From the NCBI GenBank assembly GCA_016186425.1, contig JACPLR010000009.1, forward strand, positions 1-61,708: a DNA stretch of 61,708 nt, read 5' to 3'. Shown here piece by piece: positions 1 through 61,708 of the stretch (positions within the stretch are counted from its first letter, which is position 1; each line of letters starts with the position of its first letter). The position numbers and the translations under genes are program-made. This stretch comes from Candidatus Pacearchaeota archaeon (lineage in GTDB: Archaea; Nanobdellota; Nanobdellia; Pacearchaeales; GW2011-AR1). The notes beneath the pieces were generated by a model that saw only the letters and a program-made list of their open reading frames with translations, made no database searches and had not been told where the DNA came from.

Positions 1-85
1 AAATTGCATCAGAAATTTGATCGCATACCTTGTCAGGATGTCCCTCCGTAACTGATTCTGATGTAAAGAGATAATTTCTCTCCAT
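1..85 (-). CDS. metK: S-adenosylmethionine synthetase (bacterial/eukaryal MetK type), first 28 codons only; the gene runs off the left edge
   Basis: The reverse-complement of 1-85 translates to [28 protein letters not shown]. This matches the conserved MetK N-terminal motif FTSESV-EGHPDK-DQISDA. Confidence 0.75.
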
Positions 86-103
86 TTTACAAATTCCATT
101 TAA

Positions 104-364
104 TTAAAGTTCATTTTCAAGTCTAATGAAAAGAACATTATTGCCTCTAACTATAACCCTGCCATAATTTGCAATCACTTTACCATTGCTTATCTCTTCA
201 GCATCAGTCATTATCAAATTCATATATGAATCGACGTTATTCATCTTCCCCTTGTATTCGACTTCATTTTTCAATCTGACTGTTACTTTCTTATTGATTC
301 CTTTTTGTAAAGTTGTCAACGGTCTTTTTGGTTGCGATTGTGACAAACATAAATCACTTGTCAA
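104..364 (-). CDS. Sm-like (LSm/SmAP) RNA-binding protein
   Basis: Sm1-like segment VTVRLKNEVEYKGKMNNVDSYMNLIMTDAEE and Sm2-like segment RVIVRGNNVLFI. Confidence 0.8.
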   Translation of the reverse strand: MTSDLCLSQSQPKRPLTTLQKGINKKVTVRLKNEVEYKGKMNNVDSYMNLIMTDAEEISNGKVIANYGRVIVRGNNVLFIRLENEL

Positions 365-455
365 GCACTGCCTGAGATCGGGAATAAAAGCCTTCCCGAT
401 CTCGGCTTAGATTTGGCATTCTTTAATTTCTGGTATTCTGTAACTTAAAGACCTG

Positions 456-848
456 ATGATTGCAACTGGTATTCAGAAGCTTGATGAGCTTCTTGGTGGT
501 GGTATTAGAGATAGTATTATAACAGACATTTTTGGTCCAAATGGAACAGGAAAAACACAGCTTACACTCCAGATTTGTGTCAATGCTCTTACAAATAATG
601 GAGTAATACTTTATCAAGACACAACTGGTGGTTTTAGACCAGAACGTTTGCTTGAGCGTGTCAAAGCAAAAAATATGGATCAAAAACTACTTGATCGAGT
701 AACTGTAGGTAGAATAACAAACACAGCAGAACAGATAAACTATATTGATAAAATACTAGAAATCAATAACATCTGCCTTGTTGTAATTGATAATGTAACA
801 GATCTTTTTTCTTTTGAATATTCAAGGAAACTTCTAATCCATAATTAG
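456..848 (+). CDS. radB: RadB/RadA-family RecA-like ATPase, apparently truncated just after Walker B (130 aa)
   Basis: Walker A GPNGTGKT and Walker B-like LVVIDNVTDLF are present. The ORF ends in a double TAG TAG and overlaps the convergent ORF by 86 nt. Full-length RadB is about 210-230 aa. Confidence 0.6.
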   Translation: MIATGIQKLDELLGGGIRDSIITDIFGPNGTGKTQLTLQICVNALTNNGVILYQDTTGGFRPERLLERVKAKNMDQKLLDRVTVGRITNTAEQINYIDKILEINNICLVVIDNVTDLFSFEYSRKLLIHN

Positions 849-1038
849 TAGGTTTTGATAATAATAATCCCTCTTTTAGCAGGCTTTCAATGACTTTCCT
901 TACTTCTTTTCTGCTTCTTAAATAATCTGGCAACCCTTTTGGCAAATTATGAATGCTTGTATGTTTATGCATCCACATCCTATGCCTTACAAGTTTTCTT
1001 AAAATAAACCTCTTTATATCGCTTTCAATTTGATCCAT
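763..1038 (-). CDS. Small basic winged-helix-like protein (hypothetical)
   Basis: 91-aa ORF with IKRFILRKLV...NLPKGLPDYLRSRKEVRKVIESLLKEGLLLSKPTNYGLEVSL. The pattern looks helix-turn-helix/wing-like. No family was recognised with certainty. Confidence 0.45.
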   Translation of the reverse strand: MDQIESDIKRFILRKLVRHRMWMHKHTSIHNLPKGLPDYLRSRKEVRKVIESLLKEGLLLSKPTNYGLEVSLNIQKKKDLLHYQLQQGRCY

Positions 1039-1165
1039 TTCTCCTTATAATTAAGCAAGCTATTTAAAACCTATCTTCTAGTAACTCCATTTTAGCAATT
1101 ATTAAAAAATAAACCTAGCTATTTAAAATAGAAATGCTTAAAAACTCTAAATTTCTAATTAATTA

Positions 1166-1513
1166 ATGGAAGAACAAATAGAAGAAAGCAAAAGTATATT
1201 CAGAGAATATTTTGGAGACTCTCCATATATTAGAATACTGGATTTTTTAATTCAAGGCCAGGATTTTGATTACAGCATGACTGAAATAGCCAGAAAATCA
1301 GAAGTAGGATGGAATGTTTTTACAAAGGTTTGGGCTCGTTTGCTTGAAAAAAATATAATTGTTCAAACAAGAACAATAGGTAATGCTAAGCTATTCAAGC
1401 TAAATAAAGAAAATATTTTTGTAAAAAAGCTGATAAAATTTGATCAGGAGCTTACAAAACTTGAAACTGATAATATGTTAAGTAATATTTCTAAAAAGAA
1501 AATTGTGGCTTAA
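1166..1513 (+). CDS. Putative winged-helix transcriptional regulator
   Basis: SPYIRILDFLIQGQDFDYSMTEIARKSEVGWNVFTKVWARLLEKNIIVQTR looks like an ArsR/TrmB-style wHTH core. Confidence 0.5.
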   Translation: MEEQIEESKSIFREYFGDSPYIRILDFLIQGQDFDYSMTEIARKSEVGWNVFTKVWARLLEKNIIVQTRTIGNAKLFKLNKENIFVKKLIKFDQELTKLETDNMLSNISKKKIVA

Positions 1514-1600
1514 AACGAGTTACCATAATAATTCAAAAATTATGCTGAAAATATGTAATATCTTTCCCTGCTTATTTGCTGGAATTAGTAACTTTTTATT
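1514..1600 (+). repeat. Family-A intergenic repeat, deletion variant (5' arm plus hairpin 2/tail, no hairpin 1)
   Basis: aacgagttacc...attcaaaaattatgctgaaaatatgtaatatctttccctgcttatttgctgg aligns to the other A copies. Confidence 0.5.
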
Positions 1601-1626
1601 GATTTTTATAAGATATATGCAATTAA

Positions 1627-2646
1627 TTAAAAAATCTTCTTAAATAAAATCATTCCTTTGTAATACTCAAGCAGGTCAAGTGCCTTTTTATTTGGCTCTC
1701 CAGTAGATATAAATGCCAGCGGCAGTTTCAGCTTCTGCCCTAACTTCATTGCACTGGCTAAATCATTTTCAGTGATTGCCTTTTTCTCCTTGGCAATAGA
1801 TAAATAATTCTTTCCTTCAATGCTGACAACTGCAGAATAATCCTTTTTCTTGAATTTTTCATTTTCAAGAACCAAAATCTTATTTTCTTCCATTAATTTA
1901 AGAACATTTAAAACAAATTCCGGCTTTTCCTTTACCTTTATTTTTAATGTTTTATATTTTCTAACTCTTTTAATCTTAGGTTTTTCAGCTTCTCTTATTC
2001 CAACAGGCTTTTCTAAATCTAATTTTTCTTCAGCTTTCTCTTCCTTAATTTCAAAAATTGGCTCAATTTCTTTTACTCTCTCTACTGCTTGTTTAACTTC
2101 AAGAATCTCAGCACTTTTAACAGGTTGCGCAATAATTTCCTGAACTGCAATAATTTCTCTAGGTTTCTGGACTTTCGGGACATTCTGAACAAGAATTTTG
2201 CCTTGCTCAATAATTTCAATTGCCATTTGTTCGCTGGTTTTTATATATCTCCAATAAAGTTCTCCATTATGTTCAAAAGGAAAAGCAAAATCTTTAATGT
2301 TTCTCAATGCAACCCTCGCAGCAGGAGGAACTTTGTTATCCTGTAGAATCTGGTTTTCTTTTAAAAGATAAAAAATCTCTTTTTCTTTTCCAGAAAGATA
2401 ATTAGCAAACCTATCTAACTGAAATTCCTGGCCACGAAGAAAATAAACAGGTGAATTTCCAACCCTTAAACTACTTATTTTAATCTGCTTGTCAGAAAGC
2501 AGATCCGCAAGAAATGCTGAGGCAATCAAAGGGCTAAGTTTTATATGAGTGGCAATATGGACAGGCAAGCTGGGCCCCCTTATCTCAAGAAACTGCATTA
2601 TTCTATCCTTCTGAAGATTAAGATTATCGCCCCTATTTAATTCCAT
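1627..2646 (-). CDS. Hypothetical protein with N-terminal winged-helix-like domains, a Lys/Glu-rich linker and a C-terminal globular domain
   Basis: 339-aa ORF with good coding character. The N-terminus IMQFLEIRGPSLPVHIATHIKLSPLIASAFLADL looks wHTH-like. Function was not recognised. Confidence 0.55.
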   Translation of the reverse strand: MELNRGDNLNLQKDRIMQFLEIRGPSLPVHIATHIKLSPLIASAFLADLLSDKQIKISSLRVGNSPVYFLRGQEFQLDRFANYLSGKEKEIFYLLKENQILQDNKVPPAARVALRNIKDFAFPFEHNGELYWRYIKTSEQMAIEIIEQGKILVQNVPKVQKPREIIAVQEIIAQPVKSAEILEVKQAVERVKEIEPIFEIKEEKAEEKLDLEKPVGIREAEKPKIKRVRKYKTLKIKVKEKPEFVLNVLKLMEENKILVLENEKFKKKDYSAVVSIEGKNYLSIAKEKKAITENDLASAMKLGQKLKLPLAFISTGEPNKKALDLLEYYKGMILFKKIF

Positions 2647-2766
2647 GATTTGAATAGAAATGCAAGGATTATAAAGTTTATTATACTTTAAAATTATTTA
2701 GATAATATTTTATTATTTTTTAAACATATTATATTTATATATTCCCTTAAATCACTAAACTCAATA

Positions 2767-3140
2767 CAAAGAGTTAATGCCATTCAGGGATAACTATTGC
2801 CGCCATTAAATTAATTTAAATATCTAATAAATCATTTTAAATTTCTCCTAATAAAAGGAAAGTTTCATAAAGAAAAACATTACATTCTAAAGGGAAGCGT
2901 CATAAGAGAAACCGCAGGTGTCTTTTATGTTTCATAAGAAGAACCTTGGCTATTAAAAGGAAAGTTTGATAAAGAAAACCATTGGTTGTCTTTATTATTT
3001 AGTATGGTAATGATTCAGATTTTCAAAATTATTCTGAAATCACACCACATCTCTGCCTTATTTAAATATGCAAGTTTCTGATATTTTATTGCTCAACAGC
3101 TTAATACTCCAACAATTCTATAAGTTATATACAATAAATT
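2767..3140 (+). repeat. Family-A intergenic repeat, long copy whose hairpin 1 is split by a family-B array
   Basis: The 5' arm is gagttaatgccattcagggataactattgccgccattaaattaatttaaata. The left half of hairpin 1 (aaatttctcc) is at 2839. The element resumes at about 2996 with tatttagtatggtaatgattcagattttcaaaattattctgaaatcac... Confidence 0.6.
2853..2995 (+). repeat. Family-B hairpin repeat, tandem array of about 4 units
   Basis: Units include aaaggaaagtttcataaagaaaaac, aagggaagcgtcataagagaaaccgcaggtgtctttta and aaaggaaagtttgataaagaaaaccattggttgtctttat. Confidence 0.6.
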
Positions 3141-3232
3141 AAGGTTAAATTTCTTTAAAAAGAAAAATTTATTATAGTAATGATTCAAAATATCTTAATA
3201 AAATCTTCTTATATACAAACGTTTAATATTAC
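3141..3232 (+). repeat. Family-A intergenic repeat, partial copy
   Basis: Hairpin aaatttcttt-aaaa-agaaaaattt at 3147-3170 is followed by attatagtaatgattcaaaa. Confidence 0.45.
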
Positions 3233-3237
3233 ATTTT

Positions 3238-3277
3238 AAAAGGAAAGTTTAATAAAGAAAACCCTGGTTGTCTTTAT
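3238..3277 (+). repeat. Family-B hairpin repeat abutting a start codon
   Basis: aaaggaaagtttaataaagaaaaccctggttgtctttat ends 2 nt before the ATG at 3279. Confidence 0.55.
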
Positions 3278-3278
3278 A

Positions 3279-3476
3279 ATGAAATGTCCAAGATGTAAAA
3301 ATGAGTTTGATGTCAAGCTTGGTGCAAAGCTTATTTCTAAAGGATGCAAGATTTTAACAGCAATGACTGCTATTGTGACAATACAATGTGAAATGTGTGG
3401 AGCAGTATTTCAGGTTCCAATAGCAAGCAAATCATTTTTAGTTGTTAAAAAAGAGCAAAAAGAAAGAAAAAAATAA
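3279..3476 (+). CDS. Small zinc-ribbon protein
   Basis: Two CxxC pairs (CPRC ... CEMC) in 65 aa, with a Lys-rich tail. Confidence 0.5.
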   Translation: MKCPRCKNEFDVKLGAKLISKGCKILTAMTAIVTIQCEMCGAVFQVPIASKSFLVVKKEQKERKK

Positions 3477-3519
3477 TCTAATAATTAATAAATCATACCT
3501 TTAAATGATTCACCATATT

Positions 3520-3655
3520 AAGTTACCGAAGTCCAATCATTAACCTGCTTCATCTTACTAATGACCAAGGTTAAATCTCTCGCAAAGAGAAATTTATTAT
3601 TGTATAGATTCAAGATCTTTTTGAAAATAATGCAATATCTCCCCCTAATTTTTCC
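3520..3655 (+). repeat. Family-A intergenic repeat
   Basis: Hairpin aaatctctc-gcaa-agagaaattt at 3573-3595 is followed by attgtatagattcaagatctttttgaaaataatgcaatatctcc. Confidence 0.6.
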
Positions 3656-3718
3656 ACAAGAGTTACTATTTTTATTTAATTTTTTATTCCGCATTTATCT
3701 AAATCATATAATCTAGAT

Positions 3719-4294
3719 TCACGGCCGTATCCAGCTTATCTCGTAATAAGTAATATCTCCTTCAGCATCTACAACAGCTACCAGTAAGTTCTTTTTTGTG
3801 CTGTGAGCAACCCTATTTTTAGCTGAAAAATCCTGCCATGTTAACTCAGCATTCTCATTAATAGGATAGAGAATCCAGCGGGCATGCTCTTTTCCAGGCC
3901 TTTGGCCCTTATCATAAACCCTAAAATCAGCTCCGAATTTCAACGCAGTTTTTAATAAATATCCTCTGTTTCTTAAATCTTTGAAAACAATATATTTTAC
4001 TAATATTTTTCTGTCTATCTGCTTACATTTTTCTAATAATTGGTTAAAACTAAGTTTCCTTGTCTTAAAATAAACATCGACCTTACCCCTCTCAACTAGA
4101 TATAAAGCTTCGGAAAGAGAGTAATGAATTTTTTTATTAATATACTCTCCGAAAAGACTCTGGCTATAAATGTCTCTTGCTTCTTTTGCACTGCTTACAA
4201 TCTCGTCTCCGCTAAAAACAGCTTTTATTAGTTTCTTGCTCTTATTTTTGCTATTTTTAGAAACCTTGAATTTTTTAATTAACTTTTTTGTCAT
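3719..4294 (-). CDS. endA: tRNA-splicing endonuclease subunit (EndA), about 190-aa alpha-type size
   Basis: The C-terminal catalytic-domain pattern is RGYLLKTALKFGADFRVYDKG...HARWILYP...AHSTKKNLLVAVVD. Confidence 0.85.
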   Translation of the reverse strand: MTKKLIKKFKVSKNSKNKSKKLIKAVFSGDEIVSSAKEARDIYSQSLFGEYINKKIHYSLSEALYLVERGKVDVYFKTRKLSFNQLLEKCKQIDRKILVKYIVFKDLRNRGYLLKTALKFGADFRVYDKGQRPGKEHARWILYPINENAELTWQDFSAKNRVAHSTKKNLLVAVVDAEGDITYYEISWIRP

Positions 4295-4362
4295 AATAAA
4301 AAAAATAGAAAGAGCTATATAAATCTTATTAAATTAAAAAAATAAATAAATTAAAAATAAAA

Positions 4363-4551
4363 TTATCTTTTCTTCTTGGCAGGCATTCTCTCAGGCATTG
4401 AACTCCAACTATGCTTATGCCATAATTCATGTATTATCAAAAGCACCGAAGCTATTATGATAATCCATTGAGAGTATGTTGTATCCCATAAAGCAAATAT
4501 CAAAATGATAGCTGCCAGGACAATATTCCCAATACTACAATTACACTTCAT
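4363..4551 (-). CDS. Small membrane protein (hypothetical)
   Basis: Two hydrophobic segments in 62 aa. A strong SD (aaaggaggtg) lies upstream of the ATG. Confidence 0.4.
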   Translation of the reverse strand: MKCNCSIGNIVLAAIILIFALWDTTYSQWIIIIASVLLIIHELWHKHSWSSMPERMPAKKKR

Positions 4552-4673
4552 TTCACACCTCCTTTAATAGGTATTATAACAAAAAACCCTTAATAAATCT
4601 AACCCTTTTTGGAAAGAGAAACAAATTATAAGAAAAATTTAAATACCCTAGTAATGACTTAAGCTTATCTAAA

Positions 4674-4901
4674 ATGGGAAGAATAAAATCATCATTAATC
4701 AAAAGAACTGCCAAAACCCTTGTAAAAGAAAATTCTAGTCTAAGCCCTAATTTTGACGAGAATAAAATAACTCTTCAAAAATATACTCTTCCAGATAAAG
4801 GAACTAGGAATAAGATAGCAGGATATATAGTAAGGCTTAAAAGAGCAGGAAATGTTCCTAAGCCTAGAAAAAACTTAGAAAATATCGAGAAAAATGAGTG
4901 A
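4674..4901 (+). CDS. rps17e: 30S ribosomal protein S17e (eS17)
   Basis: MGRIKSSLIKRTAKTLV...RNKIAGYIVRLKR matches the eS17 N-terminal pattern. Confidence 0.85.
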   Translation: MGRIKSSLIKRTAKTLVKENSSLSPNFDENKITLQKYTLPDKGTRNKIAGYIVRLKRAGNVPKPRKNLENIEKNE

Positions 4902-5226
4902 AGAAATGGCTAGAAAGGAGAAAGGAGAAAGGAGAAAATTAGAAACTAATGAAATCTTCATAGGAAACAAGCCATTTATGAAATATGTTATTGCAACAAT
5001 AATGCAGTTAAAAGAAAACAAAAATGAAGAGGACACTGCCATAATAAAAGCAAGGGGGAAATTTATATCTCGAGCAGTTGATGTTGCAGAAGTTGTCAAG
5101 AAAAAATTCAAAGAAACAGAAAATATTGAACTTAAAAATTCTGTTACAATAGGAACAGAGGGGTTCACAAGCGAAGAAGCAAAAAAGATTAATATTTCAA
5201 CAATTGAAATAACCCTAAAAAAATAG
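4894..5226 (+). CDS. albA: Alba DNA/RNA-binding protein
   Basis: NEIFIGNKPFMKYVIA...IIKARGKFISRAVDVAEVVKKKF is the Alba signature. The gene overlaps rps17e by 8 nt. Confidence 0.8.
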   Translation: MSEEMARKEKGERRKLETNEIFIGNKPFMKYVIATIMQLKENKNEEDTAIIKARGKFISRAVDVAEVVKKKFKETENIELKNSVTIGTEGFTSEEAKKINISTIEITLKK

Positions 5227-5448
5227 CTATTTCAATCTTGACTTGCCAAGCTTTTCATTAATTTGTTCTAAATTCTCTAAAATTCTTCTTAAGATGCTAT
5301 TTTTTCTAATGTTTATAATGAGATTAATCAACCAAAAAATAAGATAAACTCCAACAACACCAATAATCACCTTAAATATTGTAATCAAAAAATCAAATTT
5401 ATCTTCAAGAGCACTAGCAATAACTGGAGTTGCATTTTCAATTGCCAT
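5227..5448 (-). CDS. Small single-pass membrane protein (hypothetical)
   Basis: One TM segment, IIGVVGVYLIFWLINLIINI. Confidence 0.35.
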   Translation of the reverse strand: MAIENATPVIASALEDKFDFLITIFKVIIGVVGVYLIFWLINLIINIRKNSILRRILENLEQINEKLGKSRLK

Positions 5449-5542
5449 AATAAACCAAAATAAACTAACTTTAAAAATCTTTACTGAAATTATCTTCTTG
5501 CCTTAAATAGATTTTTAAACACTCCAAAACTGGTTTTTAAAT

Positions 5543-5614
5543 GGCTATATAGCTTAGTGGTAGAGCGCCGCTCTCATAAGGCGGAGGTCCCGAGTTCGAC
5601 TCTCGGTATAGCCA
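5543..5614 (+). tRNA. tRNA-Met (anticodon CAT; could instead be the Ile2 precursor type)
   Basis: Cloverleaf GGCTATA/TATAGCC, D arm GCTT..GAGC, anticodon loop CTCATAA, T arm CCGAG-TTCGACT-CTCGG. No encoded CCA. Confidence 0.9.
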
Positions 5615-5616
5615 TT

Positions 5617-5973
5617 TTATTTAAATCTGCATTTTAAACCATCATCTTTTTTTCTAGGAATCATGTGGAAATGTAAATGAAAAACTTCTTGCTGGGCAAC
5701 TTTTTCATTGCTTTGAAGAATATTAAATCCTTCAGCTTTTCCGTTTTTGATTAAATTGCTGGCTACATCTTTTATTATACTAATTAACTCTTCTCCCATG
5801 CTCGTCGGCATATCAAGAATATTTACATAATGTTTTTTTGGAATTATTAAAGTATGCCCTTCTGAAATAGGATGAATATCTAAAACTGCAAAAAAATTGT
5901 CATTTTCATAGATAAACTCGCTTGGAATTTCTTTTCTTGCGATCTTGCAGAATATGCAGTCTTTATTATTCAT
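5617..5973 (-). CDS. HIT-family nucleotide hydrolase/transferase
   Basis: Histidine triad HLHFHMIP, plus an N-terminal CIFC. Confidence 0.85.
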   Translation of the reverse strand: MNNKDCIFCKIARKEIPSEFIYENDNFFAVLDIHPISEGHTLIIPKKHYVNILDMPTSMGEELISIIKDVASNLIKNGKAEGFNILQSNEKVAQQEVFHLHFHMIPRKKDDGLKCRFK

Positions 5974-5995
5974 AAAAATAAAGAAGAGAATAAGT

Positions 5996-6496
5996 TTATA
6001 ATTGTTTCCTTTCCCAAATCATATTCCCACCCTTTTTCAGGAAATTATCTAAAATAACTAGTTCTTCATAAATTCCTTCAATAAAATCATAATTTTTAGC
6101 ATCACTTAAATCAATCCAAGCAAAATCGGTTAGAGCATCACACAATTTAATTTCTCCATCTTCTGGTTCTGCAAACAAACTTATTATTAAACACGGGATT
6201 TCATCAGGCCTTATATAAACTAAGCTAGTAACATATCCCATATTCTTAATATTCAATCCAACTTCTTCCATAATCTCTCTTTTTAATGAATTTTCAAGTA
6301 CATTATACCAATGTTCGCTAGTATCTTTTTTTCTAAGAGCATAATCTAATACTTCCAGTTTCCCACCAGGAACCGTCCATTTATTTGGAAATGCTTTCTC
6401 CCATTCAGCTCTTTTAGTTATAAGATATTTCCCGTCTTTAACCAAAATTCCTGTTACAACAATGTAATGTATCTTATTTTTATCATACATAATCAA
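5996..6496 (-). CDS. NUDIX hydrolase
   Basis: The Nudix box core is GGKLE...LKREIMEEVGL. Confidence 0.75.
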   Translation of the reverse strand: MIMYDKNKIHYIVVTGILVKDGKYLITKRAEWEKAFPNKWTVPGGKLEVLDYALRKKDTSEHWYNVLENSLKREIMEEVGLNIKNMGYVTSLVYIRPDEIPCLIISLFAEPEDGEIKLCDALTDFAWIDLSDAKNYDFIEGIYEELVILDNFLKKGGNMIWERKQL

Positions 6497-6540
6497 TCAC
6501 AATAAGGCTTATATTTAAAGAATTGCTCAAAAAATTTGAC

Positions 6541-7143
6541 ATGGAATCAAAAATATTAGAGTTATTCTTATATAAAGAAAAAATTAAATTCAATGAGATA
6601 GTAAAAACTCTGAAATTAAGATCTAATAAAGTTGCATATCATTTAAAAAAATTAGTTAAAGAAGGAATTTTAGAAAAGTTCCAAAACGAGTATTCACTAT
6701 CAAAAACCTCTGAAAAATTAATTCCTTATCTATCAAATAAAAAATCTCCATTACCTGCAATTTTAATTAGGATAGGCAATAAAGATAAAGTTTTTCTATG
6801 TGAAAGGGAAAAAAGACCGTTTAAAGGAAAATTAGGCCTTCCAGGAGGAAGATTATTACTAGGAGAATCAATTTCCCAAGCAGTAAAAAGAATAATGAAA
6901 GAGAAATATTCTATAAATGCAAAATTTGATAGAATCAATTCAATAGCTCTAGAGCATGTAAAAGATAAAAAATTAATGGTACATTCCTTTATACTAATAT
7001 TTACTGAAGCTAAAACTAAAGATAAACCACATCTAACCAATATTGAAGAAAATAAAAAAAGGATAATCTCCAGCGATTACCAACTTTTAAAAAATAATCG
7101 GTATTATAAAATTAAGATAAAAACCTTATATTCTCATGATTAA
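6541..7143 (+). CDS. Winged-helix plus Nudix-fold fusion protein (Nudix box partly degenerate)
   Basis: N-terminal wHTH FNEIVKTLKLRSNKVAYHLKKLVKEGIL. The Nudix-like segment is GGRLLLGESISQAVKRIMKEKYS (RIMKEK instead of REUXEE). An alternative TTG start is at 6523. Confidence 0.6.
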   Translation: MESKILELFLYKEKIKFNEIVKTLKLRSNKVAYHLKKLVKEGILEKFQNEYSLSKTSEKLIPYLSNKKSPLPAILIRIGNKDKVFLCEREKRPFKGKLGLPGGRLLLGESISQAVKRIMKEKYSINAKFDRINSIALEHVKDKKLMVHSFILIFTEAKTKDKPHLTNIEENKKRIISSDYQLLKNNRYYKIKIKTLYSHD

Positions 7144-7214
7144 GGGCCTATAGTTTAGTGGTAAAATATTCGGCTGGCAGTCGAAAGATTCGAGTTCAAT
7201 TCTCGATAGGTCCA
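7144..7214 (+). tRNA. tRNA-Ala (anticodon GGC)
   Basis: Acceptor GGGCCTA/TAGGTCC with the G3:U70 identity pair. Anticodon loop CTGGCAG. T arm TCGAG-TTCAATT-CTCGA. Confidence 0.9.
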
Positions 7215-7316
7215 CTTATAATTTTTAAATTATAGAATTGAACAGAGGAGTGAATTCGAAGAAGAGAACCTAGGTTTTGTTTGCTGGAATAACTAGAACC
7301 CGCTAGAGGTTCTAGA

Positions 7317-7336
7317 TTCAATTCTCGATAGGTCCA
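7317..7336 (+). repeat. Duplicated 3' end of tRNA-Ala (20-nt exact copy of 7195-7214)
   Basis: ttcaattctcgataggtcca occurs at both 7195-7214 and 7317-7336. The flanking tctag/tcgag similarity extends the match to about 30 nt. Confidence 0.75.
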
Positions 7337-7339
7337 TAA

Positions 7340-7413
7340 TAAAAAGAACCCACGGTTCTCTTTATGAACTCTCCCTTTTAAATGCCAAGGCTCTTCTTAT
7401 GGCATCTCCTTTA
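7340..7413 (-). repeat. Family-B hairpin repeat, 2 units in reverse orientation
   Basis: aaaaagaacccacggttctctttatgaactctccctttt plus gccaaggctcttcttatggcatctccttt. Confidence 0.55.
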
Positions 7414-7697
7414 AATAACTTAAAATTTTTTTAAAAAATTTACTTTTCTAAAATTTCGCGGAAATAATCAAAAATTATTTACTATTAAAAAATCATAAAA
7501 ATAAATTTTATTTCTCCGTCGGTAAAATTTTCCTGCAAAAAATTAAAAATTTTGAAAAATTCAAAAATCAGTTAAATTTATAAATAAGAATATATTTTAT
7601 AATATAGTAAATTAAATGATATAATTAAAAAATCATTAATTTGCAAAAATACTCGGAGGAAATAAAAAATGGCAAAAAAGAAAAAGAAAAGATAAAT

Positions 7698-7796
7698 AAG
7701 TTGGCCATGACAGGTTTAACCTGTGCAAAAAGAAAATGATTAGCTATACTAATGCTAGAATTAAAGTTGCCTTAACAGGCAGAAAGGACCAACTTA
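7698..7796 (+). ncRNA. Candidate structured RNA (four-way junction); identity unknown
   Basis: A 7-bp closing stem AAGTTGG/CCAACTT encloses three hairpins: ACAGGT-tta-ACCTGT, TAGC-tatactaat-GCTA and TGCC-ttaaca-GGCA. It appears more GC-rich than the surrounding spacer. Confidence 0.2.
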
Positions 7797-7862
7797 TTTT
7801 GGACCTATAACCTATTTATTATTTATTTTATATTTTGATCTTCTACTTCTTAATTATTCTAT

Positions 7863-7995
7863 AAAGTTAACATCATTTGAGCATAACCATTATTGCCATA
7901 AAATTAACTTAAACAGCTATAAATCATGCCAAATTTTTCACATAGAAAAATTTCTATTGTATTAATTCAAAAATATTCTTGAAAGATAATAATTT
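7863..7995 (+). repeat. Family-A intergenic repeat
   Basis: The 5' arm is aaagttaacatcatttgagcataaccattattgccataaaattaactt. Hairpin aaatttttc-acata-gaaaaattt lies at 7931-7953, followed by attgtattaattcaaaaatattcttgaaag. Confidence 0.6.
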
Positions 7996-8000
7996 TACGA

Positions 8001-9671
8001 TTAATTCTCTTTCACTCTTGTTTCAACTTCTTTTCCAAGTTTAAGAATATTCCCTCCATTAATTAAACTTTTTACAACCTCTTTTAGTTTGTTTATTTTA
8101 ACTCTAACCTGTTTAGTTGTATCTCTATCCCTGACAGTAACTGTATGGTCTTCAGGAGTTTTATCGTCTATTGTTATGCACATTGGAGTCCCTATTTCAT
8201 CATTTCTTGCATACCTTCTTCCGATGCTCCCGCTTTTATCGTAAATAACATTAAATTCTTCCTTCAGATCATTAACAATATCTTCTGAAATTTTTTCATA
8301 TTCTGGTTTTTTTATTATTGGAAAAACCGCTGCTTTTATTGGAGCAAGTTTTGCAGGAATTTTTAAAACAATATAACCTCTTTTTTTATCATAATTATAA
8401 GCTTTTGTTAAGACTGCAAGGAAAACTCTTTCCATCCCAAATGTCGGCTCAATAACTCTCGGAATAACTTTGCTCTTAGTTTTCTCGTCAAATATATCAA
8501 GATCTTGTTTGCTCTCTTTCTGATGTTGAGTTAAATCATACTGCCCTCTATTTGCAATTCCCGCAACTTCTTTAGAGCCAAAAGGATACATATAATCAAT
8601 GTCAAATGTTGCAGAACTATAATGGCTTAATTCATTTTTAGTATGTTCCCTTATTTTTATCTCATTCTTATTAAAACCAAGTAAATTAAACCAGATAACT
8701 TGTTCAGCCAACCAGTAAGCATGCCATTCATCTAACTTCCCTTTTTTTAGCATATCTCCAATACTCATTATTTTCAATTCCTCTTTTCCTTCCAACTGTG
8801 TTTCCGAATCCAATAATTTTACTTTTAAATTTAAATGCTTTTCATTTAGTAAACCACATTTAAAGTCATTAGGATGGATAAAAAATTCAAATTCTCCAAT
8901 GTTAAACTCCCTGCTCCTGAACAAAAAGTCTCTCGGGGCTATTTCATTTCTAAAGCATCTTCCAATTTGTGCAATTCCAAATGGAAGCTGCATTCTGGAA
9001 TTTTGTTGTATTAACTTAAAATCCATAAACATTGCTTGCGCTGTTTCTCCTCTTAAATAAGCGTCCATTGGATTCAAAGCTCCAATGCTTGTTTTAAACA
9101 TTAAATTAAATTCCCCTTTTACTTCATATTCTCCTCCACATTCACATTTTACTTTTCCAACTTCAGATTTATCAATTTTCGTTGCCTTTCCGCATTTTTT
9201 GCACACAACAGCAATATCTGAAAAACTTGTTAAATGCCCCGAAGCTTTCCATGTCTGTGGATGAGATATAATGCTTGCTTCAATTCCAACCATGTTATCT
9301 CTTTGCCTTACAAAAAAATTCCACCAGTCATTTTTGATATTATTAAACAATTCAACTCCCAAAGGCCCGAAATCCCAAAATCCTGCCAATCCTCCGTAAA
9401 TATCGCTTGACCTAAAAATAAATCCCTTTGTCTTGCAAAAATTAGCAAGCTCATCAATGGTTATTTCTTTTTTTTCGGCATCTTTATCGGAAATTGTTTT
9501 ATCTTCATATTTGTTTTCTTCATGTTTTAATTCTTCCAATTTTCTTTGCGCTTCTTCCAATGTTTTGCCAGCATAACTAATTGTCTTTGATTTTATTTTA
9601 TTTCCTTCCCTAATGCTCTTCCTAACATAATAATACTCTCCTCCAGAAATTTTCTTTTTTACAATATACAT
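8001..9671 (-). CDS. glyS: Glycine--tRNA ligase (archaeal/eukaryal dimeric type) with an extra N-terminal module of about 65 aa
   Basis: KGFIFRSSDIYGGLAGFWDFGPLGVELFNNIKNDWW, plus class II core motifs and the anticodon-binding C-terminus. Confidence 0.9.
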   Translation of the reverse strand: MYIVKKKISGGEYYYVRKSIREGNKIKSKTISYAGKTLEEAQRKLEELKHEENKYEDKTISDKDAEKKEITIDELANFCKTKGFIFRSSDIYGGLAGFWDFGPLGVELFNNIKNDWWNFFVRQRDNMVGIEASIISHPQTWKASGHLTSFSDIAVVCKKCGKATKIDKSEVGKVKCECGGEYEVKGEFNLMFKTSIGALNPMDAYLRGETAQAMFMDFKLIQQNSRMQLPFGIAQIGRCFRNEIAPRDFLFRSREFNIGEFEFFIHPNDFKCGLLNEKHLNLKVKLLDSETQLEGKEELKIMSIGDMLKKGKLDEWHAYWLAEQVIWFNLLGFNKNEIKIREHTKNELSHYSSATFDIDYMYPFGSKEVAGIANRGQYDLTQHQKESKQDLDIFDEKTKSKVIPRVIEPTFGMERVFLAVLTKAYNYDKKRGYIVLKIPAKLAPIKAAVFPIIKKPEYEKISEDIVNDLKEEFNVIYDKSGSIGRRYARNDEIGTPMCITIDDKTPEDHTVTVRDRDTTKQVRVKINKLKEVVKSLINGGNILKLGKEVETRVKEN

Positions 9672-9984
9672 AAATTACGCACTACATTTCTATATATAAA
9701 ACTTGCTCTAAATATAAAAATCAAAAACAACTTCTAACAGGTATTGTCAACTTATCAGGACATGCCTATTTTTTAATAGATAACCAAAATTAACTTAATT
9801 ATGTAAAAATTATAATTGTATTCAGTTTCAGAAATTACGACAATGCATTTACTTAATTCATAACATAATGAATAACAAAAATTTAAATAATTCTATTTTC
9901 AAGTATTATTTATTTCCATATCACGCTAACCTGACAGTGCCCTTCTAACATTAACCTTTTAAACTTTGTAATCTCTTGAAAAAT

Positions 9985-10737
9985 ATGGCTAATAGTTATG
10001 AGTTAGAATTAAATGAAATTATAAAATTATCTCCAACAGCAAGGGCTTTAAGATATAATACAAAAGATCTTATAAACTTCAAGCCAGGACAATTTTTTAT
10101 GGTGGAATTTTTTCTTAAAAAAGAAAACGGCTTTGATATTAAAGAAAACAAATCTGAAAAACAAAGGCGGGCCTTTTCTATATCATCTTCTCCAAATTCG
10201 CAATATATTGAGCTTACAGTTAAAAAAACACCAAATCCTTTTGTATCAGACTATCTTATTAGCTATACTAAAAAAGGTGAAAGAGCAATATTTACAGGAC
10301 CATACGGGCATTTCATCTTTGATTCGCAACTAACTAAAAAAAATCTTATCTTTCTTGCTGCAGGTTCCGGGATTGCTCCATTAATGAGCATACTAAGGTA
10401 TATAGATGAAACAAAACCTCAGGTTAATATTCATCTTATCTACTCAAATAAAACAGAGAATGAAATTCTTTGGAAGGAGGAAATTGAAAACATTTCAAAA
10501 AGAAATAAAAATATATTATTTACTTTTACATTAACTCAAAATGAAGAAAATACTTTATGGACCGGAAAAAGGGGAAGAATTAATAAAAACATGATATCAG
10601 AAATAATTTCTAACTGGAAACAAGATGAAATAGATTGCTATATATGCGGCCCGCTTGAATTCACAAGGGAGATGGAAGAAATATTGAAAATGGAAGGCAT
10701 ACCGAACAGCAACATAAAATACGAGATTTATGAATAA
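9985..10737 (+). CDS. FNR-family FAD/NAD(P)-binding oxidoreductase
   Basis: RAFSISSSP (the RxYS flavin motif) and the NAD(P) site LAAGSGIAPLMS...CYICGP. No C-terminal Fe-S Cys cluster. An alternative TTG start is at 9976. Confidence 0.65.
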   Translation: MANSYELELNEIIKLSPTARALRYNTKDLINFKPGQFFMVEFFLKKENGFDIKENKSEKQRRAFSISSSPNSQYIELTVKKTPNPFVSDYLISYTKKGERAIFTGPYGHFIFDSQLTKKNLIFLAAGSGIAPLMSILRYIDETKPQVNIHLIYSNKTENEILWKEEIENISKRNKNILFTFTLTQNEENTLWTGKRGRINKNMISEIISNWKQDEIDCYICGPLEFTREMEEILKMEGIPNSNIKYEIYE

Positions 10738-10789
10738 ATTACCAAACATACTATTAATGATAAGCCCTAAATATTTTTTAATTTAAATA

Positions 10790-10905
10790 ATTATCACATA
10801 CTTTAAATTAAATGAAATTTTTCCTAAAAGAGAAATTTAATATGACAATAATTCAAGAATAATTTTGAAATATCACAACAATTTTCCCTTATTTTTAGCA
10901 AGATC
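10790..10905 (+). repeat. Family-A intergenic repeat
   Basis: Hairpin aaatttttc-ctaaaa-gagaaattt at 10815-10838 is followed by aatatgacaataattcaagaataattttgaaatatcacaac. Confidence 0.6.
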
Positions 10906-10945
10906 TAGCAGGTTTAACTTATTTTTCCATAGATTATATTAATAA

Positions 10946-12520
10946 TTATCTATTAAACAATCTATTTAGGATATATCCAAATTCTCCATTCTTAACTAAA
11001 TATCCGAGTCTTTTAAGTTGTTGTGTTTTTGTCTCAGAATATTCAACTAAAGAATAAACCTTACTGAATTTGTCTGGATATTTTGTCTCAATTCCTCTGT
11101 CAAGACAAAATTTAATCAAGGCGTTAGGGACAAATCTTCTCCCAATTATGTAATAATAATTAACAAATGGCTTTTGTTCTGCAGTTTCTTTAGTTGCAAC
11201 TTGAGTCCTAACGTCTCTATTAACGCTTGCAATATCATCTTTTGTAATAAATCCTCTTTCTAAGGCCATTTCAGTTATATCAAAATCAAGGTAATAAGCC
11301 ATATTATTCCTGTTCGTTTTAAATGGTTTTGGCATTTGCAATAAAAACTGAATGCCTTCTTTCAATGTTTCAGGGGTTTCAAATTCGCTAATAATTGTAT
11401 CAAAGCGCAGTTCAGCATTTGGAGCATATTCACGAATAATACGTGCTGCCCGGAGAAGATCTTCATTAGTCTCAGATCTTTTATATATCTCCCTCCTTAT
11501 TTTTTCAGATCCTGTCTGCATGCCTAAAAAAATATATCTCAATCCCGCGCTGGCAAGAGCTTGTATCATTTCATGATCCTTAATTAAGGAAGAATGACCA
11601 TAACAAAAGAAAGGCCTGTTTATATACTGTCTATACTTGATTGAAAAATCCTTAACCCATTCCTTATCCATAGTAAATATATTATCCCAAAAATTAATAG
11701 TCTCTATTTTTGGATAAAGATTAATAGCTTGGCGTAATTCTTCTATTACATTATCAACGCTTCTTCTTCTAAGATACTTAAAATTAAATTCTCTGTTTAA
11801 AACATGCTCAAAACAAAAGGTGCATCTCATTGGGCAGCCTCTCGAAGTTGTTAAATTATACCCATATTTATAGTGGGGAATTGGATTTTCTCTGTAAACA
11901 ATGCTTTTAATAAGATAAAATTTATTTTTATCAGAATAATCCGGAAATGGCAAAGAATCCAGATTTTCTATAAGCGGCCTGTATCCGTTTTTGTAAATTT
12001 TACCCTTCTTATCTTTAACCCACAGATTTTTAACACGAAGATAACTTTTTCCTTTTCTCATTAAGTCAAATAGCTCAAGCAAGGCATCTTCTGCCTCTCC
12101 CCTTATTATAATGTTTGCATGATCCAAGCATCTCACAGGATCAATCATTGGCTGAATGCCTCCCCACATTATTGGGCAGGAAAAATGTTTCTTGAGTTCT
12201 TTAGTTATATCTGCACAATCCCAGAAACTCATTGACTGGACAGACATTCCTATAACATCAGGATTCAATTCCTTAAGGAGTTTTACTAATGCAACAATTT
12301 CTTCTTTAGTTGGGGGATCTCCGCCAAGAAAGTTTAATTCCCTAAAAAAAACAGAATAAACCTTATAACCTGATTTATCTAAGAAAGAATGTAATCCTGC
12401 GGAAGTCATGTTTAATGTTCCGTTAAGATGAACAAAAACCGCAGTAAAATCATTTTTTTCTTTAAGCTTAGCTTTTTTAAGAGATTTACCATTTATCATA
12501 CCTTTTTTATTAATAACCAT
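10946..12520 (-). CDS. B12-binding-domain radical SAM protein
   Basis: N-terminal Rossmann-like cobalamin-binding region. The radical SAM cluster motif is TSRGCPMRCTFCFEH (CxxxCxxC). Confidence 0.8.
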   Translation of the reverse strand: MVINKKGMINGKSLKKAKLKEKNDFTAVFVHLNGTLNMTSAGLHSFLDKSGYKVYSVFFRELNFLGGDPPTKEEIVALVKLLKELNPDVIGMSVQSMSFWDCADITKELKKHFSCPIMWGGIQPMIDPVRCLDHANIIIRGEAEDALLELFDLMRKGKSYLRVKNLWVKDKKGKIYKNGYRPLIENLDSLPFPDYSDKNKFYLIKSIVYRENPIPHYKYGYNLTTSRGCPMRCTFCFEHVLNREFNFKYLRRRSVDNVIEELRQAINLYPKIETINFWDNIFTMDKEWVKDFSIKYRQYINRPFFCYGHSSLIKDHEMIQALASAGLRYIFLGMQTGSEKIRREIYKRSETNEDLLRAARIIREYAPNAELRFDTIISEFETPETLKEGIQFLLQMPKPFKTNRNNMAYYLDFDITEMALERGFITKDDIASVNRDVRTQVATKETAEQKPFVNYYYIIGRRFVPNALIKFCLDRGIETKYPDKFSKVYSLVEYSETKTQQLKRLGYLVKNGEFGYILNRLFNR

Positions 12521-12603
12521 TGACTAGAGTGATAAGTATTCTTTAAAAATGTTATGGGGTTAAAGTCTACAAATCAAAATCCTTATTCAATGAATAAGTA
12601 AAC

Positions 12604-12810
12604 AACGAGTTACCAAAACCCAATATTAAAACCCTAATTTAAATAGCTATCAAATCATTTTAAATTTCTCCCAATGAGAAATTTAGGATAGTGTAGATTC
12701 AAGAATAATTTTGAAATCATGCAATATCTTTGCCTCATTTTAATATGTAATCTGCTGATATTTTATCAATTAACAGCTCAATACTTTAATATTATATAAT
12801 TTATATACAA
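12604..12810 (+). repeat. Family-A intergenic repeat, full-length copy
   Basis: aacgagttaccaaaac...aatttaaatagctatcaaatcatttt, then hairpin aaatttctc-ccaat-gagaaattt at 12662-12684, then gattcaagaataattttgaaatcatgcaatatctttgcctcattttaatatgtaatctgctgatattttatc. Confidence 0.7.
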
Positions 12811-12842
12811 AAATTTAAATAACAAAGACGTTACTTTTAACT

Positions 12843-13097
12843 ATGATAAAAAAGTATAAAATCATTTACGATCGTGAAGGTTGTACTAAATTCGGGGGAT
12901 GTGCAGCAGCATCCAAGCATTTCGATATAGCCAGAGATAAAAAAGCAGATTTAGTTGGAGGCAAGAAAAACAAGGAAGGTTTATGGGAACTGGAAATAAG
13001 CGAGGAAGATTACGCAAAGAATAAGGACGCTGCAGAGATTTGCCCAGCGAAGGTTATCCATATAATTGACCTAGAAACTGGAGAGGAGATTATATAA
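12843..13097 (+). CDS. Small ferredoxin-like protein (putative)
   Basis: YDREGCTKFGGCAAA ... AAEICPAKVI resembles the Cys pattern of a single-cluster ferredoxin. Low certainty. Confidence 0.45.
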   Translation: MIKKYKIIYDREGCTKFGGCAAASKHFDIARDKKADLVGGKKNKEGLWELEISEEDYAKNKDAAEICPAKVIHIIDLETGEEII

Positions 13098-13099
13098 AT

Positions 13100-13325
13100 T
13101 AAAAGAAGTTGCCAAATTAATTAGATAAAAATTACCTATCAAATTATCAATTTAAATAGCTATCAAATTATTTTAAATTTCTCCCAATGAGAAATTTAGA
13201 GCCATATGGATTCAAGAATATTTTGAAATCATACCATATCCTTGTCTGATTTTAATGAGTAAGTTTCTGATTTTTATTATTTATCATTTAGATATTAGAA
13301 GATTCTATAAAGTATCTATAACAAT
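13100..13325 (+). repeat. Family-A intergenic repeat, full-length copy
   Basis: aagaagttgccaaatt...aatttaaatagctatcaaattatttt, then hairpin aaatttctc-ccaat-gagaaattt at 13175-13197, then ggattcaagaatattttgaaatcataccatatccttgtctgattttaatgagtaagtttctgattttt. Confidence 0.7.
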
Positions 13326-13334
13326 TAAGCTTAA

Positions 13335-13730
13335 TCAAATCTCCAGCGGATCATCTTGAACATATTTAACGCCTTTTTTAATTGCAATTTCTGCTTTGCA
13401 TAACTCTATACCCATATCTGCAGCATGCTGCAAGCTAGAAATCATACCTTCTCTTATTAAAGTATTAACTATCTCAAGCGCTGTTTTGCCCCTTACCTCA
13501 GCCTTTAATTTATTGTCTGGAAAAGTACAATATCCTACCCCTATTTCATTAGTTTCAGGATAAATTTTAATAAGAAAATAACCTTTAGGATCCATTTTCC
13601 AATCTTTAATACGATCATATTTTGCAGGTATAATTGGCAATTCACCCTCTTTAGAAATATCCCACCATCGTCCTTTAATTACTTCCTCCTTTTGCTCATT
13701 ATTTTCAGATATAATATCTTCTTCAGCCAT
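13335..13730 (-). CDS. DUF4346-like protein (MtrA/pterin-associated small domain family)
   Basis: WKMDPKGYFLIKIYPETNEIGVGYC...GKTALEIVNTLIREGMISSLQHAADMGIELCKAEIAIKKGVKYVQDDPL recalls the DUF4346 pattern. Confidence 0.5.
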   Translation of the reverse strand: MAEEDIISENNEQKEEVIKGRWWDISKEGELPIIPAKYDRIKDWKMDPKGYFLIKIYPETNEIGVGYCTFPDNKLKAEVRGKTALEIVNTLIREGMISSLQHAADMGIELCKAEIAIKKGVKYVQDDPLEI

Positions 13731-13799
13731 TATCGTTTAACCAATGGCCAGTATATAAAATTTATTATTGTAACAATTCAAAAAAAATAAGGCATAAAA

Positions 13800-16700
13800 T
13801 TACCTAAAATCCCTTGTCTTTACTGTTTGCTTTTTAAACTTCATAATCCGGCTAACCATAAAAAATGCAAAAACTAAAAATAAAACAACTATAACTCCTG
13901 CAATTATATTATCTGTGCCGGCATCTCTTTGAAATATCGCAAAACCGCTGACAGGTGTGCTCAAAACAACGCTTTCCTGAACAAAAGTTGAATATGTTTC
14001 TGAATTAATATTAACTAATAAATTAAAATCTCCCTTGGCCGAAGGATCGATTGGGATTAAAACTTCAAATTCTCCTGCAGAATTTTCAGCTATAGACTTG
14101 GTATCTTTAATTTCGGCAATTTTTTGATTCTCAGAATTAAACAATAAAAATTGCATTTCAACATTCTGCCTAATTCCGGAAACCTCTTCGATAGAATATC
14201 TCACCCTAACACCATTTTCTTGCTCTCTTTTAACCTCAAGAATATTAAAAGCTAATTTTTGTTCAATTATTTCTGCATCAAAACTTGTTGTTTCCTTTTT
14301 TTCAGAGCATTCAACACTAACTCCAATCCTATATTTTCCCTCTTTAGCATCATTAGGAACATTCAAACTAAATAAAAATTCAGATGATTCGCCTCCTCCA
14401 AGTTTTTTGCTTTCACTTGATTCAATCCAGCTAGAATACTCTCCGCTACCAACTAGTCTGCACGAATTCAAAAAGCTTAATCCAGAATTTTTAACACCCA
14501 AGGTTAATTTCTTGTTTTCTCCAGGATTTATTATTATATTGCCAATACTACTCACTTCTAATTTTCCCTGAAGTGTTGTTGATGGAACTAACCCAAAACT
14601 GCTTCCACTACTCCCTCCTCCGCCTCCAGATCCTCCGCCAGAACCACCAGATCCTCCAGAAGTTCCTCCGCCAGAAGATGTTGAAACCGAAAAAGAAGAA
14701 TTTGTATAATTAATATTTCCAGAAATATCTCTAGTATAAAAATGCAAAATATAATCAGAATCACTAGGAACACTAAAACTGGTACTGCTGCATCCAGAAA
14801 CCAGAACATTTTCCAATCCTGAAACCAATCCATTAGTTGACGCAAAAGTCACATTATAACTGCATGTCAATTCATTAATTTGATCTGCATTATCTGAAAT
14901 ACTGAACTGCAAAGGAATATCTGTCTTGCTTGACTTTGCTCCTATCGGCTGGCTAAGTATTAAACTCGGATTTGTAATGTCTTTTTGAATAGTTAAATTA
15001 TATATTGTAAAGGAAGCTAAATTATTAGCAGAATCATTTGCATAAACAGTTAAATTATAAGTCCCGTTAATCTGTCCAAAACTTATATTATTATTTCCGT
15101 TAATGCAATTTACAGAATTATTATTACTCCCTTTATTAAAGCTATGCCAACAATTTCCTAAATTTAAATCAGAAACCGAGAAGTTAAACTGCAAAGATAA
15201 ATTTCTTTTAAATAAAGTATTATTTGCAGGATAAGATACACTTAAATTAGGGGCTAAACTATCAATATTAATTGTAAAATTATTCAAGGCAAAAGCAGAA
15301 AAAGTGTCTGTACAGTAAACATTCCATAAATAGCTTCCATCAGTAAAGTTAATCATAAAATTATTTATTCCTCCACTGGTATTAACTGCAGAAGAATTTA
15401 TTTTGTTAATATTCCATGCTCCAGAAGCATTTGTAAACAAGCTGCAATTTTTTATTGTTGCAAAGGTATTTACATTGTAATTAAACTGGACATTATTTCC
15501 ATTACTTAGCCATTTTCCATTGTTAGGAGCTTCTAAAGAAACCGCAAGCTGTGTATTAACAGAAAAATTTCTTGCAGCAAAATTTACATTCCCTAAAGTA
15601 TCGTTTGCATAAAGTCTCAATGCATGATTTCCATCTCCAGAAACATTAAATGTTATATTTTGGCAGTTATTTATAGTATTGTTTGCTCCATTATTTAAAT
15701 TATACCAGCATTTGCTAACTCCAATGCCTGAATCAGAAACAGAAAAATTCAAAGGCAAGGTATTATTCACAGAATATGTTCTAGCTTCCGGCAAAATAAT
15801 ATCAATGTTTGGCCCTTGGGAATCAACAAAAAAGCTCCTATTAGTATAATTTAAATTATTAAAAGTATCATTTACATAGGCAATTATTGTGTTGCTTCCT
15901 TGAGCAAAAGTATAACTTATCGGAGTTGTATAAGTTATATTTGTGCTTCCATTATAAAACCAAATACCCGAAATCCCACTTGAATCAGCTGCTGAAATAT
16001 TAACAAGTATTGTTGCATTTGTATAATTCTGATTAGCTGGAGAAATAATTGTTAAATTTGGTGCAGAGTTATCTAAAATCGTATATTCTATGGAGGTATT
16101 GAAAAGTTGCGGAGCTATTCCAGCATCCTGGCTTGTTAAATAAGCTTTATACTGAAAATACCTTCCAGTTAAATTCAGGCCTTTTAGGTTATTAAAAGAA
16201 CTTGAAAAATAAGCGGTAGTAGAATTTCCAGGACCAATAAAAATTCCATCTGAACAGTTTGCTAAAAAACATGTTTTAACTTGAAATGTAACATTTGTTG
16301 TTTTTAAAATTGCAGTCATTGTTCCGACAAGCCCGTTTGCTCCATTAATATTACTAGCTATTTTGCTAAAAGTAACTCCGCCATCTGTTGATTTATATGC
16401 ATCCTCATTACCATCAATAACATGAACATTCCCTTGAGAATCAACGCTAATTGCCTGTCCATTTGCAGCAACTCCTGCTCCGTTAAAATCATCATTTATT
16501 TTATTCCAGCTTATGCCCGAATCATTTGATTTCCAAACATCTTGAACATCTAAAATATAAAGAGTATCATTTGAAGAAATAGCCATGTCATCAACATTAT
16601 TTCCTTGAGCTCCATTATAATCATCTTTTATTAAAGTCCAGGTAGTCCCATTATTGCTACTCATCCATATATCTGCCTGATTATCTGCCGCAATTAAAGT

Positions 16701-17375
16701 ACTAGAACTATTTACAACAAAGCCAAAAACATTTCCGTTTCCGCCGTTAAAATTACTCGCTGTTTTGCTCCAGTTCACTCCAGAATTATTGCTTACCCAG
16801 ACATCTTCATCACCTTCGATAATATACATTAAATTCCCTCCATTTAAGGCAGCTGAAATGGCATTTTGCCCTTCTGCTCCATTATAATCCCCAGTTAATT
16901 TTGTCCAATTAATTCCAAGATTCTCGCTCCTCCAGACATCCTGGTTAAAAATAATAAAATAACTTCCGCTTTTATTGAAAAAAGAGCTTGTTACTCCATT
17001 TCCATCGCCGTTATTATAATCATCTTTAACTAAACTCCAATTAACTCCAGAATTTGTTGAATTCCACACATCTGATTGAGCATCAACCGCATAAATATAT
17101 TCTTTAGTTGGAATGCTAAAACTTAGGGAAAAATTATCCCAGCTTGAAATGCTTATTGCATCAAAAACCCTTGAAGTGAATGTCCCGCTTAAATTACTTG
17201 CACTTAAAACAACAGCACTTCCATTATAACTTGAATTCAAGAAAGTTCCATTATTAAAATTGCTCTGGCTTATATCGCTAAAATTCGCTGCATAGACAAA
17301 TGTCACTAGAAATATAATTCCAAATATTAAAAATAAACTCTTTCCTCTTTTATTCATAATTCCTCTAAGAATCAA
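13800..17375 (-). CDS. Large secreted, C-terminally anchored surface protein: six BNR/Asp-box repeats, Ig-like repeats, a Gly/Ser linker, a CARDB-like domain and a TM anchor
   Basis: Signal peptide KRGKSLFLIFGIIFLVTFVYA. Six SxxxGxxW repeats (WNSTNSGVNWS, WRSENLGINWT, WVSNNSGVNWS, WMSSNNGTTWT, WKSNDSGISWN, YKSTDGGVTFS). Repeated modules of roughly 90-100 aa are dense in NxS/T sequons. Linker SSGGGTSGGSGGSGGGSGGGGGSSGSS. C-terminal TM IIAGVIVVLFLVFAFFMV followed by KFKKQ. Confidence 0.75.
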   Translation of the reverse strand: MILRGIMNKRGKSLFLIFGIIFLVTFVYAANFSDISQSNFNNGTFLNSSYNGSAVVLSASNLSGTFTSRVFDAISISSWDNFSLSFSIPTKEYIYAVDAQSDVWNSTNSGVNWSLVKDDYNNGDGNGVTSSFFNKSGSYFIIFNQDVWRSENLGINWTKLTGDYNGAEGQNAISAALNGGNLMYIIEGDEDVWVSNNSGVNWSKTASNFNGGNGNVFGFVVNSSSTLIAADNQADIWMSSNNGTTWTLIKDDYNGAQGNNVDDMAISSNDTLYILDVQDVWKSNDSGISWNKINDDFNGAGVAANGQAISVDSQGNVHVIDGNEDAYKSTDGGVTFSKIASNINGANGLVGTMTAILKTTNVTFQVKTCFLANCSDGIFIGPGNSTTAYFSSSFNNLKGLNLTGRYFQYKAYLTSQDAGIAPQLFNTSIEYTILDNSAPNLTIISPANQNYTNATILVNISAADSSGISGIWFYNGSTNITYTTPISYTFAQGSNTIIAYVNDTFNNLNYTNRSFFVDSQGPNIDIILPEARTYSVNNTLPLNFSVSDSGIGVSKCWYNLNNGANNTINNCQNITFNVSGDGNHALRLYANDTLGNVNFAARNFSVNTQLAVSLEAPNNGKWLSNGNNVQFNYNVNTFATIKNCSLFTNASGAWNINKINSSAVNTSGGINNFMINFTDGSYLWNVYCTDTFSAFALNNFTINIDSLAPNLSVSYPANNTLFKRNLSLQFNFSVSDLNLGNCWHSFNKGSNNNSVNCINGNNNISFGQINGTYNLTVYANDSANNLASFTIYNLTIQKDITNPSLILSQPIGAKSSKTDIPLQFSISDNADQINELTCSYNVTFASTNGLVSGLENVLVSGCSSTSFSVPSDSDYILHFYTRDISGNINYTNSSFSVSTSSGGGTSGGSGGSGGGSGGGGGSSGSSFGLVPSTTLQGKLEVSSIGNIIINPGENKKLTLGVKNSGLSFLNSCRLVGSGEYSSWIESSESKKLGGGESSEFLFSLNVPNDAKEGKYRIGVSVECSEKKETTSFDAEIIEQKLAFNILEVKREQENGVRVRYSIEEVSGIRQNVEMQFLLFNSENQKIAEIKDTKSIAENSAGEFEVLIPIDPSAKGDFNLLVNINSETYSTFVQESVVLSTPVSGFAIFQRDAGTDNIIAGVIVVLFLVFAFFMVSRIMKFKKQTVKTRDFR

Positions 17376-17544
17376 ATGTTTTTAAATATTCCTTCAATGT
17401 ATAAAAAGAAAATAAATAATCCATAACTTAGAAGAGGTTAAAACTTCTAACATAAATATTAACATATTAAACTAATAAATAATACTCTCCCTAATTTTTA
17501 CACAAGTTATTAAACAGCACATTAACATAAAACATATTTAATCG

Positions 17545-17650
17545 CCAATAAATCATCTTAAATTTCTCCTAAAAGAGAAATTGAGTATTGTAGTGATTCA
17601 AAATTGTTCTGAAAATATGCTATATCTCTATCTGATTTTTACATCAATTA
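17545..17650 (+). repeat. Family-A intergenic repeat
   Basis: Hairpin aaatttctc-ctaaaa-gagaaatt at 17560-17583 is followed by gagtattgtagtgattcaaaattgttctgaaaatatgctatatctctatctgattttt. Confidence 0.65.
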
Positions 17651-17744
17651 AGTCATATTTATTAATAATTATATATTGAAGTTTATAAGAAATACTAGAT
17701 AAAGACAAAATCTTTATATACCTTGTATAATTCTTATTAAACAT

Positions 17745-19157
17745 ATGAAAAAAAGTTTGTTAATATTATTTGCTGTTATCTTAGCGTCATATATAGTTAT
17801 TGCTCAATCACCTGATATAAAAATTCAGGTGTCAACAACTAAAGAATCCTTTCAGCCAGGAGAGAACATAACGCTAAAAGTAGCTCTTTTAGATTCCCAA
17901 AATTCCCCCATTAATACCAATGTGAATCTTATATTTGAGAATGCTGATAAGACAAAAAAAATAGAAAAAACCTTGCAAACAAATACATTAGTAGATCTTG
18001 ATTTAGGAGAGGGGGTTTCAGCAGGATACTGGTCTGTAATTGCCAGTTATAATAGCATGGAATCTAAAGCAATTTTTAACATAGAAACAAATGAGGCAGC
18101 ATTTTTCTCTTTAGATAACGACATGTTAACTATAACAAATAACGGAAATTCAAGATATACAAAAACAATACAAATTTTAATTGGAGATACTCTTGGAACA
18201 AAGGATGTTGATTTAAATGTAGGAGAAAAAGTAAGTTTCAGACTAATTGCGCCAGAAGGAAATTATAATATAAGAATAACAGACGGAAAAACAACCTTGA
18301 CAAGGGGGAATGTCCAGCTAACAGGAGAGGTCATAGGCGTATTAGATGATCGTATACGCTCGCGTGCCCCAATTACTGGAGCAAGAGTTGAAGGAGGTAA
18401 TGAAGCAAGCACATTAAGTTTGATAAAAAACAATAAGATTGTTTATGCTTTCATTAATCTCTCAATGAATAAAATTTCTTGTATTATCCCCGCATATAAT
18501 GAAGAAAAGACAATAAAAGAAGTGCTAGATATTGTAACAAACCACGAATTAATTGGAGAAGTAATTGTTATAAATGATGGTTCTAAGGATAACACCCATA
18601 ATATATTAAAAGAAATAAAAGGTATTAAGTTAATAAATAATGCAACAAATATAGGAAAAAGCGCTTCAGTTGCTAAAGGCATTAAATTATCTAAAAACAG
18701 GATAATAATGCTTCTTGATGCAGACCTAATTAATTTGAATAAAGAACATATAACAAATCTTGCAAAACCTGTTTTAAATAATGAGGTGGATATGAGTATT
18801 GGCAGGACAAAAACTACTGAAGCAATCTATAAGCTAAATGTTATTAACAAAATTTTTGAGGATTTTGCTTCCGGACAAAGAGTTTTTAATAAAAAAATAG
18901 TAAATAATTTAGAAGAACTTATGAAAATACCAGGGTATTGCCTAGAGATTAGCTTAAATAAAAAAGTAGTAGAATATAACCTTAAAATAAAAATAATTAA
19001 ATGGAATAATGTAATCGCTATTAGTAAAATAGAAAAAGAGGGGTTAGTTAGCGGAATAAAAAAGGATCTTTCTGCAATAAAAGAAATAATAAATGAAAAT
19101 GGGCTTAATGATCTAATTTACCAAAATTATAAGCTAAAAAGACAAATAGAAAGATAA
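17745..19157 (+). CDS. Chimeric ORF: secreted Ig/CARDB-like N-terminal half fused in frame to a GT2 glycosyltransferase
   Basis: Signal peptide MKKSLLILFAVILASYIVIAQ. An internal M241 at nt 18465 begins a typical GT2 start, MNKISCIIPAYNEEKTI...VINDGSKDNT...LLDADL. Confidence 0.6.
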   Translation: MKKSLLILFAVILASYIVIAQSPDIKIQVSTTKESFQPGENITLKVALLDSQNSPINTNVNLIFENADKTKKIEKTLQTNTLVDLDLGEGVSAGYWSVIASYNSMESKAIFNIETNEAAFFSLDNDMLTITNNGNSRYTKTIQILIGDTLGTKDVDLNVGEKVSFRLIAPEGNYNIRITDGKTTLTRGNVQLTGEVIGVLDDRIRSRAPITGARVEGGNEASTLSLIKNNKIVYAFINLSMNKISCIIPAYNEEKTIKEVLDIVTNHELIGEVIVINDGSKDNTHNILKEIKGIKLINNATNIGKSASVAKGIKLSKNRIIMLLDADLINLNKEHITNLAKPVLNNEVDMSIGRTKTTEAIYKLNVINKIFEDFASGQRVFNKKIVNNLEELMKIPGYCLEISLNKKVVEYNLKIKIIKWNNVIAISKIEKEGLVSGIKKDLSAIKEIINENGLNDLIYQNYKLKRQIER

Positions 19158-19175
19158 AGGTATTTTATTTTCATA

Positions 19176-19511
19176 TTAAATTCTCCAGATAAACCACCAG
19201 GATAAAATAGCAATTACTATCCCAATAATGTAACTTATGGGAATTTTTATTATTCCTAAATTCAACCAAGGGTAATAATTTGCAAATTTTGGATTGAAAG
19301 AATCTTTGAACTTAATTTCTTTGTTAAAAACAAACCAGAGAAAATCTTCTATAACCAAACCTGTAGTAAAAGCGCTTAAAATAATTCCAAAAAGCTTAAT
19401 ATCAAAACCATAAATAATAAATGGAAGGGTTAAAAGCAATGGCCACATTAGAAAAAATACGAAAAATGATATTGTGGAAGGCAATATTTCTTTGTTATTT
19501 GTATTTTCCAC
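19176..19511 (-). CDS. Multi-pass membrane protein (hypothetical)
   Basis: Three to four hydrophobic segments in 111 aa. Confidence 0.45.
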   Translation of the reverse strand: MENTNNKEILPSTISFFVFFLMWPLLLTLPFIIYGFDIKLFGIILSAFTTGLVIEDFLWFVFNKEIKFKDSFNPKFANYYPWLNLGIIKIPISYIIGIVIAILSWWFIWRI

Positions 19512-19708
19512 CCAACTTTTCTTCTATCCCAAGGATATTTTCCTTCAACAGAAGACTCCCAGAAAGCCATGGCGATAAATGCAGCCCAAACCCAAATGAA
19601 AATCAAGATAATATTCATAATGTAAAAAAGAATACGGTATTTAATAACTTATCGAAAAAGAGTATCTGCTTAGCTTTCTGAAGTTGTCTGTAGATAAATA
19701 AAAATGAT

Positions 19709-19885
19709 AAAACGGGTTAATGCCCTTTAGGCATAACTATTGTTGCCATTAAGTTAATTTAAATATCCAATAGCTCATGTTAAATTTCTCTAAACGAGAA
19801 ATTTAGTATTGTAATGATTCAAGATTTTGAAAACATGCCATATCCTTGCCTCATTTATAATAAGAAAGCTGCTGAAGTTAGGTAT
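19709..19885 (+). repeat. Family-A intergenic repeat, full-length copy
   Basis: aaaacgggttaatgccctttaggcataactattgttgccattaagttaatttaaatatcc, then hairpin aaatttctc-taaac-gagaaattt at 19782-19804, then agtattgtaatgattcaagattttgaaaacatgccatatccttgcctcattt. Confidence 0.7.
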
Positions 19886-19990
19886 ATTAAATAAAGACTG
19901 CTTTTATTTTTATAAGTTATATGCTAAAAATTGTTCCATATCTGAGCTTCAGAAAGCTAAGCTCTTCCGAAAAAGACTAAAGGCAATAAT

Positions 19991-21088
19991 TTATTTTTTA
20001 AATCCATCAATTATTTTAGCAATTTTTCTAACGCTCTCCTGAGTTTTCCACTTGGGTTTGAAACCTTTGGTTCTTTTAATATTTCCTAATAATTTTGCTA
20101 AATCAAAATCTTTTTCAGAGTTAAAAGAAGAAAAATATCCTTTTTCATTAAGGGATTTAGCTAAATATTCTTGTTCTGTCTGCTTTGGTGTCGGAGCAAA
20201 TAACCCTTTCTTATCTAATTCTGCAAGATCCATAACAGTTGTATAACCACTTCTAGAAATAACAATTTTAGCTCTATTCATAAGCTTGTTTCTTAGTTTT
20301 CCTGAAGCATAAGAATAAATTTCAATATTATTTTCTTTATTAACCTTATGATACATTTGAGTAGTATCTCCCAACACAAAAATCTTTTTGCCTTTTAACT
20401 TTTTGCTTTGCTCAATAAGGCTATTAACAAAAGTATATTTAGTATCTAAAAGAAATCCGCTAATTATAAAATAATAATCAATATCTTGTTTTATTTTCTC
20501 TTTTTTATAAGACGACAAAATTCCAATATATTTATGTAAAAGTTTATTTGCATGTTTATTATGGGAAAGCTTGCCTGATAAATTTCTTTTATCCTCAAAA
20601 TCAAGAATAAAAACTAAATCATATTTATTTAAACAGCGATAATTATAAAAATTCACAATTTTAGAGAAAATTTTTATTGGTCCTGATAACAAGATATCAA
20701 CCATATGAGTTAAAACAAAAGAAGGAATATCTTTATCATAAAATCCGTATCTGCAATCAGAAATAATCAAATTAATATTATGTTTCTTAATTAATTCATT
20801 GCAAAAATTCTTTTCTTTTTTTACAGAAAGGGCAGCTTTAAACGCATCCTTAAATATATATAAATAAAAATTAATTCCAGAACCCCTCAAAAGTGGAGGA
20901 AATCCTTCGAAATTATAAAAATCTATGTTTTTATTATTTTTAAATTCACTTTTAAGGAAACTTAGGGCATTCCCAGTTGAAACAATATATACTTTGTTAT
21001 TTTTAGCATAATGCTCAATTAAAGGCAAGCTTCTAGTAGCATGGCCTAATCCTAGTGAATTAACTGCAAATAGTATATTCTTGTTCAT
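19991..21088 (-). CDS. GT-B glycosyltransferase (MurG/GT28/MGT-like)
   Basis: N-terminal FAVNSLGLGHATRSLPLI. The C-terminal region is nucleotide-sugar-binding-like (SRSGYTTVMDLA). Confidence 0.7.
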   Translation of the reverse strand: MNKNILFAVNSLGLGHATRSLPLIEHYAKNNKVYIVSTGNALSFLKSEFKNNKNIDFYNFEGFPPLLRGSGINFYLYIFKDAFKAALSVKKEKNFCNELIKKHNINLIISDCRYGFYDKDIPSFVLTHMVDILLSGPIKIFSKIVNFYNYRCLNKYDLVFILDFEDKRNLSGKLSHNKHANKLLHKYIGILSSYKKEKIKQDIDYYFIISGFLLDTKYTFVNSLIEQSKKLKGKKIFVLGDTTQMYHKVNKENNIEIYSYASGKLRNKLMNRAKIVISRSGYTTVMDLAELDKKGLFAPTPKQTEQEYLAKSLNEKGYFSSFNSEKDFDLAKLLGNIKRTKGFKPKWKTQESVRKIAKIIDGFKK

Positions 21089-21092
21089 TTGT

Positions 21093-21809
21093 TTAATTAA
21101 ATTCTTTTATACTGGTCTCTCCATGAAGTTTATAATTAATAATCTGCCTAGAATAATCTCCTAAAATCATTTTATAACTCCATTCATAAATATACTTTAT
21201 AACGATATTAATTCTTCCATCATTATCAAATCTACGTACGTCCAAAAAAATTGGTTTGTCTTTTAGCATTTTAAACTTTCCAAGATTAAAACAATCCCTA
21301 ACAAATGCATGATCCTCACTGATAACAAATTGTTCATTAAATCCCCCTATCTGATTAAATATCTCTTTTTTAACAAATATGCAAGCTCCTCCAGCATATG
21401 GCGCAAAATGCTGCATGATAAACATTCCATAATTAGCAGCAGAGAACATTAATTTATCAAAAACTCTTTCAGAAATAGGCCTAAAAAAAGAGGCAGCACA
21501 TACTGCCATACTTCTATTAAATTCTTCAATGCTTTTTTTCAAAAAATCTCTTGGCAGAACCACATCTGCATCTAAAAATAATAATAATTCTCCTCTCGCA
21601 ACTCTTGCTCCATTATTTCTTCCAACACTCGGCAATCCACCATCAACAATCCTGCAACCATATGCTTCAGCAATTTCCCTAGTTCTATCAGTAGATTGTG
21701 CATCTGAAACAATGACTTCAAAGTTTTGATAATTTTGTTTCACTAAAGAATCCAAAATTCTTGGCAGGCATTTCTCTTCATTTTTTGTTATAATAATTAT
21801 GCTTAACAT
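21093..21809 (-). CDS. GT2-family glycosyltransferase
   Basis: MLSIIIITKNEEKCLPRILDSL...VIVSDAQSTDRT...LFLDADV (DxD). Confidence 0.8.
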   Translation of the reverse strand: MLSIIIITKNEEKCLPRILDSLVKQNYQNFEVIVSDAQSTDRTREIAEAYGCRIVDGGLPSVGRNNGARVARGELLLFLDADVVLPRDFLKKSIEEFNRSMAVCAASFFRPISERVFDKLMFSAANYGMFIMQHFAPYAGGACIFVKKEIFNQIGGFNEQFVISEDHAFVRDCFNLGKFKMLKDKPIFLDVRRFDNDGRINIVIKYIYEWSYKMILGDYSRQIINYKLHGETSIKEFN

Positions 21810-21815
21810 TTTAAT

Positions 21816-22574
21816 TTAAAGATTAAAAACTTTATTTTGATCAAAAAAATCTCCAATTGAATGAATTATTCTGTCTCTATCTGGAGAATAAAAAGGATTG
21901 TGGTATCCATTATTAATAATTAAAAATTTCTTCTTTTGTGATTTAAATTTATTATAAATTTTTTGAGAATCATTAATCTTTCCTAAAAAACTATATTCAG
22001 AATGAATTAATAAAAACGGGATATTAATTAATTGTGCTGATTCGTTAGCTATTTTAATTCCATATCTTCCTATAGAAAGCCCATTTATATGGTTTTGTAA
22101 ATAATAAAAATGGTGTTTAGTTCTTCCATTAAGTTTCCCCCTTCGTTTACCCCAATATTTTTTAATTAAGCTTAAATTATCTGTTATTTCTAAATTAATA
22201 GGAAATCTAAGTTTGCTTGGCATTGAAATAACAAAAAGTCCTTTAACAGGATATTTAGCTGCAAGCTGTATTGCTAAATAAGCCCCAAAACTAATGCCTC
22301 CAATAATAATCTCTCTTCCTTTTTTTATCTCTTTTTTTAATTCTTCTTCAACCTGATTTAAAAAATCTTCATATTTTAGATTATCCAAAGATTGAATTGT
22401 TTCTCCATGGCCTATTAATCTAGGGATTGTAATTATTGCCTTAAATCTTCTATGTAGGTAATCAGCTAAGCCATTAAAATCAGTCGGACTTCCAGTATAT
22501 CCATGAATAATAAAAAATTCTTTTGTTGAATCTGATTTTAAATTAATTGGTTTTGCTAATGAATCAAATTCCAT
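21816..22574 (-). CDS. Alpha/beta-fold hydrolase (esterase/lipase-like)
   Basis: HGYTGSPTDF plus the nucleophile elbow GISFGA (GxSxG). Confidence 0.7.
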   Translation of the reverse strand: MEFDSLAKPINLKSDSTKEFFIIHGYTGSPTDFNGLADYLHRRFKAIITIPRLIGHGETIQSLDNLKYEDFLNQVEEELKKEIKKGREIIIGGISFGAYLAIQLAAKYPVKGLFVISMPSKLRFPINLEITDNLSLIKKYWGKRRGKLNGRTKHHFYYLQNHINGLSIGRYGIKIANESAQLINIPFLLIHSEYSFLGKINDSQKIYNKFKSQKKKFLIINNGYHNPFYSPDRDRIIHSIGDFFDQNKVFNL

Positions 22575-22631
22575 CTTAAGTTATTAATATTAATAATAAA
22601 AATAAGTTTATAAAACTATTTTTAACAAAAA

Positions 22632-22764
22632 AGCGGGGACCGGGACTCGAACCCGGGAAAAGTCGCTTACTGCTATTTCTACCAACACACCAGCTGCAGG
22701 TTCGGTTTTCCTTAAGAATTTACTCTCGAGAAATCGACCGCAGTAGCCGCTGTGCCATCCCCGC
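22632..22764 (-). tRNA. Intron-containing tRNA (133 nt); isotype unresolved
   Basis: On the minus strand: acceptor GCGGGGA/TCCCCGC, intact D arm GCAC-AGCGGCTA-CTGC, T arm CCGGG-TTCGAGT-CCCGG. About 60 nt of extra sequence interrupts the anticodon region, and I could not place the anticodon unambiguously. Confidence 0.7.
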
Positions 22765-22905
22765 ATAACCTTCAAAAAGCAAAATATGGCAATTATTTAA
22801 AGTTTCCCTATGTCCAAAGGTATGCAATCATCACTGACATATATTCAATAAGTTAATAACATATTAAAATCACTTAAACTATAAAGATTAACCTCTCAAC
22901 CAATT

Positions 22906-23160
22906 TTATTTTTTCGTAAAAAACTTGAGAATTACAATATAAATAATCACTACCACTAATCCAGAAATAAAAAAATTTGTTATTCCTTCAGCAATTCCTG
23001 AATAAATGAGATCAAAATCTAGAATATTAAAATAATTTAGAATAATGAAATTCTGGGTAAAAAGAGAATAAACAATAAGCAAGGCAACATGAATAATTGC
23101 AGATAAAAGCATAAGTTTCAAAAATGCATCAAAATACTTATTTTTCACTATTGAATTCAT
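22906..23160 (-). CDS. Small membrane protein (hypothetical)
   Basis: Three hydrophobic segments in 84 aa. Confidence 0.4.
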   Translation of the reverse strand: MNSIVKNKYFDAFLKLMLLSAIIHVALLIVYSLFTQNFIILNYFNILDFDLIYSGIAEGITNFFISGLVVVIIYIVILKFFTKK

Positions 23161-23275
23161 AATTATCTTATGAGAATTTATTATTTAAAGATATTGCCTT
23201 GCTTTAAAACTAACTAAAAAACCACTAAAATCAAGAATAAAAAGGTTTATATAATATTAAATATTATTAAATAAT

Positions 23276-23413
23276 ATGAAAAATAAATATAAATTAATTA
23301 GAAAAATAAGAAAAAATGGAACTAGTTTAGCAATAAATATACCTAAAGAAATTGTAGAAATTATGAATATAAAAGAAGGTGAACTAATAGAGATAGAAAT
23401 TAGTAAAATATAA
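23276..23413 (+). CDS. AbrB/SpoVT-type small DNA-binding protein (45 aa; too short for the ORF track)
   Basis: Translation MKNKYKLIRKIRKNGTSLAINIPKEIVEIMNIKEGELIEIEISKI. The GTSLAINIPKEIVE..GE.IEIE pattern is the swapped-hairpin AbrB signature. The stop is 1 nt before the next ATG. Confidence 0.5.
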   Translation: MKNKYKLIRKIRKNGTSLAINIPKEIVEIMNIKEGELIEIEISKI

Positions 23414-23414
23414 A

Positions 23415-24155
23415 ATGAAATTAACAAAAGAATTTGCCGAAATTATTGGTATGTTCGCTGCAGATGGATGTCTACAAGAAGAGTATATTTGTATGTGGGG
23501 GAATATTAATGAAGATAAAGAATACTATAATAAAATAGTTTGTCCTTTATTCTCGAAAGTTTTTGGTAAACAAGTAATTGCGCATGAAAAGAAAAGTAAT
23601 TCTGTCTATGGATTTTATATTTGTGATAAAAAAATCGTTTCAATTTTTAAAAATTTAGGTTTTTCAAAAAATAAGACTTATAATGTGAAAATTCCAAATA
23701 TAATAAAAGAAAGTGATAATAAAAAAATAATGGCTGGTTTTATAAGAGGTTTTACAGATTGCGACGGATGTTTAACATTCATGAAAAGGAAAGAGAAAGG
23801 ATATAGTAAATTCAAAAGAACATTCAATGCCTATCCAAGAATTTTAATTAATGTGGTATCAAAAAATATTATAGAAGACATAAGCGATTTATTAACAAAG
23901 TTAGAAATAGACCACTCAAGACATATATATAAAAATAAAAGATTAGGTTGGGGGGATCACCATGTCATAACTGTTAGAGGAATTATAGGATTAGAAAAAT
24001 GGAAAGAAAAAATAGGTTTTAACAGCCCAGCCAAACTAACAAAATATTTCATTTGGAAAAAATATGGATTTTGTCCAACTAATATTTCATTAAGTCAAAG
24101 AAAACTTATTTTAAACAATAAATTAGACCCTAATTCTTTTTATAGTCTACTTTAA
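23415..24155 (+). CDS. Free-standing double-motif LAGLIDADG homing-endonuclease-like protein
   Basis: Two LAGLIDADG motifs: IIGMFAADGC and FIRGFTDCDGC. Confidence 0.75.
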   Translation: MKLTKEFAEIIGMFAADGCLQEEYICMWGNINEDKEYYNKIVCPLFSKVFGKQVIAHEKKSNSVYGFYICDKKIVSIFKNLGFSKNKTYNVKIPNIIKESDNKKIMAGFIRGFTDCDGCLTFMKRKEKGYSKFKRTFNAYPRILINVVSKNIIEDISDLLTKLEIDHSRHIYKNKRLGWGDHHVITVRGIIGLEKWKEKIGFNSPAKLTKYFIWKKYGFCPTNISLSQRKLILNNKLDPNSFYSLL

Positions 24156-24161
24156 AAAAAA

Positions 24162-24236
24162 TGCTCCTGGTAGGATTTGAACCTACGACTTCCAGCTTAG
24201 AAGGCTGGCACTCTATCCAAGCTGAGTTACAGGAGC
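24162..24236 (-). tRNA. tRNA-Arg (anticodon TCT)
   Basis: On the minus strand: GCTCCTG..ACTC-AGCTTGGATA-GAGT, anticodon arm CCAGC-CTTCTAA-GCTGG, T arm GTAGG-TTCAAAT-CCTAC, CAGGAGC-A. Confidence 0.9.
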
Positions 24237-24317
24237 TTCTTATATGAAGATTATTAAAATAGAGTATATAAAAATTTACCTAAGTAAATTTTTATGGTAA
24301 ATAATGAGAAAATCAAA

Positions 24318-24509
24318 TTAAATAGTAACTCTTAAATAATATATCTCATCGCTAACTCTTTTAACTTCTTGAATTACTTCTAGAAATCCCGTTATTTTGC
24401 TGGCTAAAGTTCTATAATTCCCTTTAGATTTCTTTTCAATTGTATCTTGAATTAAATCATAATCTGTATTGCTCAGAGAGTTGCCTGGAATTTCATAATC
24501 TTTTTTCAT
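24318..24509 (-). CDS. Hypothetical small protein
   Basis: 63-aa ORF with no recognisable motif. Confidence 0.3.
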   Translation of the reverse strand: MKKDYEIPGNSLSNTDYDLIQDTIEKKSKGNYRTLASKITGFLEVIQEVKRVSDEIYYLRVTI

Positions 24510-24552
24510 TTTTAGATTAAATTAATTTAAGTTTAAATAATTTTGTATAATA

Positions 24553-25446
24553 TTAAACACTTACTTTCATCAAATCCTCCGCAATCTCAGTATTCTTAAA
24601 CACTTTTCTTGCCTCTTTCAAAAAATCATTTTCCTTTTTTTCATATTTCTGACTTAAGTGCATTAAAATAAGTTTCTTGGCATTAGATTTTTTAGCAGCC
24701 TGAGCAGCTTGCTTGGCAGTCATATGCTTGTATTGCTTGGCAGTTTCTTCTTCGTCAAGATATGTTGACTCACATATCAATAAATCTGCATTTTTAGCAA
24801 TTTTTTCTATGCTATTATTTATTTGAGTATCTAAAACAATGCTTACTTTTTTTCCCTTATTAATATAAGTCATTTCATTAGCCTTAATTTTCTTGCCATT
24901 AACAATAATATCTTTTCCTTGCTTTAATTTCTGCAATACCGGAGAACTCGGAATCTTCAATTTCTTCAGTTTATCTTTGTCAATTCTTATTTTGTCTTTC
25001 TCAACAAAACTATAAGCCAGGCATCTTGCATTATGCATCATTTCCTCAGCAAAAATTTCAAAGTCTTCTGATTCGAAAACCTTTCCGCTTGTTACTTCAT
25101 GAACCCTAACTTTTATATCGCCAACATGCACAAACATTTCTAAAATCTTCTGCATGAATTGTTTTGTTCCTTTCGGCCCGTAAATTTCCATTTCTTTATC
25201 ATACCCATTAAGAACCAGTGTTTGCAATAATCCTGGCAAACCTAAAATATGATCGCCATGCCAGTGAGTTATAAATATTCTTTTAACAGACATCGGACTT
25301 ATTCCTGCTTTCCTAAATTGTTTTTGAGTACCTTCACCACAATCAAAAAGCATAGCTTCAGCTTTATATTTCAGCAAAATAGCCGGATGATTTCTTCTCA
25401 GTGTAGGTATGGAACTGCCTGTTCCCAAAAAAATAATATCTACCAT
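24553..25446 (-). CDS. rnz: Ribonuclease Z (tRNA 3' endonuclease, metallo-beta-lactamase fold)
   Basis: IIFLGTGSSIPT...LFDCGEGT...ITHWHGDHILGLPGLL. Confidence 0.85.
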   Translation of the reverse strand: MVDIIFLGTGSSIPTLRRNHPAILLKYKAEAMLFDCGEGTQKQFRKAGISPMSVKRIFITHWHGDHILGLPGLLQTLVLNGYDKEMEIYGPKGTKQFMQKILEMFVHVGDIKVRVHEVTSGKVFESEDFEIFAEEMMHNARCLAYSFVEKDKIRIDKDKLKKLKIPSSPVLQKLKQGKDIIVNGKKIKANEMTYINKGKKVSIVLDTQINNSIEKIAKNADLLICESTYLDEEETAKQYKHMTAKQAAQAAKKSNAKKLILMHLSQKYEKKENDFLKEARKVFKNTEIAEDLMKVSV

Positions 25447-25559
25447 AATTTATATAAGAATAAATGCTTTAAATAACTTACATAATCAACCTATAATCTT
25501 AATTAAACTATAAAAATAAATAAATTAAAACTGCTTAAAATATAAAATTAACATCTCAA

Positions 25560-25690
25560 ACTAATAAAATCATGTTAAATTTCTCACAAAAGAGAAATTT
25601 AGTGTTATAGTGATTCAAAATTGTTCTGAAATCATGCAATATCCTTTCCTAATTTAAATGGGTAAGATACTGAAACTTATAATTTTAACA
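25560..25690 (+). repeat. Family-A intergenic repeat
   Basis: Hairpin aaatttctc-acaaaa-gagaaattt at 25577-25600 is followed by agtgttatagtgattcaaaattgttctgaaatcatgcaatatcctttcctaattt. Confidence 0.65.
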
Positions 25691-25861
25691 TAACTAATCC
25701 ACTTAAAAACTAGTAAAGCTATTAGAGTATTTTAAAAAATGTTCTTGAATCATTACAAGACCTCTACTTAATTTATATAATCAATCAACTCTAGTTTATC
25801 TTGCTAATTTTAAGGTATTTCCAGATTAAATCCACTAACTTTAGTTGGACTATTGGCCATT

Positions 25862-25935
25862 AAAGGAAGTTTCATAAAAGAAAACCTTGGCACCTAAAAG
25901 GAGATGTCATAAGAAGAACCTTGGTTCTTTTTATT
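25862..25935 (+). repeat. Family-B hairpin repeat, 2 units
   Basis: aaaggaagtttcataaaagaaaaccttggcacc plus aaaaggagatgtcataagaagaaccttggttctttttat. Confidence 0.6.
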
Positions 25936-26000
25936 ACGGCTAAAGCTAAATATCAAGACACCTATAGAATTTGGTGTCCATTAAAATCAAAAAAACTGGA

Positions 26001-26255
26001 CTATTTCTCTTCTTTCAAGGCTGTTGATGCTGGCGAAATAAAAACAATTGTATCTCCTCTCAAAAAAGTCAATCCTACATTTCGCTTAATTTCATTGTTC
26101 TGCATTTCCTTCGCATTGTCAAGAACAACGTTTATATGTATGTCAAAAGCAAGAAGTGTTCCAACCATCTGCTTTTCACTTTTTAACTGCACCAAAATTT
26201 CCTTGCCTTTCGAATGATTCAAAAGGTCAAGTGGCCTTTCAATTCCATTAACCAT
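26001..26255 (-). CDS. Sm-like (LSm/SmAP) RNA-binding protein, second paralog
   Basis: ILVQLKSEKQMVGTLLAFDIHINVVLDNAKE ... LTFLRGDTIVFISP. Confidence 0.8.
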   Translation of the reverse strand: MVNGIERPLDLLNHSKGKEILVQLKSEKQMVGTLLAFDIHINVVLDNAKEMQNNEIKRNVGLTFLRGDTIVFISPASTALKEEK

Positions 26256-26389
26256 AATAAGTTCTTATCTAAGAACTTTTTAAATCTTTGCCTTTTTTCC
26301 AAATTTTTTCAAAATTATTTGTGAAATTGAATAAAAAATATTTTAAATTTTTTAGAAAGGTATTTAAACCATTATTTAAACTAAATATC

Positions 26390-26755
26390 ATGAAAACAGG
26401 AAGAAAAATTTCCGGCGGAAAATATAAAAAGCAGAGAAAAAAGAAAAAATACGGGCTGCCTGGAGAAAAAAGAATTGTGAAACTAAAGGAAACTAAAAAG
26501 AAAACCCTAAGAATGCTAGGCGGGAATGTAAAAGTAGTCTTGCTTGGGAGCAATGAAATTAATGTTTTTGACAAAAAAAACGGAAAAGCAAAAAAAGTTA
26601 AAATAAAAAATGTTCTTGAAACGCCTTCAAATAGGTTTCTTGCAAGGCAGAATGTCTTGACTAAAGGGGCGATTGTTGAAACCGAGCTCGGAAAGGCAAA
26701 AATTACAAGCAGGCCAGGCCAAGAGGGCACAATACAAGGAATTTTAGTAGAGTAA
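26390..26755 (+). CDS. rps8e: 30S ribosomal protein S8e (eS8)
   Basis: MKTGRKISGGKYKKQRKKKKYGLPGE...VLTKGAIVETELGKAKITSRPGQEG. The 26288 start in the ORF track adds an implausible Phe/Lys-rich leader. Confidence 0.8.
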   Translation: MKTGRKISGGKYKKQRKKKKYGLPGEKRIVKLKETKKKTLRMLGGNVKVVLLGSNEINVFDKKNGKAKKVKIKNVLETPSNRFLARQNVLTKGAIVETELGKAKITSRPGQEGTIQGILVE

Positions 26756-26955
26756 TACCAAATTTTTATTATTTGTAGCTTTGCACGGAAACTCTTTTAT
26801 TATAAATCTTTCGCCTGTTTTTGACCGAGAAGTGCTGTAAAAACTATTAAAATAGGCTATGTTGTCATAGAAAGTCCGCAAGTGTTTATTTACCGCTACA
26901 AAGATATATAAACCAGGATCGATATATTTATATATGAAAGAGGTAAAAAAGAGAG

Positions 26956-27207
26956 ATGATACACAAGAGTAGTATTTCTAATGAAAATCTTGAAGATCAT
27001 AGTTATGTAAGAATAAAAATTAATCATTCTAGAGATAATAAAGTAAAAGGATTCTATTTATTAATGACTAATGGAAATACATATTCTGATAAAAAAGATG
27101 AGTTTATTGTAGAAAAGAGATTTCTTAAATTATTAGAAGGCAATAATATAACCTTTCAGTTATTGCCATTAAACCCCTCAGAAGAAGATGACTCACTTCA
27201 AAATTGA
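26956..27207 (+). CDS. Hypothetical small protein; first gene of an overlapping pair
   Basis: 83-aa ORF that overlaps the next ORF by 20 nt. Confidence 0.4.
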   Translation: MIHKSSISNENLEDHSYVRIKINHSRDNKVKGFYLLMTNGNTYSDKKDEFIVEKRFLKLLEGNNITFQLLPLNPSEEDDSLQN

Positions 27208-27538
27208 TATACAATTGCCTCTTAATTTTAATCCTGAAGATGGTGGAGAGAAAGTCCCTGAGGAATTCTTTTTTGAAACTTATGAAGATTTACTAAAATT
27301 AGCAGGAGGAATAAATACTAGTAATATTCAAATAATTGGTTCCTGGATAAATCCTCATGATAAAAAAAGATATAACGATAAAAGTGTAGTTTATACAATA
27401 TTAGTTGATTCTGAGGATAAAATGACTATTCACAATGCTACCAAAATAAAAGAATTAAAAGAATATAAAGAAATATTAAAGAAAAAATTCAAACAGCATG
27501 AAATATTTATGGTAGCAAGTCGTTGCGTTTGGCTATAA
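27188..27538 (+). CDS. Hypothetical protein; second gene of the overlapping pair
   Basis: 116-aa ORF, FKIDIQLPLNFNPEDGG...FFFETYEDLLKLAGGINT...GSWINP...YNDKSVVYTILV. No named family was recognised. Confidence 0.45.
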   Translation: MTHFKIDIQLPLNFNPEDGGEKVPEEFFFETYEDLLKLAGGINTSNIQIIGSWINPHDKKRYNDKSVVYTILVDSEDKMTIHNATKIKELKEYKEILKKKFKQHEIFMVASRCVWL

Positions 27539-27541
27539 AAA

Positions 27542-27688
27542 TTATAATTTCTTATCAAACAACCTTCTCAAAGCATCGCTAACAACCTCTGCCCTTGATC
27601 TATAGCCATTTTTAGATCTCTTAATATACTCATCAATTTTCTTAGCTAATTCTTCATGAATTGAAACATTAACATATCTTGCCCTCAT
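27542..27688 (-). CDS. Ribbon-helix-helix (CopG-like) DNA-binding protein, 48 aa
   Basis: MRARYVNVSIHEELAKKIDEYIKRSKNGYRSRAEVVSDALRRLF. A GGAGG lies 9 nt upstream of the ATG at 27688. The longer 27865 start in the ORF track is hydrophobic junk. Confidence 0.65.
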   Translation of the reverse strand: MRARYVNVSIHEELAKKIDEYIKRSKNGYRSRAEVVSDALRRLFDKKL

Positions 27689-27770
27689 TATTTTACTACC
27701 TCCTTGTAGTCCACTACAAGTAAGCGATAAGTTTTTATAGGACTTTTCACTCACAGGTAAATGATAGAAA

Positions 27771-28295
27771 ATGATAACAAAAACTAATAAAAAGTTTGAA
27801 TCATTAAGAAAAAAAGCTGAAAAGGCAATAACTGAAATCTGCAAAGATGAAGAAACAATACTCAAGTTTATGGAAGAAGCAGAGGCAAGGCATGAACATA
27901 TATTTAGACCTAGACCAAGAATACTGCCAGATAATACATTCTTACCACCTTTAGAACATTCTCCAGATTTTGGAACAAATCCAAATTCAGCTATTCCCCA
28001 TAGCCTTTTTAGTTTTTCAAAAACATTAATACATAAACCTTCTCATATTAGTATAATATTACATATTGATGACTATTATTATTTTAAAATATTACATCAT
28101 CGCCATTGGGATATTTTAATTTACCATAAGGGAGAGAAAAGATTGTATAAAATAGAACCCGAACATAGATTTCATGAACATCACCATAAAATAAAAAATA
28201 TGTCTAAATTTAAAGAATTAATGAAAGAGAAATTCCCAGAAAAAAATCTGGATTATATGCCTTATGCTCATCAAAAAAATATTCAAAATGGATAA
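27771..28295 (+). CDS. Hypothetical His-rich protein
   Basis: 174-aa ORF with HHRHWDILIYH and EHRFHEHHHK. No family was recognised. Confidence 0.4.
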   Translation: MITKTNKKFESLRKKAEKAITEICKDEETILKFMEEAEARHEHIFRPRPRILPDNTFLPPLEHSPDFGTNPNSAIPHSLFSFSKTLIHKPSHISIILHIDDYYYFKILHHRHWDILIYHKGEKRLYKIEPEHRFHEHHHKIKNMSKFKELMKEKFPEKNLDYMPYAHQKNIQNG

Positions 28296-28950
28296 TATAG
28301 ACAAATTACTAGAAGAGAAATTTATGATTGGATATTTCAGATTTTCTGTATATCCAAAATTCAAAGTTAAAATAAAAGAAGTTATAAAAAAACATAATAA
28401 AGAAATAAAATGGATTTTTAAAGAAGAAGAAAGTAGAGATGAAAATGGAGATAAAGTTATTCGTTTAGAATTATATACTGATAAAGGAAGTTTAAATGAA
28501 TTTAGCGAAAAAAGGGCATTTTTTATCGGTTTAATTGAAAATATTTTTGAAGTAGTAGGATTATACCTTGATGAAGATACGGCTACAGAATACAATAAAA
28601 ATTTTATTGGTATTGCTTCTGGGAAAGATTTTATAGATCTCAAAAATGTAGATATTAATGTAAAAAATAATATAACTTATTATTATATAAGTTGTTTTGG
28701 AGAGCGATTATATTTCCTTGGGGATGTTAATAAAATAATAGAAGCCGAAAAGAAATACCCAAAAATAACAGAAAAAATATTTGGAGAAACTGTTCAATCA
28801 TGGTATGAAAGAAATGTAGAGATTATTAAAAAAATATTTGTAAACGAAGAGAATTTTAAAATTTCTAAGGCAATTGTAACAATATTAGAGAAGAATAGCC
28901 ATATAAGAAAGATTCCTTACAAATTAAAAAAATTTAGAATAGCTACATAA
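28264..28950 (+). CDS. Hypothetical protein
   Basis: 228-aa ORF that overlaps the upstream ORF by 32 nt. No family was recognised. Confidence 0.4.
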   Translation: MLIKKIFKMDNIDKLLEEKFMIGYFRFSVYPKFKVKIKEVIKKHNKEIKWIFKEEESRDENGDKVIRLELYTDKGSLNEFSEKRAFFIGLIENIFEVVGLYLDEDTATEYNKNFIGIASGKDFIDLKNVDINVKNNITYYYISCFGERLYFLGDVNKIIEAEKKYPKITEKIFGETVQSWYERNVEIIKKIFVNEENFKISKAIVTILEKNSHIRKIPYKLKKFRIAT

Positions 28951-29214
28951 TTAAAACTTAGGTTTTCTTGCTCTCAAAAACTTTCTTATTAAATCAATAT
29001 CTGATTTATAATAATTTCTATTGCCTTTTGGCATAGGCTGAATTATTTTCTCTTTTCCCATTAAAGCCATTCTTCTTTGAGTTGTAACTGGATGAACACC
29101 TATTTGTTTGGCAACTTGAGAAGGAGTTACTTTCATTTTAGTGCTGGAAATAGCTCTAAGTATTTCTTTATCTATCGGGTGTAACTTCCTAAAGGGCTTA
29201 ATTATTTTTGACAT
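28951..29214 (-). CDS. Small HTH DNA-binding protein
   Basis: VTPSQVAKQIGVHPVTTQRRMALMGKEKII is helix-turn-helix-like. Confidence 0.5.
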   Translation of the reverse strand: MSKIIKPFRKLHPIDKEILRAISSTKMKVTPSQVAKQIGVHPVTTQRRMALMGKEKIIQPMPKGNRNYYKSDIDLIRKFLRARKPKF

Positions 29215-29458
29215 TTTTCTTTAATCTAATTGAATATTCTTTTGTTTCTGGATCGCACTCTATTACAAATATATCTCCTTTTTTAATATTTAACTCTTCT
29301 ACAAAAGCTATTGGGAGTTTTAGACTATACTGCAAACCATTGCCTCCTTTACTTTCCAATACTTTTACTTCCTTAACAATCTTTGTTGGCAATCGTGGTT
29401 TTAATAATTCTTCAATTTCCTCAATTTTTTCTTTATCTTCATCTCCTTTTGATTTCAT
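29198..29458 (-). CDS. AbrB/SpoVT-domain protein
   Basis: YSLKLPIAFVEELNIKKGDIFVIECD. The gene overlaps the downstream HTH gene by 17 nt. Confidence 0.55.
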   Translation of the reverse strand: MKSKGDEDKEKIEEIEELLKPRLPTKIVKEVKVLESKGGNGLQYSLKLPIAFVEELNIKKGDIFVIECDPETKEYSIRLKKNVKNN

Positions 29459-29650
29459 TAATATTTTTAGTGTTAATACTTTATAAATTTATCTATATAT
29501 AGCACTTATATTATTCACTATAGAAATATTTATAAAGGTATAAATTAGTAGCACTATTATATTTCATAAATAAATATTCCTCTAGGGGAAGATAAGGAGT
29601 CCTCTCAATTAAGCTGGATCAACCAGGTAAGAGGATTCCCAATATCTAAA

Positions 29651-30655
29651 ATGGAAACACAAGCAGTTTTACCAGTAGAAACAAAATATAGTCAGAATTG
29701 GCATAAGTATAATTTAGCTAAAACACACGAGAAAAGAATGTTCTATCAGCTTCTTCATGAATTATGCCAGATTATTCCTGAACCTGATTATAAATTTGGG
29801 AGACCACCAATACCAATTAAAGATATGATTTTCTGTTTAGGACTAAAGTTATATTCAAATTATTCTGGGAGAAAGGTTATGTCTGATTTAGTTCATGCTG
29901 AAAGAGCTAATTACATTATGAAATCTCCTCATTTTAATACTTTAACGGATTTTTTAGCCTGTGATATAACTTATGATCTCCTTCAGAAGATTCTTACAAT
30001 TTCTGCTATGCCTCTTAAAGAACTTGAAGACCAGTTTAGTATAGATTCAAGTGGTTTTGGTTCATATCAATATGAAAGATGGCAAAGAGTTAGATTTTCA
30101 AGGTCTTATGAAGTTAGCTCAAGAAATTATCTTAAAGGACATGTTTGCATAGGAACAAGAACTAATGTAATTGTAAGTGCAGAAGCAACATACGGCAATC
30201 TTTCAGATGTAAAGCAGGCACCTGCTCTTCTTGAAAAGGTAGGAAAGAACTTTAATATAAAAGAGGTTTCAGCAGATAAAGCATATAATGCCCATAGAAT
30301 ATTTGAAATTATCGAAGAAATGAATGCTAAGCCATTTATAGCTTTCAAATCAAATGCAAATCCAGGTAAGGACTCGCCAGAAATATGGAAGCGAATGTAT
30401 GATTATTTCGTCCTTAATCGTGAAAGTTTCATGAAACACTATCACAAACGTTCAAATGTTGAAACAACCTTTGCCATGATAAAACTTAGATTAGGAGAAT
30501 TTTTAAAGTGCAAAAATTATACAAGTCAGAGAAATGAACTGCTGATGAAGTTTATCTGCCATAACATAACTTGTCTTGTTCAAGAAATATTTGAGAGTGA
30601 TGTTCACGTTGATTTTCGTGAATGCATGAAAAAATATGTTGAGGTTAAAATTTAG
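29651..30655 (+). CDS. DDE transposase (IS4/IS5 superfamily)
   Basis: DDE triad context: FSIDSSGFG, EVSADKAYN, and YHKRSNVETTFAMIK (Y-x2-R-x3-E-x6-K). No clear terminal inverted repeats were identified. Confidence 0.8.
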   Translation: METQAVLPVETKYSQNWHKYNLAKTHEKRMFYQLLHELCQIIPEPDYKFGRPPIPIKDMIFCLGLKLYSNYSGRKVMSDLVHAERANYIMKSPHFNTLTDFLACDITYDLLQKILTISAMPLKELEDQFSIDSSGFGSYQYERWQRVRFSRSYEVSSRNYLKGHVCIGTRTNVIVSAEATYGNLSDVKQAPALLEKVGKNFNIKEVSADKAYNAHRIFEIIEEMNAKPFIAFKSNANPGKDSPEIWKRMYDYFVLNRESFMKHYHKRSNVETTFAMIKLRLGEFLKCKNYTSQRNELLMKFICHNITCLVQEIFESDVHVDFRECMKKYVEVKI

Positions 30656-30833
30656 TTTTCGGTCAAGCTTTTTTAGTCAGCGAGACTTTTAGTGCAAGTC
30701 CATTATTTGTAGCTAATTAAGAAAAGTAACAAAAGCTTTATAAAGGCTTTTTGCTTTGATTTATAAACCTTACTAAAACCTTTTAAAAGTTATATTTACT
30801 TAAATATCCTATAAACAAAATACTTCCCATAAA

Positions 30834-31760
30834 ATGGCTGCTTATGTTAAACGATGTCCGGAATGCAACAGCGTCAATCTTACTTATGACGACGAGAAAG
30901 GAGAAGTTATCTGCAATGACTGCGGGTTGTTAATTGAAGAAAAGATGGTTGATACTGGAATTGATCTTTCTGGAAAATTTGATAAGTCGGAGAAAAAAGG
31001 AAGAGGTGGAGCTCCAATGAGCATGCAGAAATTTGACAAAGGGCTTACAACAAATGTAGGAGAGATTTCTGATATTTACAAGCTTGATACAAAGCAAACA
31101 AGAAAATTCTTAAGGCTAAAAAAATGGCAGGAGCGTGTAAGCACAAGCATTGAAAGAAATTTAAGGCTTGCAATGGCTGAATTAAGGCGAGTTTCTTCAT
31201 TCTTAAACTTGCCAACTGTTGTCAGCGACGAAGCAGCTAGAATTTATAACTATGTATTACAAAGAGGGTATGTTAGAGGCAGAAGCATGGAATCTGTTAT
31301 AGCTGCCTGTATTTATGCTGCCTGCAGGTCTTATAATATTCCAAGAACTCTAGATGAAATTGCGCAGGCATCTGATATGGAAAGAAAGGAAATTGGCAGG
31401 ACATACAGATTTATTATACGAAGGCTTACAATAAAAGTAACTCCAAGCTCTCCTAATGATTATATCTCAAGATTCTCAAGCATTCTTCATCTCTCGCCAA
31501 AAACACAAAATCACGCTCTAAGAATTTTAAAAAAGGCAAATGACGAAGAGTTAACTTCTGGCAGAGGCCCTGCAGGAATAGCAGCAGCTGCTTTATACGT
31601 GGCTGCTTTGCTAAATGACGAGAAAAAAACTCAGAGAGAAGTTGCAGATGTTGCGGGAATAACAGAGGTTACAATAAGAAATCGTTACAAAGAGCTAATT
31701 GAAAAGCTTGGCTTGGAAGACAAAATGAAACTCAGTGAGCTGGAAAAGAAAAAAGCTTAA
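30834..31760 (+). CDS. tfb: Transcription initiation factor B (TFB/TFIIB)
   Basis: N-terminal Zn ribbon CPECNS...CNDCG, followed by two cyclin-fold repeats (RGRSMESVIAACIYAACR; GRGPAGIAAAALYVAA). Confidence 0.9.
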   Translation: MAAYVKRCPECNSVNLTYDDEKGEVICNDCGLLIEEKMVDTGIDLSGKFDKSEKKGRGGAPMSMQKFDKGLTTNVGEISDIYKLDTKQTRKFLRLKKWQERVSTSIERNLRLAMAELRRVSSFLNLPTVVSDEAARIYNYVLQRGYVRGRSMESVIAACIYAACRSYNIPRTLDEIAQASDMERKEIGRTYRFIIRRLTIKVTPSSPNDYISRFSSILHLSPKTQNHALRILKKANDEELTSGRGPAGIAAAALYVAALLNDEKKTQREVADVAGITEVTIRNRYKELIEKLGLEDKMKLSELEKKKA

Positions 31761-31864
31761 TGAGTTAGAAAAGAAAAGTGCATCAAAATGAAGCTTCCTA
31801 CAACAATAGGATATAATAATTATCTAAACCTAATATTTAATTTTATTATTTATTTGAAAACATA

Positions 31865-31930
31865 CAATAAAAATTTTTCATTTAGAAAAATTTAGCCTTA
31901 TTCAATATTCATCAACTTTTAATCTATAAC
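31865..31930 (+). repeat. Family-A intergenic repeat, short or degenerate copy
   Basis: Hairpin aaatttttc-attta-gaaaaattt at 31871-31893 is followed by agccttattcaatattcatc. Confidence 0.45.
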
Positions 31931-32220
31931 TAAAATACTCGCTATTATTTTATATTTTTACATATTATAGTTTTGTTCATAAGATAAAACCTTAAGTATT
32001 ATAAAAAATAACTAATAGTAAACTAATAGTATTTTGTCATAATTATAAAGTAACAACAACCGAAAGGTTTTTAAATAAGTATTAAGCTCTAATTCTATGG
32101 AAACTCCAAGAATAACTGAAATAACAGAAGAACAAATGTTAGATTTAGGTAATAATATACGTGAATTATATATGAATTATACTCATGGGGAATTACTAGA
32201 ATATTCCTTAAATAATTAAA

Positions 32221-32925
32221 ATGTTAAAAAAAACCATCTTCTCGGTTTTAGCACTATTTTCAATAATCCTAGTATCTAGTTTATTCTCATTGCAAATGAC
32301 TTCAGCAGAAATTATATGGTCTCTGCCAACAGAAGTAGAATTTACAATTGTTTCTCCAACATTTGATTTCAGCATTCTAAGCCCTATAAACAAAGTTTAT
32401 CGCACTAAAAGCATTCCTATAGAACTCGTAGTAAATAAACCTGCATCTTGTTCATATTCTTTAGATAATAATGCCTATACATTTCTTGGAAACGGAATAA
32501 ATCTAAAAAGAACAATAAGAACCTCAAGCGGGTCGCACAATCTAAGGATAAAATGCAATACAAATTCTGAAGAAAAAATAAAAAGCGTTGATTTTAAAGT
32601 TAAAATTTCCCAAGATAATAATTTTAATCAGGTAGATGAAGACAATGCTTTTGAAGAACAAATAATTCAAACTAATCAGCCAAGATATAGTGAATGGACT
32701 TGCATAAATAATAAATTACAAAGAATAATTACAATAAATAACCTAGACAGCATAGAATATGGAGGAGTTTGTGGATTGGAATTAACATCAGGCAAAAAAG
32801 CAAAACTTAGTTCGAATTCATTAACATCATTAAATAGCTGGATAATTTTACTTCCATTAATTTTAATCCTTTTAATACTAATTGCCTTGGTTTCTATAAT
32901 TTTGGTTATGTTTTTAAGAAAATAA
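32221..32925 (+). CDS. Secreted, C-terminally membrane-anchored protein (hypothetical)
   Basis: Signal peptide MLKKTIFSVLALFSIILVSSLFS and C-terminal TM WIILLPLILILLILIALVSIILVMF followed by LRK. Confidence 0.5.
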   Translation: MLKKTIFSVLALFSIILVSSLFSLQMTSAEIIWSLPTEVEFTIVSPTFDFSILSPINKVYRTKSIPIELVVNKPASCSYSLDNNAYTFLGNGINLKRTIRTSSGSHNLRIKCNTNSEEKIKSVDFKVKISQDNNFNQVDEDNAFEEQIIQTNQPRYSEWTCINNKLQRIITINNLDSIEYGGVCGLELTSGKKAKLSSNSLTSLNSWIILLPLILILLILIALVSIILVMFLRK

Positions 32926-32929
32926 ATAA

Positions 32930-33003
32930 TAAAAGACACCTGCGGTTTCTCTTATGACGCTTCCCTTAAATAGCTAAGTTACCCTTATCAACCCTTCCTT
33001 AAA
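32930..33003 (-). repeat. Family-B hairpin repeat, 2 units in reverse orientation (the second is degenerate)
   Basis: aaaagacacctgcggtttctcttatgacgcttccctt begins right after the stop codon at 32925. Confidence 0.5.
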
Positions 33004-33100
33004 TTTAGAAATCATGCTATAATTTTACCTACTTTATCAGCTTGAAGTGCTAGATTTACCAGTTTTAATTAATAAATATAAACTTAATCTAATAATTTTA
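32998..33100 (+). repeat. Family-A intergenic repeat, deletion variant (tail part)
   Basis: aaatttagaaatcatgctataattttacctactttatcagcttgaagtgctagatttaccagttttaattaat closely matches 57825-57890. Confidence 0.45.
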
Positions 33101-33229
33101 ATTAACTTAATAATTTATTTTCAATATTTCAAGATTAATAATTTCTGCGAAGCAGACTATCTTAATTCTTAAGGGTGGGTGGGAGGGTAAGAGATACTTT
33201 TTTAAGCAAACATAATCTCATATTTTTAC

Positions 33230-33334
33230 GCAGGGGTAGCGAAGTGGTCAAACGCACGGGACTCAAGACTTGAGGCGATAAGTTAGAAATCCCGTTCCTT
33301 AGTGGATTCACAGGTTCGAATCCTGTCCCCTGCA
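33230..33334 (+). tRNA. tRNA-Leu (anticodon CAA) with a canonical 21-nt intron
   Basis: Class II tRNA: GCAGGGG, D arm GCG-AAGTGGTCAAA-CGC, anticodon arm CGGGA-CTCAAG[acttgaggcgataagttagaa]A-TCCCG, long variable arm, T arm ACAGG-TTCGAAT-CCTGT. Confidence 0.85.
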
Positions 33335-33424
33335 TTTTTAGAGAGAATTAATTTTACCATAATATAAATTTAAAACATATCAAACCTAAATCATCTAAAT
33401 CAAGATTAATAAATATTAAATAAG

Positions 33425-33490
33425 GCATAAATTTTCTTAATATGAAAATTTATTTATTGTAATGATTCAAGCATATAATAAAAACTTAAG
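33425..33490 (+). repeat. Family-A intergenic repeat, short copy
   Basis: Hairpin aaattttc-ttaatat-gaaaattt at 33429-33451 is followed by atttattgtaatgattcaagc. Confidence 0.5.
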
Positions 33491-34123
33491 CTAATCCATC
33501 CAGACATCATATAGTCTAACAGAAACTTTTTTTTCATGAAAGAATCTTTTTAATTCATTTACATATTCTATGGGAACTAAAATATCTCCCTTTCCTAGTT
33601 TTATAGCATTAATTTTCTCAGCCAATCCAGCATATTTTTTCTTGCCTATTTTAAATCCAAATAATTTTCTAAAAATAGAAACTCTTTTGCTATCTGGCTT
33701 TATATTTTCAAAAGAAAATATTGTATAATGCTTGACTTTTTCAATATCTGACTTATATTTTCCATAAAGCATTATTCCCGTATTCATAACCGCTCTTTTA
33801 AGATCTTTCCATTCATTACTATCTAATTTTCCCGAAATTATGGATATTTCATTAGCAAGGCCTTTCAATTCCCATTCTTTATAAGAGTTTGTTTTATAGT
33901 AAGCCTCAAGTATATTATTTATCTTTTTTTCTAATTTCTCTGATTTAATATCTCTAACATCAATAAAGAGGTCAATATCAGACTCTTCATCAAAATCTCC
34001 TCTTGCAACCGAGCCATGCAAAATAATCCTGTTTATTTCACCATTTTCCACTTTAGATAAAAGATAAGAGGCAAAATCCATTGCATAGGCTATAAGTTCA
34101 TTTGTTTTCAATATTTTTTCCAT
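33491..34123 (-). CDS. Pol-beta-superfamily nucleotidyltransferase (MNT-like) with a C-terminal extension
   Basis: ILHGSVARGDFDEESDIDLFID is the GS-x-D-x-D NTase motif. Confidence 0.7.
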   Translation of the reverse strand: MEKILKTNELIAYAMDFASYLLSKVENGEINRIILHGSVARGDFDEESDIDLFIDVRDIKSEKLEKKINNILEAYYKTNSYKEWELKGLANEISIISGKLDSNEWKDLKRAVMNTGIMLYGKYKSDIEKVKHYTIFSFENIKPDSKRVSIFRKLFGFKIGKKKYAGLAEKINAIKLGKGDILVPIEYVNELKRFFHEKKVSVRLYDVWMD

Positions 34124-34523
34124 TTTTTAAGCCTCCCAAGTTATCATTTATAATTTTCCTAAGCTCATTAAAATTCCTTATGGATTTGTTAATTCTATTT
34201 TTCGGCTTTCTATTCTCATAACACAAAGCAGTTCTTTCCAATTCAATAGATTTCATTAATAATAAAATTCCTTGTTTTGAAGGAAAGTCAAATGGAATTC
34301 TTTTTTTAATTAAATTGTCGCTTTTAAAAATTCTATGGTCTATTTGATCTCCAGAACCCTGCAAAAGTCTTAATTTATGCAGATATATAGCCAAAAGCTC
34401 AACAGAGCCTTGAGAAATATTATAGCCGATATTTCTCTGATTTTCTTCAATGCCTTCTTCAATAGCTTTCTTTATGTTGGCCAAATGCTCTTTGTAAGCT
34501 TTTTCATGCTCTTCTATTTTCAT
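34098..34523 (-). CDS. HEPN-like helical protein (putative partner of the NTase)
   Basis: All-helical 141-aa ORF that overlaps the NTase gene by 26 nt. No clear Rx4-6H motif was seen, so the call is tentative. Confidence 0.4.
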   Translation of the reverse strand: MKIEEHEKAYKEHLANIKKAIEEGIEENQRNIGYNISQGSVELLAIYLHKLRLLQGSGDQIDHRIFKSDNLIKKRIPFDFPSKQGILLLMKSIELERTALCYENRKPKNRINKSIRNFNELRKIINDNLGGLKNGKNIENK

Positions 34524-34570
34524 TTTATTGTATTGTTAATCTATTAAGCATAATTAATATTAATTTATTG

Positions 34571-34645
34571 TTACTTTTGTAACATAAGTTTATTACATTT
34601 GTAATATTTAAATCTTTCGTCCATTAACTTTGGTTACGTTTGTAA
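34571..34645. promoter_or_regulatory. Three TTAC-N4-GTAA palindromes (candidate operator array) upstream of the HEPN-like/NTase operon
   Basis: ttacttttgtaa at 34571-34582, ttacatttgtaa at 34593-34604 and ttacgtttgtaa at 34634-34645. Spacing is 22 and 41 nt, and the array lies 50-120 nt upstream of the ATG at 34523. Confidence 0.4.
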
Positions 34646-34777
34646 TATAATGTAAAGAGGAATTAAAATTAAACTCTTTTTTTCACCCGCATTTTTATCA
34701 TTACTTTATAATAGTTACAAATAGAAAGATTTATAAACCATAAATCTCTTAAAATAATAACCTAAATGAGGTAAAAA

Positions 34778-35143
34778 ATGGAAACACAAACATACGAACC
34801 AGTTAAAGAATTTGCAGAAAAAGCAGAAAACTTTGTTTATAGAATGAGAGATCTCAAAGAAAGAGTATATCAAGCAGTAGTTAATTCAAATAAAGTTGGA
34901 ACTCAAAGAGCCTTATTTGAACTATATAAACATAGCCCCGAAGCAACAGAACTAAGTGAACCAGGAACAAACCATTGGAACATTGATGCACTACGCAATT
35001 TACCTATAAGAGTGTCTGCAATGTTAAGGCAAGGAATACCAAACGAATTAGAACAAAGACTTATTGCTGTGTCAGGTGAGGCTTCATTTGTTGCAAAAGA
35101 AGTAGAAAAATTTGAAGAAGCTGCAAATAAAAAAGTAGCTTAA
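34778..35143 (+). CDS. Hypothetical protein
   Basis: 121-aa ORF with an SD-like gaggt upstream. No family was recognised. Confidence 0.4.
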   Translation: METQTYEPVKEFAEKAENFVYRMRDLKERVYQAVVNSNKVGTQRALFELYKHSPEATELSEPGTNHWNIDALRNLPIRVSAMLRQGIPNELEQRLIAVSGEASFVAKEVEKFEEAANKKVA

Positions 35144-35255
35144 TTTTTTTATTTTTATTCTCTTTATTAATTTATATTATTTTCTATAAAGAATTACACC
35201 TTACATTTATTTTAGTGCATTTCTCCCGCATTTTCAGAAAGAATTAAGAAATAAA

Positions 35256-38200
35256 TTATGCAGAACAAAATTCACCTTTCCATTGATTAAATGAATTAAG
35301 AACATTATCTACATATTCTTGATTATCTCCACCCTTGTAAACTTTCAAAATGCAAATTAATTGTTTAACATCATCATCTAAATTGCATTTTGTATAACTA
35401 CCAGCAGGATTATCAAATGCATTTTTTAATTCTGCTGATGCTTTTTGAACTTGGACTGTTGGATTGTCAGCAAAATCCTCTCTGCTTTCTAATTCATCTC
35501 CATAACCCATAAAAAATCTATGAGTCTCATCTACAGTCATGCTAGATTCCCATTGAGATATAGAAGTTAATAAAGCTCTAAAGCTTTCTTCACTAAATCC
35601 ATTTGGATAAGAATTAGAATATTTCTCAAAATAAGTTTTATATGTTTCATACTTCTGATCATAATTATTAGATACGCCTTGCGTATTTTTAATATCGCAA
35701 TTCAATGACGTCTGAACAGAAGAAGTATATCCAGGTTCATTAATAATTTCTGGTTGAGAAATGAAATTTGAATTAGATTTACAAGAAAGAAAACCATAAT
35801 AATCATTATTCTTCCTTACATCGCTTTTTGTAAGTGCTTCTTTGCTTACGCTATCCTCTCTATTTCCTCCAATTATTTCTAAATTATCACCATTAACAGA
35901 CACAATAATTCCACAATGTCCCAAACTTCCTGCTTTCAAATTCGCAAATGTAACAGGACATCCACTTTCCCTACAATTACATAAAATATCTCCCACTTTA
36001 ATATTATCTAATTGTTCTATAGAATAAGCATTACAATCATATTTTCCAGGATCGTCTCTTATCTTAGTAAAATAATTTGAATGTGAAGAATCAAAAGGGA
36101 AATTTAATCCTGCCTTTTTTACAACGTAAGAAATAAATACTGCAGACCAAGGAACATTTTTACAATTTTGTGGTTGTAGATTTATAAAGTTATAATATTC
36201 TTTTAATACACTATTTCCTTCAGTACTACATTCTTGAATTTTTACATAATTCCATCTATTATATTCACTTAAAGCAATATTCGCAAGTATATTTTCTTCT
36301 CTAACTCCCTCTTCCTCCACTTTTCCAGTTTCAACCTCTCTTTTCTCCTCCTGTCTTAATATAAAATTTATCCAAGAAATCTCAGCCATAGCATGATTAA
36401 CTCTTGCTCTGTCAAACAAGATTCTAGCATCCTGGTCAATTGTTGGTATAAACTTGCTTTTCAAATAATCAAGCTTTGCAAAAAGAACTTTAGCTTCGTT
36501 TTCAGATTCATCAATAACTAATCCTGTTGCAAACAACTTGGCAATTCTGCTTTCAATTTCATTTAATTCTCCTTCAATTTCTCCATTAATTCCTATTCTT
36601 TTTTGATTTTCTATTTCATCTAGCTGCTCTGCATATTTATTCAATGTATCAGTTGTTGCATTCCTGATTCCAGCAGCTCCCGGAGTTAAAGCAACATTAA
36701 TAGAATTTTGATCAAGCCAGCAAGCAACTTTCTGGTCATCACAATAGCCTACTTTCAGCCATCTTTTAATATTTGTTGGCCCGCCAGGATTATTTGTAGC
36801 ACAAACTCTTACAATTCCACTATTGTAAATTTGCGGATTAATTAACTCTTCAGTTCCTGCTTGAATATTGGGATTTACCAATGATAATGCTCCCGAAGTG
36901 CCGGAAATGCAGGCTCTCTCGCTTGTTATTTGCGTGTTTGTTAGCTGATTCTGAATATATTTATCTCTTAAATAATCCAAGGCAAATGAAGTTGATACTT
37001 GCTTGAAACCGCATTCTTCCTGCCCGTTAACCCTCACACAAAGCTGCTTAAATCCAGATGGAGCTGTAAAGTCTCTTGCCTCGCTAGTATACTCTCCTCT
37101 TCCAACAAAACCAGTAGCAACTGTTACAGCACCTGTCGGCTGGAAAAATGATTCTCCAGGAGCATCTCTTAAATAAACACTATAATAAACTCCGGAATCT
37201 TTTCCTGCAAAAATATGATAAAAGACTTTATAGTGTGAAGTAGCAGGTATTGTTGCATCACTTTGTTTTATCTCGTCAAACCAGGCTGAAAACTGCGGAG
37301 GAGAATCTGGCTCAATTAAAGTCTGAAATTTTTTAGGATATTTTGTTGAAACAAAAGATTTGCATATTTGTGTTCCAACATCTTGAGTTGACCTTAACTT
37401 ATAAGCATTAAAAGCGCTCTGCCCGTATTGATTTGTAAAAAAGTTAATTGAATTCTGCATATTGCTCCAAGCTGCCTGAACATTCAAATACTCTCCCCCG
37501 CCTCTAATACCTCCTTGCCCTGTTGCAAACTCTAATAACTTGGGAATAAAAACATTAAGTATAGGAGAAACTTGTTTCCAGAAAAACTCGCACTGATACA
37601 CTGCAGTTATCTCATCACAAATTCCAACATACCTTCCTGTTGTAATGCTTTCCTGCAGGCAGTCTCGCGAAGCTTTTAATATAGAAACATAATTATCAAT
37701 CCCAGCATGAACTCCTGTTAAACAAACCGGAATAAAAATTCCTTCCTTGTAATTCGGCAAGCATAAAAATAAACTTCCGGCAATTCCGCTCTGCACAACA
37801 TCATTAACATAATACTTTCCTCCAAGATTACAGCGAGATGAAGGGCAGATTACAGGATCGCAAACATTAAACAACAATTGGCAATCTTTTGGCGACATAA
37901 AATCAGCGCATTGAGTTATTGCATTATTTGTTGCAGGATTCCCGACTTTAATTCTTCTGCCCAAAATATTGACAAAAGCAACCCCCGGCTTGTATTGGCT
38001 TGCTGCCTGTTGCAAGGCATTAATTGAATCTGCAACCTTTCTTTTAGCTTCAGAATCTGACAAACCATAAAATTGCGTTGCTGGCTGGCCTGTAAAAGTA
38101 TTAAACTGCTGGCAATTATCATCGCCAAACCCTGAATCAAATTCAGCCCTTCCATTCTTGCCAACATTGCACAGCCAGAAACTTGAAACCAATCCAGAAT

Positions 38201-41200
38201 CTTGGTAAACTTTAATATTTCCAAATGCAGGAAGTGTCTGCCTTGTCGCAGCATACCATCCATTAACTAAATCAATAGGAACAATTGCAGGCATGCCTTT
38301 GTATGGCTCTGTTTCATAATACCTTACTTCAGGATCTTTGTAAGGATTTTGATAAGATTGAGAATCTAGTTTCTGAAGAACCCTGCCATTATAAGTTTCA
38401 GTAAGGCTATCTTTTATTGTTTTAGTATCTTTTTCATTTATTTTTTTTGAAGTGTCAACTTTATTTCCATTTTTATCATAAACCTTATCAAAATCAAGAG
38501 TAAACTTATCTAAAGAATTTGGAATAGAATTTAATGCAACATAATAAGATGTCGATCCTAAAATAACTGAAGTTACAGGAGTTGCTTTATCTAATCCCGC
38601 AAATTGCCCATTAATAGTATCAACCCTTGCGCCATAATAATAATCAGTAACTTGCGCTCCTAAAGCTGTTCTAGGTGTCAAAACTCCCATTTTACCAGCT
38701 ATTCCACTAGCTTTTGCTTCGCTCTCAACTTTCTTCGCAATCTCAATTTCATCCTGAATTTCTTTTGCCTTGCTTAAGCTTGTGTATAACTTTCTTTCAG
38801 TCATTTCCTTAAGTTCAGGATTATCCTTTATGTTAGGATCATTAAGAATTCTTAACCTTGTTTCAATATCTCTCATCTCGGGATAACTTATGCTATCTGG
38901 AGATAATCTTTCTTTTTTAATAACATCACTGACTTTTATTGGATTTTCTCCTTTAGGATCTTTAAATTCAAAATTATTGCTCCCATAATTTTCAATTAGA
39001 TAATTAATATTCAGATCAGTGGATTTTTGAATGTTAACTTCTTTTCCTCCCAACAAACCAGATGATTTCACAACATCTGGTGTTGTGCTTTCCATATTTT
39101 TTATTCTCTGGCTTACATCATTCATATGTTTTGCAATTAGCTCAACTTCTTTTTCAATTGCATTGCTGTTTTTCCTAAAGCAATCGTCAACACTCGCATA
39201 TCTTCCTTGAGTATTTTTCATTTCTTCCGCGCATCTCTCATGCCATCCCCCCTCTCCTCTCATAACTTCTTGCCTTGCAATTGCCTTGCCTCCAAGATTT
39301 GCAAATAAATTTTTAACCTGCAATGCAGCAGAAGTTGCAAAGCAAGCTGCCTTCATTCCCTTAACAACACTTCCAAGACTTTCTGAAATATTCTGCCACT
39401 TAGCAATGCTCTCATTTAATCTTTTAATTCTTTCAGCAGCTTTTTCAGGATTTAATGGGAAAGCTCTTTTCTCAATTCCAATTGCATAGCTGACATTTGC
39501 ATAAGAAGCTAAATTATTAATTTGAGGGGTAATTCTTATTCTGGCAACTCTCTGGATATTTATCTGCTGAACATAAACATCCCTGCCGCAAATAGAAGCT
39601 CTGCTTCCAACAAAAATATTTTCTGTTTCTCTTCTAGAGCTTCCATCATAAACACAATTTCCAATAATTTCTGCAGCTTGCTCATCAAACCTTCCTAATT
39701 GAATATTTGTTTCAGGTTTTCCAGTTGATAAATCATTGCCAGGAAAGATTAAATAATCGCCAGTTTGTTTCGGAGTTTTCAAATCACCATCAACTAAAAT
39801 CTTAACATCAAGCTTATCAGAACTAGGATCTTCAACACTTCTTAACTGAAGAACATGTGTCTGCCCGTAAAGCTCAAAAACAAAACTTGCTGCATCAGAA
39901 TTTAGCTGAGAATTGCTCAAAACACTAGTTCCTGCTGGCAGCTCCTTTTCTGAATTAGGATATTTTTCATTAAATCTTAAAACAAGATCTGCTAAAACCT
40001 TTCCTTTTTTAGTCCCGCTTGCAAGTCTTATTGCTTCAATCAAAGATTTCTTTCCATAAGTTTCAGGATTTTCAACTTCTTTTGCCTGAGAATAATACGG
40101 AACATCTCTGTAATCCTCCTCAACAACTTTATACTGATCAATAGAACTGCTAAAATAATTTTCAAATACACTATCTCCTGTTGTTATCTCATTAGAGCTA
40201 ATAAAATTTGAGAATTTAACGTCCTTACCTTGATAATCACGAATACTTTCTCCTTGTTTTATTATAGCTATTTCATATTGCTTATTATTATAATTTAAAC
40301 TTTGAAATCCCGTATTAACTTGTTGATTTGATAAAATATTTAATCTCTGTTTTAATTCATCAGTTAATTGCTGACCATTATCTAAAGCAATTAAAACAGC
40401 ATAAGAACTTCTGTCTAACTTCGATATTCCAACACTGCCCAAATAAATATCCGCGTTTCCTCCACTATATAATTTCTCTCCGGGAGAATAACCAACACTA
40501 TTGCTTCCTGGAAAATCAAGAGCAACATTTTTTAATTTTAGCTGAAGGCTAAATTGCCTTTGTCCGTTAGTTGTTTGGCACGAACCTATCACTGTTCCAG
40601 AATCAGCTCCGCTTGTTACGACATTTGTAACCTTGCATATTCCTCCGGCAATTAAATCTCCCCTATAAACATCTTGAACATCCTGGTCAAAAACAATTGT
40701 TGCTTTCTTCTCAGGCCTGACAGCATCAACATAAGTTACAGAATAAGCAGCACTGCAATAAAATCCTGGCAAGGCTCTTTCAGAAGACCTTCCTTTCTGC
40801 ACAAAAAAAGAATCAATCCTCCTGTTTGCATCAGAATAAACAGAAATCCTAATTCCGGTAGCTTCAATAGAATCAACTCGTATAAAATTCTTTCCATCCA
40901 TAAAAGTGTATTGAGGATAATTTGCAGCCCATTCAGCATCGCTTAAAACCGGAATATTTTTTTCATTAATTCCTGTTCCAAATGCATAAGAAGAGCTGTA
41001 TTGAATTCTTGCAGTTAAATTTCCTGCAACAAAATCACTTAAATTTCTTTCATTTGGCTGCTGTTTCAAAATTATTACAACATAACCAACATTATCTAAA
41101 GATGGAAAACCATTCTGCCCTATTTTAGGTGAAAGCCCGTATCTTGCTGGCTGGTAATAACTCACTCCAGTAACACCATTAGGAAGCATTCCAGAATAAC

Positions 41201-42164
41201 TGAAAGTCATTGCTCTTATATCCTGCGGATTTATTGACGGATTTATCTGAAGCGCTTGTAATTTACAAAAAACAGGAACATTTTGTTCAGCTAATAAATC
41301 ACTTCTTACAACAGCAGGTGTGCATCCTCCGGGAGCAATTTGCAGAATAAAATCCTGCCTCTCTCTGCAAAATTCTCTTGCAGAGCTTGCATTTCCTCCA
41401 TAGATAAAAGGATATAATGCTGATGAAGGAACTCCCCCATAAGCTCCACCATAACTCCCTGCAAATCCTGGCCTCAATTGTGGATTAGAATAAAAATAGC
41501 TTCCTCCAGCCCCATTAAACTGCCCGCCAACATTGCTCCCATAAAACCTATCACTGCTAGTCACAGGATTGCTTGCAAATCTTTGTGTTCCAACATTTAT
41601 TCCAGTACCACTGCTTGTAATTGGTTGGGCTAAAACAAATGATATTAAAAAAATAATTAAAACTAATAATAAGAAAATAAGCATAAAGAATTTATTAGTT
41701 AATGAGTTGCTGCAAACACTAGTTAAATTAAATAATCTTGAATTATTACAAACACCTGTTAAATTAAATTGATTACTGCAACTTAGTTTAGGATTATTAG
41801 TTAATGAATTATTGCTTGCCTTAAATTTATTATAATTACTTTCATTACTTAATCTAACTGAATTAAACCTAGTTGTTTCTATATTTTCAGATTTAATATA
41901 ATTTCTACTGCTATCTAAGTTATTGTTAATCTTTTTATTATATTTTGAATTATAAAAAATATTTAGATCCTTTAACTTATTATTATCTTGCTTACTAATT
42001 AAGTTGTTTTTTATATTTCCAGATTTATTATGATTTCTATTACTATTCAATTTATAATCAAGTTTATTACCCAATAACTTAGTAAATTTTTTCATTTCTA
42101 CATTTTCAAAAATACCATATGATTTCCCATCTATTTTTTTATTTTTCTCTTTTGTTTTTTTCAT
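35256..42164 (-). CDS. Giant (2302 aa) membrane-anchored, Cys-rich surface protein with a C-terminal DUF2272/CHAP-like domain and a lytic-transglycosylase-like domain
   Basis: Uninterrupted 6.9-kb ORF. It has an Asn-rich N-terminal 160 aa, then a TM/signal segment MLIFLLLVLIIFLISFVLA (residues 161-179). C-terminal motifs are PWSAVFISYVVKKAG ... GHCGIIVSV..LEIIGGN and LLTSISQWESS. Confidence 0.8.
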   Translation of the reverse strand: MKKTKEKNKKIDGKSYGIFENVEMKKFTKLLGNKLDYKLNSNRNHNKSGNIKNNLISKQDNNKLKDLNIFYNSKYNKKINNNLDSSRNYIKSENIETTRFNSVRLSNESNYNKFKASNNSLTNNPKLSCSNQFNLTGVCNNSRLFNLTSVCSNSLTNKFFMLIFLLLVLIIFLISFVLAQPITSSGTGINVGTQRFASNPVTSSDRFYGSNVGGQFNGAGGSYFYSNPQLRPGFAGSYGGAYGGVPSSALYPFIYGGNASSAREFCRERQDFILQIAPGGCTPAVVRSDLLAEQNVPVFCKLQALQINPSINPQDIRAMTFSYSGMLPNGVTGVSYYQPARYGLSPKIGQNGFPSLDNVGYVVIILKQQPNERNLSDFVAGNLTARIQYSSSYAFGTGINEKNIPVLSDAEWAANYPQYTFMDGKNFIRVDSIEATGIRISVYSDANRRIDSFFVQKGRSSERALPGFYCSAAYSVTYVDAVRPEKKATIVFDQDVQDVYRGDLIAGGICKVTNVVTSGADSGTVIGSCQTTNGQRQFSLQLKLKNVALDFPGSNSVGYSPGEKLYSGGNADIYLGSVGISKLDRSSYAVLIALDNGQQLTDELKQRLNILSNQQVNTGFQSLNYNNKQYEIAIIKQGESIRDYQGKDVKFSNFISSNEITTGDSVFENYFSSSIDQYKVVEEDYRDVPYYSQAKEVENPETYGKKSLIEAIRLASGTKKGKVLADLVLRFNEKYPNSEKELPAGTSVLSNSQLNSDAASFVFELYGQTHVLQLRSVEDPSSDKLDVKILVDGDLKTPKQTGDYLIFPGNDLSTGKPETNIQLGRFDEQAAEIIGNCVYDGSSRRETENIFVGSRASICGRDVYVQQINIQRVARIRITPQINNLASYANVSYAIGIEKRAFPLNPEKAAERIKRLNESIAKWQNISESLGSVVKGMKAACFATSAALQVKNLFANLGGKAIARQEVMRGEGGWHERCAEEMKNTQGRYASVDDCFRKNSNAIEKEVELIAKHMNDVSQRIKNMESTTPDVVKSSGLLGGKEVNIQKSTDLNINYLIENYGSNNFEFKDPKGENPIKVSDVIKKERLSPDSISYPEMRDIETRLRILNDPNIKDNPELKEMTERKLYTSLSKAKEIQDEIEIAKKVESEAKASGIAGKMGVLTPRTALGAQVTDYYYGARVDTINGQFAGLDKATPVTSVILGSTSYYVALNSIPNSLDKFTLDFDKVYDKNGNKVDTSKKINEKDTKTIKDSLTETYNGRVLQKLDSQSYQNPYKDPEVRYYETEPYKGMPAIVPIDLVNGWYAATRQTLPAFGNIKVYQDSGLVSSFWLCNVGKNGRAEFDSGFGDDNCQQFNTFTGQPATQFYGLSDSEAKRKVADSINALQQAASQYKPGVAFVNILGRRIKVGNPATNNAITQCADFMSPKDCQLLFNVCDPVICPSSRCNLGGKYYVNDVVQSGIAGSLFLCLPNYKEGIFIPVCLTGVHAGIDNYVSILKASRDCLQESITTGRYVGICDEITAVYQCEFFWKQVSPILNVFIPKLLEFATGQGGIRGGGEYLNVQAAWSNMQNSINFFTNQYGQSAFNAYKLRSTQDVGTQICKSFVSTKYPKKFQTLIEPDSPPQFSAWFDEIKQSDATIPATSHYKVFYHIFAGKDSGVYYSVYLRDAPGESFFQPTGAVTVATGFVGRGEYTSEARDFTAPSGFKQLCVRVNGQEECGFKQVSTSFALDYLRDKYIQNQLTNTQITSERACISGTSGALSLVNPNIQAGTEELINPQIYNSGIVRVCATNNPGGPTNIKRWLKVGYCDDQKVACWLDQNSINVALTPGAAGIRNATTDTLNKYAEQLDEIENQKRIGINGEIEGELNEIESRIAKLFATGLVIDESENEAKVLFAKLDYLKSKFIPTIDQDARILFDRARVNHAMAEISWINFILRQEEKREVETGKVEEEGVREENILANIALSEYNRWNYVKIQECSTEGNSVLKEYYNFINLQPQNCKNVPWSAVFISYVVKKAGLNFPFDSSHSNYFTKIRDDPGKYDCNAYSIEQLDNIKVGDILCNCRESGCPVTFANLKAGSLGHCGIIVSVNGDNLEIIGGNREDSVSKEALTKSDVRKNNDYYGFLSCKSNSNFISQPEIINEPGYTSSVQTSLNCDIKNTQGVSNNYDQKYETYKTYFEKYSNSYPNGFSEESFRALLTSISQWESSMTVDETHRFFMGYGDELESREDFADNPTVQVQKASAELKNAFDNPAGSYTKCNLDDDVKQLICILKVYKGGDNQEYVDNVLNSFNQWKGEFCSA

Positions 42165-42183
42165 TTTTTCAAAGGGTTTATTT

Positions 42184-44133
42184 TCATCTTAAATTTAAAT
42201 TCGCTCTCGCACTTTCATATAACTCATAATTCTGCTGCAACTGGTCAAGATTGCTTGGAGCAGGCAACGTGTCAATTGATATTTCAATTTTATTTGCATT
42301 TTTCAAATCACTATTCAAAATATAATCTTGTATTTTTCCTCCCGCGCTTAAAGCATTGCTTAGTGTTTGGCTCGGAATGCTAACATCAAAACACTGCTGA
42401 TTCTTTTTTCCAAAAAATCCTAACAAGCCAGACGCTGGAACATCAACACATTGCCTTGTAGAGCTTCCAGGAATTGTCAAAGAACTTCCAGAGAATACCT
42501 GGATGGAAACATTGTAAAGCCCTTCGCCCAACTTTATTTTTTTGCCTTGGTAATCTCCAGATAATAAAGCAACACTAAAACTATTTTTCTCGCTCTCAAA
42601 ATTAATCACGGCAACATCTCCTTCCTGTCTTGGCTTAAATTCCTGCCCACTAACAATCAACCTTAATTCCAGCTCATAAAGTTTGCTTAAAGGAACATTA
42701 ATTGTATTTGGCTCGTTTGTTGAAACAATCACTTCTTGAGGCAAATAACCTTCTGCCTTTGCAATAATCTTGCCATTAATGCATTGAGGAAATGCTGCTG
42801 AAAGTTTTGCATCCTTGCCAGCAATCTCTGTCTTGCCTATAAGACATTTTGTGTTAAAGCAAACAAAATCAATATCAGATTCAATAGGATCTAATTCAGG
42901 GCTGTAAGCATCATAAGTGTAAACATCCATTCTTGTGTTTTTGTAATTGCAAATCTCATCAATAGTTCCTTCTTCGCTAACACTCTCTCCCTCCAATGAT
43001 TGTCGTGGAACACTTTTATCAACAACAACAGAAACCGGAAACTGAAATATTTCCTCCTGATCATAAACCTGAATTAAAACAGGATAATAAATATCGTAAA
43101 CAAAATGATAAGGCACATAACAAAATCCAATAATTCCCATTCCTTGTTGAAGTCCAACAGGCTCTGAAATTAACAAATTTCCGTCAGCAGGCCAGATTTC
43201 AATTCTTGTCGGCCAGTTAGGATTATACATAAAGTTAACTTGCTCATCACTTTGGATTTCATCAACTATAAAATACTTGTTCTCTTTCTTTTTCAAATCA
43301 TAATAATCTCCCTTAATTTTCAAAGTGCCTATATTTGCGCTTAATCCTGTTCTAATATCATCAACAACTTCCTGTGCTTTCCATATTTTTGGAGCGCAGC
43401 TTAATTCACTTCCAGTTACTGGCGCGTAATTATACATAACATCTACAGAATAATTTTCCAAAAATGAGTCTTTTTTCTCTCTTTCATAAATTTCTCTGGC
43501 TAAATTATAAAATTTTCCGAACTTGCTCACAACTTCTATATCATAACTTGTCCTTCTAGAACTTGAATCGCCTTTTGAAGCAGAAATTTCATTGCTTACA
43601 CCAACTAAAACTCTATTATCAAGAATTTTAACATTAGTTTCCAAATTATTTCCGGTTTCAACACTAATTCCTTGCTTGACAAAATCAGAAAAATCACATC
43701 TCTTAAGTTCCTGATCTAAAAAATCCTCTAACTGTGATTCTATTTGCGATTTAGAAGGAACTTGTTCTTTAACAATACCATTAGCAGAAACATAATACCA
43801 ATAAGGAACAGGTGTTCCAAGAAAATCAAGTTGCGATGAAAAGGGTGCGTACTGGCTGCCTTGCTTGAATTCAGGAACTTCAATATAGCCTCCCTGGCCT
43901 CCTGCAATTTTTAATGCTTCTAAAGTATCTTTCTTAACACAGCCCTCAAAAAAAGTATAAACTTCTGAAAATTCTCCTTGATTTTGCGAAGCAAAAAGCC
44001 GGTCTCTTAAGACATAAACTGTTATTCCTAAAGCAACAACTAAAACTGCCACAATTATAAAAATTGTAACTTGTCCTCTTTTATTTTTTATTTTGTCTAA
44101 TTCACCTCTTTTACTTCTCATTCTTCCTCCCAT
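42184..44133 (-). CDS. 649-aa secreted protein with an archaeal class III (type IV pilin-like) signal peptide
   Basis: N-terminus ...KIKNKRGQVTIFIIVAVLVVALGITVYVL ([KR]G-Q followed by a hydrophobic stretch). The C-terminal region looks like a beta-sandwich (GKIIAKAEGYLPQEVIV). The gene ends 19 nt upstream of the giant ORF. Confidence 0.7.
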   Translation of the reverse strand: MGGRMRSKRGELDKIKNKRGQVTIFIIVAVLVVALGITVYVLRDRLFASQNQGEFSEVYTFFEGCVKKDTLEALKIAGGQGGYIEVPEFKQGSQYAPFSSQLDFLGTPVPYWYYVSANGIVKEQVPSKSQIESQLEDFLDQELKRCDFSDFVKQGISVETGNNLETNVKILDNRVLVGVSNEISASKGDSSSRRTSYDIEVVSKFGKFYNLAREIYEREKKDSFLENYSVDVMYNYAPVTGSELSCAPKIWKAQEVVDDIRTGLSANIGTLKIKGDYYDLKKKENKYFIVDEIQSDEQVNFMYNPNWPTRIEIWPADGNLLISEPVGLQQGMGIIGFCYVPYHFVYDIYYPVLIQVYDQEEIFQFPVSVVVDKSVPRQSLEGESVSEEGTIDEICNYKNTRMDVYTYDAYSPELDPIESDIDFVCFNTKCLIGKTEIAGKDAKLSAAFPQCINGKIIAKAEGYLPQEVIVSTNEPNTINVPLSKLYELELRLIVSGQEFKPRQEGDVAVINFESEKNSFSVALLSGDYQGKKIKLGEGLYNVSIQVFSGSSLTIPGSSTRQCVDVPASGLLGFFGKKNQQCFDVSIPSQTLSNALSAGGKIQDYILNSDLKNANKIEISIDTLPAPSNLDQLQQNYELYESARANLNLR

Positions 44134-44245
44134 TTACTTTATGTTTTATTAGCTCAATAATTTCACTATTAATATCCTTTTCTATTATTCCTTTAAATCT
44201 CTCCCAAAGTTTCTCATCCTCTATAAGAAGCAAGTATTTTTTCAT
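44111..44245 (-). CDS. Possible 44-aa ribbon-helix-helix-like micro-ORF heading the giant-protein operon
   Basis: Translation MKKYLLLIEDEKLWERFKGIIEKDINSEIIELIKHKVNGRKNEK (a strand-helix-helix pattern). It overlaps the 649-aa ORF start by 23 nt. Too short for the ORF track. Confidence 0.3.
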   Translation of the reverse strand: MKKYLLLIEDEKLWERFKGIIEKDINSEIIELIKHKVNGRKNEK

Positions 44246-44468
44246 CCTCTTCACATCCTAAATTAATGATAATTAAGGTAAAATTAGATATATAAATCTT
44301 ATTATTAAGTTAATTACTAAGTAAGTTAGTAAGAAAAGTTAATAGGCAGGAAAAATTTATAAATATTTAGATACTTTAAAAATAATTAATCATAATTATC
44401 TCTTGGAACTTCTTATTCGTCTATCATACTCTTCAATTTTTTTCTTAATTTTTCAGGATTGGATATGG

Positions 44469-44741
44469 CTAAACTCTTCTTTCTAAATTAATTTCTCTAA
44501 CTTTTTTAAACGCAGCTAAACGTATTCTTGCTAATTCACTAACTGATAAATAATATTCAGTGGTTTTCATTTCATTTTCAGACAAAGTCCCATCTAAATA
44601 TCCATTTATTAAGTGGGAATCAAGACGATTATTTCTCGTTCTTTTTAAATACTCTTCTCTTGATTCCTCTTTATCAGGAAGATTAAAAATTTTTATGAAT
44701 ATCTCATACCCCCCTTTTATCCATTTTTTGAATCTCTTCAT
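44469..44741 (-). CDS. Hypothetical small protein
   Basis: 90-aa ORF with no family recognised. Confidence 0.35.
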   Translation of the reverse strand: MKRFKKWIKGGYEIFIKIFNLPDKEESREEYLKRTRNNRLDSHLINGYLDGTLSENEMKTTEYYLSVSELARIRLAAFKKVREINLERRV

Positions 44742-44815
44742 CTGTTAACATTTTAATCTTATAACCCCATAAAATCATATTTAACTTATTTATAAATATT
44801 TATATAGAATAAAAA

Positions 44816-44920
44816 TGGCCCTGCCAGGAATTGAACCTGGGTCCTATCCACGTCAAGGATATGTCCTTTATGGGTTTATTAACCTTAATTAAATAATACT
44901 GACCATTAGACTACAGGGCC
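44816..44920 (-). tRNA. tRNA-Val (anticodon GAC) with a 33-nt non-canonical intron in the D loop
   Basis: On the minus strand: GGCCCTG-TA-GTCT-AATGGTCA[gtattatttaattaaggttaataaacccataaa]GGAC-A-TATCC-TTGACGT-GGATA-GGAC-CCAGG-TTCAATT-CCTGG-CAGGGCC-A. Removing 33 nt leaves a 72-nt cloverleaf. Confidence 0.85.
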
Positions 44921-45954
44921 GTTTTAAATGGTAACTTAAGATCTTTATATAAATCTTGCGACATATAATTAGGAACTTCCTTAAGATAAATTGTTTTATT
45001 GTTATAAGCACGATTATAAAACCTAATGATATGTTTGTGATTTGAACTTCCAACAATTTTAAAATATTTCACTACATTTTCCCATTTATTTGTACCAACT
45101 TCTTTTCCAGTAAAATAAGTAAAAATACCTATATCTTTCCCAATTTTATAAACTTGATCAAGTAAAATAGGGTTATGGGAATAAAATTGAACACAAAATT
45201 GACTTCCTCCTCTTCCTCTTCTTGAAACAGATCCGTCAGTATCAACAAGTCCCCTTAAACAAGCAATAGCTAGTTTTTGATTATCAAAAATAATTTGTGG
45301 GATACAAGACTTATTTCTTATTTTATTGCCATATTTCAAACCAAATTCTTTATTTAAAAAAGAACATAATTTATTCGAATAAACGGTTAGGTAAGAGGTA
45401 TTATGAATTTTATTTTTCTTAATTGAAGATGAAATCCCAAATAATTCTTCAACTAATTTGTTTATATAAATAAAATAATTTAGATCGTAACGATAATCTC
45501 CAGAAATCCTCACAAAGTATTTTGTCATCGTTCCATCTCCTAAATAAGTTCCTATGAACTCTGCTAATTTTTCATTAACTTCCGGCAATAAGATCTCTTT
45601 TGAATTTGAATAGGAAGAATGTTTAATTGCTTGTCTTCTCCATTCCTTAATCTTGTCTGGATATTTTCTTTCCAAAGACTTAATCCCTTTTTTTCCACCA
45701 ATTGAAGCACCCCAATTAGCTGACAAATAGGTAACTTCAAGAGATTCTTTATCGATTAATAAATATTCTATGAGATAATTAAATAAACTTTCTGGAATTA
45801 AAAATTTTTCTTGAGCATATTCCTTAATTGTTGAATATGGAATTTTTAGGCTAATGCTTAATTTTCTAAGAGAACCTATTCTAGAAGCTACATTAAACAA
45901 CAATTCTCTTTGCTTACCTTTATTTAACTTAACTCTTCTTTCATGTTTATTCAT
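44911..45954 (-). CDS. Free-standing LAGLIDADG homing-endonuclease-like protein with an N-terminal HTH region
   Basis: LAGLIDADG motifs are LAEFIGTYLGDGT and IACLRGLVDTDGS. The N-terminal HTH is LRKLSISLKIPYSTIKEYAQ. The last 10 nt overlap the 5' end of tRNA-Val. Confidence 0.75.
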   Translation of the reverse strand: MNKHERRVKLNKGKQRELLFNVASRIGSLRKLSISLKIPYSTIKEYAQEKFLIPESLFNYLIEYLLIDKESLEVTYLSANWGASIGGKKGIKSLERKYPDKIKEWRRQAIKHSSYSNSKEILLPEVNEKLAEFIGTYLGDGTMTKYFVRISGDYRYDLNYFIYINKLVEELFGISSSIKKNKIHNTSYLTVYSNKLCSFLNKEFGLKYGNKIRNKSCIPQIIFDNQKLAIACLRGLVDTDGSVSRRGRGGSQFCVQFYSHNPILLDQVYKIGKDIGIFTYFTGKEVGTNKWENVVKYFKIVGSSNHKHIIRFYNRAYNNKTIYLKEVPNYMSQDLYKDLKLPFKTAL

Positions 45955-46097
45955 TTTTCATATTACAAAAAGAACTAACCTATTTTATATACTAAACTTA
46001 GAGTATCAGTCTTTAAATACTTTTTCGTTATTTAATTTTAAAATAAGAGCAACGTTTAAAAAGCCTTTTGATAATTAATCTTTATAATAAATAATCG

Positions 46098-46133
46098 CCT
46101 CTGGTTGCGGGATTCATAAAAACCCGCTGGAGG
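46098..46133 (+). promoter_or_regulatory. 5'-leader hairpin that includes the SD of rpl44e
   Basis: In cctctggttgcgggattcataaaaacccgctggagg, GCGGG pairs with CCCGC and CCTC with GAGG. An alternative fold is AAAAACC-cgctgga-GGTTTTT. The GGAGG at 46129-46133 is 9 nt from the GTG start. Confidence 0.3.
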
Positions 46134-46142
46134 TTTTTATCT

Positions 46143-46454
46143 GTGAAAAAACCAAAATCAACAAAAAGGTATTGCCCATTTTGCAATAAGAGAACAGACC
46201 ATAAGATAAAATTATTATCTACAGGAATTAAGAGGGGAACTCTTAAGAAAGGCGGAATAGATAGAGCTAAATTAAGAGGTAGGGGAAGAGGTTATGGTAA
46301 TAAAGGAAGATGGGGAAGCAAGCCAGCAGTTACAAAATGGAAAAGAAAAACAAAAAACACAAAAAAAGCTGTGTTTATTTATACTTGCCAAACATGCAAG
46401 AAATCACATCAATCTAAAAAAGGAATGCGAATAAGCAAAGTAATGTTAGAATGA
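46143..46454 (+). CDS. rpl44e: 50S ribosomal protein L44e (eL42), GTG start
   Basis: KRYCPFCNKRTDHKIKLL ... YTCQTCKKSH is the zinc-ribbon pattern of L44e. Confidence 0.85.
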   Translation: MKKPKSTKRYCPFCNKRTDHKIKLLSTGIKRGTLKKGGIDRAKLRGRGRGYGNKGRWGSKPAVTKWKRKTKNTKKAVFIYTCQTCKKSHQSKKGMRISKVMLE

Positions 46455-46527
46455 ACCTTTAAAAAGACAAGCAAAAAACCTTAAGGTTTTAAAGGTTCCC
46501 AAAACTAAAAAATATAATAAAAATAAA

Positions 46528-47097
46528 ATGGCTGTTGAAAAGAAAAAATTTTTACAAGTGCAGATACCTGCAATAAGCAGAGAAATAGAACTAATTGGAA
46601 CAGGAATTGAAACATTTAACAACAGGCATATTAAACTTGATTTAACTCCGGAATTAAGAGGAAAAAGTCTAGAGTTAAAACTTGTAATTAAATTAAAAGA
46701 CAGAAAACCAATTGCCGAGCCAAAAGAAATATATCTTATGGGATACTACATAAGGAGAATGATGAGGAAAGGAACTGATTATGTTGAAGATTCATTTCTT
46801 ATTCAATGTAGCAATCACAGAATAAGAATAAAACCTTTCTTGATAACGAGAAAAAGAGTTTCAAGAACAATTAGAAATGCCCTAAGAGTTGCTGCAAAAG
46901 AATTCTTAATAGAGTATGTAAAAGAAAAAACTTTCGAAAACTTGATTTTAGATGTTATTAACAATAAAATGCAAAAAGAATTAAATATTAAGCTAAAAAA
47001 AGTCTATCCATTAGGCCTATGCGAAATAAGATTCCTTGGAATAGAAGATCAAAAAGGGTATGTTGAAGAAAAAGAATCTAAAAAAGAAAGTGAATAA
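46528..47097 (+). CDS. rps3ae: 30S ribosomal protein S3Ae (eS1)
   Basis: FLQVQIPAIS...LRGKSLELKL...YYIRRMMRKGTDYVEDSF...IKPFLITRKR. Confidence 0.85.
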   Translation: MAVEKKKFLQVQIPAISREIELIGTGIETFNNRHIKLDLTPELRGKSLELKLVIKLKDRKPIAEPKEIYLMGYYIRRMMRKGTDYVEDSFLIQCSNHRIRIKPFLITRKRVSRTIRNALRVAAKEFLIEYVKEKTFENLILDVINNKMQKELNIKLKKVYPLGLCEIRFLGIEDQKGYVEEKESKKESE

Positions 47098-47098
47098 A

Positions 47099-47593
47099 AT
47101 GACTATCCAAAAAACACTTGTTCTAATAAAACCGGATGGAATACAAAGGGGACTGATTGGAGAAATAATAAAGAGATTTGAACAGAGAGGAATAAAGATT
47201 GTTGCAATGAAAATGGTTCATGTTGATAAAAAATTTGCTTCTAAGCATTACAAACAATCAATCGCAGACAAGCACGGAGAGCATGTCAGGAATTATTTAT
47301 TAGATTATCTTACAGCAACGCCAATTGTTGCAATAGTTTTGCAGGGATCAAATGTAATACTCCATGTTAGAAAAATAGTGGGAAATACCTACCCAGGAGA
47401 AGCAGATATAGGAACAATAAGAGGAGATTTTGCTCACGCAAGCAAAGCTTATGCAAAATCTGCAAAAAAAGCTCTTCCAAATTTAATCCATGCATCTGAA
47501 AATGAAGAAGACGCAAAAGAAGAGATAGCCTTATGGTTCTCAAAAGATGAAATACATAATTACAAGCTAAGTCACGAAGACCACATTTATTAA
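47099..47593 (+). CDS. ndk: Nucleoside diphosphate kinase
   Basis: TLVLIKPDGIQRGLIGEIIKRFEQRGIKIVAMK ... NLIHASE. The ATG at 47099 is preferred over the 47060 start in the ORF track. Confidence 0.9.
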   Translation: MTIQKTLVLIKPDGIQRGLIGEIIKRFEQRGIKIVAMKMVHVDKKFASKHYKQSIADKHGEHVRNYLLDYLTATPIVAIVLQGSNVILHVRKIVGNTYPGEADIGTIRGDFAHASKAYAKSAKKALPNLIHASENEEDAKEEIALWFSKDEIHNYKLSHEDHIY

Positions 47594-47751
47594 TTATTAA
47601 ATTCTGCACAAAACCTTTTAAAAGTAATAGGAAAATATAAAATTAAGATTTCAAGCTAATAAACCATGAAAAATTATTGTAATATTCTCAAAAATGAGAA
47701 TAAATTATAATAAGTAAATCTTTAAAAAAGCTCATTCTTTACAAATATCAA

Positions 47752-47876
47752 GCCTCTGTAGCTCAATGGTAGAGCAAAGAATTTTAGTATAAGACTAAAC
47801 TCGCTTAGCTGCCTTGTAGCTAAATAATTGCTTGTAAGAAAGCAGTAGGTTGAGAGTTCAATCCTCTCCGGAGGCT
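47752..47876 (+). tRNA. tRNA-Thr (anticodon TGT) with two introns: 31 nt between the D and anticodon stems, and 22 nt at the canonical 37/38 site
   Basis: GCCTCTG-TA-GCTC-AATGGTA-GAGC-A[aagaattttagtataagactaaactcgctta]GCTGC-CTTGTA[gctaaataattgcttgtaagaa]A-GCAGT-AGGTT-GAGAG-TTCAATC-CTCTC-CGGAGGC-T. 72+31+22=125 nt. Confidence 0.8.
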
Positions 47877-47925
47877 TTTTTTATTTATAAAAATAAAATA
47901 TAAATCAAGAGAATTTTTCTAAAAA

Positions 47926-48130
47926 AACGAGTTAAAATCACTTCATTAATGGTAAAAAGGTTTAATTTAAACAAATATAGATTATTTTAAATTTCTTCTA
48001 TTAAAAGGAGATGTCATAAGAAGAACCTTGGTTCTTTTTATTATTTAGGATTGTAATGATTCAAGATTTTGAAAATACTGTAATATTTCTCCATGATTTA
48101 TCAGCTAGAACTAGTAGTTTTACCTAATCC
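47926..48130 (+). repeat. Family-A intergenic repeat with a family-B unit inserted in hairpin 1
   Basis: aaacgagttaaaatc...attattttaaatttcttcta[B]ttatttaggattgtaatgattcaagattttgaaaatactgtaatatttctccatgatttatcagctagaactag. Confidence 0.6.
48003..48045 (+). repeat. Family-B hairpin repeat
   Basis: aaaaggagatgtcataagaagaaccttggttctttttat. Confidence 0.6.
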
Positions 48131-48157
48131 ATTATAAGTTATATACTATAAATTATC

Positions 48158-48520
48158 CTATCTAACTCTATATTCTCTTATCTCATAATGTTCTGGAACA
48201 TTTACCCAATTTCCATTGCGATCTTGCACATAACTTTCAGGCACAAGAACCCTTTCATTTCGGTAAACCTGTCTTTGTCTTGAACTTCTTCTCTCAACTC
48301 CAGATCCAAGCAAGCCTCCAAAAATGCCTCCAATCACAGCTCCTTCTCCAGACTGTCCATGACGCTGATTTCCTATAATAGCTCCCGCTCCCGCGCCCAA
48401 AAGACCTCCTTCAAGTGCATAGCTGTTATCAAAAGTCTCGCAACCACTAGAAAGCAACGGAACTAAAGAAATTCCAGCAACACCAATCAAACTAGCCAAC
48501 CCTTTTTTTGATATTTTCAT
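48158..48520 (-). CDS. Putative lipoprotein with a glycine-zipper domain
   Basis: Signal plus lipobox-like LVPLLSSGC. The Gly-zipper is GGLLGAGAGAIIG...GAVIGGIFGGLLGSG. Confidence 0.55.
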   Translation of the reverse strand: MKISKKGLASLIGVAGISLVPLLSSGCETFDNSYALEGGLLGAGAGAIIGNQRHGQSGEGAVIGGIFGGLLGSGVERRSSRQRQVYRNERVLVPESYVQDRNGNWVNVPEHYEIREYRVR

Positions 48521-48609
48521 AAATAAACAATGGTAAGGAATTATATAAACCTTATGACATTGCAGAATTAATAAAAATAATCCTGCTAAACTTAATTAAT
48601 AAACCTGAA

Positions 48610-48725
48610 AATCATACCAAATTTTCCTAAATGAAAAATTTTCATTATAGTGATTCAAAAAGGTTATTCTTGAATCTAGACTATATCTTTAAATAATTTA
48701 CTTGCTAAAATTACTAATTTTAATT
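48610..48725 (+). repeat. Family-A intergenic repeat
   Basis: Hairpin aaattttc-ctaaat-gaaaaatttt at 48619-48641 is followed by cattatagtgattcaaaaaggttattcttgaatctagactatatcttt. Confidence 0.6.
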
Positions 48726-48752
48726 AGAATCTACTATTTATTTTTTATCTAT

Positions 48753-49343
48753 TTATTCCTCCAGCACAACTTCTGCTTTCTTATCAGAAATCAAAATATC
48801 CGCAACCTGCTTTGGCAGGTTAACAATCTCATCTTTTTTAAATGGCCCTAAAGCCTCGCCATTTAAGCCAACAAGCTCATCAATATCTTCCAAGAATAAA
48901 ATGAGTTTAAGCTCTTTATCTAAATCTGAATTTCCATTATCATAAGAATTGTTGTTTATTTCAACAGCTAATTTTTTCTCGGCATCCTGAACACTTTCTA
49001 TAAGCTTGTCAAACATCTCTTTCTCAAATTCAAGCATATTTTCAAAATCGCGCTTGCTTATGCCTGTCTCGCTGGCAACAAAAACTAGTCCTAAAAGTTT
49101 CTTTTTCCGCAGCAACATCAGCTCATTAAATATAGCAGTAGCATTCTCAAGCTGTTTTTTTACTTTAGCAATCTCGTCGGAGAATAAATTTAAACTTCCA
49201 TAATCTCCTGTTTGATTAGCTGTTATCTTTTTCTCTTTTATATAATCAGAAAATTCTTGTATAAATTTCTTTGGCAGAGGTTGTAGTTGCTCGCTATACC
49301 TCTCTTTTCTTAGCGCCTCATAAATGTCATTATAGGTAATCAT
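48753..49343 (-). CDS. GINS complex subunit (Gins51-like)
   Basis: N-terminus YEALRKERYSEQLQPLPKKFIQEFSDYI. C-terminal B-domain ILFLEDIDELVGLNGEALGPFKKDEIVNLPKQVADILISDKKAEVV. Confidence 0.7.
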   Translation of the reverse strand: MITYNDIYEALRKERYSEQLQPLPKKFIQEFSDYIKEKKITANQTGDYGSLNLFSDEIAKVKKQLENATAIFNELMLLRKKKLLGLVFVASETGISKRDFENMLEFEKEMFDKLIESVQDAEKKLAVEINNNSYDNGNSDLDKELKLILFLEDIDELVGLNGEALGPFKKDEIVNLPKQVADILISDKKAEVVLEE

Positions 49344-49439
49344 CTCACCAAGTAGAAAAAGGCCTGATTTAAATGGATTATGGTTCTAGGAAACAACCAT
49401 AATTAAGGATGAATGAATATCAATAGTTCAAGCTAAAAA

Positions 49440-49545
49440 ATAAGGCAAAATCATTATAGTATCTTCAGAATATTTTCTAAACACACCATATCTCCTCCTG
49501 ATTTATTATACTCAAGTTACTAAAATTTAATTACCATAGCTATAT
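49440..49545 (+). repeat. Family-A intergenic repeat, degenerate copy
   Basis: aaatcattatagtatcttcagaatattttctaaacacaccatatctcctcctgatttatt aligns to hairpin 2 and the tail of the other copies. Confidence 0.35.
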
Positions 49546-49605
49546 CTCTTTATTATTCTCTTTAAAAATCGTCAGATTTATAACCCCTTTAACTTTAATT
49601 AAATT

Positions 49606-50787
49606 ATGTTCAATTTATTTAAAGAAAAACTCAAAAATTTGATTGGAATAGGCAAGAAAGAGCCAGAAATTGAAGAAAAGAAGAAAGAGAAAAAATCAGA
49701 AGTAAAAAAGATAGTTAAGGAAATAAAAAAATCTGCAGAATCCAAGAAAAAATCAATAGAAAAGGAAATTGTCAAAGAAGAATTGCATGAAAAAATTGAA
49801 GATTTGGAAGAAAAAATTGAAGAAAAGGAAATTCAAAAAACAGAAGCTAAAGAAGAGAAGATAAAAGAAGAGTCAATAGAAACAGAAGAACCAGAAGAAA
49901 AACAAGGATTTTTCTCAAGATTAATAAAACTGCCCACAAAATTAAATACTGTTCGTTTAGATCAGGAAACTTTCAATGAATTTTTTGAAAAACTGGAGGC
50001 AATTCTACTTGAGAATAATGTCGCATTAAGTGTAGTTGATAAAATAAGGGAAGATATGGAAAAAAGACTTGTGAATATCGAAATTAAAAAAGATAGATTA
50101 GAGCAGGAAATAAAAAATACATTAAAAGAATCAATACTCGAGATTCTTATACCTCCTTTTGATCTTATAGAAATAGTAAAAAAGAAAGAAGGAGCATTTG
50201 TTATTGTTTTCTTTGGTATTAATGGAAGCGGAAAAACAACAACAATTGCAAAACTTGCTAGTTTACTTCAGAAAAACAAAATTTCATGTGTTTTTGCAGC
50301 AGCAGATACATTCAGGGCAGCTTCAATAGAACAGCTGGAAAAGCACGGTAATAATCTTAATATCAAAGTAATAAAACAAAACTATGGGGCAGATCCTGCA
50401 GCTGTTGCATTTGATGCCATTCAATATGCAAATGCTCACAGTATAAAAGCTGTTTTAATTGACACAGCAGGAAGAATGCATACAAAATCAGATTTATTAA
50501 AAGAAATGGAAAAAATAATCCGTGTGGCAAAGCCAGATCTAAAAGTTTTTGTGGCTGAGTCAATTACTGGAAATGATGCAGTTGAGCAGGCAAAAAATTT
50601 CAATGATTCTGCAGGCATTGATGGAGTTATCCTGACGAAAGCAGATGTTGATGAGAAAGGCGGAACAGCAATTTCAATTGGCCATGTAACAAACAAGCCA
50701 ATCTTATTTCTAGGAACTGGCCAGAATTACAATGACTTGCAAAAATTCGATCCTAATGAAGTTATTGTTAATCTAGGTTTGGATTAA
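49606..50787 (+). CDS. ftsY: Signal recognition particle receptor FtsY
   Basis: Lys/Glu-rich A domain, then an NG domain with GINGSGKTTTIAKLA, DTAGR and TKADVDEKGG. Confidence 0.9.
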   Translation: MFNLFKEKLKNLIGIGKKEPEIEEKKKEKKSEVKKIVKEIKKSAESKKKSIEKEIVKEELHEKIEDLEEKIEEKEIQKTEAKEEKIKEESIETEEPEEKQGFFSRLIKLPTKLNTVRLDQETFNEFFEKLEAILLENNVALSVVDKIREDMEKRLVNIEIKKDRLEQEIKNTLKESILEILIPPFDLIEIVKKKEGAFVIVFFGINGSGKTTTIAKLASLLQKNKISCVFAAADTFRAASIEQLEKHGNNLNIKVIKQNYGADPAAVAFDAIQYANAHSIKAVLIDTAGRMHTKSDLLKEMEKIIRVAKPDLKVFVAESITGNDAVEQAKNFNDSAGIDGVILTKADVDEKGGTAISIGHVTNKPILFLGTGQNYNDLQKFDPNEVIVNLGLD

Positions 50788-50855
50788 TTCTCCATAAAAA
50801 TTAATTAAAGTTGTGCAACCACAACTTTATTAACCTGTATTTTGCTTGATTTTAT

Positions 50856-52232
50856 ATGTTACAGGGACTAGGAAATGTATTAAAAAAAAGCATTGAAAAA
50901 ATAAGTTCTGCGATTTTTGTAGATAAAACTCTTGTTGAAAGCATTATAAAAGACTTGCAAAGAGCCTTGATTATGGCTGATGTAAATATTCAGTTAGTAA
51001 AAGAGTTAAGCGAAAAAATAAGAAAAGAAGGGGAAAAATATGTAAAAAATGTTGAGAAAAAAGAGCATTTAATTAAATTATTGCATGATGAAATTCAAAA
51101 TATTATCGGAAATGAAAAAAAAGAATTAATTCTAGGAAAAAAAGACACTATTTTATTTGTTGGTTTATATGGGGTGGGAAAATCGACAACAATCGCAAAA
51201 ATTGCAGCATGGTATAAAAAACGTGGGAAAAATGTTGCGCTTCTTGGTTTAGATGTTCACCGTCCAGCAGCTAGCGAACAATTAGAGCAACTCGGAAAAA
51301 AAGTGGACGTTGCTGTTTTCATTGATAAAGATGAGAAAAAAGCTATAAAAATTTATGAAAAATATAAAAAACAACTTGAAAAATACGACCTTGTTCTTAT
51401 TGACTCTGCAGGCAGAGATGCTTTAGAAGAATCTTTAATCAAAGAAATAAAAGATATTAGCTCAAAAATAAATCCTACCCACACAATTTTAGTTATTGCA
51501 GCAGATATTGGGCAGGCTGCAAGAAATCAAGCACAGGCATTCAAAGAAGCGTGCAATGTTGATGGAGTTATAATAACCCGTATGGACAGCTCAGCAAAAG
51601 CAGGTGGGGCTTTAACAGCATGCAATGAAGCTAATGCTCCTGTTTATTTTATAGGAACTGGTGAAAAAATTCAAGATATAGAGCCCTTCAATCCACAAAC
51701 TTTTGTTTCAAGATTGTTGGGCATGGGAGATTTAGAAAGCTTGATTGAAAAAGTTAAATCAGCAACAGATGAAAAAAAGCAGAAAGAAACACTAAAAAGA
51801 TTGGAAGAAGGCAAGTTCACATTGGCAGATTTCTATGATCAAATAAACTCTATGCAATCTATGGGACCGCTAAGCAAGATTACAGAATTAATTCCTGGAT
51901 TTGGGAAAGCAAAAATTCCAGAAGAGCTTTTAGATACTCAAGGAGAAAAACTAAAGCACTGGAAGCATGCAATTAATTCAATGACAAAAGAGGAAATTGA
52001 ATCTCCAGAGCTGCTGGAAAAACAAACTTCAAGAATATCAAGAATTGCTAAAGGCTCTGGAACATCAACAAATGAAATTCGTCAGTTAATCAAGCAATAC
52101 AAGTTAATAAAAGAAATGGCTTCAGGAGCAGGTTCTCTTGGAGATATCAGCGATCCTTCTCAATTAAGCCAAAAGCAAATGATGAAGCTTGCCAAGAAGT
52201 TCGGAAAAAAGAAATTGATGAAGTTTAAATAA
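50856..52232 (+). CDS. srp54: Signal recognition particle protein SRP54
   Basis: GLYGVGKSTTIAKIA, DSAGR and TRMDSSAKAGGAL. The M domain has LLGMGDL and a Met-rich C-terminus. Confidence 0.9.
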   Translation: MLQGLGNVLKKSIEKISSAIFVDKTLVESIIKDLQRALIMADVNIQLVKELSEKIRKEGEKYVKNVEKKEHLIKLLHDEIQNIIGNEKKELILGKKDTILFVGLYGVGKSTTIAKIAAWYKKRGKNVALLGLDVHRPAASEQLEQLGKKVDVAVFIDKDEKKAIKIYEKYKKQLEKYDLVLIDSAGRDALEESLIKEIKDISSKINPTHTILVIAADIGQAARNQAQAFKEACNVDGVIITRMDSSAKAGGALTACNEANAPVYFIGTGEKIQDIEPFNPQTFVSRLLGMGDLESLIEKVKSATDEKKQKETLKRLEEGKFTLADFYDQINSMQSMGPLSKITELIPGFGKAKIPEELLDTQGEKLKHWKHAINSMTKEEIESPELLEKQTSRISRIAKGSGTSTNEIRQLIKQYKLIKEMASGAGSLGDISDPSQLSQKQMMKLAKKFGKKKLMKFK

Positions 52233-52464
52233 ACAAAGGAAAAGTATATGGAAATTAAAAAATCATTTATCAAAGATAATAAAAATAAATTGCAAGATTT
52301 AAGCAATTTATTTAGAAAAGGGATGAAAGAGAGAAATATAAGTTTTGAAGAGCTGCTTAAAAGATCAAGAAAGATAAGAAAGAAAATAGTTAATGAATGA
52401 GTCGCAAAACAAAAACAGGCTTGATATAAATAAGCTAATTGAAAAAATAGAAAAAGAAGAAAAA

Positions 52465-53123
52465 TTAAAATAATGGTTGCATTTCTTTAAGAAGACTCAC
52501 CTTAAATTTTTTTAGTTCCCTTATATTTCCCGAGTCCTGAAAAAAATAAGAATATTCTTTGCTGCTTTCTTTTATTATCTGCCTTATTAATCCTAAATCA
52601 ACCCCATATTCTTTAGAAAGTTTAAATAATAAATTTTTATCAAATTTTACTTTTTGTAATAAAGACAAAATATCTATCCTGTCCTTAAACCCTTTTATTG
52701 TTTCGTGTCTTTGAATTTCAGCATTTAATTTTAAGATTAAAAGAACTTCTGGAAGAACTACACCAAAACCATTAATCTCTTTGAACATTTTTTTATTAAA
52801 AACGTCCTTACAAGATATTATTAAATTGCAATGGTCTGGAGTATAAATATCAATATCTACTTCTTCTGTTTTAACTTCATATTTATTTATTCATATTTAT
52901 TTAATTTTCGATTTAAATTTATAGATATGCCTTTACTAACAAAGAAATTTTGAAGTTTGAAAAAATCACTAAAATTAATATAGATATCAATATCTTTTGA
53001 CTTGGCTGTTTGAGAGTACAGCCAATTAGCCCATCCACCTATCAGTACAAACTTTGAAGTTTTTTTTAATTCTAATAATAAATTATAGCTTTTCTCTGTT
53101 ACAATTTCATTCCATAATTCCAT
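52465..53123 (-). pseudogene. Nucleotidyltransferase (AbiEii/minimal NTase-like) split into two ORFs by a 14-bp tandem duplication
   Basis: ORFs 52887-53123 (LIGGWANWLYSQTAKSKDIDIYI) and 52465-52788 become one 214-codon frame if one copy of ttcatatttattta is deleted. Confidence 0.6.
52876..52903. repeat. Perfect 14-bp tandem duplication (ttcatatttattta x2)
   Basis: 52876-52889 is identical to 52890-52903 by direct reading. Confidence 0.9.
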
Positions 53124-53125
53124 TT

Positions 53126-53740
53126 TTATTCAAGCGATATTTTAAATATCGGATAATTTTCCAATATATCATTTATAAAATATTTATTCTCAAATCCAGC
53201 TAAACTATAAATATCAACAAAAACTTGTGGTATGGGAACTACCTTTTTTTTGCTAGCTTCTATTAAATGTCTATCATCTGTAAACATAACAAAAAGATTC
53301 TCATGGCCTTTTTTCACAGGCTTATCTCTCAACCATAAAGCGAATAGTTTCTTTTCACTCTCTGGAACATAAATATAAATTTGATTATACTCAAAAGGCA
53401 CGCTTTTTCTTAAAAATCGCCATGCAGAAAATGCTGTAAGAATAAATGGAAGTGATTTCTCAATTTCTATTATTTTCATATCAAGATAATATTTTTGGGT
53501 TATATCCTTATGAACATTTCTTTTAGCTGCCCAATAAAAAAGTATTTTAGAAACATCTATAACTCGGAACTGCATGGGAAATATTTCAACAGCCCCAATT
53601 TCAACAAGATTTTTCAGAACTTTGTTTACTAAAGAAATAGATACATAACATTTCTTTGATAGCTCTAACTGGGTAAATCTCTCTGTTTTATTTAAAACTC
53701 CAATCAATATTTCTCTATATATTCTTTCGTGCTTCTTCAT
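53126..53740 (-). CDS. wHTH-domain protein, AbiEi-like putative antitoxin/regulator
   Basis: N-terminal wHTH FTQLELSKKCYVSISLVNKVLKNLVEIGAVE. It ends 2 nt upstream of the NTase pseudogene on the same strand. Confidence 0.45.
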   Translation of the reverse strand: MKKHERIYREILIGVLNKTERFTQLELSKKCYVSISLVNKVLKNLVEIGAVEIFPMQFRVIDVSKILFYWAAKRNVHKDITQKYYLDMKIIEIEKSLPFILTAFSAWRFLRKSVPFEYNQIYIYVPESEKKLFALWLRDKPVKKGHENLFVMFTDDRHLIEASKKKVVPIPQVFVDIYSLAGFENKYFINDILENYPIFKISLE

Positions 53741-53894
53741 TTGTTCTTCCCTTTTACAATTAAGCCTCTCTTATTTATAAAGCTTTCGCTTTTTTATGAA
53801 AGTTATATAAATAGATATTAAGAAGAATGTGAGTTTTCTATGAAAAAATAAACTAAGAAAGAATAATAATTAAATTAAAAACAATAAATAATAG

Positions 53895-54419
53895 TTACTT
53901 AAAACAATCCCACAATGCCAGTTTAGCCCTTAGTTTCTGATTACTTTCATCTGCATCTAATACTGCAATACCTATTTTTTCTCCTAACATTGTTTTTCCC
54001 ATTCGAATATTATTATTTTCAGCAATTTCTTTTTGTTCAGTCTTACCATCGCTATCTGTAATTAAGATTGTAGCAGAAGTATCAGAAGCACCCACAAGTT
54101 TAACAATATATTCATCATTAGGAAATGAAAATTCTTTAGTATTATCTGCTGAACTTAAGATAGTCGTATATTTACGACAACTATAAAGATATATTATTGC
54201 TTGCTCAATTTCACGATTTAGATTTTTGCTAAATTCATTATTAATATTATTCAATTTACTATCAACCTCTCCTACAGTATAAACTTCTTTAGCACTAGGG
54301 CCATATCCTTTCGCAGCTTTAAATACTGCGTTTCCAGTAATATTCGCCGTTATCAGCGAAACAGCAACTGCAACAACAAGAACAACAGCAATAATAATTG
54401 CCCATTCTTTATTTTTCAT
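53895..54419 (-). CDS. N-terminally anchored or secreted protein (hypothetical)
   Basis: N-terminal TM/signal WAIIIAVVLVVAVAVSLITANI. Confidence 0.45.
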   Translation of the reverse strand: MKNKEWAIIIAVVLVVAVAVSLITANITGNAVFKAAKGYGPSAKEVYTVGEVDSKLNNINNEFSKNLNREIEQAIIYLYSCRKYTTILSSADNTKEFSFPNDEYIVKLVGASDTSATILITDSDGKTEQKEIAENNNIRMGKTMLGEKIGIAVLDADESNQKLRAKLALWDCFK

Positions 54420-54483
54420 ATTATCTAAATTTTCACACCTCCTTTCATTTGATCTATTTCCATAATTTAACTTACTCTCTCCT

Positions 54484-54522
54484 AAAAGGAGATATCATAA
54501 GAAGAACCTTGGTTCTTTTTAT
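54484..54522 (+). repeat. Family-B hairpin repeat
   Basis: aaaaggagatatcataagaagaaccttggttctttttat. Confidence 0.55.
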
Positions 54523-54565
54523 TTTTAAAGAAAAGATATATATATATTTCGGTTCTAGATTTTTC

Positions 54566-55201
54566 ATGGCAGAGCAAAAAACTAAACTAATTCAGCAAGG
54601 CGCTGAAGCAAAAATACTTTTAGATGAAAAAGAAAATTCCATAATAAAAGATAGAATTGAAAAATCATACAGATTACCAGAATTAGACAAGAAAATAAGA
54701 AAGTTAAGAACAAGACAAGAAACCAAACTACTTGAAAAAGCATCTAAAATTATTAATTCTCCTAATCCTAGTTCATTAAAATTTAAAGACCAGACATTTA
54801 TTGAAATGCCTTTCATAGAAGGCAAAAAATTGTCAGACTGGCTAGACAAACTGAAAGAAAAACAAGCTATGAATGTTTGTAAAAAAATAGGAATATCACT
54901 TGCACAACTTCATGATAATAATATAATTCACGGAGACTTAACAACAAGCAATTTAATCCTTGATAAAAATAATGAAGTCTGGTTTATTGATTTTGGCTTA
55001 GGATTCCATTCTGAAAGAACAGAAGACAAAGCAGTTGACCTTCATTTAATCAAAGAAGCTTTAGAGGCAAAACATTTCAAAAACTGGGAAAAATACTTTA
55101 GCCATATTCTTCAGGGTTATAAACTATCAAAAAATCATAAAGAAACAATTGAAAGGCTGAAGAAAGTTGAATCTAGAGGAAGATATAAGGAAAGGTATTG
55201 A
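54566..55201 (+). CDS. bud32: Bud32/PRPK atypical kinase (KEOPS subunit)
   Basis: LIQQGAEAKI..., catalytic IIHGDLTTSNLIL, and FIDFGLG. The ATG at 54566 is preferred over the 54398 start in the ORF track. Confidence 0.8.
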   Translation: MAEQKTKLIQQGAEAKILLDEKENSIIKDRIEKSYRLPELDKKIRKLRTRQETKLLEKASKIINSPNPSSLKFKDQTFIEMPFIEGKKLSDWLDKLKEKQAMNVCKKIGISLAQLHDNNIIHGDLTTSNLILDKNNEVWFIDFGLGFHSERTEDKAVDLHLIKEALEAKHFKNWEKYFSHILQGYKLSKNHKETIERLKKVESRGRYKERY

Positions 55202-55239
55202 GTTAATACTCTTCAGGCGTAACTTTTATACCTAAAATT

Positions 55240-55375
55240 AATTTAAATATCAAATAAATTAAGGTAAAATTTCTCTCTAATGAGAAATTTATTATGGCTT
55301 TCAAAATGTTCTTGAATCTATGCAATAACTCTCTATAACTTATCCGATAGAGCTACTAAATTTTCAGATAACCTG
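55240..55375 (+). repeat. Family-A intergenic repeat
   Basis: ttaatttaaatatcaaataaatt, then hairpin aaatttctc-tctaat-gagaaattt at 55267-55290, then attatggctttcaaaatgttcttgaatctatgcaataactctc. Confidence 0.65.
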
Positions 55376-55454
55376 CTTAACTTAATATTTTTACTACCAT
55401 CCATATTTTCCTCTCAATTAACTTTATAAATCTTCAAAGGCTTTCAAATCCAAT

Positions 55455-55611
55455 AGCCCCGTCGTCCAGCGGTCAAATTTTTCCTGATAAATTCAGAAAG
55501 AAGACTAGGGATACAAGCCTTTGGCGAGGGAGTTTGCGAGGCAAATAGTATAATATCGCGAGCGAACTTCGGAGAGAGCTTGGGACCCAGGTTCGAATCC
55601 TGGCGGGGCTA
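55455..55611 (+). tRNA. tRNA-Gln (anticodon TTG) with two introns: about 32 nt in the D loop, and 52 nt at the canonical 37/38 site
   Basis: AGCCCCG-TC-GTCC-AGCGGTCAA[a ttttt cctgataaattcagaaagaagactag]GGAT-A-CAAGC-CTTTGG[cgagggag...cggagag]A-GCTTG-GGAC-CCAGG-TTCGAAT-CCTGG-CGGGGCT-A. The A1:U72 pair is typical of archaeal tRNA-Gln. 73+32+52=157 nt. Confidence 0.8.
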
Positions 55612-55679
55612 TTTTTTATCAAAAAATAGCCTTATTATCTAGAAATAGTAAAAATACCAACTTTACTAATTAAGCTAAT

Positions 55680-55790
55680 AAATCATACAAAATTTTTCTT
55701 AAATGAAAAATTTCATTACATATTTCAAAATTATTCTTGAATCATGCCATGATTTATCAATTTTACAAGATTAACTTCTTAATTTTTTAT
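55680..55790 (+). repeat. Family-A intergenic repeat
   Basis: Hairpin aaatttttc-ttaaat-gaaaaattt at 55688-55711 is followed by cattacatatttcaaaattattcttgaatcatgccatgatttatc. Confidence 0.6.
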
Positions 55791-55854
55791 ATAATTATAA
55801 AACCCTTAAAAATGTTATACAAACATTTTTAAACACCGTTTCAGAAAGATTAAT

Positions 55855-56232
55855 ATGCCACGAAAAAAACAAGAAAAAAGGAAGTTGACATCTAAAGAAG
55901 CAAGTGTCTTAGATATGCCTGAAAGAATGAAAGTTGAGGAAATAGAAAGCCTAGTTGTTGATCTTGCAAAGCAAGGCAATCATCCAGCTAAAATAGGCCA
56001 AATACTTAAGGAAAAGCATGGAGTTCATAAAATAAGTGTCCTAGGAAAAAAAATAACAAAGATATTAAAAGAAAAGAAAATACCTTATACAAATGACCTT
56101 GATTTTGTAAATAAAAAAATAAAAAATATAGAATCTCATTATGCTAAAAACAAACAGGACAAGAAATCTGAAAGAGAAGTCGTAAGATATTTGTCTTTAA
56201 AAAGAAAGCTTGAAAATTATAACGTAAACTAA
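55855..56232 (+). CDS. rps15: 30S ribosomal protein S15 (uS15/S13e)
   Basis: VEEIESLVVDLAKQGNHPAKIGQILKEKHGV...GKKITKILKEKK...ESHYAKNKQDKKSEREV. Confidence 0.85.
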   Translation: MPRKKQEKRKLTSKEASVLDMPERMKVEEIESLVVDLAKQGNHPAKIGQILKEKHGVHKISVLGKKITKILKEKKIPYTNDLDFVNKKIKNIESHYAKNKQDKKSEREVVRYLSLKRKLENYNVN

Positions 56233-56247
56233 TAAAAAGGATGTGGA

Positions 56248-57570
56248 ATGTTAAACGCAATAAGTAATGTTGCTAAACAATTCCTAGAAAAAACTGAAAA
56301 TAAGCCCATACAAGTGATAAGCCATCATGATACAGATGGCATAACCTCTGCATCAATAATAACAAAGGCACTTCAAAGGCTAAATAAGGAATTTTCATTA
56401 AGAATTGTAAAGCAATTGGATTCAGAAGTATTTAAAGAAATGCCAAAAGATAAAGTCATTCTTTTTCTAGATCTTGCATCAAACAGTTTTCAATATATAC
56501 AGGATTTAAAAAATCAGGTATTTATTCTGGACCATCATGAAATAATATCAGAAATTCCAGGCAATGTAACTATAATAAATCCCCATTTATTCCATGAAGA
56601 GGAAATATCTGGGGCAGGACTTTCATATTTATTTGCAAAGGAACTGGATAATCAAAATACCGATCTCGCGTATTTAGCTGTAATAGGAATGGTTGGAGAT
56701 ATGCTTGAAAAAAATCTCGGGAAGATATATACTAACATATTAAAAGATTCTAAAGTTGTAATAAAAAAAGGCCTGACCCTATACCCAGCAACACGCCCCA
56801 TAGATAAAATACTAGAGTATAGTTCAGATATTTATATTCCAAATGTAAGCGGATCATCTGCAGGAGTAAATGCTTTTCTTAGAGATATAGGCGTGCAAAG
56901 AATAAACAACAAGTATAAGAATCTTATAGAACTTAATCCAGAAGAAACATCTAAACTAATCACTGCTATTTCTCTTCAAAGCACAAACATAAAAGATTCT
57001 TCTGAAATAATCGGAAATATATATTTAGTTAACTTTTTCAATAAAATTGAGGATGTTAGACAAATTAGCGCCATGATAAATGCCTGCAGCAGGCTAGGCG
57101 AAAGCGGAACAGCAATCTCTCTTTGCTTACAAAACAAAAAGGCAAAGGCAAAAGCAGAAGAAATTTATACCCATTACAGACAAAATATTGTAAGTGCGCT
57201 TGCAGATCTTCCACACCTTAGAAAAATAGAAAACAAGAATTATCTAATAATTCTTGCTGAAGATAAAATAAAAGACACAATAATAGGGACAATTGCAAGC
57301 ATATTATCAAATTCAAAAAATTACGAGGAGGGCAAGGCAATAATTGCAATGGCCCACAATGAAAGAGGAGATAAAATAAAAGTATCTGCAAGAATTGTTG
57401 GGAAAAACGGGAAAAACATAAGAGAGGTTTTAAATTCTGTAATTGAAGAGGTTGGAGGAGAAGTTGGGGGCCATAAATTCGCTGCCGGCTGCCTTGTAGA
57501 AAAAGAAAAAGAGCAGCAGTTTATAGATATGCTTCAAAAAAAGCTTGAGATTGAGATGGTGAAGATTTAA
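56248..57570 (+). CDS. DHH/DHHA1 phosphoesterase, archaeal RecJ/Cdc45-like (GAN-type)
   Basis: SHHDTDGITSA, LDHHE and GGHKFAAGC motifs. The S15-RecJ gene pairing is common in archaea. Confidence 0.8.
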   Translation: MLNAISNVAKQFLEKTENKPIQVISHHDTDGITSASIITKALQRLNKEFSLRIVKQLDSEVFKEMPKDKVILFLDLASNSFQYIQDLKNQVFILDHHEIISEIPGNVTIINPHLFHEEEISGAGLSYLFAKELDNQNTDLAYLAVIGMVGDMLEKNLGKIYTNILKDSKVVIKKGLTLYPATRPIDKILEYSSDIYIPNVSGSSAGVNAFLRDIGVQRINNKYKNLIELNPEETSKLITAISLQSTNIKDSSEIIGNIYLVNFFNKIEDVRQISAMINACSRLGESGTAISLCLQNKKAKAKAEEIYTHYRQNIVSALADLPHLRKIENKNYLIILAEDKIKDTIIGTIASILSNSKNYEEGKAIIAMAHNERGDKIKVSARIVGKNGKNIREVLNSVIEEVGGEVGGHKFAAGCLVEKEKEQQFIDMLQKKLEIEMVKI

Positions 57571-57573
57571 AAA

Positions 57574-57650
57574 TAAAAAGAACCCATGGTTCTTCTTATG
57601 ACATCTCCTTTCTCATGCTACGATTTTCTTTATGAGTTTTCCTTTTAATA
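57574..57650 (-). repeat. Family-B hairpin repeat, 2 units in reverse orientation, directly after a stop codon
   Basis: aaaaagaacccatggttcttcttatgacatctccttt plus ctacgattttctttatgagttttcctttt. Confidence 0.6.
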
Positions 57651-57915
57651 GAACATTTTGAAACCATGTCATATCTCCACATAATTTATCAATGAAAGTT
57701 ACTGAGTTTACTAGTTTTAATTTATCCAATTTACTTAATTAGTTTTATTGACCTTTAGTATATTCAAGACCCAAAACTTGCTTATCTTAATAATTTGTTT
57801 GTTACATTTTCAAAACTTAATTCTGCATGCCATATTTTTACCTACTTTATCAGCTAGCGCTAGTAAATTTACTAGTTTTAATTAATCAATATAAAATTAA
57901 CTTAATAACCTAAAA
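57650..57915 (+). repeat. Family-A intergenic repeat, two tandem partial copies
   Basis: gaacattttgaaaccatgtcatatctccacataatttatc...taataatttgtttgttacatttt, then caaaacttaattctgcatgccatatttttacctactttatcagctagcgctagtaaatttactag. Confidence 0.45.
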
Positions 57916-57987
57916 TTGCTTAATAATTTGTTCTATAGATTTCAAAATAATAGTATACTTTAAAAACCTCTCAAATATTCTATTTCT

Positions 57988-58692
57988 ATGGTAAAATATA
58001 ATGAAGGAGATATAATACTTTGTGAAGTAAAAGATGTAGTTAAAACAACTGTTTTTGTAGAAACTCTTGATGGAATGAAAGGAAGCATAGTTTTCAGTGA
58101 GGTAGCTCCTGGAAGAATAAGAAATATAAGAGATTATGTTGTTCCAAAAAAAATAGTTGCCTGTAAAATTCTGCATATAGCTTATGATCATTTATTTTTA
58201 AGTTTAAGAAGAGTTAAAGACAAAGAAAAAAAAGAAGCTCTAGAAATATATAAAAAAGAAAGGAGCCTAGAAAGTTTTATCAAAAAGCTTCTTGGAAATA
58301 AAGCTGGGGAAATAATAAGCAAAATAAGGTCTGAAAATTCCCTTTCATTGGTAGAATTTTTTGAAAGCGCAAAGCAAAACTCAAAACTTTCTGAAAAATA
58401 CTTCTCAAAAAGCGAAATTGAAAAGCTCACAAGTATTTTAACAGAAAAAAAGGAAAAAGAGAAAGAAATAAAAAAAGAATTTATCTTAAGTTGCAATCAG
58501 CCAGATGGGATAATAAGAATAAAAAAAATGCTTTCACCTCACGATAGCATAACTTATCTTGGAAGTTCAAAATTCATGATAAAGGCAAAATCTATTGATT
58601 TAAAGCAGGCAGATTCTAAGCTTAATAAAATTCTTGAAACAATTGAAAAAGAATCAAAAAAGGAAAAATGTGAGTTTGCTATGAAAAAATAA
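57988..58692 (+). CDS. Translation initiation factor 2 alpha subunit (aIF2-alpha)
   Basis: N-terminal S1 domain GDIILCEVKDVVKTTVFVETLDGMKGSIVFSEVAPGRIRNIRDYVVPKKIVACKIL...LSLRRV. Confidence 0.8.
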   Translation: MVKYNEGDIILCEVKDVVKTTVFVETLDGMKGSIVFSEVAPGRIRNIRDYVVPKKIVACKILHIAYDHLFLSLRRVKDKEKKEALEIYKKERSLESFIKKLLGNKAGEIISKIRSENSLSLVEFFESAKQNSKLSEKYFSKSEIEKLTSILTEKKEKEKEIKKEFILSCNQPDGIIRIKKMLSPHDSITYLGSSKFMIKAKSIDLKQADSKLNKILETIEKESKKEKCEFAMKK

Positions 58693-58695
58693 TCT

Positions 58696-59067
58696 TTATC
58701 GGCTTTTATATCCAAACTTTTTATCATAAGTCGGATGGTCAATAATATCAAGAACAAAGGCTACTACTTCTATTTTGTCCCCTTTTAATGTATAAAGCAT
58801 TCTCCAAAATTGAGAAAGCTCAACTCTAAACAAATTAATTGCTCCATATTTATTTTTATATTCTTCAGGAATTAAATTCTTAGCAATCGGATCTCCGTAA
58901 AAAGGATTATTTATTATAAATTCAATCTTTTGTTTTATTGATCTTAAAAGCTGAATTTCATCTGAACTTTCCTTTCCTGAACTTATTTGCCTTCCAACTA
59001 TTTCATTTAATCTCTTAAAAGATTCATCTGCATCTCCTAAAAGAACTATGCGAATAAACTTGTTCAT
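58696..59067 (-). CDS. RelE/ParE-superfamily toxin-like protein
   Basis: NPFYGDPIAKNLIPEEY...NLFRVELSQFWRMLYTLKGDKIEVVAFVLDIIDHPTYDKKFG. Confidence 0.6.
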   Translation of the reverse strand: MNKFIRIVLLGDADESFKRLNEIVGRQISSGKESSDEIQLLRSIKQKIEFIINNPFYGDPIAKNLIPEEYKNKYGAINLFRVELSQFWRMLYTLKGDKIEVVAFVLDIIDHPTYDKKFGYKSR

Positions 59068-59360
59068 ATTTCAGTTCCTTTTTTTACCCATTCTCTAAGA
59101 ATTTTGCTATCAGTATAAACCCAGCTAATACCTCTAATGCCCGATAAGATCTTTCCACTTTTTTCTAAATATTCAAGAATTATCATTAAAGTGTTATGAT
59201 TAACTTGTCGAGGTAATTTTCTTTTTAATTCCGCAATTGTTATCACACTTTCATCCATATTTTTCAGAGTTTCCTCTACCATAAGAACAGTATTTAATGT
59301 AGGCCAGTGTACCGGTTTTTCATTAAATTTCATTTGATTAAACTTAGCTTTCTGTGACAT
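59064..59360 (-). CDS. Putative cognate antitoxin (wHTH-like)
   Basis: 98-aa ORF that overlaps the toxin start by 4 nt (ATGA). ITIAELKRKLPRQVNHNTLMIILEYLEKSGKI looks wHTH-like. Confidence 0.4.
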   Translation of the reverse strand: MSQKAKFNQMKFNEKPVHWPTLNTVLMVEETLKNMDESVITIAELKRKLPRQVNHNTLMIILEYLEKSGKILSGIRGISWVYTDSKILREWVKKGTEI

Positions 59361-59487
59361 TTTAGTATCTTTTAGTTATATATTTATAACTATTTATTAC
59401 AAGTTAGTATTTAAACCTTTTGATAGAAAAACATAAATATCTAACTTGAATTAATTAAGAAAATAAACAATCGAATATAAATATAAA

Positions 59488-59622
59488 ATGCTCTTAAAAA
59501 AGTGTTCAAATAGATCCTGTAATACTTACACTCTTAAACCTATTTGCCCTAAATGCAGCTCAAAAACAAAAGAAGCTGGTGAGAAATTCAGGGAGAGGTT
59601 TGTGAGAAATAAGAAAGAATAA
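59488..59622 (+). CDS. nop10: H/ACA RNP protein Nop10 (44 aa; too short for the ORF track)
   Basis: Translation MLLKKCSNRSCNTYTLKPICPKCSSKTKEAGEKFRERFVRNKKE fits the KKC..C..YTLK.ICPKC..KT Nop10 zinc-ribbon pattern. Confidence 0.6.
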   Translation: MLLKKCSNRSCNTYTLKPICPKCSSKTKEAGEKFRERFVRNKKE

Positions 59623-59624
59623 AA

Positions 59625-59735
59625 TTATTTTTGAATCATTACTATAACTTTATCTTATTTTAATGTGAAAGCTACTGATATTTTAAATCTAAACTTACTT
59701 AATCTAATAATTTGTTTGCTACATTTTCAAAACAA
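59625..59735 (+). repeat. Family-A intergenic repeat, partial (hairpin 2 plus tail)
   Basis: aaaattatttttgaatcattactataactttatcttattttaatgtgaaagctactgatattttaaatc...taataatttgtttgctacattttcaaaac. Confidence 0.45.
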
Positions 59736-60950
59736 CGTCTTCTGCTCTTCTAGCATGGCGACGCCATAAACTCCATCATAACCTGGCTTTACTTTTATTG
59801 TGCCTTTCCTGTTCCTGATAATTAAATCAGCAAGCTTTTCATTTACATCCTCATCAAGAAGTTTCTGTTTTTCAACTTTTAATAAAATATCAAGTTCATT
59901 TCCAAATTGTTCTATTAATTTATTATAAATTTCCCAATTCTTTTTTGAAGCAATTCCGTTTTCTGTAAAAATAGAAATTAATTCATGCAAAGGAAGCAAT
60001 TTATAAAATGGTTTTGCATCCTTAGGTTTATACCCATTTTCATGCTTTGCAATTTCCTCGACCCTATACTCAACTCCAATAGTCATTTTATCCTTGCATA
60101 CAGGGCATATTCCATTTAGCTTTTTAGTTTCAATTGGAGAACAGGAAAAATTGCAATTCCTATGCCCGTCCCAATGATACTTTCCATATTCAGGAGGTGT
60201 TTCAATTGTTGCTTTCAAACCCTCTCCTGTTCTTATTGCTTTTATAATATTATCATAGCTTAATTCTTTTAAATCAAAAATAGTTGCTTCTCTTCCAATT
60301 CTCCAAGGCCAGAATCCGTGAGCATCACTAAAACTTACAACATTAACCTTGCCACTAGCAATTTCTTCAAATCTCCATAACATTGCTGGATCAGCACTCA
60401 TTCCAGATTCAACAGCATAAATTTTATCTACCTGATCTTGAAAACACTCTTTCAAAGAATCAAATCCGCTTACAGAACCAAAAATACCGAACCAAGGCGT
60501 CATGCAATGAGCAGGAATAATTTCAATCTTATCATCAATCTCTTTCATATCTTTCACAAAATCTCTGGCATTTATTCCAAAAATAGGCCTTCCATCATAA
60601 TCAATTCTTCCTCTGCTAGCAAGATAACTTGTTATTTTATCAGCAATATTTCTGTTTGGAGCAAAAACAAGTAAATGAACCGCTCTTCTTTTATCATTCT
60701 GTGAATACATAAAGCTTATTTCAGTCTGCCATATAAACGGAAAACCTTTTTTTGTTCTTAAAATTCCTTTATCATCTTCTTTTAATTTAGCATCAATTTC
60801 TTTTCTATGCTCTGGATGCTGAAAATCTCCAGTTCCTAATAAATTCAAGCCTTTTATCCTGCCATATTTTTCAAGATTATCAATGCTTAAGTCTTTTGAA
60901 GTAGCTCTTGAATGCCTAGAATGCAACTGCAAGTCTGCAATAATTTCCAT
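59727..60950 (-). CDS. PHP-domain endonuclease Q-like protein (EndoQ)
   Basis: ADLQLHSRHSRATS...GLNLLGTGDFQHPEH, plus an internal zinc finger CPVCKDKMTIGV. Confidence 0.7.
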   Translation of the reverse strand: MEIIADLQLHSRHSRATSKDLSIDNLEKYGRIKGLNLLGTGDFQHPEHRKEIDAKLKEDDKGILRTKKGFPFIWQTEISFMYSQNDKRRAVHLLVFAPNRNIADKITSYLASRGRIDYDGRPIFGINARDFVKDMKEIDDKIEIIPAHCMTPWFGIFGSVSGFDSLKECFQDQVDKIYAVESGMSADPAMLWRFEEIASGKVNVVSFSDAHGFWPWRIGREATIFDLKELSYDNIIKAIRTGEGLKATIETPPEYGKYHWDGHRNCNFSCSPIETKKLNGICPVCKDKMTIGVEYRVEEIAKHENGYKPKDAKPFYKLLPLHELISIFTENGIASKKNWEIYNKLIEQFGNELDILLKVEKQKLLDEDVNEKLADLIIRNRKGTIKVKPGYDGVYGVAMLEEQKTLF

Positions 60951-61086
60951 TTTTCACCTTTTTTAATAAACAGCAAAGAAATAATTATTAAGTATAAAAA
61001 GATTTAGTTATTTAACACTCATATAAATCAAAAGAAAAATAAGTATGGCTAACAAAATATACGGCCAATATTCACTAATAATATTT

Positions 61087-61296
61087 TTAAGTTTCATTAA
61101 CCAGCAACCTCTTTATAATATATAAGAATAATAGATGAGCATCTATATAAATTATTGCATATAAAAATAATTCTAAAAGATTTAAGTTTCTAATTTGATA
61201 GAGAAAATTTAGTAAAGCAATTAGCACTCCAAGAGATGTAGAAAAGGCAATCATGCTTGTGGCGATTAATGTGCCTTTTTGAAAGCCCATTTTCAT
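61087..61296 (-). CDS. Small membrane protein (hypothetical)
   Basis: Two hydrophobic segments in 69 aa. Confidence 0.3.
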   Translation of the reverse strand: MKMGFQKGTLIATSMIAFSTSLGVLIALLNFLYQIRNLNLLELFLYAIIYIDAHLLFLYIIKRLLVNET

Positions 61297-61299
61297 TAA

Positions 61300-61692
61300 C
61301 TATTTATGAAGATCATAAACCCTAACATCTTTAAGTTTTCTTCCTAAAGATACTAGAAATTGAGATTCATCAGAAGAAAAGTCAGTAGCAAACCTATTAG
61401 TTTTTCTATTTAAATAAAGATCTCTAACACGTTCATCAAGGAGAGTTAGAAGAGAATCATTTCCAGATTCAATATCCCTAAAAAATGCTGTTCCATTCCT
61501 TTTTCTAAGACTATATAAATTATCTCGTAATTCATCAGAAATATAAGATTCTCCTTCAAACCAAAATTTATAATGTTCCTTAATAAATGGGTGTTCTCTT
61601 TCACATTCAATGATTCTCTGTAACTGGTGATTTAAAAAAGGTACAGTTGCAATATCTCCTCCCATTTCAAAAACAGAAGAAGCAATAAACAA
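61300..61692 (-). CDS. Hypothetical protein (the start may lie beyond the right edge of the window)
   Basis: 130-aa ORF that reaches to within 16 nt of the window end. No family was recognised. Confidence 0.35.
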   Translation of the reverse strand: MFIASSVFEMGGDIATVPFLNHQLQRIIECEREHPFIKEHYKFWFEGESYISDELRDNLYSLRKRNGTAFFRDIESGNDSLLTLLDERVRDLYLNRKTNRFATDFSSDESQFLVSLGRKLKDVRVYDLHK

Positions 61693-61708
61693 AGGAATAT
61701 CTGTTTTA

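Follow-up and report, generated by a model that had tools for sequence, protein, structure and literature searches.

Distribution and anatomy of the repeat

The stretch of DNA analysed in this study (61.7 kb in full, hereafter the window) belongs to a small contig that is likely to come from a Pacearchaeota-like DPANN archaeon. About 66% of the coding DNA in the window lies on the - strand. Its spacers carry 22 copies or fragments of one repeat, family A, which were resolved as 22 clusters with separate profiles of the modules (Table 1). All of the clusters are intergenic. Their core sequence amounts to 2,367 nt (3.8% of the window), and the copies occur fairly regularly at about one per 3 kb. 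A preliminary description of this DNA had counted about 20 copies of a single intergenic family in 61 kb. The profile search bears this out, and the example copies given at that time were found again at 12616-12774, 13130-13279, 19727-19889, 25545-25689 and 55214-55368. An exact search of the window with the hairpin-1 pattern gave five matches and a degenerate pattern of the tail gave six, with none expected in either case, while an iterated nhmmer profile gave 19-20 hits, all on the + strand. Family A is known from 23 metagenome loci and one Pacearchaeota MAG, and was absent from the viral contigs and the other DPANN loci searched. It is an undescribed mosaic hairpin repeat that seems to be confined to one Pacearchaeota-like clade. 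Since the copies of the contig are only 60-85% alike in pairs and no near-identical pairs were found among them, there is no sign of recent activity.

Table 1. Copies and fragments of family A in the window.
Position	Strand	Content	Evidence	Remarks
1458..1601	+	Degenerate hairpin 1, AACGAGTTAC oligonucleotide, hairpin 2, tail	nhmmer E=2.9e-15	Overlaps 3' end of ORF 1166-1513
2784..3097	+	Full copy, long 5' arm	Profile search	Family B hairpin element at ~2852-2970 interrupts or replaces hairpin 1
3129..3191	+	Partial: leader, hairpin 1, 5' half of hairpin 2	E=4.6e-8
3566..3674	+	Hairpin 1, hairpin 2, tail	E=2.3e-22; fold
7877..7987	+	5' arm, hairpin 1 (TTC/GAA variant), hairpin 2, no tail	Profile search	Adjoins stop of gene 8001-9671
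10738..10945	+	Complete insertion unit, core 10796-10915	Module profiles; L159 comparison	Entire convergent spacer between FNR-like and radical-SAM genes
12604..12810	+	Full copy, core 12616-12774	E=6e-32	Divergent spacer upstream of ferredoxin gene; native ferredoxin promoter TATATAC...AAATTTAAATAAC on the 3' side, shared with L159
13100..13328	+	Full copy, core 13130-13279	Profile search	Convergent spacer; 45 nt from TATA-like box to hairpin 1 shared with 12616 copy, one mismatch, flanks different
17531..17644	+	Hairpin 1, hairpin 2, short tail	Profile search	Two family B insertions inside L142 ortholog
19712..19925	+	Full copy: long 5' arm, TATA-like box, hairpins 1 and 2, tail	E=2.6e-33	Hairpin 0 in long arm, GTTAATGCC..GGCATAAC; 3' motif TATAAGTTATAT
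25545..25790	+	Full core (25545-25689) without TATA-like box, then weak fragment	Profile search	Fragment 25735-25790: weak hairpin 2 and tail
31850..31905	-	Leader, hairpin 1 (AAATTTTTC..GAAAAATTT), 5' half of hairpin 2	modH profile E=3.7e-6	Sole reverse fragment; within ~235-nt stretch missing from relative L127
33005..33052	+	Hairpin 2/tail unit alone	modT profile E=3e-7
33409..33470	+	Leader, hairpin 1, 5' half of hairpin 2	Repeat comparison	75 nt past tRNA gene; adjoins gene 33491-34123
47956..48125	+	Hairpin 1 fused to family B, hairpin 2, type-2 tail	Profile search	Family B element at 47997-48050
48602..48724	+	Hairpin 1, flipped hairpin 2, tail	Profile search
49437..49530	+	Leader, hairpin 2, tail; hairpin 1 lost	Profile search; L121 comparison
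55202..55417	+	Complete insertion unit, core 55214-55368, flipped hairpin 2	Profile; L121 comparison	Between kinase-like gene and tRNA gene
55647..55750	+	Leader, hairpin 1, hairpin 2, partial tail	Profile search	35 nt past tRNA gene; not in L121
57650..57720	+	Hairpin 2/tail unit	Profile search	Orthologs in L121, L122, L137
57809..57881	+	Second hairpin 2/tail unit of the same spacer	Profile search	Tail subtype differs from ortholog in L121 and L137
59621..59694	+	Hairpin 2/tail unit	Profile searches

The unit measures about 200-270 bp and is put together from several modules in mosaic fashion. Its 5' part consists of an optional arm with a weak hairpin, followed by a leader and the well-paired hairpin 1. 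Its 3' part consists of hairpin 2, which is an imperfect palindrome, a conserved non-palindromic tail (..CATGCCATATCCTTGCCTAATTT..) and an AT-rich 3' end. A search for terminal inverted repeats brought up no convincing ones. Every part of the five-part anatomy proposed earlier (5' arm, hairpin 1, spacer, hairpin 2 in two variants and tail) was present in the alignments, except that the second form of hairpin 2 is not a separate variant but the same imperfect palindrome, flipped. Conservation along the unit is uneven, hairpin 1 and the tail core being best kept. Hairpin 1 is 95% paired and shows double changes at 4 of 10 pairs, one of which is CG 11 times and UA 11 times; the compensatory substitutions that had been looked for in the stems were thus found in this hairpin. 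The persistence of family A in a streamlined genome, together with the uneven conservation of hairpin 1 and the tail core, could mean a host function.

Orientation and strand composition

In the window, 21 copies lie on the + strand and one fragment (31850-31905) lies on the - strand (p of about 1e-5, two-sided binomial, hand-computed). The preliminary description, which was correct as to the family and its anatomy, had assigned every copy that it could orient to the + strand. This holds for 21 of the 22 copies, but the co-orientation is not strict, the reverse fragment having been missed. The orientation was also said to be independent of the flanking genes, and the 16 copy-bearing spacers (6 convergent, 3 divergent and 7 tandem) agree with this.

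The silent-site skews of the + and - genes of the window differ significantly (AT3, p=1.7e-6; GC3, p=4.7e-5), which indicates that the + strand is A+C-rich, an asymmetry of the kind that replication usually leaves on DNA. Outside the window, 24 of 33 copies were located on the A+C-rich strand (p=0.014). Across 11 independent loci the orientation index correlated with the skew index (Spearman 0.73, p=0.010), and four to five related loci showed mixed orientation. The proposed check of orientation against skew therefore gave a positive result: the orientation is non-random and follows strand composition, and the great majority of copies lie the same way round on the A+C-rich chromosome strand. 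Because of this non-random orientation and the compensatory changes in hairpin 1, family A is more than randomly decaying junk.

It is conceivable that the host has domesticated family A as a polar chromosomal element and that its oriented tail and hairpins work on one replication template strand, possibly as lagging-strand hairpin signals, as polar signals for a DNA translocase or repair, or as recombination hot spots. The tracking of strand composition, the high and regular density in a streamlined genome, the maintained pairing of hairpin 1 amid uneven conservation and the retention of old and diverged copies would all fit such a role. Related organisms with the same genes, however, do without family A, close relatives differ by gains, losses, truncations and shuffling of copies, and no candidate protein was found. 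Moreover, the polar chromosomal signals Chi, KOPS and Ter are short. We therefore regard a polar element as rather improbable.

The small-RNA proposal

The preliminary description favoured a family of small-RNA genes with a start at hairpin 1. Transcription of such a gene would set out from the TTTAAATA box, pass both hairpins and the tail and end at a T-run, giving an RNA of about 100-130 nt. The compensatory changes in hairpin 1, the tail core still conserved in diverged copies, the location in spacers whatever the neighbouring genes and several G-U pairs in the standard hairpin 2 of the + strand are consistent with this proposal. T-runs do follow many tails as described; the TATA-like TTTAAATA box, however, like the long 5' arm, occurs in only part of the copies and is missing from roughly 40% of them. 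Where present, it starts 24 nt before hairpin 1, while the TATA boxes of the tRNA genes of the contig start 30-36 nt upstream of the mature 5' end (about 40 nt in the case of tRNA-Ala); transcripts would therefore start within the 5' arm of the hairpin. Hairpin 1 or the tail is missing from many copies, and hairpin 2 occurs in both orientations, the stability of the two strands being split 12:13 among copies. The fold z-scores are weak (-2.4 to +0.4) and no better for the + than for the - strand, and an Rfam search of family A gave no match, even below threshold. The sequence also turns over at orthologous sites. Furthermore, rightward transcription of the + strand would be head-on to the fork, the direction of which was inferred from composition and gene-strand bias alone. 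Small-RNA genes are therefore quite unlikely, and this part of the earlier interpretation found little support.

Comparison with related loci

The aaRS/FNR/radical-SAM/ferredoxin/PterinBD cluster of the window is conserved in three more distant relatives (L159, L154 and L160), where it contains no family A. The four spacers of the cluster measure 42, 0, 105 and 46 nt in L159 and 314, 208, 322 and 237 nt in the window. In the window, a copy was recognised in three of these spacers, and the fourth contains a degenerate stretch that resembles a copy but falls below the search threshold; all four share one orientation. This comparison shows the copies to be insertions into ancestral spacers that were compact.

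Two sites could be compared in the filled and empty states (junctions are marked by slashes or hyphens). At 10738..10945, where the two stop codons abut in the empty L159, the junctions are TATGAATAA/TTATTTTCC in the empty site and TATGAATAA/ATTACC...TTAATAA/TTATC in the filled site, with (A)ATAA duplicated. At 55202..55417, the orthologous place in L121 is empty (ACTAA/TTAACTTT), and the filled site reads GAG-TTAA-TACTC...CTCAA-TTAA-CTTT, with TTAA at both junctions. The search for target-site duplications thus gave candidates at two sites. It is worth noting that these duplications of 4-5 bp are short and AT-rich and could be microhomology.

Relatives that are 80-96% identical differ in the presence or absence of copies, and in tail subtypes at orthologous sites. 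The copy at 49437..49530 lacks 21 nt, exactly hairpin 1, compared with its full ortholog in L121; this loss is a slippage-type deletion. In one copy (L131_843), whose gene context is unrelated, the arm of the 12616 copy is combined with the 3' part of the 13130 copy, and three copies carry a second repeat, family B, nested at their hairpin 1. The alignments show copies that are mosaic, often truncated and used as sites by the second repeat.

The relative L142 lacks a 4-kb block in which each of four genes is followed by a copy. This block and the co-orientation of the copies might recall integron-like recombination sites that flank mobile gene cassettes. The same block is, however, a functional gene cluster conserved in distant relatives without any copies, which largely refutes this idea. 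Most intervals between copies contain two to ten housekeeping genes (SRP54, FtsY, TFB, ribosomal proteins and tRNAs), no integrase was found, and the apparent cassette deletion at L131_843 is not syntenic. Integron-like sites are hardly credible.

If the hairpins and T-runs terminated transcripts or stabilised their 3' ends, and the AT-rich ends acted as promoters, family A would be a REP-like cis element kept for gene expression, which would be compatible with a mobile origin. Convergent spacers are over-represented among those with copies (6 of 16, where about a quarter is expected for randomly oriented genes), T-runs follow the tail, and some downstream start codons have a TATA-like 3' motif about 40 nt before them. 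Family B, found in these same spacers, behaves like a 3' hairpin that follows the orientation of the gene. Unlike family B, however, family A ignores the direction of the flanking genes. At least one of the promoter-like 3' motifs is a native promoter outside the element, and the same genes are expressed in relatives without family A. That the copies are kept for such a role in cis is therefore unlikely.

Nature of the repeat

No transposase, Y1/HUH enzyme, TnpB, integrase or reverse transcriptase was linked to the copies among about 60 ORFs of the window and its relatives. One IS4/IS5 transposase is present in the contig, and no ends common to its region and family A were found. DDE-mobilised MITEs, such as derivatives of the IS4/IS5 family, resemble family A in size, intergenic location, copy number and the possible AT-rich target duplication of 4-5 bp, and a transposase of this type is at hand; the lack of convincing terminal inverted repeats and of ends like those of the transposase-bearing region sets family A apart.

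BOX of Streptococcus pneumoniae and the NIME/Correia-type repeats of Neisseria are modular intergenic repeats with sub-elements in variable combinations, predicted stem-loops and hundreds of copies per small genome, and have no transposase of their own. Family A shares their modularity, intergenic location, predicted stem-loops and lack of a transposase, but these repeats are bacterial and have no sequence relationship to it. In Correia elements the terminal inverted repeats are clear and there is a TA duplication. We know of no report of a replichore-wide single orientation for these repeats.

REP/BIME with RAYT transposases (PMC3333891) and REPINs (PMC3116915) are imperfect extragenic palindromes. 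As with family A, many of them lie at gene 3' ends or in convergent spacers, and an HUH/Y1 enzyme is presumed to handle them as single-stranded hairpins. REPs are, however, 20-40 nt long and usually in inverted pairs, whereas family A copies are 100-270 nt long, directly oriented and carry a long tail that is not palindromic; no RAYT was found with family A.

The PATEs of Haloquadratum walsbyi are palindrome-associated transposable elements derived from IS200/IS605-type transposons; they are heterogeneous, lack terminal inverted repeats and target duplications, lose core sequence by repeat-mediated deletion and serve other small repeats as targets (PMC3119063). Family A is likewise archaeal, too short for a transposase, palindromic, without terminal inverted repeats, heterogeneous and divergent, subject to repeat-mediated internal deletions and a frequent target of small repeats. 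An IS200/IS605 mechanism (PMC5027513) would also explain a replication-linked single orientation. The palindromes of PATEs are, however, near-terminal and alike, whereas the main hairpins of family A are adjacent, central and unlike each other; they also differ from the subterminal hairpins of IS200/IS605 ends. PATEs have no target duplication, whereas family A shows 4-5 bp at two junctions. The two have no sequence similarity, and no IS200/IS605 TnpA or TnpB was present in the sequence searched.

The differences in presence and absence, the mosaicism and the truncations argue for MITE/REP-like mobile DNA, which the preliminary description had thought less likely. The best explanation, to which we would give an about even chance, is that family A is a lineage-specific, non-autonomous and seemingly parasitic MITE/PATE/BOX-like mobile repeat of spacers, the insertion of which, or survival once inserted, would be coupled to the replication fork. 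The hairpins would act as DNA, either single-stranded or as cruciforms, and would be recognised by an enzyme encoded elsewhere. Coupling to the fork would fix one orientation per replichore, as in IS200/IS605 and several other IS families. Many IS families show a family-specific orientation bias relative to replication (PMC3971601), and IS200/IS605 elements are described as transposing as single strands at the fork (PMC5027513). Single copies of such a mobile repeat may secondarily lend AT-rich promoter-like or terminator-like sequence to their neighbours.

Detection and genomic setting of family A

The window, an archaeal contig with a G+C content of 30%, carries housekeeping genes (tRNA-splicing endonuclease, Alba, TFB, GINS, SRP54, FtsY, the ribosomal proteins S8e, S3Ae and S15, eIF2-alpha and an aminoacyl-tRNA synthetase) together with intron-containing tRNA genes. 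The intergenic repeat family proposed in the preliminary description (hereafter family A) proved to be real. An exact hairpin-1 pattern was found five times and a degenerate 32-nt tail pattern six times in the window, against no occurrence of either in shuffled sequences. An nhmmer profile, seeded with five copies and then iterated, gave about 20 matches, all on the + strand except for palindromic self-hits. Profiles split by module resolved 22 clusters, 100% of them intergenic, with 2,367 nt of core sequence. These clusters lie in 16 spacers, of which 6 are convergent, 3 divergent and 7 tandem. Family A makes up about 4-6% of the contig and about one-fifth of its intergenic DNA. DPANN archaea have very small, gene-dense genomes.

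The orientation had been described as strictly uniform. This was nearly so: 21 copies are on the + strand, but the module profiles also detected one fragment on the - strand (Table), and the score in the window is 21:1 instead of 22:0.

Table. Coordinates of the minus-strand family A fragment and of the family B repeats in the window
Feature	Coordinates	Strand or orientation	Detected by
Family A fragment: leader, hairpin 1 and half of hairpin 2	31850-31905	-	module profile search
Family B	7338-7377	one orientation	
Family B	32928-32967	one orientation	
Family B	57572-57611	one orientation	
Family B	2951-3004	opposite orientation	
Family B	25890-25943	opposite orientation	
Family B	47997-48050	opposite orientation	
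Family B	54478-54531	opposite orientation	

Anatomy and pairing of the hairpins

The alignments displayed the five-part anatomy that had been proposed. A full unit starts with a conserved oligonucleotide, AAC(G/A)AGTTA(A/C) or (A/G)TTACC, and proceeds through an arm, a leader (AAATCATGTT), hairpin 1, hairpin 2 and a tail (CATGCCATATCCTTGCCTAATTT..AAGTTnCTGA) to an AT-rich 3' end. In one subfamily the arm contains a weak hairpin, GTTAATGCC..GGCATAAC, and a TTTAAATA box. The two main hairpins are adjacent, central and unlike each other (AAATTTCTC vs GATTCAAGA). The combination of modules varies: hairpin 2 with the tail can stand alone, as can the leader with hairpin 1, and a tail unit can be found in tandem with a full unit. 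Family A is therefore a mosaic and not a uniform element. In four full copies, a search for inverted repeats found only hairpin 1 and, linking the two TATA-like boxes, weak matches of 8-10 nt made up of A and T alone; none was a convincing terminal inverted repeat. When the tails were inspected by eye on both strands, no consistent ORF was seen.

Hairpin 1 is the sole well-supported helix of the family. In 25 different copies, taken from the window as well as from metagenomes, it was 95% paired, and its loop varied in both sequence and length. Compensatory changes, which had been suggested as a check on both stems, were found in hairpin 1, where 4 of the 10 pairs showed changes on both sides (for example CG 11 / UA 11 at one position). 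Hairpin 2, on the other hand, was 61% paired, and its core stem of 7-9 bp is kept mainly through sequence conservation. RNAalifold applied to the whole core recovered hairpin 1 and nothing else. The "variant" of hairpin 2 noted earlier was also seen; it is, however, not a separate form but the same imperfect palindrome flipped. Standard copies of hairpin 2 folded better on the + strand and variant copies on the - strand, with totals of 12 vs 13.

RNA gene or DNA element

The maintained pairing of hairpin 1 might be taken as a sign that family A is a family of small-RNA genes transcribed from hairpin 1, as the preliminary description proposed. The proposed TATA-like box in the 5' arm was confirmed in part of the copies, but many copies lack it. 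In copies that do have it, the box begins 24 nt upstream of hairpin 1; most of the contig's seven tRNA genes have a comparable box that begins 30-36 nt upstream of the mature 5' end (about 40 nt in tRNA-Ala). With the shorter spacing, the predicted transcript start would fall inside hairpin 1. T-runs follow many of the tails but not all of them. Fold energies were weakly better than those of shuffled sequences, and the + strand folded no better than the - strand. Counts of G-U versus A-C showed no strand preference in either hairpin. Only tRNAs in the window passed the gathering thresholds of the Rfam 15 covariance models, and a search of three copies at E up to 10 gave no meaningful match. 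The box that is often missing or too close, the weak folding without strand preference and the lack of an Rfam match speak against small-RNA genes, which we consider quite unlikely. The pairing data of the two hairpins are explained equally well by a DNA hairpin, and the evidence as a whole leans toward a DNA element. Annotators should be aware that TATA-like boxes and hairpins in spacers with family A are repeat-borne.

Readings as C/D-box RNA, H/ACA RNA or BHB intron were dropped on inspection of the sequence: TGATTC and CTGA do not pair as a k-turn, nor do the bulges fit.

Insertion, turnover and mosaicism

A search with a specific tail pattern yielded 23 metagenome loci, 6 of which are syntenic with the window at 80-96% identity. 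(L-numbers denote the loci or contigs compared with the window.) In orthologous spacers of the syntenic relatives, the orientation of the copies is kept, and their presence and composition are not always. The window copies at 55202-55417 and 55647-55750 are absent from the relative L121, and L130 and L142 carry a tail unit at a site where the window has none. At one orthologous site, the tail unit of the window is of another subtype than that of L121 and L137. In the window copy at 49437-49530, exactly 21 nt, corresponding to hairpin 1, are missing relative to L121, a loss of the kind that slippage across a DNA hairpin leaves behind.

Empty sites demonstrate that the copies are insertions, and the clearest case is a gene cluster running from the aminoacyl-tRNA synthetase (aaRS) gene through FNR-like, radical SAM and ferredoxin genes to PterinBD. 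This cluster is conserved in the more distant Nanoarchaeota contigs L159, L154 and L160, in which no family A sequence was found. Its spacers measure 42, 0, 105 and 46 nt in L159 and 314, 208, 322 and 237 nt in the window. Three of the four window spacers hold a recognised copy each, and in the fourth a degenerate stretch that resembles a copy fell below the search threshold; all four have the same orientation. In L159 two stop codons abut, TATGAATAA being followed directly by TTATTTTCC; in the window, TATGAATAA is followed by ATTACC...TTAATAA and then TTATC. The insertions bounded by empty sites are 208 nt (10738-10945) and 216 nt (55202-55417) long. At these two filled/empty sites the junction repeats could be read, the other sites being too diverged: (A)ATAA is repeated at the former and TTAA at the latter, both short and AT-rich, so that microhomology is possible.

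The same cluster bears on a reading of the copies as integron-like attC sites that delimit cassettes. The intervals between copies hold housekeeping genes, no integrase was found among the roughly 60 ORFs scanned, and the apparent cassette block is an operon-like cluster conserved in relatives without copies. The integron reading is thus essentially excluded. As a separate observation, the four genes at 9704-13752 (FNR-like oxidoreductase, B12-binding radical SAM enzyme, ferredoxin and PterinBD-DUF4346) are missing from the close relative L142 and conserved in more distant Nanoarchaeota contigs.

The paralogues of family A are decaying; they are 60-85% identical, with no near-identical pair, and by this measure the copies are old. 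In the metagenome copy L131_843, the arm of the window copy W12616 is joined to the 3' part of the window copy W13130 in an unrelated context, which shows that modules are shuffled between dispersed copies. A reading of this copy as the product of recombination between two direct copies, with loss of the ferredoxin gene, was withdrawn since the flanking genes are unrelated; module shuffling only is retained.

Orientation and strand asymmetry

Third-codon-position skews were taken on the coding strand of window ORFs of at least 100 codons. AT3 was +0.17 in + genes and -0.07 in - genes (p = 1.7e-6), and GC3 was +0.06 and +0.30, respectively (p = 4.7e-5); the difference persisted at four-fold degenerate sites. 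The + strand of the window is therefore A+C-rich and the - strand G+T-rich, whatever the direction of the genes. About 66% of the coding DNA is on the - strand, and the contig as a whole is probably part of a single replichore. The leading strand is usually marked by G+T-richness. The - strand would thus be the putative leading strand, which places the + form of family A on the putative lagging strand.

In related, non-syntenic contigs the orientation is mostly uniform within a locus; it is mixed in L125, L128, L132 and L139, and L131 has one inverted pair. A comparison of orientation with skew had been suggested earlier. When a strand skew term was estimated for each locus of at least 5 kb, an orientation index and a skew index were correlated across 11 independent loci (Spearman 0.73, p = 0.010), these loci being short, some copies being tandem, and replication direction being taken from composition and gene-strand bias rather than mapped. 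Outside the window, 24 of 33 copies are on the A+C-rich strand (p = 0.014), and the loci of mixed orientation have mainly weak or conflicting skew. The polarity of family A follows strand composition. On this limited evidence, the match is what one would expect of an orientation fixed with respect to the replication fork.

A further reading holds that family A is more than parasitic, namely a host-domesticated polar element. The hairpin-plus-tail units would be replication-strand-specific features of the chromosome in this DPANN clade and would serve as signals when one of the template strands is single-stranded and folded. Conceivable roles lie in the processing of the lagging strand, the sensing of fork direction or targeted recombination, and the units would be kept at about one per 3 kb in an otherwise streamlined genome. 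We regard such domestication as rather improbable. In a related variant, the units would be mobilised by a putative archaeal system of single-strand DNA transposition.

Should the coupling to replication apply genome-wide, family A would be a built-in replichore marker for uncultivated archaea whose origins are unmapped. It would also indicate a single-strand or fork-coupled mobilisation, of which none has been described in this lineage, and would explain the variation in spacer length and the local rearrangements between close populations.

Distribution and candidate mobilising enzymes

Among public genomes, family A was found in one, the MAG Candidatus Pacearchaeota archaeon RIFCSPHIGHO2_02_FULL_31_29 (L018). 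The scan with the bare hairpin-1 palindrome was unspecific, and of its 119 mostly irrelevant loci only L089 and L018 were useful. Neither the viral contigs scanned nor 47 kb of further DPANN loci, sampled through homologues of the IS4/IS5 transposase, contained family A. In the literature on DPANN archaea we found no dispersed repeat family of this kind.

No transposase, Y1/HUH protein, TnpB, integrase or reverse transcriptase was linked to the copies among about 60 ORFs scanned in the 61.7 kb of the window and about 200 kb of relatives. The copy-flanked ORFs in relatives encode TBP, Rpb6, PCMT, a PIN protein and a nuclease. The sole transposase in the window is DDE_Tnp_1 (29651-30655); within this contig no family A sequence surrounds it, and the ends of the element are not shared with its region. 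This gene, of the IS4/IS5 family, has more than 1,500 homologues, many of them from Pacearchaeota or Nanoarchaeota MAGs. It is located in a block of about 4 kb (26778-30706) that is absent from the syntenic relative L127 and holds several small ORFs of no assigned function.

Classification and mechanism

Precedents for a coupling to the fork are known: IS200/IS605 elements move there in single-stranded form (PMC5027513). A family-specific orientation bias relative to replication is found in many IS families, including DDE types (PMC3971601). Family A resembles palindrome-associated transposable elements (PATEs) derived from IS200/IS605 in having no terminal inverted repeats and a single orientation relative to the fork (21:1; skew rho 0.73), where the direction of replication is inferred. 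Such derivatives, however, have subterminal, mutually similar hairpins at both ends and generate no target duplication, whereas the hairpins of family A are unlike each other and lie side by side in the middle of the unit, and its junction repeats may be duplications. Family A therefore falls outside the structural definition of an IS200/IS605 derivative. A classical, DDE-derived MITE has terminal inverted repeats, duplicates its target site and shares its ends with an autonomous IS in the genome. Family A has no such repeats and is therefore not a classical MITE; nor are its ends those of the transposase at 29651-30655. Since it fits neither definition, we file family A as a non-autonomous intergenic hairpin repeat that belongs to neither family. 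The closest archaeal analogues are the PATEs of Haloquadratum, heterogeneous, palindrome-bearing elements without terminal inverted repeats that are prone to core deletion and are targets of other small repeats (PMC3119063).

The imperfect palindrome of hairpin 2 also recalls the REP/BIME elements mobilised by RAYT, and a REP-like role in transcript ends or promoters could coexist with a mobile origin. REP sequences, however, are short imperfect palindromes, usually in inverted pairs, and flank a RAYT gene, whereas a family A unit is long, the copies run in direct orientation and no RAYT-like ORF was found between them. We consider a REP-like role unlikely.

For the non-autonomous repeat that we favour, the hairpins would matter as DNA structures, an enzyme encoded elsewhere would move, or have moved, the units, and their insertion or retention would be coupled to the replication fork.

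Family B and other features of the contig

A second repeat of about 45 nt, family B, reads AAAAAGAACCnnnnGGTTCTTCTTATGACATCTCCTTTT in its gene-sense form, a hairpin followed by a U-rich stretch. It is mostly located just 3' of genes and oriented with them, like a 3'-end or terminator module. In three family A copies, family B is fused to or inserted at hairpin 1. A further 39-nt intergenic repeat, 92-95% identical, is shared by the window (46102-46140), L121 (2636-2674) and L127 (1010-1048) in non-orthologous spacers. The FtsY-SRP54 spacer is about 530 nt long in L121 and 64 nt in the window.

The match of the 130-aa ORF at 456-848 (+) to the Rad51/RadA ATPase is limited to the N-terminal part, so that the ORF may be a split or truncated radA. 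The tRNA gene at 55456-55611 (+), of about 156 nt, has a clear acceptor 5' end and T-arm/3' end and apparently more than one intron; it is conserved in L121 and was undetected by ARAGORN and by Rfam at the gathering threshold. The tRNA-Arg(TCT) gene at 24162-24236 (-) has no intron and is preceded by a LAGLIDADG-domain ORF (23415-24155). In L142 the tRNA-Arg(TCT) gene (10725-10895, -) is interrupted at position 37/38 by an intron of about 90 nt, which contains a family-B-like hairpin; L142 lacks the LAGLIDADG ORF. A second LAGLIDADG-domain ORF of 347 aa (44911-45954, -) adjoins an intron-containing tRNA gene.

Follow-up and report, generated by a model that had tools for sequence, protein, structure and literature searches.

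The DNA analysed here, referred to as the window, is a stretch of 61,708 nucleotides from a Candidatus Pacearchaeota archaeon (contig JACPLR010000009.1). Three open reading frames follow one another closely on its minus strand: a micro-ORF of 44 aa starting from the ATG at 44245 (44111..44245, or 47 aa from a GTG, 44111-44254), a middle ORF of 649 aa (42184-44133) and a giant ORF of 2302 aa (35256-42164). In the ORF listing the middle frame overlaps the micro-ORF by 23 nt and is separated from the giant one by a 19-nt gap. Two independent gene calls, one of them in an independent assembly, return the 44-aa micro-ORF identically and start the middle gene at the ATG at 44121, which probably makes its product 645 aa long and reduces the overlap to 11 nt. 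The arrangement given by the first-pass annotation is thus borne out, and the three ORFs are confirmed as genuine conserved genes of a chromosome of the Pacearchaeota/Woesearchaeota type (DPANN). Direct reading of the sequence reveals a TATA-box-like element, ATTTATATA (44289..44297, minus strand), which precedes the ATG of the micro-ORF by about 45-50 nt and is a candidate promoter for the operon; at loci without the micro-ORF, comparable AT-rich, TATA-like DNA lies immediately upstream of the homolog of the middle gene. Genes for a prepilin peptidase or a pilus ATPase are absent from the window. At 13800-17375 the window codes for a second large surface protein, flanked by glycosyltransferases.

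The middle gene belongs to a family of more than 2,124 homologs, all hypothetical, and the 649-aa protein has no sequence match in Pfam or PDB. Its N-terminus, KRG/QVTIFIIVAVLVVALGITVYVL (the slash marks cleavage), fits the FlaFind pattern and is the sole site of that type in the entire window. The motif, [KR][GA]/Q ahead of some 20 hydrophobic residues, is conserved over more than 100 members of the family, with a nearly invariant Q at +1, so that the archaeal class III (prepilin-type) signal initially proposed for this protein holds family-wide. EppA-type substrates described by Szabo and colleagues in 2007 reportedly also carry Q at +1. The same motif is shared with pilins, archaellins and the sugar-binding proteins of the bindosome, which are processed by PibD/EppA. 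However, at about 630 aa the protein is far larger than structural pilins, and of the DUF361/QxSxE signature it shows nothing more than Q-x-T. Its gene has no neighbour coding for an assembly ATPase, a platform protein or a peptidase, and its likeness to large tip or minor pilins is purely conceptual. A confident AF2 model (pLDDT 89.3) comprises a long hydrophobic N-terminal helix, an alpha/beta head (residues ~52-380) and Ig-like beta-sandwich domains (~394-620). Foldseek matched this model solely at the level of domains, with Gram-positive pilus adhesins and Ig-like arrays, and found no pilin fold for its globular part.

The giant protein has more than 831 homologs, which share a Cys-rich core of ~1,700 aa, then a helical stalk, then a highly variable C-terminal tail. 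Its first 160 residues (41685..42164, minus strand, as are all the segments below) form an N/K-rich low-complexity extension with a GC1 of 0.175, not conserved in the family and an outlier among homologs, which start at the hydrophobic segment that follows; the closest relative (L021) likewise has an open N/K-rich extension, beginning just past the stop of its 649-aa homolog. The hydrophobic segment (residues ~161-179, 41628..41684), ending VLA/QP, is the one strong segment of the protein, with a Kyte-Doolittle peak of 3.44, and could act as a Sec-type signal peptide or a signal anchor. It had been read as a single transmembrane anchor of a Cys-rich protein. The cysteines are there, 45 of them, dozens being invariant in the family core, but the anchor is doubtful, since the aligned segment is an N-terminal Sec-type signal peptide in 118 of 120 homologs (median start at residue 5), with an AxA/Q-like cleavage site in 109 of them; alignment makes it most likely a cleavable signal peptide. 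Beyond it come a G/S/Y-rich low-complexity spacer with a conserved 'SNPQ..PGF' (residues 180-254, 41403..41627), an N-core delimited by homolog conservation (255-880, 39525..41402) with the nearly invariant block RQDFxxQIAPGGCxPAVVRSDLLAEQNVPVFC, a middle region (881-1269, 38358..39524) in which a conserved IGIEKRA...ACFATSA block precedes a variable stretch, and a C-core (1270-1830, 36675..38357), the most conserved part. Within the C-core, two beta-rich domains (1269-1419 and 1619-1830) are modelled by AF2 with pLDDT above 90; residues 1419-1619 (window 37308-37910), invariant, Cys-rich, mildly hydrophobic and helical, reach a pLDDT of 36-60 and their placement failed. The C-core also contains a hydrophobic hairpin, VVQSGIAGSLFLCLP-NYKEG-IFIPVCLTGVHAGI (Kyte-Doolittle 1.1-1.6), kept in homologs. 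No motif could at first be named in this long region, and profile and Foldseek searches agree: the core has no Pfam, PDB or convincing Foldseek match, the C-core giving nothing beyond an ApaG-like beta-sandwich (E 4e-3). A helical hairpin or coiled-coil stalk (1831-1959, 36288..36674), whose helices at 1831-1943 are predicted with high confidence, links core to tail and is common to 118 of 120 tails.

The tail of the window giant had been thought to end in two domains reminiscent of wall enzymes, a view that holds well for the first and with more reserve for the second. Domain A (residues 1960-2140, 35745..36287) matches Pfam PF10030 (DUF2272) with an E of 2e-18, above the gathering score, together with a weak CHAP match (E 0.02). 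Its AF2 model (pLDDT ~95) has a papain-like fold of the CHAP/NlpC-P60 type, with Ser2007 at the position of the catalytic Cys and His2083; Foldseek retrieves a phage DUF2272 protein (5.6e-11), CHAP/C51 endolysins and Ly7917. The model superposes on the Ly7917 lysin (PDB 5d74) and on the DUF2272 protein of Caulobacter phage Ccr34, the Ser/His positions being kept. Unlike these phage and bacterial hydrolases, it is carried at the terminus of an archaeal surface protein of 2,000 aa and has Ser rather than Cys as its nucleophile. Its relatives comprise 722 representatives with the consensus PWSAAFISY...HCDIV...IGGN, and in DUF2272 Ser replaces Cys in all members (PMC10318531), any enzymatic activity of that family being putative. 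Domain A is predicted, on its model, to be a peptidoglycan amidase/peptidase-like module. Domain B (residues 2141-2302, 35259..35744), an orphan all-helical module, has no Pfam or PDB match and is modelled with low confidence (pLDDT 24-69). Its motifs ALLxxIxQxES (E2206), (L/F)MGYG and ILxxYxxG have the layout of SLT motifs I-III. Compared by hhalign with the SLT domains of other giants it matches weakly (probability 22-43%, E 1e-3 to 2.5e-4), a strength equal to that of a control comparison of SLT with Phage_lysozyme2. It occupies the position taken by SLT in close relatives, and independent homologs are found at the C-terminus of other giants and beside Peptidase_M23 (in P0334). From these motifs and profiles, domain B is probably lysozyme-like or lytic-transglycosylase-like.

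The first-pass annotation had stated that giant lytic-transglycosylase proteins were proposed for some DPANN symbionts, and this is correct. Large murein-transglycosylase proteins of DPANN archaea were proposed to bind and degrade bacterial walls (Castelle 2021, PMC8204110; Vigneron 2022, PMC9723730), and they are also mentioned for the AR20 genome (Castelle 2015). These belong to the same family and the same lineages, the core of the window giant being 43-51% identical to members labelled 'transglycosylase SLT domain-containing protein' at NCBI. By contrast, the window giant lacks a Pfam SLT domain and has DUF2272 and the orphan lysozyme-like domain instead. In the portions of PMC8204110 and PMC9723730 considered here, the SLT domain is described; the conserved core, polymorphic tails, pilin-signal partner and micro-ORF are not. 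With the giant family itself already noted, what appears undescribed, within those portions, is its obligate pilin-like partner, the micro-ORF, the polymorphism of the tails and the orphan core.

This polymorphism is considerable. Among the 120 best of more than 831 homologs, the tails beyond the stalk sort into no fewer than 45 clusters without relation to one another, and the combination of DUF2272 with domain B is unique to the window giant. Tails of close relatives carry SLT, Phage_lysozyme2, GH3, Amidase_3 or Glucosaminidase domains, some of the relatives bearing a 'phage tail tip lysozyme' domain, and in one homolog (P0024) a domain B-like, hydrolase-like module is inserted inside the N-core. 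Most tails are without recognisable domain: of 25 representatives previously lacking annotation, a single one yielded a Pfam domain, so that wall hydrolysis cannot be the core function. A wall-hydrolase tip is therefore no constant feature of these giants, and wall lysis is better seen as an interchangeable add-on to a conserved core. Such a contrast between a conserved N-terminal region and hypervariable tails recalls released polymorphic effectors or toxins, in which a conserved delivery region would bring an exchangeable lytic C-terminus to kill or lyse bacteria nearby, which could then be scavenged with no lasting attachment; the 649-aa protein would be an accessory of secretion or maturation. 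That several types of murein hydrolases share one position in close relatives, that a module was shuffled to a different site in P0024 and is also found with an M23 peptidase protein, and that a murein-less producer would need no immunity protein, all fit this explanation. Yet a 1,700-aa core with invariant Cys exceeds known toxin delivery regions by far in both size and conservation, trafficking, repeat and pre-toxin domains of any known type are absent from the giant, most tails lack a toxin-like domain and the gene sits at a fixed position of the core genome rather than in variable islands, which leaves an effector distinctly improbable.

The position of the genes is telling in its own right. 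The N-core of the giant is encoded directly downstream, on the same strand, of the 649-aa homolog in all 79 species loci having downstream DNA, and the micro-ORF lies directly upstream of, or overlaps, that homolog in 48 of 80, making the three genes a conserved unit. The 649-aa homolog is present in 480 species genomes; the pair is universal, apparently single-copy and set in a housekeeping-gene neighbourhood. In the window the neighbours are TFIIB, rpS3Ae, rpL44e and NDK, and an L44e-S3Ae-NDK / TFIIB-S8e-LSM neighbourhood recurs around the pair in distant species. Together with these archaeal neighbours, the sources of the homologs, all Pace/Woese/Nanoarchaeota, fit the murein-less DPANN host assumed at the outset. 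A provirus, phage-tail-like element or genomic island might be suspected from the local GC (0.33-0.36 against ~0.29), from LAGLIDADG, DDE transposase and NTase ORFs close to the operon, from tRNA genes that flank the pair in a subset of loci, and from the likeness of the DUF2272/CHAP fold to phage proteins and the 'phage tail tip lysozyme' of relatives. The giant ORF is indeed slightly richer in GC (0.337 versus 0.305 +/- 0.031), as had been remarked, but not in its codon usage: GC3 is average (0.210 versus 0.218 +/- 0.045) and the surplus lies in GC2, so that it reflects amino-acid composition, not codon choice, and is rejected as a sign of foreign DNA. No relative was found among 2.9 M viral contigs. 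With its recurrent position, average GC3 and 480 genomes, a foreign origin of the operon as a whole is effectively refuted; located among ribosomal-protein and TFIIB genes, the operon is native and lineage-wide in archaea of the Pacearchaeota/Woesearchaeota type. A horizontally acquired look is limited to the C-terminal modules of the giant.

Universality, an apparently single copy and a housekeeping neighbourhood would also suit an S-layer-like scaffold, where the giant would be a secreted canopy on a smaller membrane-anchored 649-aa stalk and the tails surface decorations, some of them enzymatic. A large secreted protein and a smaller anchored partner are encoded in one operon, as are SlaA and SlaB of Sulfolobales, whose partner is likewise a membrane-anchored beta-sandwich protein; beta-sandwich domains occur in both giant and 649-aa protein, and most members of the family persist without any hydrolase domain. 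However, neither protein resembles a solved S-layer protein in sequence or fold, and there is no homology to SlaA/SlaB, where gene order is reversed and the anchor is a C-terminal TM instead of an N-terminal prepilin-type one. Identity ranges from 39 to 63% for the giant core and 41 to 70% for the 649-aa protein, where rpS3Ae shows 47-84%, a strong constraint; conservation that approaches ribosomal-protein levels and keeps dozens of Cys invariant is unusual among S-layer proteins and far exceeds that of SlaA/SlaB. The mature giant is, in addition, depleted in N-glycosylation sequons (7 observed, 20.5 expected), and the window offers another large surface protein with its flanking glycosyltransferases. 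On this analysis, a scaffold would be an unlikely, if serious, alternative.

We rather propose, rating the chances as about even, that the pair is a lineage-wide surface complex whose tips, exchangeable and for the most part wall-degrading, are presented to bacterial partners, and that the tail seen in the window cuts murein. Export and processing of the 645/649-aa protein would follow the type IV prepilin route. Its hydrophobic N-terminal helix would then keep it either in the membrane or at the tip of a fibre resembling a pilus, with the alpha/beta head and the Ig-like domains pointing outward. The giant, with its ~1,700-aa core, stalk and exchangeable distal tail, would be exported via Sec and retained at the surface by this partner, since it has no other anchor. 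As both tail modules, the Ser/His papain-like DUF2272 amidase/peptidase and the probable lytic-transglycosylase-like one, would be directed at bacterial walls, the assembly may bind to murein of a partner or prey bacterium and cleave it locally, possibly serving attachment to another cell or its breaching, as first suggested. Against this proposal weigh the Ser at the catalytic position of DUF2272, the lack of prepilin-peptidase and pilus-ATPase genes in the window, the scarcity of recognisable domains among the tails and a core of no recognisable fold, which might belong to a structural envelope protein instead; what speaks for an interaction of the two proteins is their invariant adjacency. 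A parallel exists in the 'Archaeovorin' giants of Omnitrophota, with class III-signal genes nearby (West-Roberts et al. 2023, bioRxiv 10.1101/2023.11.21.568195): there too, an ultrasmall putative predator or symbiont has a very large secreted protein, occasional SLT-type domains and pilin-signal neighbours. Those proteins are bacterial, however, exceed 10,000 aa, carry many enzymatic domains and come with a full type II/IV secretion locus; the comparison is by description, and a sequence relationship is not expected.

As for the micro-ORF, its product, MKKYLLLIEDEKLWERFKGIIEKDINSEIIELIKHKVNGRKNEK, shows by eye a beta-alpha-alpha pattern that had suggested an RHH-like regulator. This fold is unproven, with no significant match in Pfam and PDB profile searches, and we regard the product as a conserved small protein, possibly RHH-like, that may serve the pair as an accessory, either regulator or assembly factor. 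Its homologs at the 48 loci are recovered with E values of 1e-13 to 1e-24, and it is 67-88% identical in relatives whose giant core is 39-63% identical.

Few uncultivated archaea are as widespread as the Pacearchaeota and Woesearchaeota, whose genomes are minimal. To our knowledge, nobody knows their hosts nor their manner of contact, and the only published clue we know of is the presence of very large murein-transglycosylase proteins in some of them. These proteins turn out to belong to an operon that is universal and passed on vertically, where the giant always travels with a partner carrying a prepilin-type signal. Wall-cutting modules behave there as interchangeable cassettes set on an orphan core of ~1,700 residues, and neither this core nor the 649-residue partner resembles a characterised protein. 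In the window, the ORF listing places on the minus strand the giant (35256-42164, 2302 aa) and the 649 protein (42184-44133, 649 aa), with a micro-ORF upstream (44111-44254, minus strand; 47 aa from a GTG, 44 aa from the ATG at 44245). The first-pass annotation was right in its description of three co-directional ORFs with a 19-nt gap and a 23-nt overlap. Two independent gene calls start the middle gene at the ATG at 44121 (645 aa, 11-nt overlap), and both likewise predict the 44-aa micro-ORF. On the same strand a TATA-like ATTTATATA precedes the ATG of the micro-ORF by ~45-50 nt. The window DNA has a GC content of ~29-30%. The neighbours are archaeal housekeeping genes (TFIIB, rpL44e, rpS3Ae, NDK, SRP54/FtsY, tRNA-splicing endonuclease, GINS) and all sources of homologs bear the label Pacearchaeota, Woesearchaeota or Nanoarchaeota, which places the host in this group of DPANN archaea.

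Two short peptide patterns retrieved relatives of the 649 protein from 480 GTDB species genomes, and 80 loci were analysed. The N-core of a giant lies directly downstream of the 649 gene, on the same strand, in every locus with downstream DNA (79/79), while in 48 of the 80 the micro-ORF immediately precedes the 649 gene: the arrangement first remarked in the window recurs in relatives. When the micro-ORF is present the operon sits, as in the window, between rpL44e-rpS3Ae-NDK and TFIIB-rpS8e-LSM. The 32 loci devoid of it (among L011-L083), 26 of which were scanned for tRNA genes, usually have tRNA-Val(GAC) upstream and tRNA-Leu(TAG/CAA) just past the giant, a second conserved context that presumably belongs to a different sub-lineage. 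The impression that the giant uses G/C-rich codons did not survive measurement: GC3 is 0.210 for the giant and 0.246 for the 649 gene, against a window mean of 0.218 +/- 0.045, and the surplus resides in GC2, that is, in amino-acid composition. None of 2.9 M viral contigs carries a relative. Because GC3 is at the mean, the housekeeping neighbourhood is recurrent and viral relatives are lacking, we conclude that the operon is native and has been inherited vertically, and a foreign or proviral origin is all but ruled out.

Homologs of the 649 protein number more than 2,124, all of them full-length and hypothetical by annotation, with identities of 43-72%; the family has no match in Pfam nor, by sequence, in the PDB. 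Its N-terminus is conserved as [KR][GA]Q[VI]T[IL]F[IV]II, the Q at +1 being invariant or nearly so. In the window protein RGQVTI precedes a 20-residue stretch with a mean KD of at least 2, which makes the sole FlaFind-type site in the window. A strict class III regular expression ([KRDE][GA][ALIFQMVED][ILMVTAS]x3 close to the N-terminus, with a hydrophobic stretch after it) is matched by 89 of 120 homologs, so that the prepilin-type signal proposed at first reading is borne out and kept across the family. A peptidase A24 gene (PibD/EppA type) and pilus machinery were both absent from the scanned window ORFs. The AF2 model (pLDDT 89.3) displays a helix at residues 14-42, another at 52-75, an alpha/beta domain extending to ~380 and beta-sandwich domains at 394-620. 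Foldseek detects domain-level similarity only, with Ig-like arrays of Gram-positive pilus adhesins (TM 0.1-0.15), and its matches are confined to the C-terminal Ig-like domains. A domain shared by the 649 and giant families was also considered and rejected (hhalign probability 2.5%, unrelated). In the 649 homologs P0131 and P0133, and in loci L020 and L047, basic segments resembling 'NLVKSKRS' are duplicated ahead of the KxQ cleavage motif; they look like a tandem repeat of the signal n-region.

For the giant, more than 831 homologs were collected. What they have in common runs from query residues ~160-250 to ~1930, and leaves out residues 1-160 as well as all those beyond ~1950. Over query ~160-1950, identity is 43-51% to P0002, P0007, P0008 and P0013, homologs that end with PF01464. 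Judged by its core homology, the giant belongs to the Pace/Woesearchaeota 'murein transglycosylase' family, of the fam00969 type. The homologs open with a Sec-type signal peptide, whose counterpart in the alignment is the query hydrophobic segment 160-178; such a segment is present in 118 of 120 members, starting at a median residue of 5, with an AxA|Q-like site in 109 of the 120. This ordinary N-terminal position suggests that the segment, previously taken as a single transmembrane anchor, is probably a cleavable signal peptide. Ahead of it, the N/K-rich extension (residues 1-160; 41685-42164, minus strand) is the longest among the 120 homologs. Its GC1, 0.175, is below that of every other ORF in the window and its composition looks non-coding, which would place the start at M161; against this, the frame stays open for 160 codons, beginning 19 nt past the upstream stop, and the nearest relative, at locus L021, is arranged alike; its coding status is uncertain. 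The mature giant (residues 180-2302) has 7 N-x-S/T sequons where 20.5 are expected from composition, a scarcity uncommon among large surface proteins of archaea.

A G/S/Y-rich spacer precedes the core, where dozens of residues are invariant, many of them cysteines (45 in the whole giant). No part of it is recognised by Pfam, nor by its family profile against the PDB. The AF2 model, which covers residues 1250-2302, is confident for two beta-rich domains (1269-1419 and 1619-1830), for a long helical hairpin (1831-1943) and for the C-terminal domain A. The most conserved stretch, the Cys-rich residues 1419-1619 (37308-37910, minus strand), has six Cys in a span of 30 residues, includes the block CDPVxCPxSRC, which is invariant, and is modelled with low confidence (pLDDT 36-60) despite a 77-row alignment; within it lies a helix-loop-helix of mild hydrophobicity, VVQSGIAGSLFLCLP-NYKEG-IFIPVCLTGVHAGI, kept in homologs. 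In Foldseek searches against the PDB the core had no match at E<=1e-3, with an ApaG-like beta-sandwich only, and a search of the C-terminal half against PDB and BFVD matched domain A and a generic beta-sandwich, with none for the core. These features bear on the main rival explanation, that the 649 protein and the giant form an S-layer-like structural pair. The universality of the pair and its housekeeping context would fit this view, which we consider rather doubtful: conservation is near-ribosomal, cysteines are invariant, sequons are depleted (7 against 20.5 expected) and there is no PDB sequence or Foldseek match to known S-layer proteins. The pair thus differs from pairs of the SlaA/SlaB type, displaying neither homology or fold likeness to them nor their sequon-rich character.

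The C-terminus of the giant ends with domain A (residues ~1960-2140) and domain B (2141-2302). Domain A is identified by Pfam as DUF2272 (PF10030; 62-67 bits where the curated threshold is 27; E 7e-17 to 2e-18), with an additional weak CHAP match, and an exhaustive representative search with the C-terminal 343 aa found 722 representative relatives of it. It keeps a PWS...HC...IGGN signature, where PWS2007AVFISY and GH2083CGIIV, with S2007 and H2083, align with the consensus PWSAAFISY and HCDIV of 145 homologs. Modelled at a pLDDT of ~95 over residues 1959-2129, it is matched by Foldseek to a phage DUF2272 protein (E 5.6e-11, TMt 0.64) and also to CHAP/C51 endolysins and the Ly7917 lysin (probability 0.99 for the latter); on this model its fold is papain-like, of the CHAP kind. 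DUF2272 has been placed in the NlpC/P60-CHAP-amidase cluster, papain-like, with Ser for the catalytic Cys (PMC10318531); no member of measured activity came to light, and domain A would be a Ser/His papain-like module of the amidase type.

Domain B has no match in Pfam or in a PDB profile search, and SLT (PF01464/GH23) was not matched on the isolated giant C-terminus even at E<=10, where DUF2272 and domain B are found. It is an independent module, located at the C-terminal end of the giants P0316, P0355, P0056 and P0114, inserted inside the N-core of P0024 (residues 337-481), and adjoining a Peptidase_M23 domain in the 598-aa protein P0334 (residues 170-331). Its behaviour is that of a mobile, wall-related module. 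Its motifs, ISQWE2206S, FMGYG and ILKVYKGG in the query, are kept in eight homologs as ALLvAIaQkESslG, LMGYG and CILsIYnqG, in the order of SLT motifs I-III (catalytic Glu-Ser, GLMQ-like, AYNxG-like). Against SLT domains taken from sister giants, hhalign gave a probability of 22% (36 columns) or 43% (125 columns, E 2.5e-4), with E ranging from 1e-3 to 2.5e-4 and all motifs in register; a control alignment of SLT with Phage_lysozyme2 tails was of equal strength. The AF2 model is all-helical, with low confidence (pLDDT 24-69). In our judgement a lysozyme-like fold is probable. PDB profile searches with the families of the 649 protein, giant, micro-ORF and domain B yielded nothing of meaning; matches to Huntingtin polyQ and calbindin reflected low complexity or chance.

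In the closest relatives the position that follows the helical stalk is occupied by an SLT, Phage_lysozyme2, GH3, Amidase_3 or Glucosaminidase domain. BLAST sorts the post-stalk tails of 116 homologs into 45 clusters or more; among them the combination of DUF2272 with domain B occurs only in the window giant. Pfam, applied to 25 representative tails devoid of prior annotation, recognised one domain only, TSP_3. By eye, some tails, those of giants P0078 and P0048 for instance, seem to carry SLT-like ES/GVMQ and Cys/His papain-like motifs missed by Pfam. The number of clusters and the scarcity of Pfam domains therefore make of wall-hydrolase tips an exchangeable accessory. The wall-hydrolase-like tip noticed at first reading is typical of the near relatives of the window organism, but it is not a constant of the family. 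Within the operon, the tail modules alone look acquired. Such variability, with a conserved N-terminal region followed by unrelated C-terminal domains among close homologs, is also what a released polymorphic effector would show. Set against its huge conserved core and its fixed genomic position, this second alternative appears improbable. Moreover, the trafficking and pre-toxin domains of polymorphic toxin systems are absent from the giant (Pfam), and, while these systems have a downstream immunity gene, the genes past the giant differ between loci. To be sure, an archaeal producer would need no immunity to murein hydrolases.

The best-supported reading, to which we give about an even chance, is that the 649 protein and the giant make a lineage-wide surface complex with an exchangeable tail. 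The 649 protein would stay in the membrane, or cap a fibre, through its N-terminal helix. Exported via Sec, the giant would be held by this partner, as we infer from the fact that it has no anchor of its own, and would display its tail on a helical stalk. Here the tail associates a Ser/His papain-like amidase-type domain and a probable lytic transglycosylase, and would act on the murein of bacteria, of which the producer is devoid. The first-pass annotation had proposed a device for attaching to, or breaching, another cell, and this proposal is partly supported: the synteny, the export signals, the folds and the polymorphism of the tails are established, while anchoring by the partner, activity and a bacterial target we only infer. 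A more daring variant, which we regard as a long shot, makes of the pair a host-contact machine, in which the prepilin-type protein mounts the giant on a membrane stalk or on the end of a type-IV-like fibre, its tails cutting the wall of the partner cell, and residues 1419-1619 acting on the membrane to open the partner's envelope; in this machine they could form a pore-forming or fusogenic element. If true, it would give molecular access to the way in which bacterial hosts are tapped by these archaea.

The proposal of the first-pass annotation partly anticipated a published view. Castelle 2021 (PMC8204110) reports large murein-transglycosylase proteins in these archaea and cites earlier sightings; the idea that they act on bacterial walls returns in Vigneron 2022 (PMC9723730) and in a 2024 ISME J paper. 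A formally similar bacterial case is that of the giant proteins of Omnitrophota, with class III-signal genes nearby (West-Roberts 2023, 10.1101/2023.11.21.568195). In these texts we found neither the partner gene nor the micro-ORF described, and nothing on the polymorphism of the tails or on the orphan core. The giant family is thus already noticed, though uncharacterised, and the operon-level regularities together with the orphan core are the new content. A vague annotation is replaced by concrete targets, namely a defined complex and defined tail domains, and a catalogue of tail types could be matched with co-occurring bacteria for host prediction.

The micro-ORF is a real gene: its consensus, MKKYLLLIEDEKLWEKFKxxIxKDIN[ST]EIIxLIK, is 67-88% identical in loci whose giant cores share no more than 39-63%. 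Its supposed identity as an RHH-like regulator is unproven, for a profile of 25 orthologs found nothing relevant in the PDB, and Pfam assigned one member to Arc at E 0.05, the commonest weak match being RPAP3_C. The pattern KKYLLLI / EDEKLWEKFKxxI / DINSEIIELIK suggests, by itself, a strand-helix-helix.

The window shows additional insertions on either side of the operon. A free-standing LAGLIDADG_3 ORF (44911-45954, minus strand) lies between the micro-ORF and rpL44e, at a spot that is empty in loci L002 and L003. On the other side, a 210-aa Polbeta/NTP_transf_2 nucleotidyltransferase ORF and an overlapping 141-aa ORF with no Pfam match (33491-34523, minus strand) resemble an MNT/HEPN toxin-antitoxin pair, inserted between the giant and TFIIB relative to other genomes, and a DDE_Tnp_1 (IS4-type) transposase ORF (29651-30655, plus strand) is immediately upstream of TFIIB. 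Another free-standing LAGLIDADG_3 ORF (23415-24155, plus strand) abuts tRNA-Arg (24162-24236). A 130-aa ORF (456-848, plus strand) matches positions 8-139 only of the 244-position Rad51/RadA profile and may be a split or truncated radA. Finally, a second large secreted-type protein of 1191 aa (13800-17375, minus strand), with Sortilin/BNR-like repeats and Big_7, stands beside three glycosyltransferase genes (17745-19157, 19991-21088 and 21093-21809), which makes it another candidate for an envelope or S-layer protein of this archaeon.

Follow-up and report, generated by a model that had tools for sequence, protein, structure and literature searches.

A giant Pacearchaeota protein ending in a DUF2272 domain and a divergent module that resembles SLT/lysozyme domains

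The giant gene and its locus

The window, by which we mean the whole stretch of 61,708 nucleotides analysed, carries on its minus strand a giant ORF encoding a protein of 2302 residues (Table 1). Minus-strand translation of positions 35259-36293 yields its last 345 residues (aa 1958-2302), as the initial annotation had stated, and the plus-strand translation of the same positions is riddled with stop codons. All the motifs that the annotation had quoted are present in the minus-strand translation, namely NVPWSAVFISYVVKKAGLNFP (aa 2003-2023), GSLGHCGIIVSVNGDNLEIIGGN (aa 2079-2101), FRALLTSISQWESSM (aa 2195-2209) and GYG (aa 2220-2222).

Table 1. Features of the giant gene, its product and the upstream partner gene (positions in the window)
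Feature	Position	Strand	Basis
Giant ORF, 2302 aa plus stop codon	35256..42164	minus	
N-terminal extension, aa 1-157, Asn/Lys/Ser-rich	41694..42164	minus	BLAST and DNA reading
Sole hydrophobic segment, aa ~158-182, ...MLIFLLLVLIIFLISFVLA/QP	41619..41693	minus	Kyte-Doolittle scan
Body conserved across the giant-protein family, aa ~183-1930	36375..41618	minus	alignment to relatives
DUF2272 domain, aa ~1949-2131, Ser-type papain-like CHAP/NlpC-P60 fold	35772..36320	minus	Pfam, profile, AF2 model
Ser2007, nucleophile position (W-S-A motif, helix N-terminus)	36144..36146	minus	invariant in alignments A2 and A4
His2083, predicted general base, start of β-strand	35916..35918	minus	alignments and model
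Asn2101 (I-G-G-N), predicted third triad member	35862..35864	minus	invariant in A2, nearly so in A4
Linker between DUF2272 and terminal module, aa 2132-2162	35679..35771	minus	gap between domain-match ends
Terminal module, aa 2163-2302, unnamed, putative very divergent SLT/lysozyme-like	35259..35678	minus	profile search, hhalign, AF2
Glu2206 of the E-S motif, putative catalytic acid, C-terminal end of model helix 43-58	35547..35549	minus	
Partner gene upstream of the giant gene (649 aa, spacing 19 nt)	42184..44133	minus	

A homologue search with the whole protein revealed 831 homologues in Pace/Nanoarchaeota, whereas public assemblies contained no record identical to the giant protein. Among the 119 relatives listed, the body is 35-51% identical over ~75% of the query, and the homology to most of them stops at about aa 1822-1960. 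The first 157 residues have a counterpart in none of these 119 relatives, the BLAST alignments to which begin at query aa 140-266, and the underlying DNA is an open frame of very high AT content. A mis-called start was considered, but it was not adopted because 157 stop-free codons in AT-rich DNA are by our own estimate improbable by chance; judged from the DNA, the extension is probably translated. The hydrophobic segment that follows is predicted to be a Sec signal peptide or signal anchor, and the relatives have a signal-peptide-like N-terminal segment at the matching position.

The giant gene and its partner sit between the genes for ribosomal protein S3Ae/NDK and TFB/S8e, a synteny kept in independent genomes. 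Among Pace/Nanoarchaeota the giant gene is chromosomal and keeps its neighbours, a setting ordinary for the lineage. Its orthologues at this locus have SLT+GH3, SLT+Amidase_3, GH73+SLT or Phage_lysozyme2 as their last domains, and several of the 119 listed Pace/Nanoarchaeota relatives carry Pfam SLT; the terminal stacking of wall-hydrolase-type domains, which had been noted from the window alone, is real and recurs in these orthologues. The partner has no Pfam match, and its orthologues in L007 and L008 (59% and 42% identity) lie directly upstream of the giant gene. Its N-terminus, KRGQ-VTIFIIVAVLVVA, resembles a prepilin-type signal, and the protein may be pilin-like. A transposase gene and a LAGLIDADG gene also lie near the giant gene.

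A DUF2272 domain with serine at the nucleophile position

On sequence evidence, module 1 is a true DUF2272 domain. Pfam DUF2272 (PF10030) matches aa 1998-2108 at 62.2 bits (cut-off 27, E=7.4e-17), and a profile built from the DUF2272 alignment A4 matches aa 1949-2131. The giant protein keeps all invariant columns of 50 DUF2272 proteins (W2006, S2007, F2010, S2012, H2028, G2058, D2059 and H2083), as well as the nearly invariant G-G-N at 2099-2101; Cys2084, the neighbour of His2083, is nearly invariant in DUF2272. The signature given in the initial annotation, W-S-A-x-F-[IV]-S, H-x-G-I-V and I-G-G-N, largely holds: its W, both S, F and H do not vary, G-G-N is nearly invariant, and the other positions are only partly conserved.

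The AF2 model of this module (pLDDT 87.3) adopts a papain-like α+β fold, in agreement with the CHAP/NlpC-P60 relationship that had been assigned to it. In the model, helix 63-73 begins with S2007 and strand 138-147 with H2083, and Asn2101 lies at the end of strand 150-158. Structural similarity search using Foldseek matched the model to the CHAP endolysins Ly7917, PlyGRCS and LysK, with a best E of 2.6e-4 and probabilities up to 1.0, in addition to MepS; a weak match to the pseudomurein endoisopeptidase PeiR was also found (E=0.04). The CHAP model (PF05257), however, stays below its Pfam threshold of 26 bits (14.2 bits, E=0.065). Module 1 as modelled is therefore CHAP-like in fold, yet no CHAP member, its catalytic Cys being replaced by Ser2007. 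The nucleophile position is Ser, and never Cys, in all aligned DUF2272 proteins. The initial annotation would have taken the absence of the catalytic Cys/His as a refutation, a test that was mis-specified because DUF2272 is devoid of a catalytic Cys throughout the family, with Ser2007 at the nucleophile position here (PMC10318531).

DUF2272 has been described as a serine-type papain-like member of the NlpC/P60-CHAP group (Ozhelvaci and Steczkiewicz 2023, PMC10318531); no member has been biochemically characterised, and the chemistry of a papain fold with Ser as nucleophile is unproven (PMC10318531). The family is mostly proteobacterial and made of short proteins (PMC10318531), whereas the present domain, which has the match above the Pfam cut-off, the invariant residues and the CHAP-like fold in common with it, belongs to an archaeal protein of 2302 aa. 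DUF2272 hits number 1670; all relatives that have a source name come from bacteria or a phage, and the identity to the bacterial relatives is at most about 42% among those listed. Bacterial DUF2272 proteins show fusions to PG_binding_1, PG_binding_3, GH25 and CHAP domains. Among 206 other proteins related to the giant family that were examined, none has DUF2272. NCBIfam gave a sub-threshold TIGR02594 match alone, and in PHROGs the DUF2272 part weakly matches a baseplate hub/tail lysozyme family and endolysin families.

The terminal module and its relation to SLT domains

The terminal module belongs to a family of 89 cluster representatives, found by an exhaustive profile search among 1.84 billion proteins, 73 of them at E<=1e-10; the two members that have a source name are both Pacearchaeota proteins. 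When only the 345-aa tail served as query, a word-index search for homologues returned no match; it took the whole-protein and the exhaustive profile search to find them. By these sequence measures (Pfam E=7.4e-17 for module 1 and 89 cluster representatives for module 2), the tail motifs and modules are far beyond chance. The hallmarks of the family are near-invariant Gln2238, Tyr2257 and Trp2295, together with the pair Cys2260/Cys2271. Position 2206 is Glu in 48 of 71 members (68%) and Asn, Gln or another residue in the other 23. In five of the eight members with Gln at 2206, Gly2220 is replaced by Glu, a co-swap which suggests that the site needs a carboxylate. Fusions of the module to M23, PG_binding_1, SLT or NlpC/P60 occur in other proteins.

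Comparison using hhalign with the SLT domains of 13 sister giants gave P=1.5e-4 over 117 columns, with a probability of 51%. The score of 31.9 compares with 10.3±1.7 for 100 column shuffles (maximum 16.2), ~12.7 SD above, and the alignment places E-S, LMGY/GLMQ and VYxxG/AYNxG of the terminal module and sister SLT in register. With the 71-sequence alignment the match is weaker (P=7e-4 over 35 columns, probability 26%). The AF2 model, with a pLDDT of 92.3, is all-helical and consists of six helices. Its best Foldseek matches in the PDB are the lysozyme domain of CwlT, the GH73 enzyme Auto and a GH23 chitinase, individually non-significant, and those in a viral structure library are viral SLT, GH73 and phi29 gp13-like proteins, each weak; the matches in both libraries have E of about 1-7 and TM-scores of 0.36-0.56.

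Profile searches gave DUF2272 for module 1 and, for module 2, neither a Pfam nor a PDB sequence match. Pfam SLT (PF01464) does not match the giant protein at E<=1 and matches 2 of 44 members of the terminal-module family, the better one at E=0.095. The PDB sequence searches, run with the tail and with module profiles of 4 and 44 sequences, found only calbindin and HuD at chance level, and PHROGs contained nothing for the module. Kinship with the Phage_lysozyme2 tails of sister proteins was considered and rejected (no relationship, P=0.12), and a match to the DUF2272 alignment (P=0.041 over 17 columns) was treated as noise.

Altogether, three lines suggest that the module is a remote relative of SLT and a very divergent SLT/lysozyme-like domain: the profile comparison, the confident model with Glu2206 at the end of a helix, and best fold matches that are lysozyme-like, though each is weak. 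The SLT likeness claimed for module 2 therefore survives as remote homology with the three motif pairs in register, but Pfam SLT is blind to it, the fold matches are non-significant and the Glu is not universal. With SLT/GH23 (PF01464, for example E. coli Slt70) the module shares the order and spacing of E-S, (G)LM(Q/G) and (A/V)YNxG, an all-helical model with the Glu at a helix end, and the architectural place of the SLT in orthologues; it differs in having hallmark residues of its own.

Proposed role of the tail

We propose that the tail forms the enzymatic tip of an exported Pacearchaeota-type giant protein, with two modules aimed at bacterial peptidoglycan, a reading that we hold to be reasonably probable. 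The identities of the domains, their conserved residues and folds, the distribution of their families and the synteny of the locus were obtained directly; the activity, the substrate and the biological role are what we infer. The giant protein would be exported via its single N-terminal hydrophobic segment, and the conserved body of about 1700-1750 aa would carry both enzymes out from the archaeal surface. Module 1, with a predicted triad Ser2007-His2083-Asn2101 in which Ser takes the place of Cys, might hydrolyse peptide stems or else the amide bond between MurNAc and L-Ala. Module 2, whose Glu2206-Ser2207 is predicted to lie at a helix end as in lysozyme-type enzymes, might cut the glycan strand. 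Both modules would make a local opening in the wall of a bacterial host or prey, whether to attach, to gain access or to scavenge, in the manner of phage tail lysins, T4SS VirB1 and the bifunctional CwlT.

Module 2 could instead be a non-catalytic lysozyme-like relic that binds peptidoglycan or acts as a scaffold, leaving DUF2272, if any, as the sole enzyme. The putative catalytic Glu is missing in 32% of the family, including both module copies of the tandem-copy proteins P0122 and P0123, the module has no significant structural or Pfam match, and like binding modules it often adjoins bona fide hydrolases. However, the giant protein itself retains Glu2206-Ser2207 and all near-invariant positions of the family, the co-swap of Glu2206 to Gln with Gly2220 to Glu suggests that the carboxylate is under selection, and the tails of P0056 and P0114 have the module as their sole recognisable domain, at the position filled by SLT in sister proteins. 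We regard such a relic as unlikely, though as the likeliest of the alternatives. An archaeal polymer as the substrate, either the pseudomurein of a methanogen host or the organism's own surface glycans or proteins, would fit an organism devoid of murein, the archaeal hosts of cultured DPANN archaea as stated in the abstract of PMC8204110, and the weak match of the DUF2272 model to PeiR. But the orthologue tails are of murein-specific families (Amidase_3, GH73, GH3 of NagZ type, SLT and Phage_lysozyme2), PG_binding_1 is fused to module 2 in other proteins, and the source-named DUF2272 relatives are all bacterial or phage. Moreover, the β-1,3 glycan of pseudomurein is resistant to lysozyme-type enzymes, and we find this substrate quite improbable.

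Least credible to us, with only a slight chance of being right, is that the tail is a horizontally acquired, decaying appendage, or the gene a tail or tape-measure-like protein of an integrated virus, even though the tail composition differs among orthologues, the PHROG matches are to baseplate hub/tail lysozyme and endolysin families, and a transposase and a LAGLIDADG gene are nearby. The family-invariant residues of both modules are intact, the body identity among the 119 relatives listed is 35-51%, and the S3Ae/NDK - TFB/S8e synteny in independent genomes marks a chromosomal core locus; a provirus or tape-measure origin was rejected because this housekeeping synteny is conserved.

For the enzymatic tip that we favour, the nearest known counterparts are the giant extracellular lytic-transglycosylase proteins of Pacearchaeota/Woesearchaeota, described as fam00969 by Castelle et al. 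2021 (PMC8204110) and also reported by Vigneron et al. 2022 (PMC9723730), for which binding and degradation of bacterial walls have been proposed (PMC8204110, PMC9723730). The architecture, which the initial annotation had called unexpected in a murein-less archaeon, was thus already on record. The present protein shares with these giants the organism group, a length of ~2000-3000 aa, export and murein-degrading domains at the end; fam00969 was compared by its published description, and it is presumably the family of the giant ORF. As to the DPANN giant wall-hydrolase class, we found a homologous body of about 1700-1750 aa, a predicted export signal and an archaeal chromosomal context. Unlike the published giants, the tail here consists of DUF2272 and an unnamed SLT-like module and has no Pfam-detectable SLT; this pair is undescribed, although giant lytic-transglycosylase proteins have been published.

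CwlT of ICEBs1-type elements (4HPE and 4FDY) provides the top PDB fold matches of the terminal module, and together with phi29 gp13, phage tail lysins and T4SS VirB1 it displays a comparable pairing of glycan-cutting and peptide-cutting domains at the end of a penetration apparatus. These hydrolases are far smaller and serve DNA or virion transfer, whereas the present protein is a chromosomal archaeal giant. The domain order, with the putative peptidase preceding the putative glycosidase, also differs from that of CwlT-type bifunctional hydrolases. By analogy with phage tail fibres, the swapping of tail domains on a conserved syntenic giant suggests a diversification of host interaction.

More speculatively, the terminal 140-aa module may found a new glycan-cleaving family, a remote SLT/GH23 offshoot so far only in uncultured Pacearchaeota-type archaea, with a carboxylate at Glu2206 or a Glu at 2220. 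Together with a serine-type DUF2272 amidase it would then be the tip with which an organelle-like giant protein breaches walls in archaeal parasitism on bacteria, a hypothetical cross-domain episymbiosis; we put this forward tentatively, as a possibility that we doubt more than we credit. The locus speaks to the debated question of whether bacteria are hosts of Pacearchaeota/Woesearchaeota, which stands because all DPANN archaea cultured so far have archaeal hosts, according to the abstract of PMC8204110. An enzymatic assay here would be the first for DUF2272, whose members are proposed serine-type hydrolases of papain fold, and the first for the terminal-module family, which standard annotation misses, so that surveys of DPANN wall-degrading potential by GH23/SLT models overlook such proteins. 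Residues 1945-2135 and 2150-2302 make up two small, well-delimited domains that are expressible and suited to assays on bacterial sacculi.

The DUF2272 domain in the tail of the giant protein

The giant ORF (35256..42164, minus strand) encodes 2302 residues, and translation placed its minus-strand segment 35259-36293 at residues 1958-2302; plus-strand translation of this segment gave many stop codons. All motif strings quoted in the initial annotation, whose coordinates fall on the minus strand, were found in this ORF (see the table).

The first tail module (aa ~1949-2131) is a DUF2272 domain, matched by Pfam PF10030 at aa 1998-2108 (E=7.4e-17; the score of 62 bits clears the cut-off of 27). 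On the giant protein, Pfam CHAP (E=0.065) and NCBIfam TIGR02594 stayed below threshold. The tblastn matches, at 31-34% identity, were bacterial plasmid genes that carry a DUF2272 annotation, plus a single gene of a Caulobacter phage. Alignments of the query with six (A2) or 49 relatives (A4) showed that it retains all invariant columns (W2006, S2007, F2010, S2012, H2028, G2058, D2059 and H2083) and, by residue check, the nearly invariant G-G-N at 2099-2101. Where CHAP and NlpC/P60 have their Cys nucleophile, every aligned DUF2272 sequence has Ser (Ser2007 in the query), so the catalytic Cys that had been expected here is absent. A published classification of papain-like enzymes places DUF2272 in the NlpC/P60-CHAP group with a conserved Ser replacing Cys, and describes its activity as still hypothetical (PMC10318531).

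The AlphaFold2 model built from A4 (mean pLDDT 87.3) puts Ser2007 at a helix N-terminus and His2083 where a β-strand begins, while Asn2101 closes the hairpin strand that follows, a predicted layout that is canonical for papain-like enzymes. Foldseek search of the PDB with this model retrieved the CHAP endolysins Ly7917 (E=2.6e-4, probability 1.0), PlyGRCS, PlyC and LysK CHAPK, together with E. coli MepS/Spr. The Pfam match, intact invariant columns and CHAP endolysin matches thus bear out the earlier assignment to a CHAP/NlpC-P60-related DUF2272. Fusions to PG_binding_1, PG_binding_3, GH25 or CHAP domains, common in bacterial DUF2272 proteins, point to peptidoglycan as the substrate of the family. 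On the conjugative (MPF_T) Nostoc plasmid pNOS3756_2, the DUF2272 gene adjoins a ~1150-aa “AAA-like domain-containing protein” gene, and in Caulobacter phage Ccr34 it follows a ~1630-aa “PE-PGRS virulence associated protein” gene; judged from these neighbours, a wall-opening accessory role would suit both.

Fold and relationships of the terminal module

Residues 2131-2302 have no sequence match in Pfam, NCBIfam, PHROG or PDB. The terminal module (module 2, aa 2163-2302) recurs in three giant-protein relatives, P0024, P0056 and P0114, and the profile of these with the query (four sequences) retrieved only 89 proteins in an exhaustive search of 1.84 billion cluster representatives, 73 of them at E<=1e-10. 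About half of the family are giants (1775-3430 aa); the remainder are short and fused to Peptidase_M23, PG_binding_1, SLT or NlpC/P60. Its two source-named members, P0114 and P0127, are both from “Candidatus Pacearchaeota archaeon”. In P0024 the module (aa 341-483) is inserted close to the N-terminus of the conserved body rather than at the C-terminal end, which suggests that it is mobile within the giant-protein family.

The AlphaFold2 model of module 2, based on a 44-sequence alignment (A3), is confident (pLDDT 92.3, pTM 0.89) and has six helices, with Glu2206 at the C-terminal end of model helix 43-58; in lysozyme-superfamily enzymes, the catalytic Glu lies at a C-terminal helix end. Foldseek against the PDB and a viral library found nothing significant for this model, the best matches being lysozyme-like. 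The four best PDB matches and that at rank 14 (E ~1-5, TM 0.36-0.53) comprise a GH23 chitinase, Auto, which is a GH73 autolysin, and the two CwlT entries 4HPE and 4FDY, bifunctional enzymes combining lysozyme and NlpC/P60. The best named viral matches are GH73-like, SLT, phi29 gp13-like, phage tail lysozyme and LT_GEWL (E ~1-7, TM up to 0.56).

Profile-profile comparison is the strongest test of this relationship. Using hhalign, A3 aligned over 117 columns with the SLT domains that Pfam recognises in 13 sister giants (P=1.5e-4), pairing QWES-S with KQES-N, LMGY with GLMQ, VYxxG with AYNxG, and Y-x-x-x-V...W-K with Y-V-x-K-V...Y-K. This alignment scored 31.9; the 100 controls with shuffled columns scored 10.3±1.7 (maximum 16.2), the reversed alignment scored 12.2, and the DUF2272 alignment, which is unrelated, scored 18.3. 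The signal equals in strength that between SLT and Phage_lysozyme2 (P=1.9e-4), two related lysozyme-like families. A 71-sequence alignment of module 2 gave a weaker signal (P=7e-4, 35 columns), and the Pfam SLT model matched only 2 of the 44 members, with E=0.095 at best. Altogether, module 2 probably belongs to the lysozyme/SLT superfamily, as a very divergent member. The SLT-like E-S module proposed initially therefore survives as a remote relative with aligned motifs, but not as a recognisable member, the Pfam model missing the query.

Exchanged tails and the proposed function

The whole giant protein has 831 homologues. Among the 119 listed (1701-2765 aa, 35-51% identity, ~75% of the query covered), all source-named ones come from Pacearchaeota or Nanoarchaeota genomes. 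The shared homology spans aa ~155/265 to ~1930, beyond which the tails diverge. In the closest clade the tails are known murein hydrolases: SLT alone, Phage_lysozyme2, SLT + GH3, SLT + Amidase_3, or GH73 + SLT. DUF2272 is absent from the other 206 related proteins compared. The relative P0135 ends in a putative Cys-type papain-like domain (read from sequence, with no profile match) followed by module 2, so a peptidase-plus-glycosidase tip may be a recurrent design.

Such architecture had been thought unexpected in a murein-less archaeon. However, published work on Pacearchaeota and Woesearchaeota describes extracellular giants that bear lytic transglycosylase domains of the murein type, and reads them as tools for binding or degrading bacterial walls (PMC8204110, PMC9723730, PMC11537232). 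Our literature search found no description of a DUF2272 domain within a giant archaeal protein of this type, of the unnamed module 2 family, which would escape GH23/SLT-based surveys, or of systematic tail-enzyme swapping on syntenic giant orthologues.

We moderately favor a two-enzyme tip, in which a peptide cutter and a glycan cutter would open bacterial peptidoglycan. The main rival, a non-catalytic module 2, seems rather unlikely, and catalysis by the module is less certain than its superfamily membership. Glu2206 is retained in only 48 of 71 domains; near-invariant are P2187, F2195, L2199, M2219-G2220-Y2221, Q2238 (70/71), Y2257 (69/71), C2260, C2271, Y2276, G2279, Y2284 and W2295. In the Gln2206 (“RQSN”) subfamily, Gly2220 is replaced by Glu (“MEY”) in five of eight, which looks like relocation of the needed carboxylate. 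Asn occupies position 2206 in a distinct “NNW” subfamily, where no compensating change is obvious. The initial interpretation largely holds, amended in that Ser replaces Cys, module 2 is only a remote SLT relative and the arrangement is unsurprising.

Export and genomic setting

Only one segment of the giant protein is hydrophobic (aa ~158-182), and it ends in VLA/QP. The predicted export of the protein is well supported, because the equivalent segment in relatives forms the extreme N-terminus and resembles a Sec signal peptide. Ahead of the hydrophobic segment lies a low-complexity Asn/Lys/Ser-rich extension (aa 1-157; 41694-42164, minus strand) with no counterpart among 119 relatives. This extension is probably translated, since its frame is free of stops although the DNA is very AT-rich; if so, the segment would act as a signal anchor and not as a signal peptide that is cleaved off.

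The window (G+C ~30%) is archaeal, as it codes for TFB and ribosomal protein S3Ae and has three unusually long tRNA matches (105-125 nt). The length of these Rfam matches, all missed by ARAGORN, suggests intron-containing archaeal tRNAs. The giant gene lies on the chromosome in a syntenic setting: two further genomes (L007 and L008) share with the window the order S3Ae, a 612-626-aa protein in those genomes, giant gene, TFB and S8e. NDK adjoins S3Ae in L007 only. The upstream partner shares 59% and 42% identity with its equally placed counterparts in L007 and L008, which argues that it forms a conserved cassette with the giant gene. Its N-terminus, KRGQ-VTIFIIVAVLVVALG, resembles an archaeal prepilin (class III) signal. 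On the TFB side, the interval is shorter in L007 and L008 and lacks the transposase gene and the nucleotidyltransferase gene with its small ORF, so these look like insertions.

Positions of motifs and neighboring features
Feature	Position	Strand	Remark
NVPWSAVFISYVVKKAGLNFP	aa 2003-2023	giant ORF (-)	sequence check
GSLGHCGIIVSVNGDNLEIIGGN	aa 2079-2101	giant ORF (-)	sequence check
FRALLTSISQWESSM	aa 2195-2209	giant ORF (-)	sequence check
GYG	aa 2220-2222	giant ORF (-)	sequence check
Upstream partner gene, 649 aa, no Pfam match	42184-44133	-	19 nt upstream of giant gene
DDE transposase	29651-30655	+	just past TFB, downstream side of giant gene
Nucleotidyltransferase (Polbeta/NTP_transf_2) and small upstream ORF	33491-34523	-	between TFB and giant gene
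Long tRNA match	44816-44920	-	Rfam
Long tRNA match	33230-33334	+	Rfam
Long tRNA match	47752-47876	+	Rfam

In addition, a LAGLIDADG-domain ORF (44911-45954, minus strand) terminates inside the tRNA match at 44816-44920, in its 5' end, and a second large ORF of 1191 aa lies at 13800-17375 on the minus strand.
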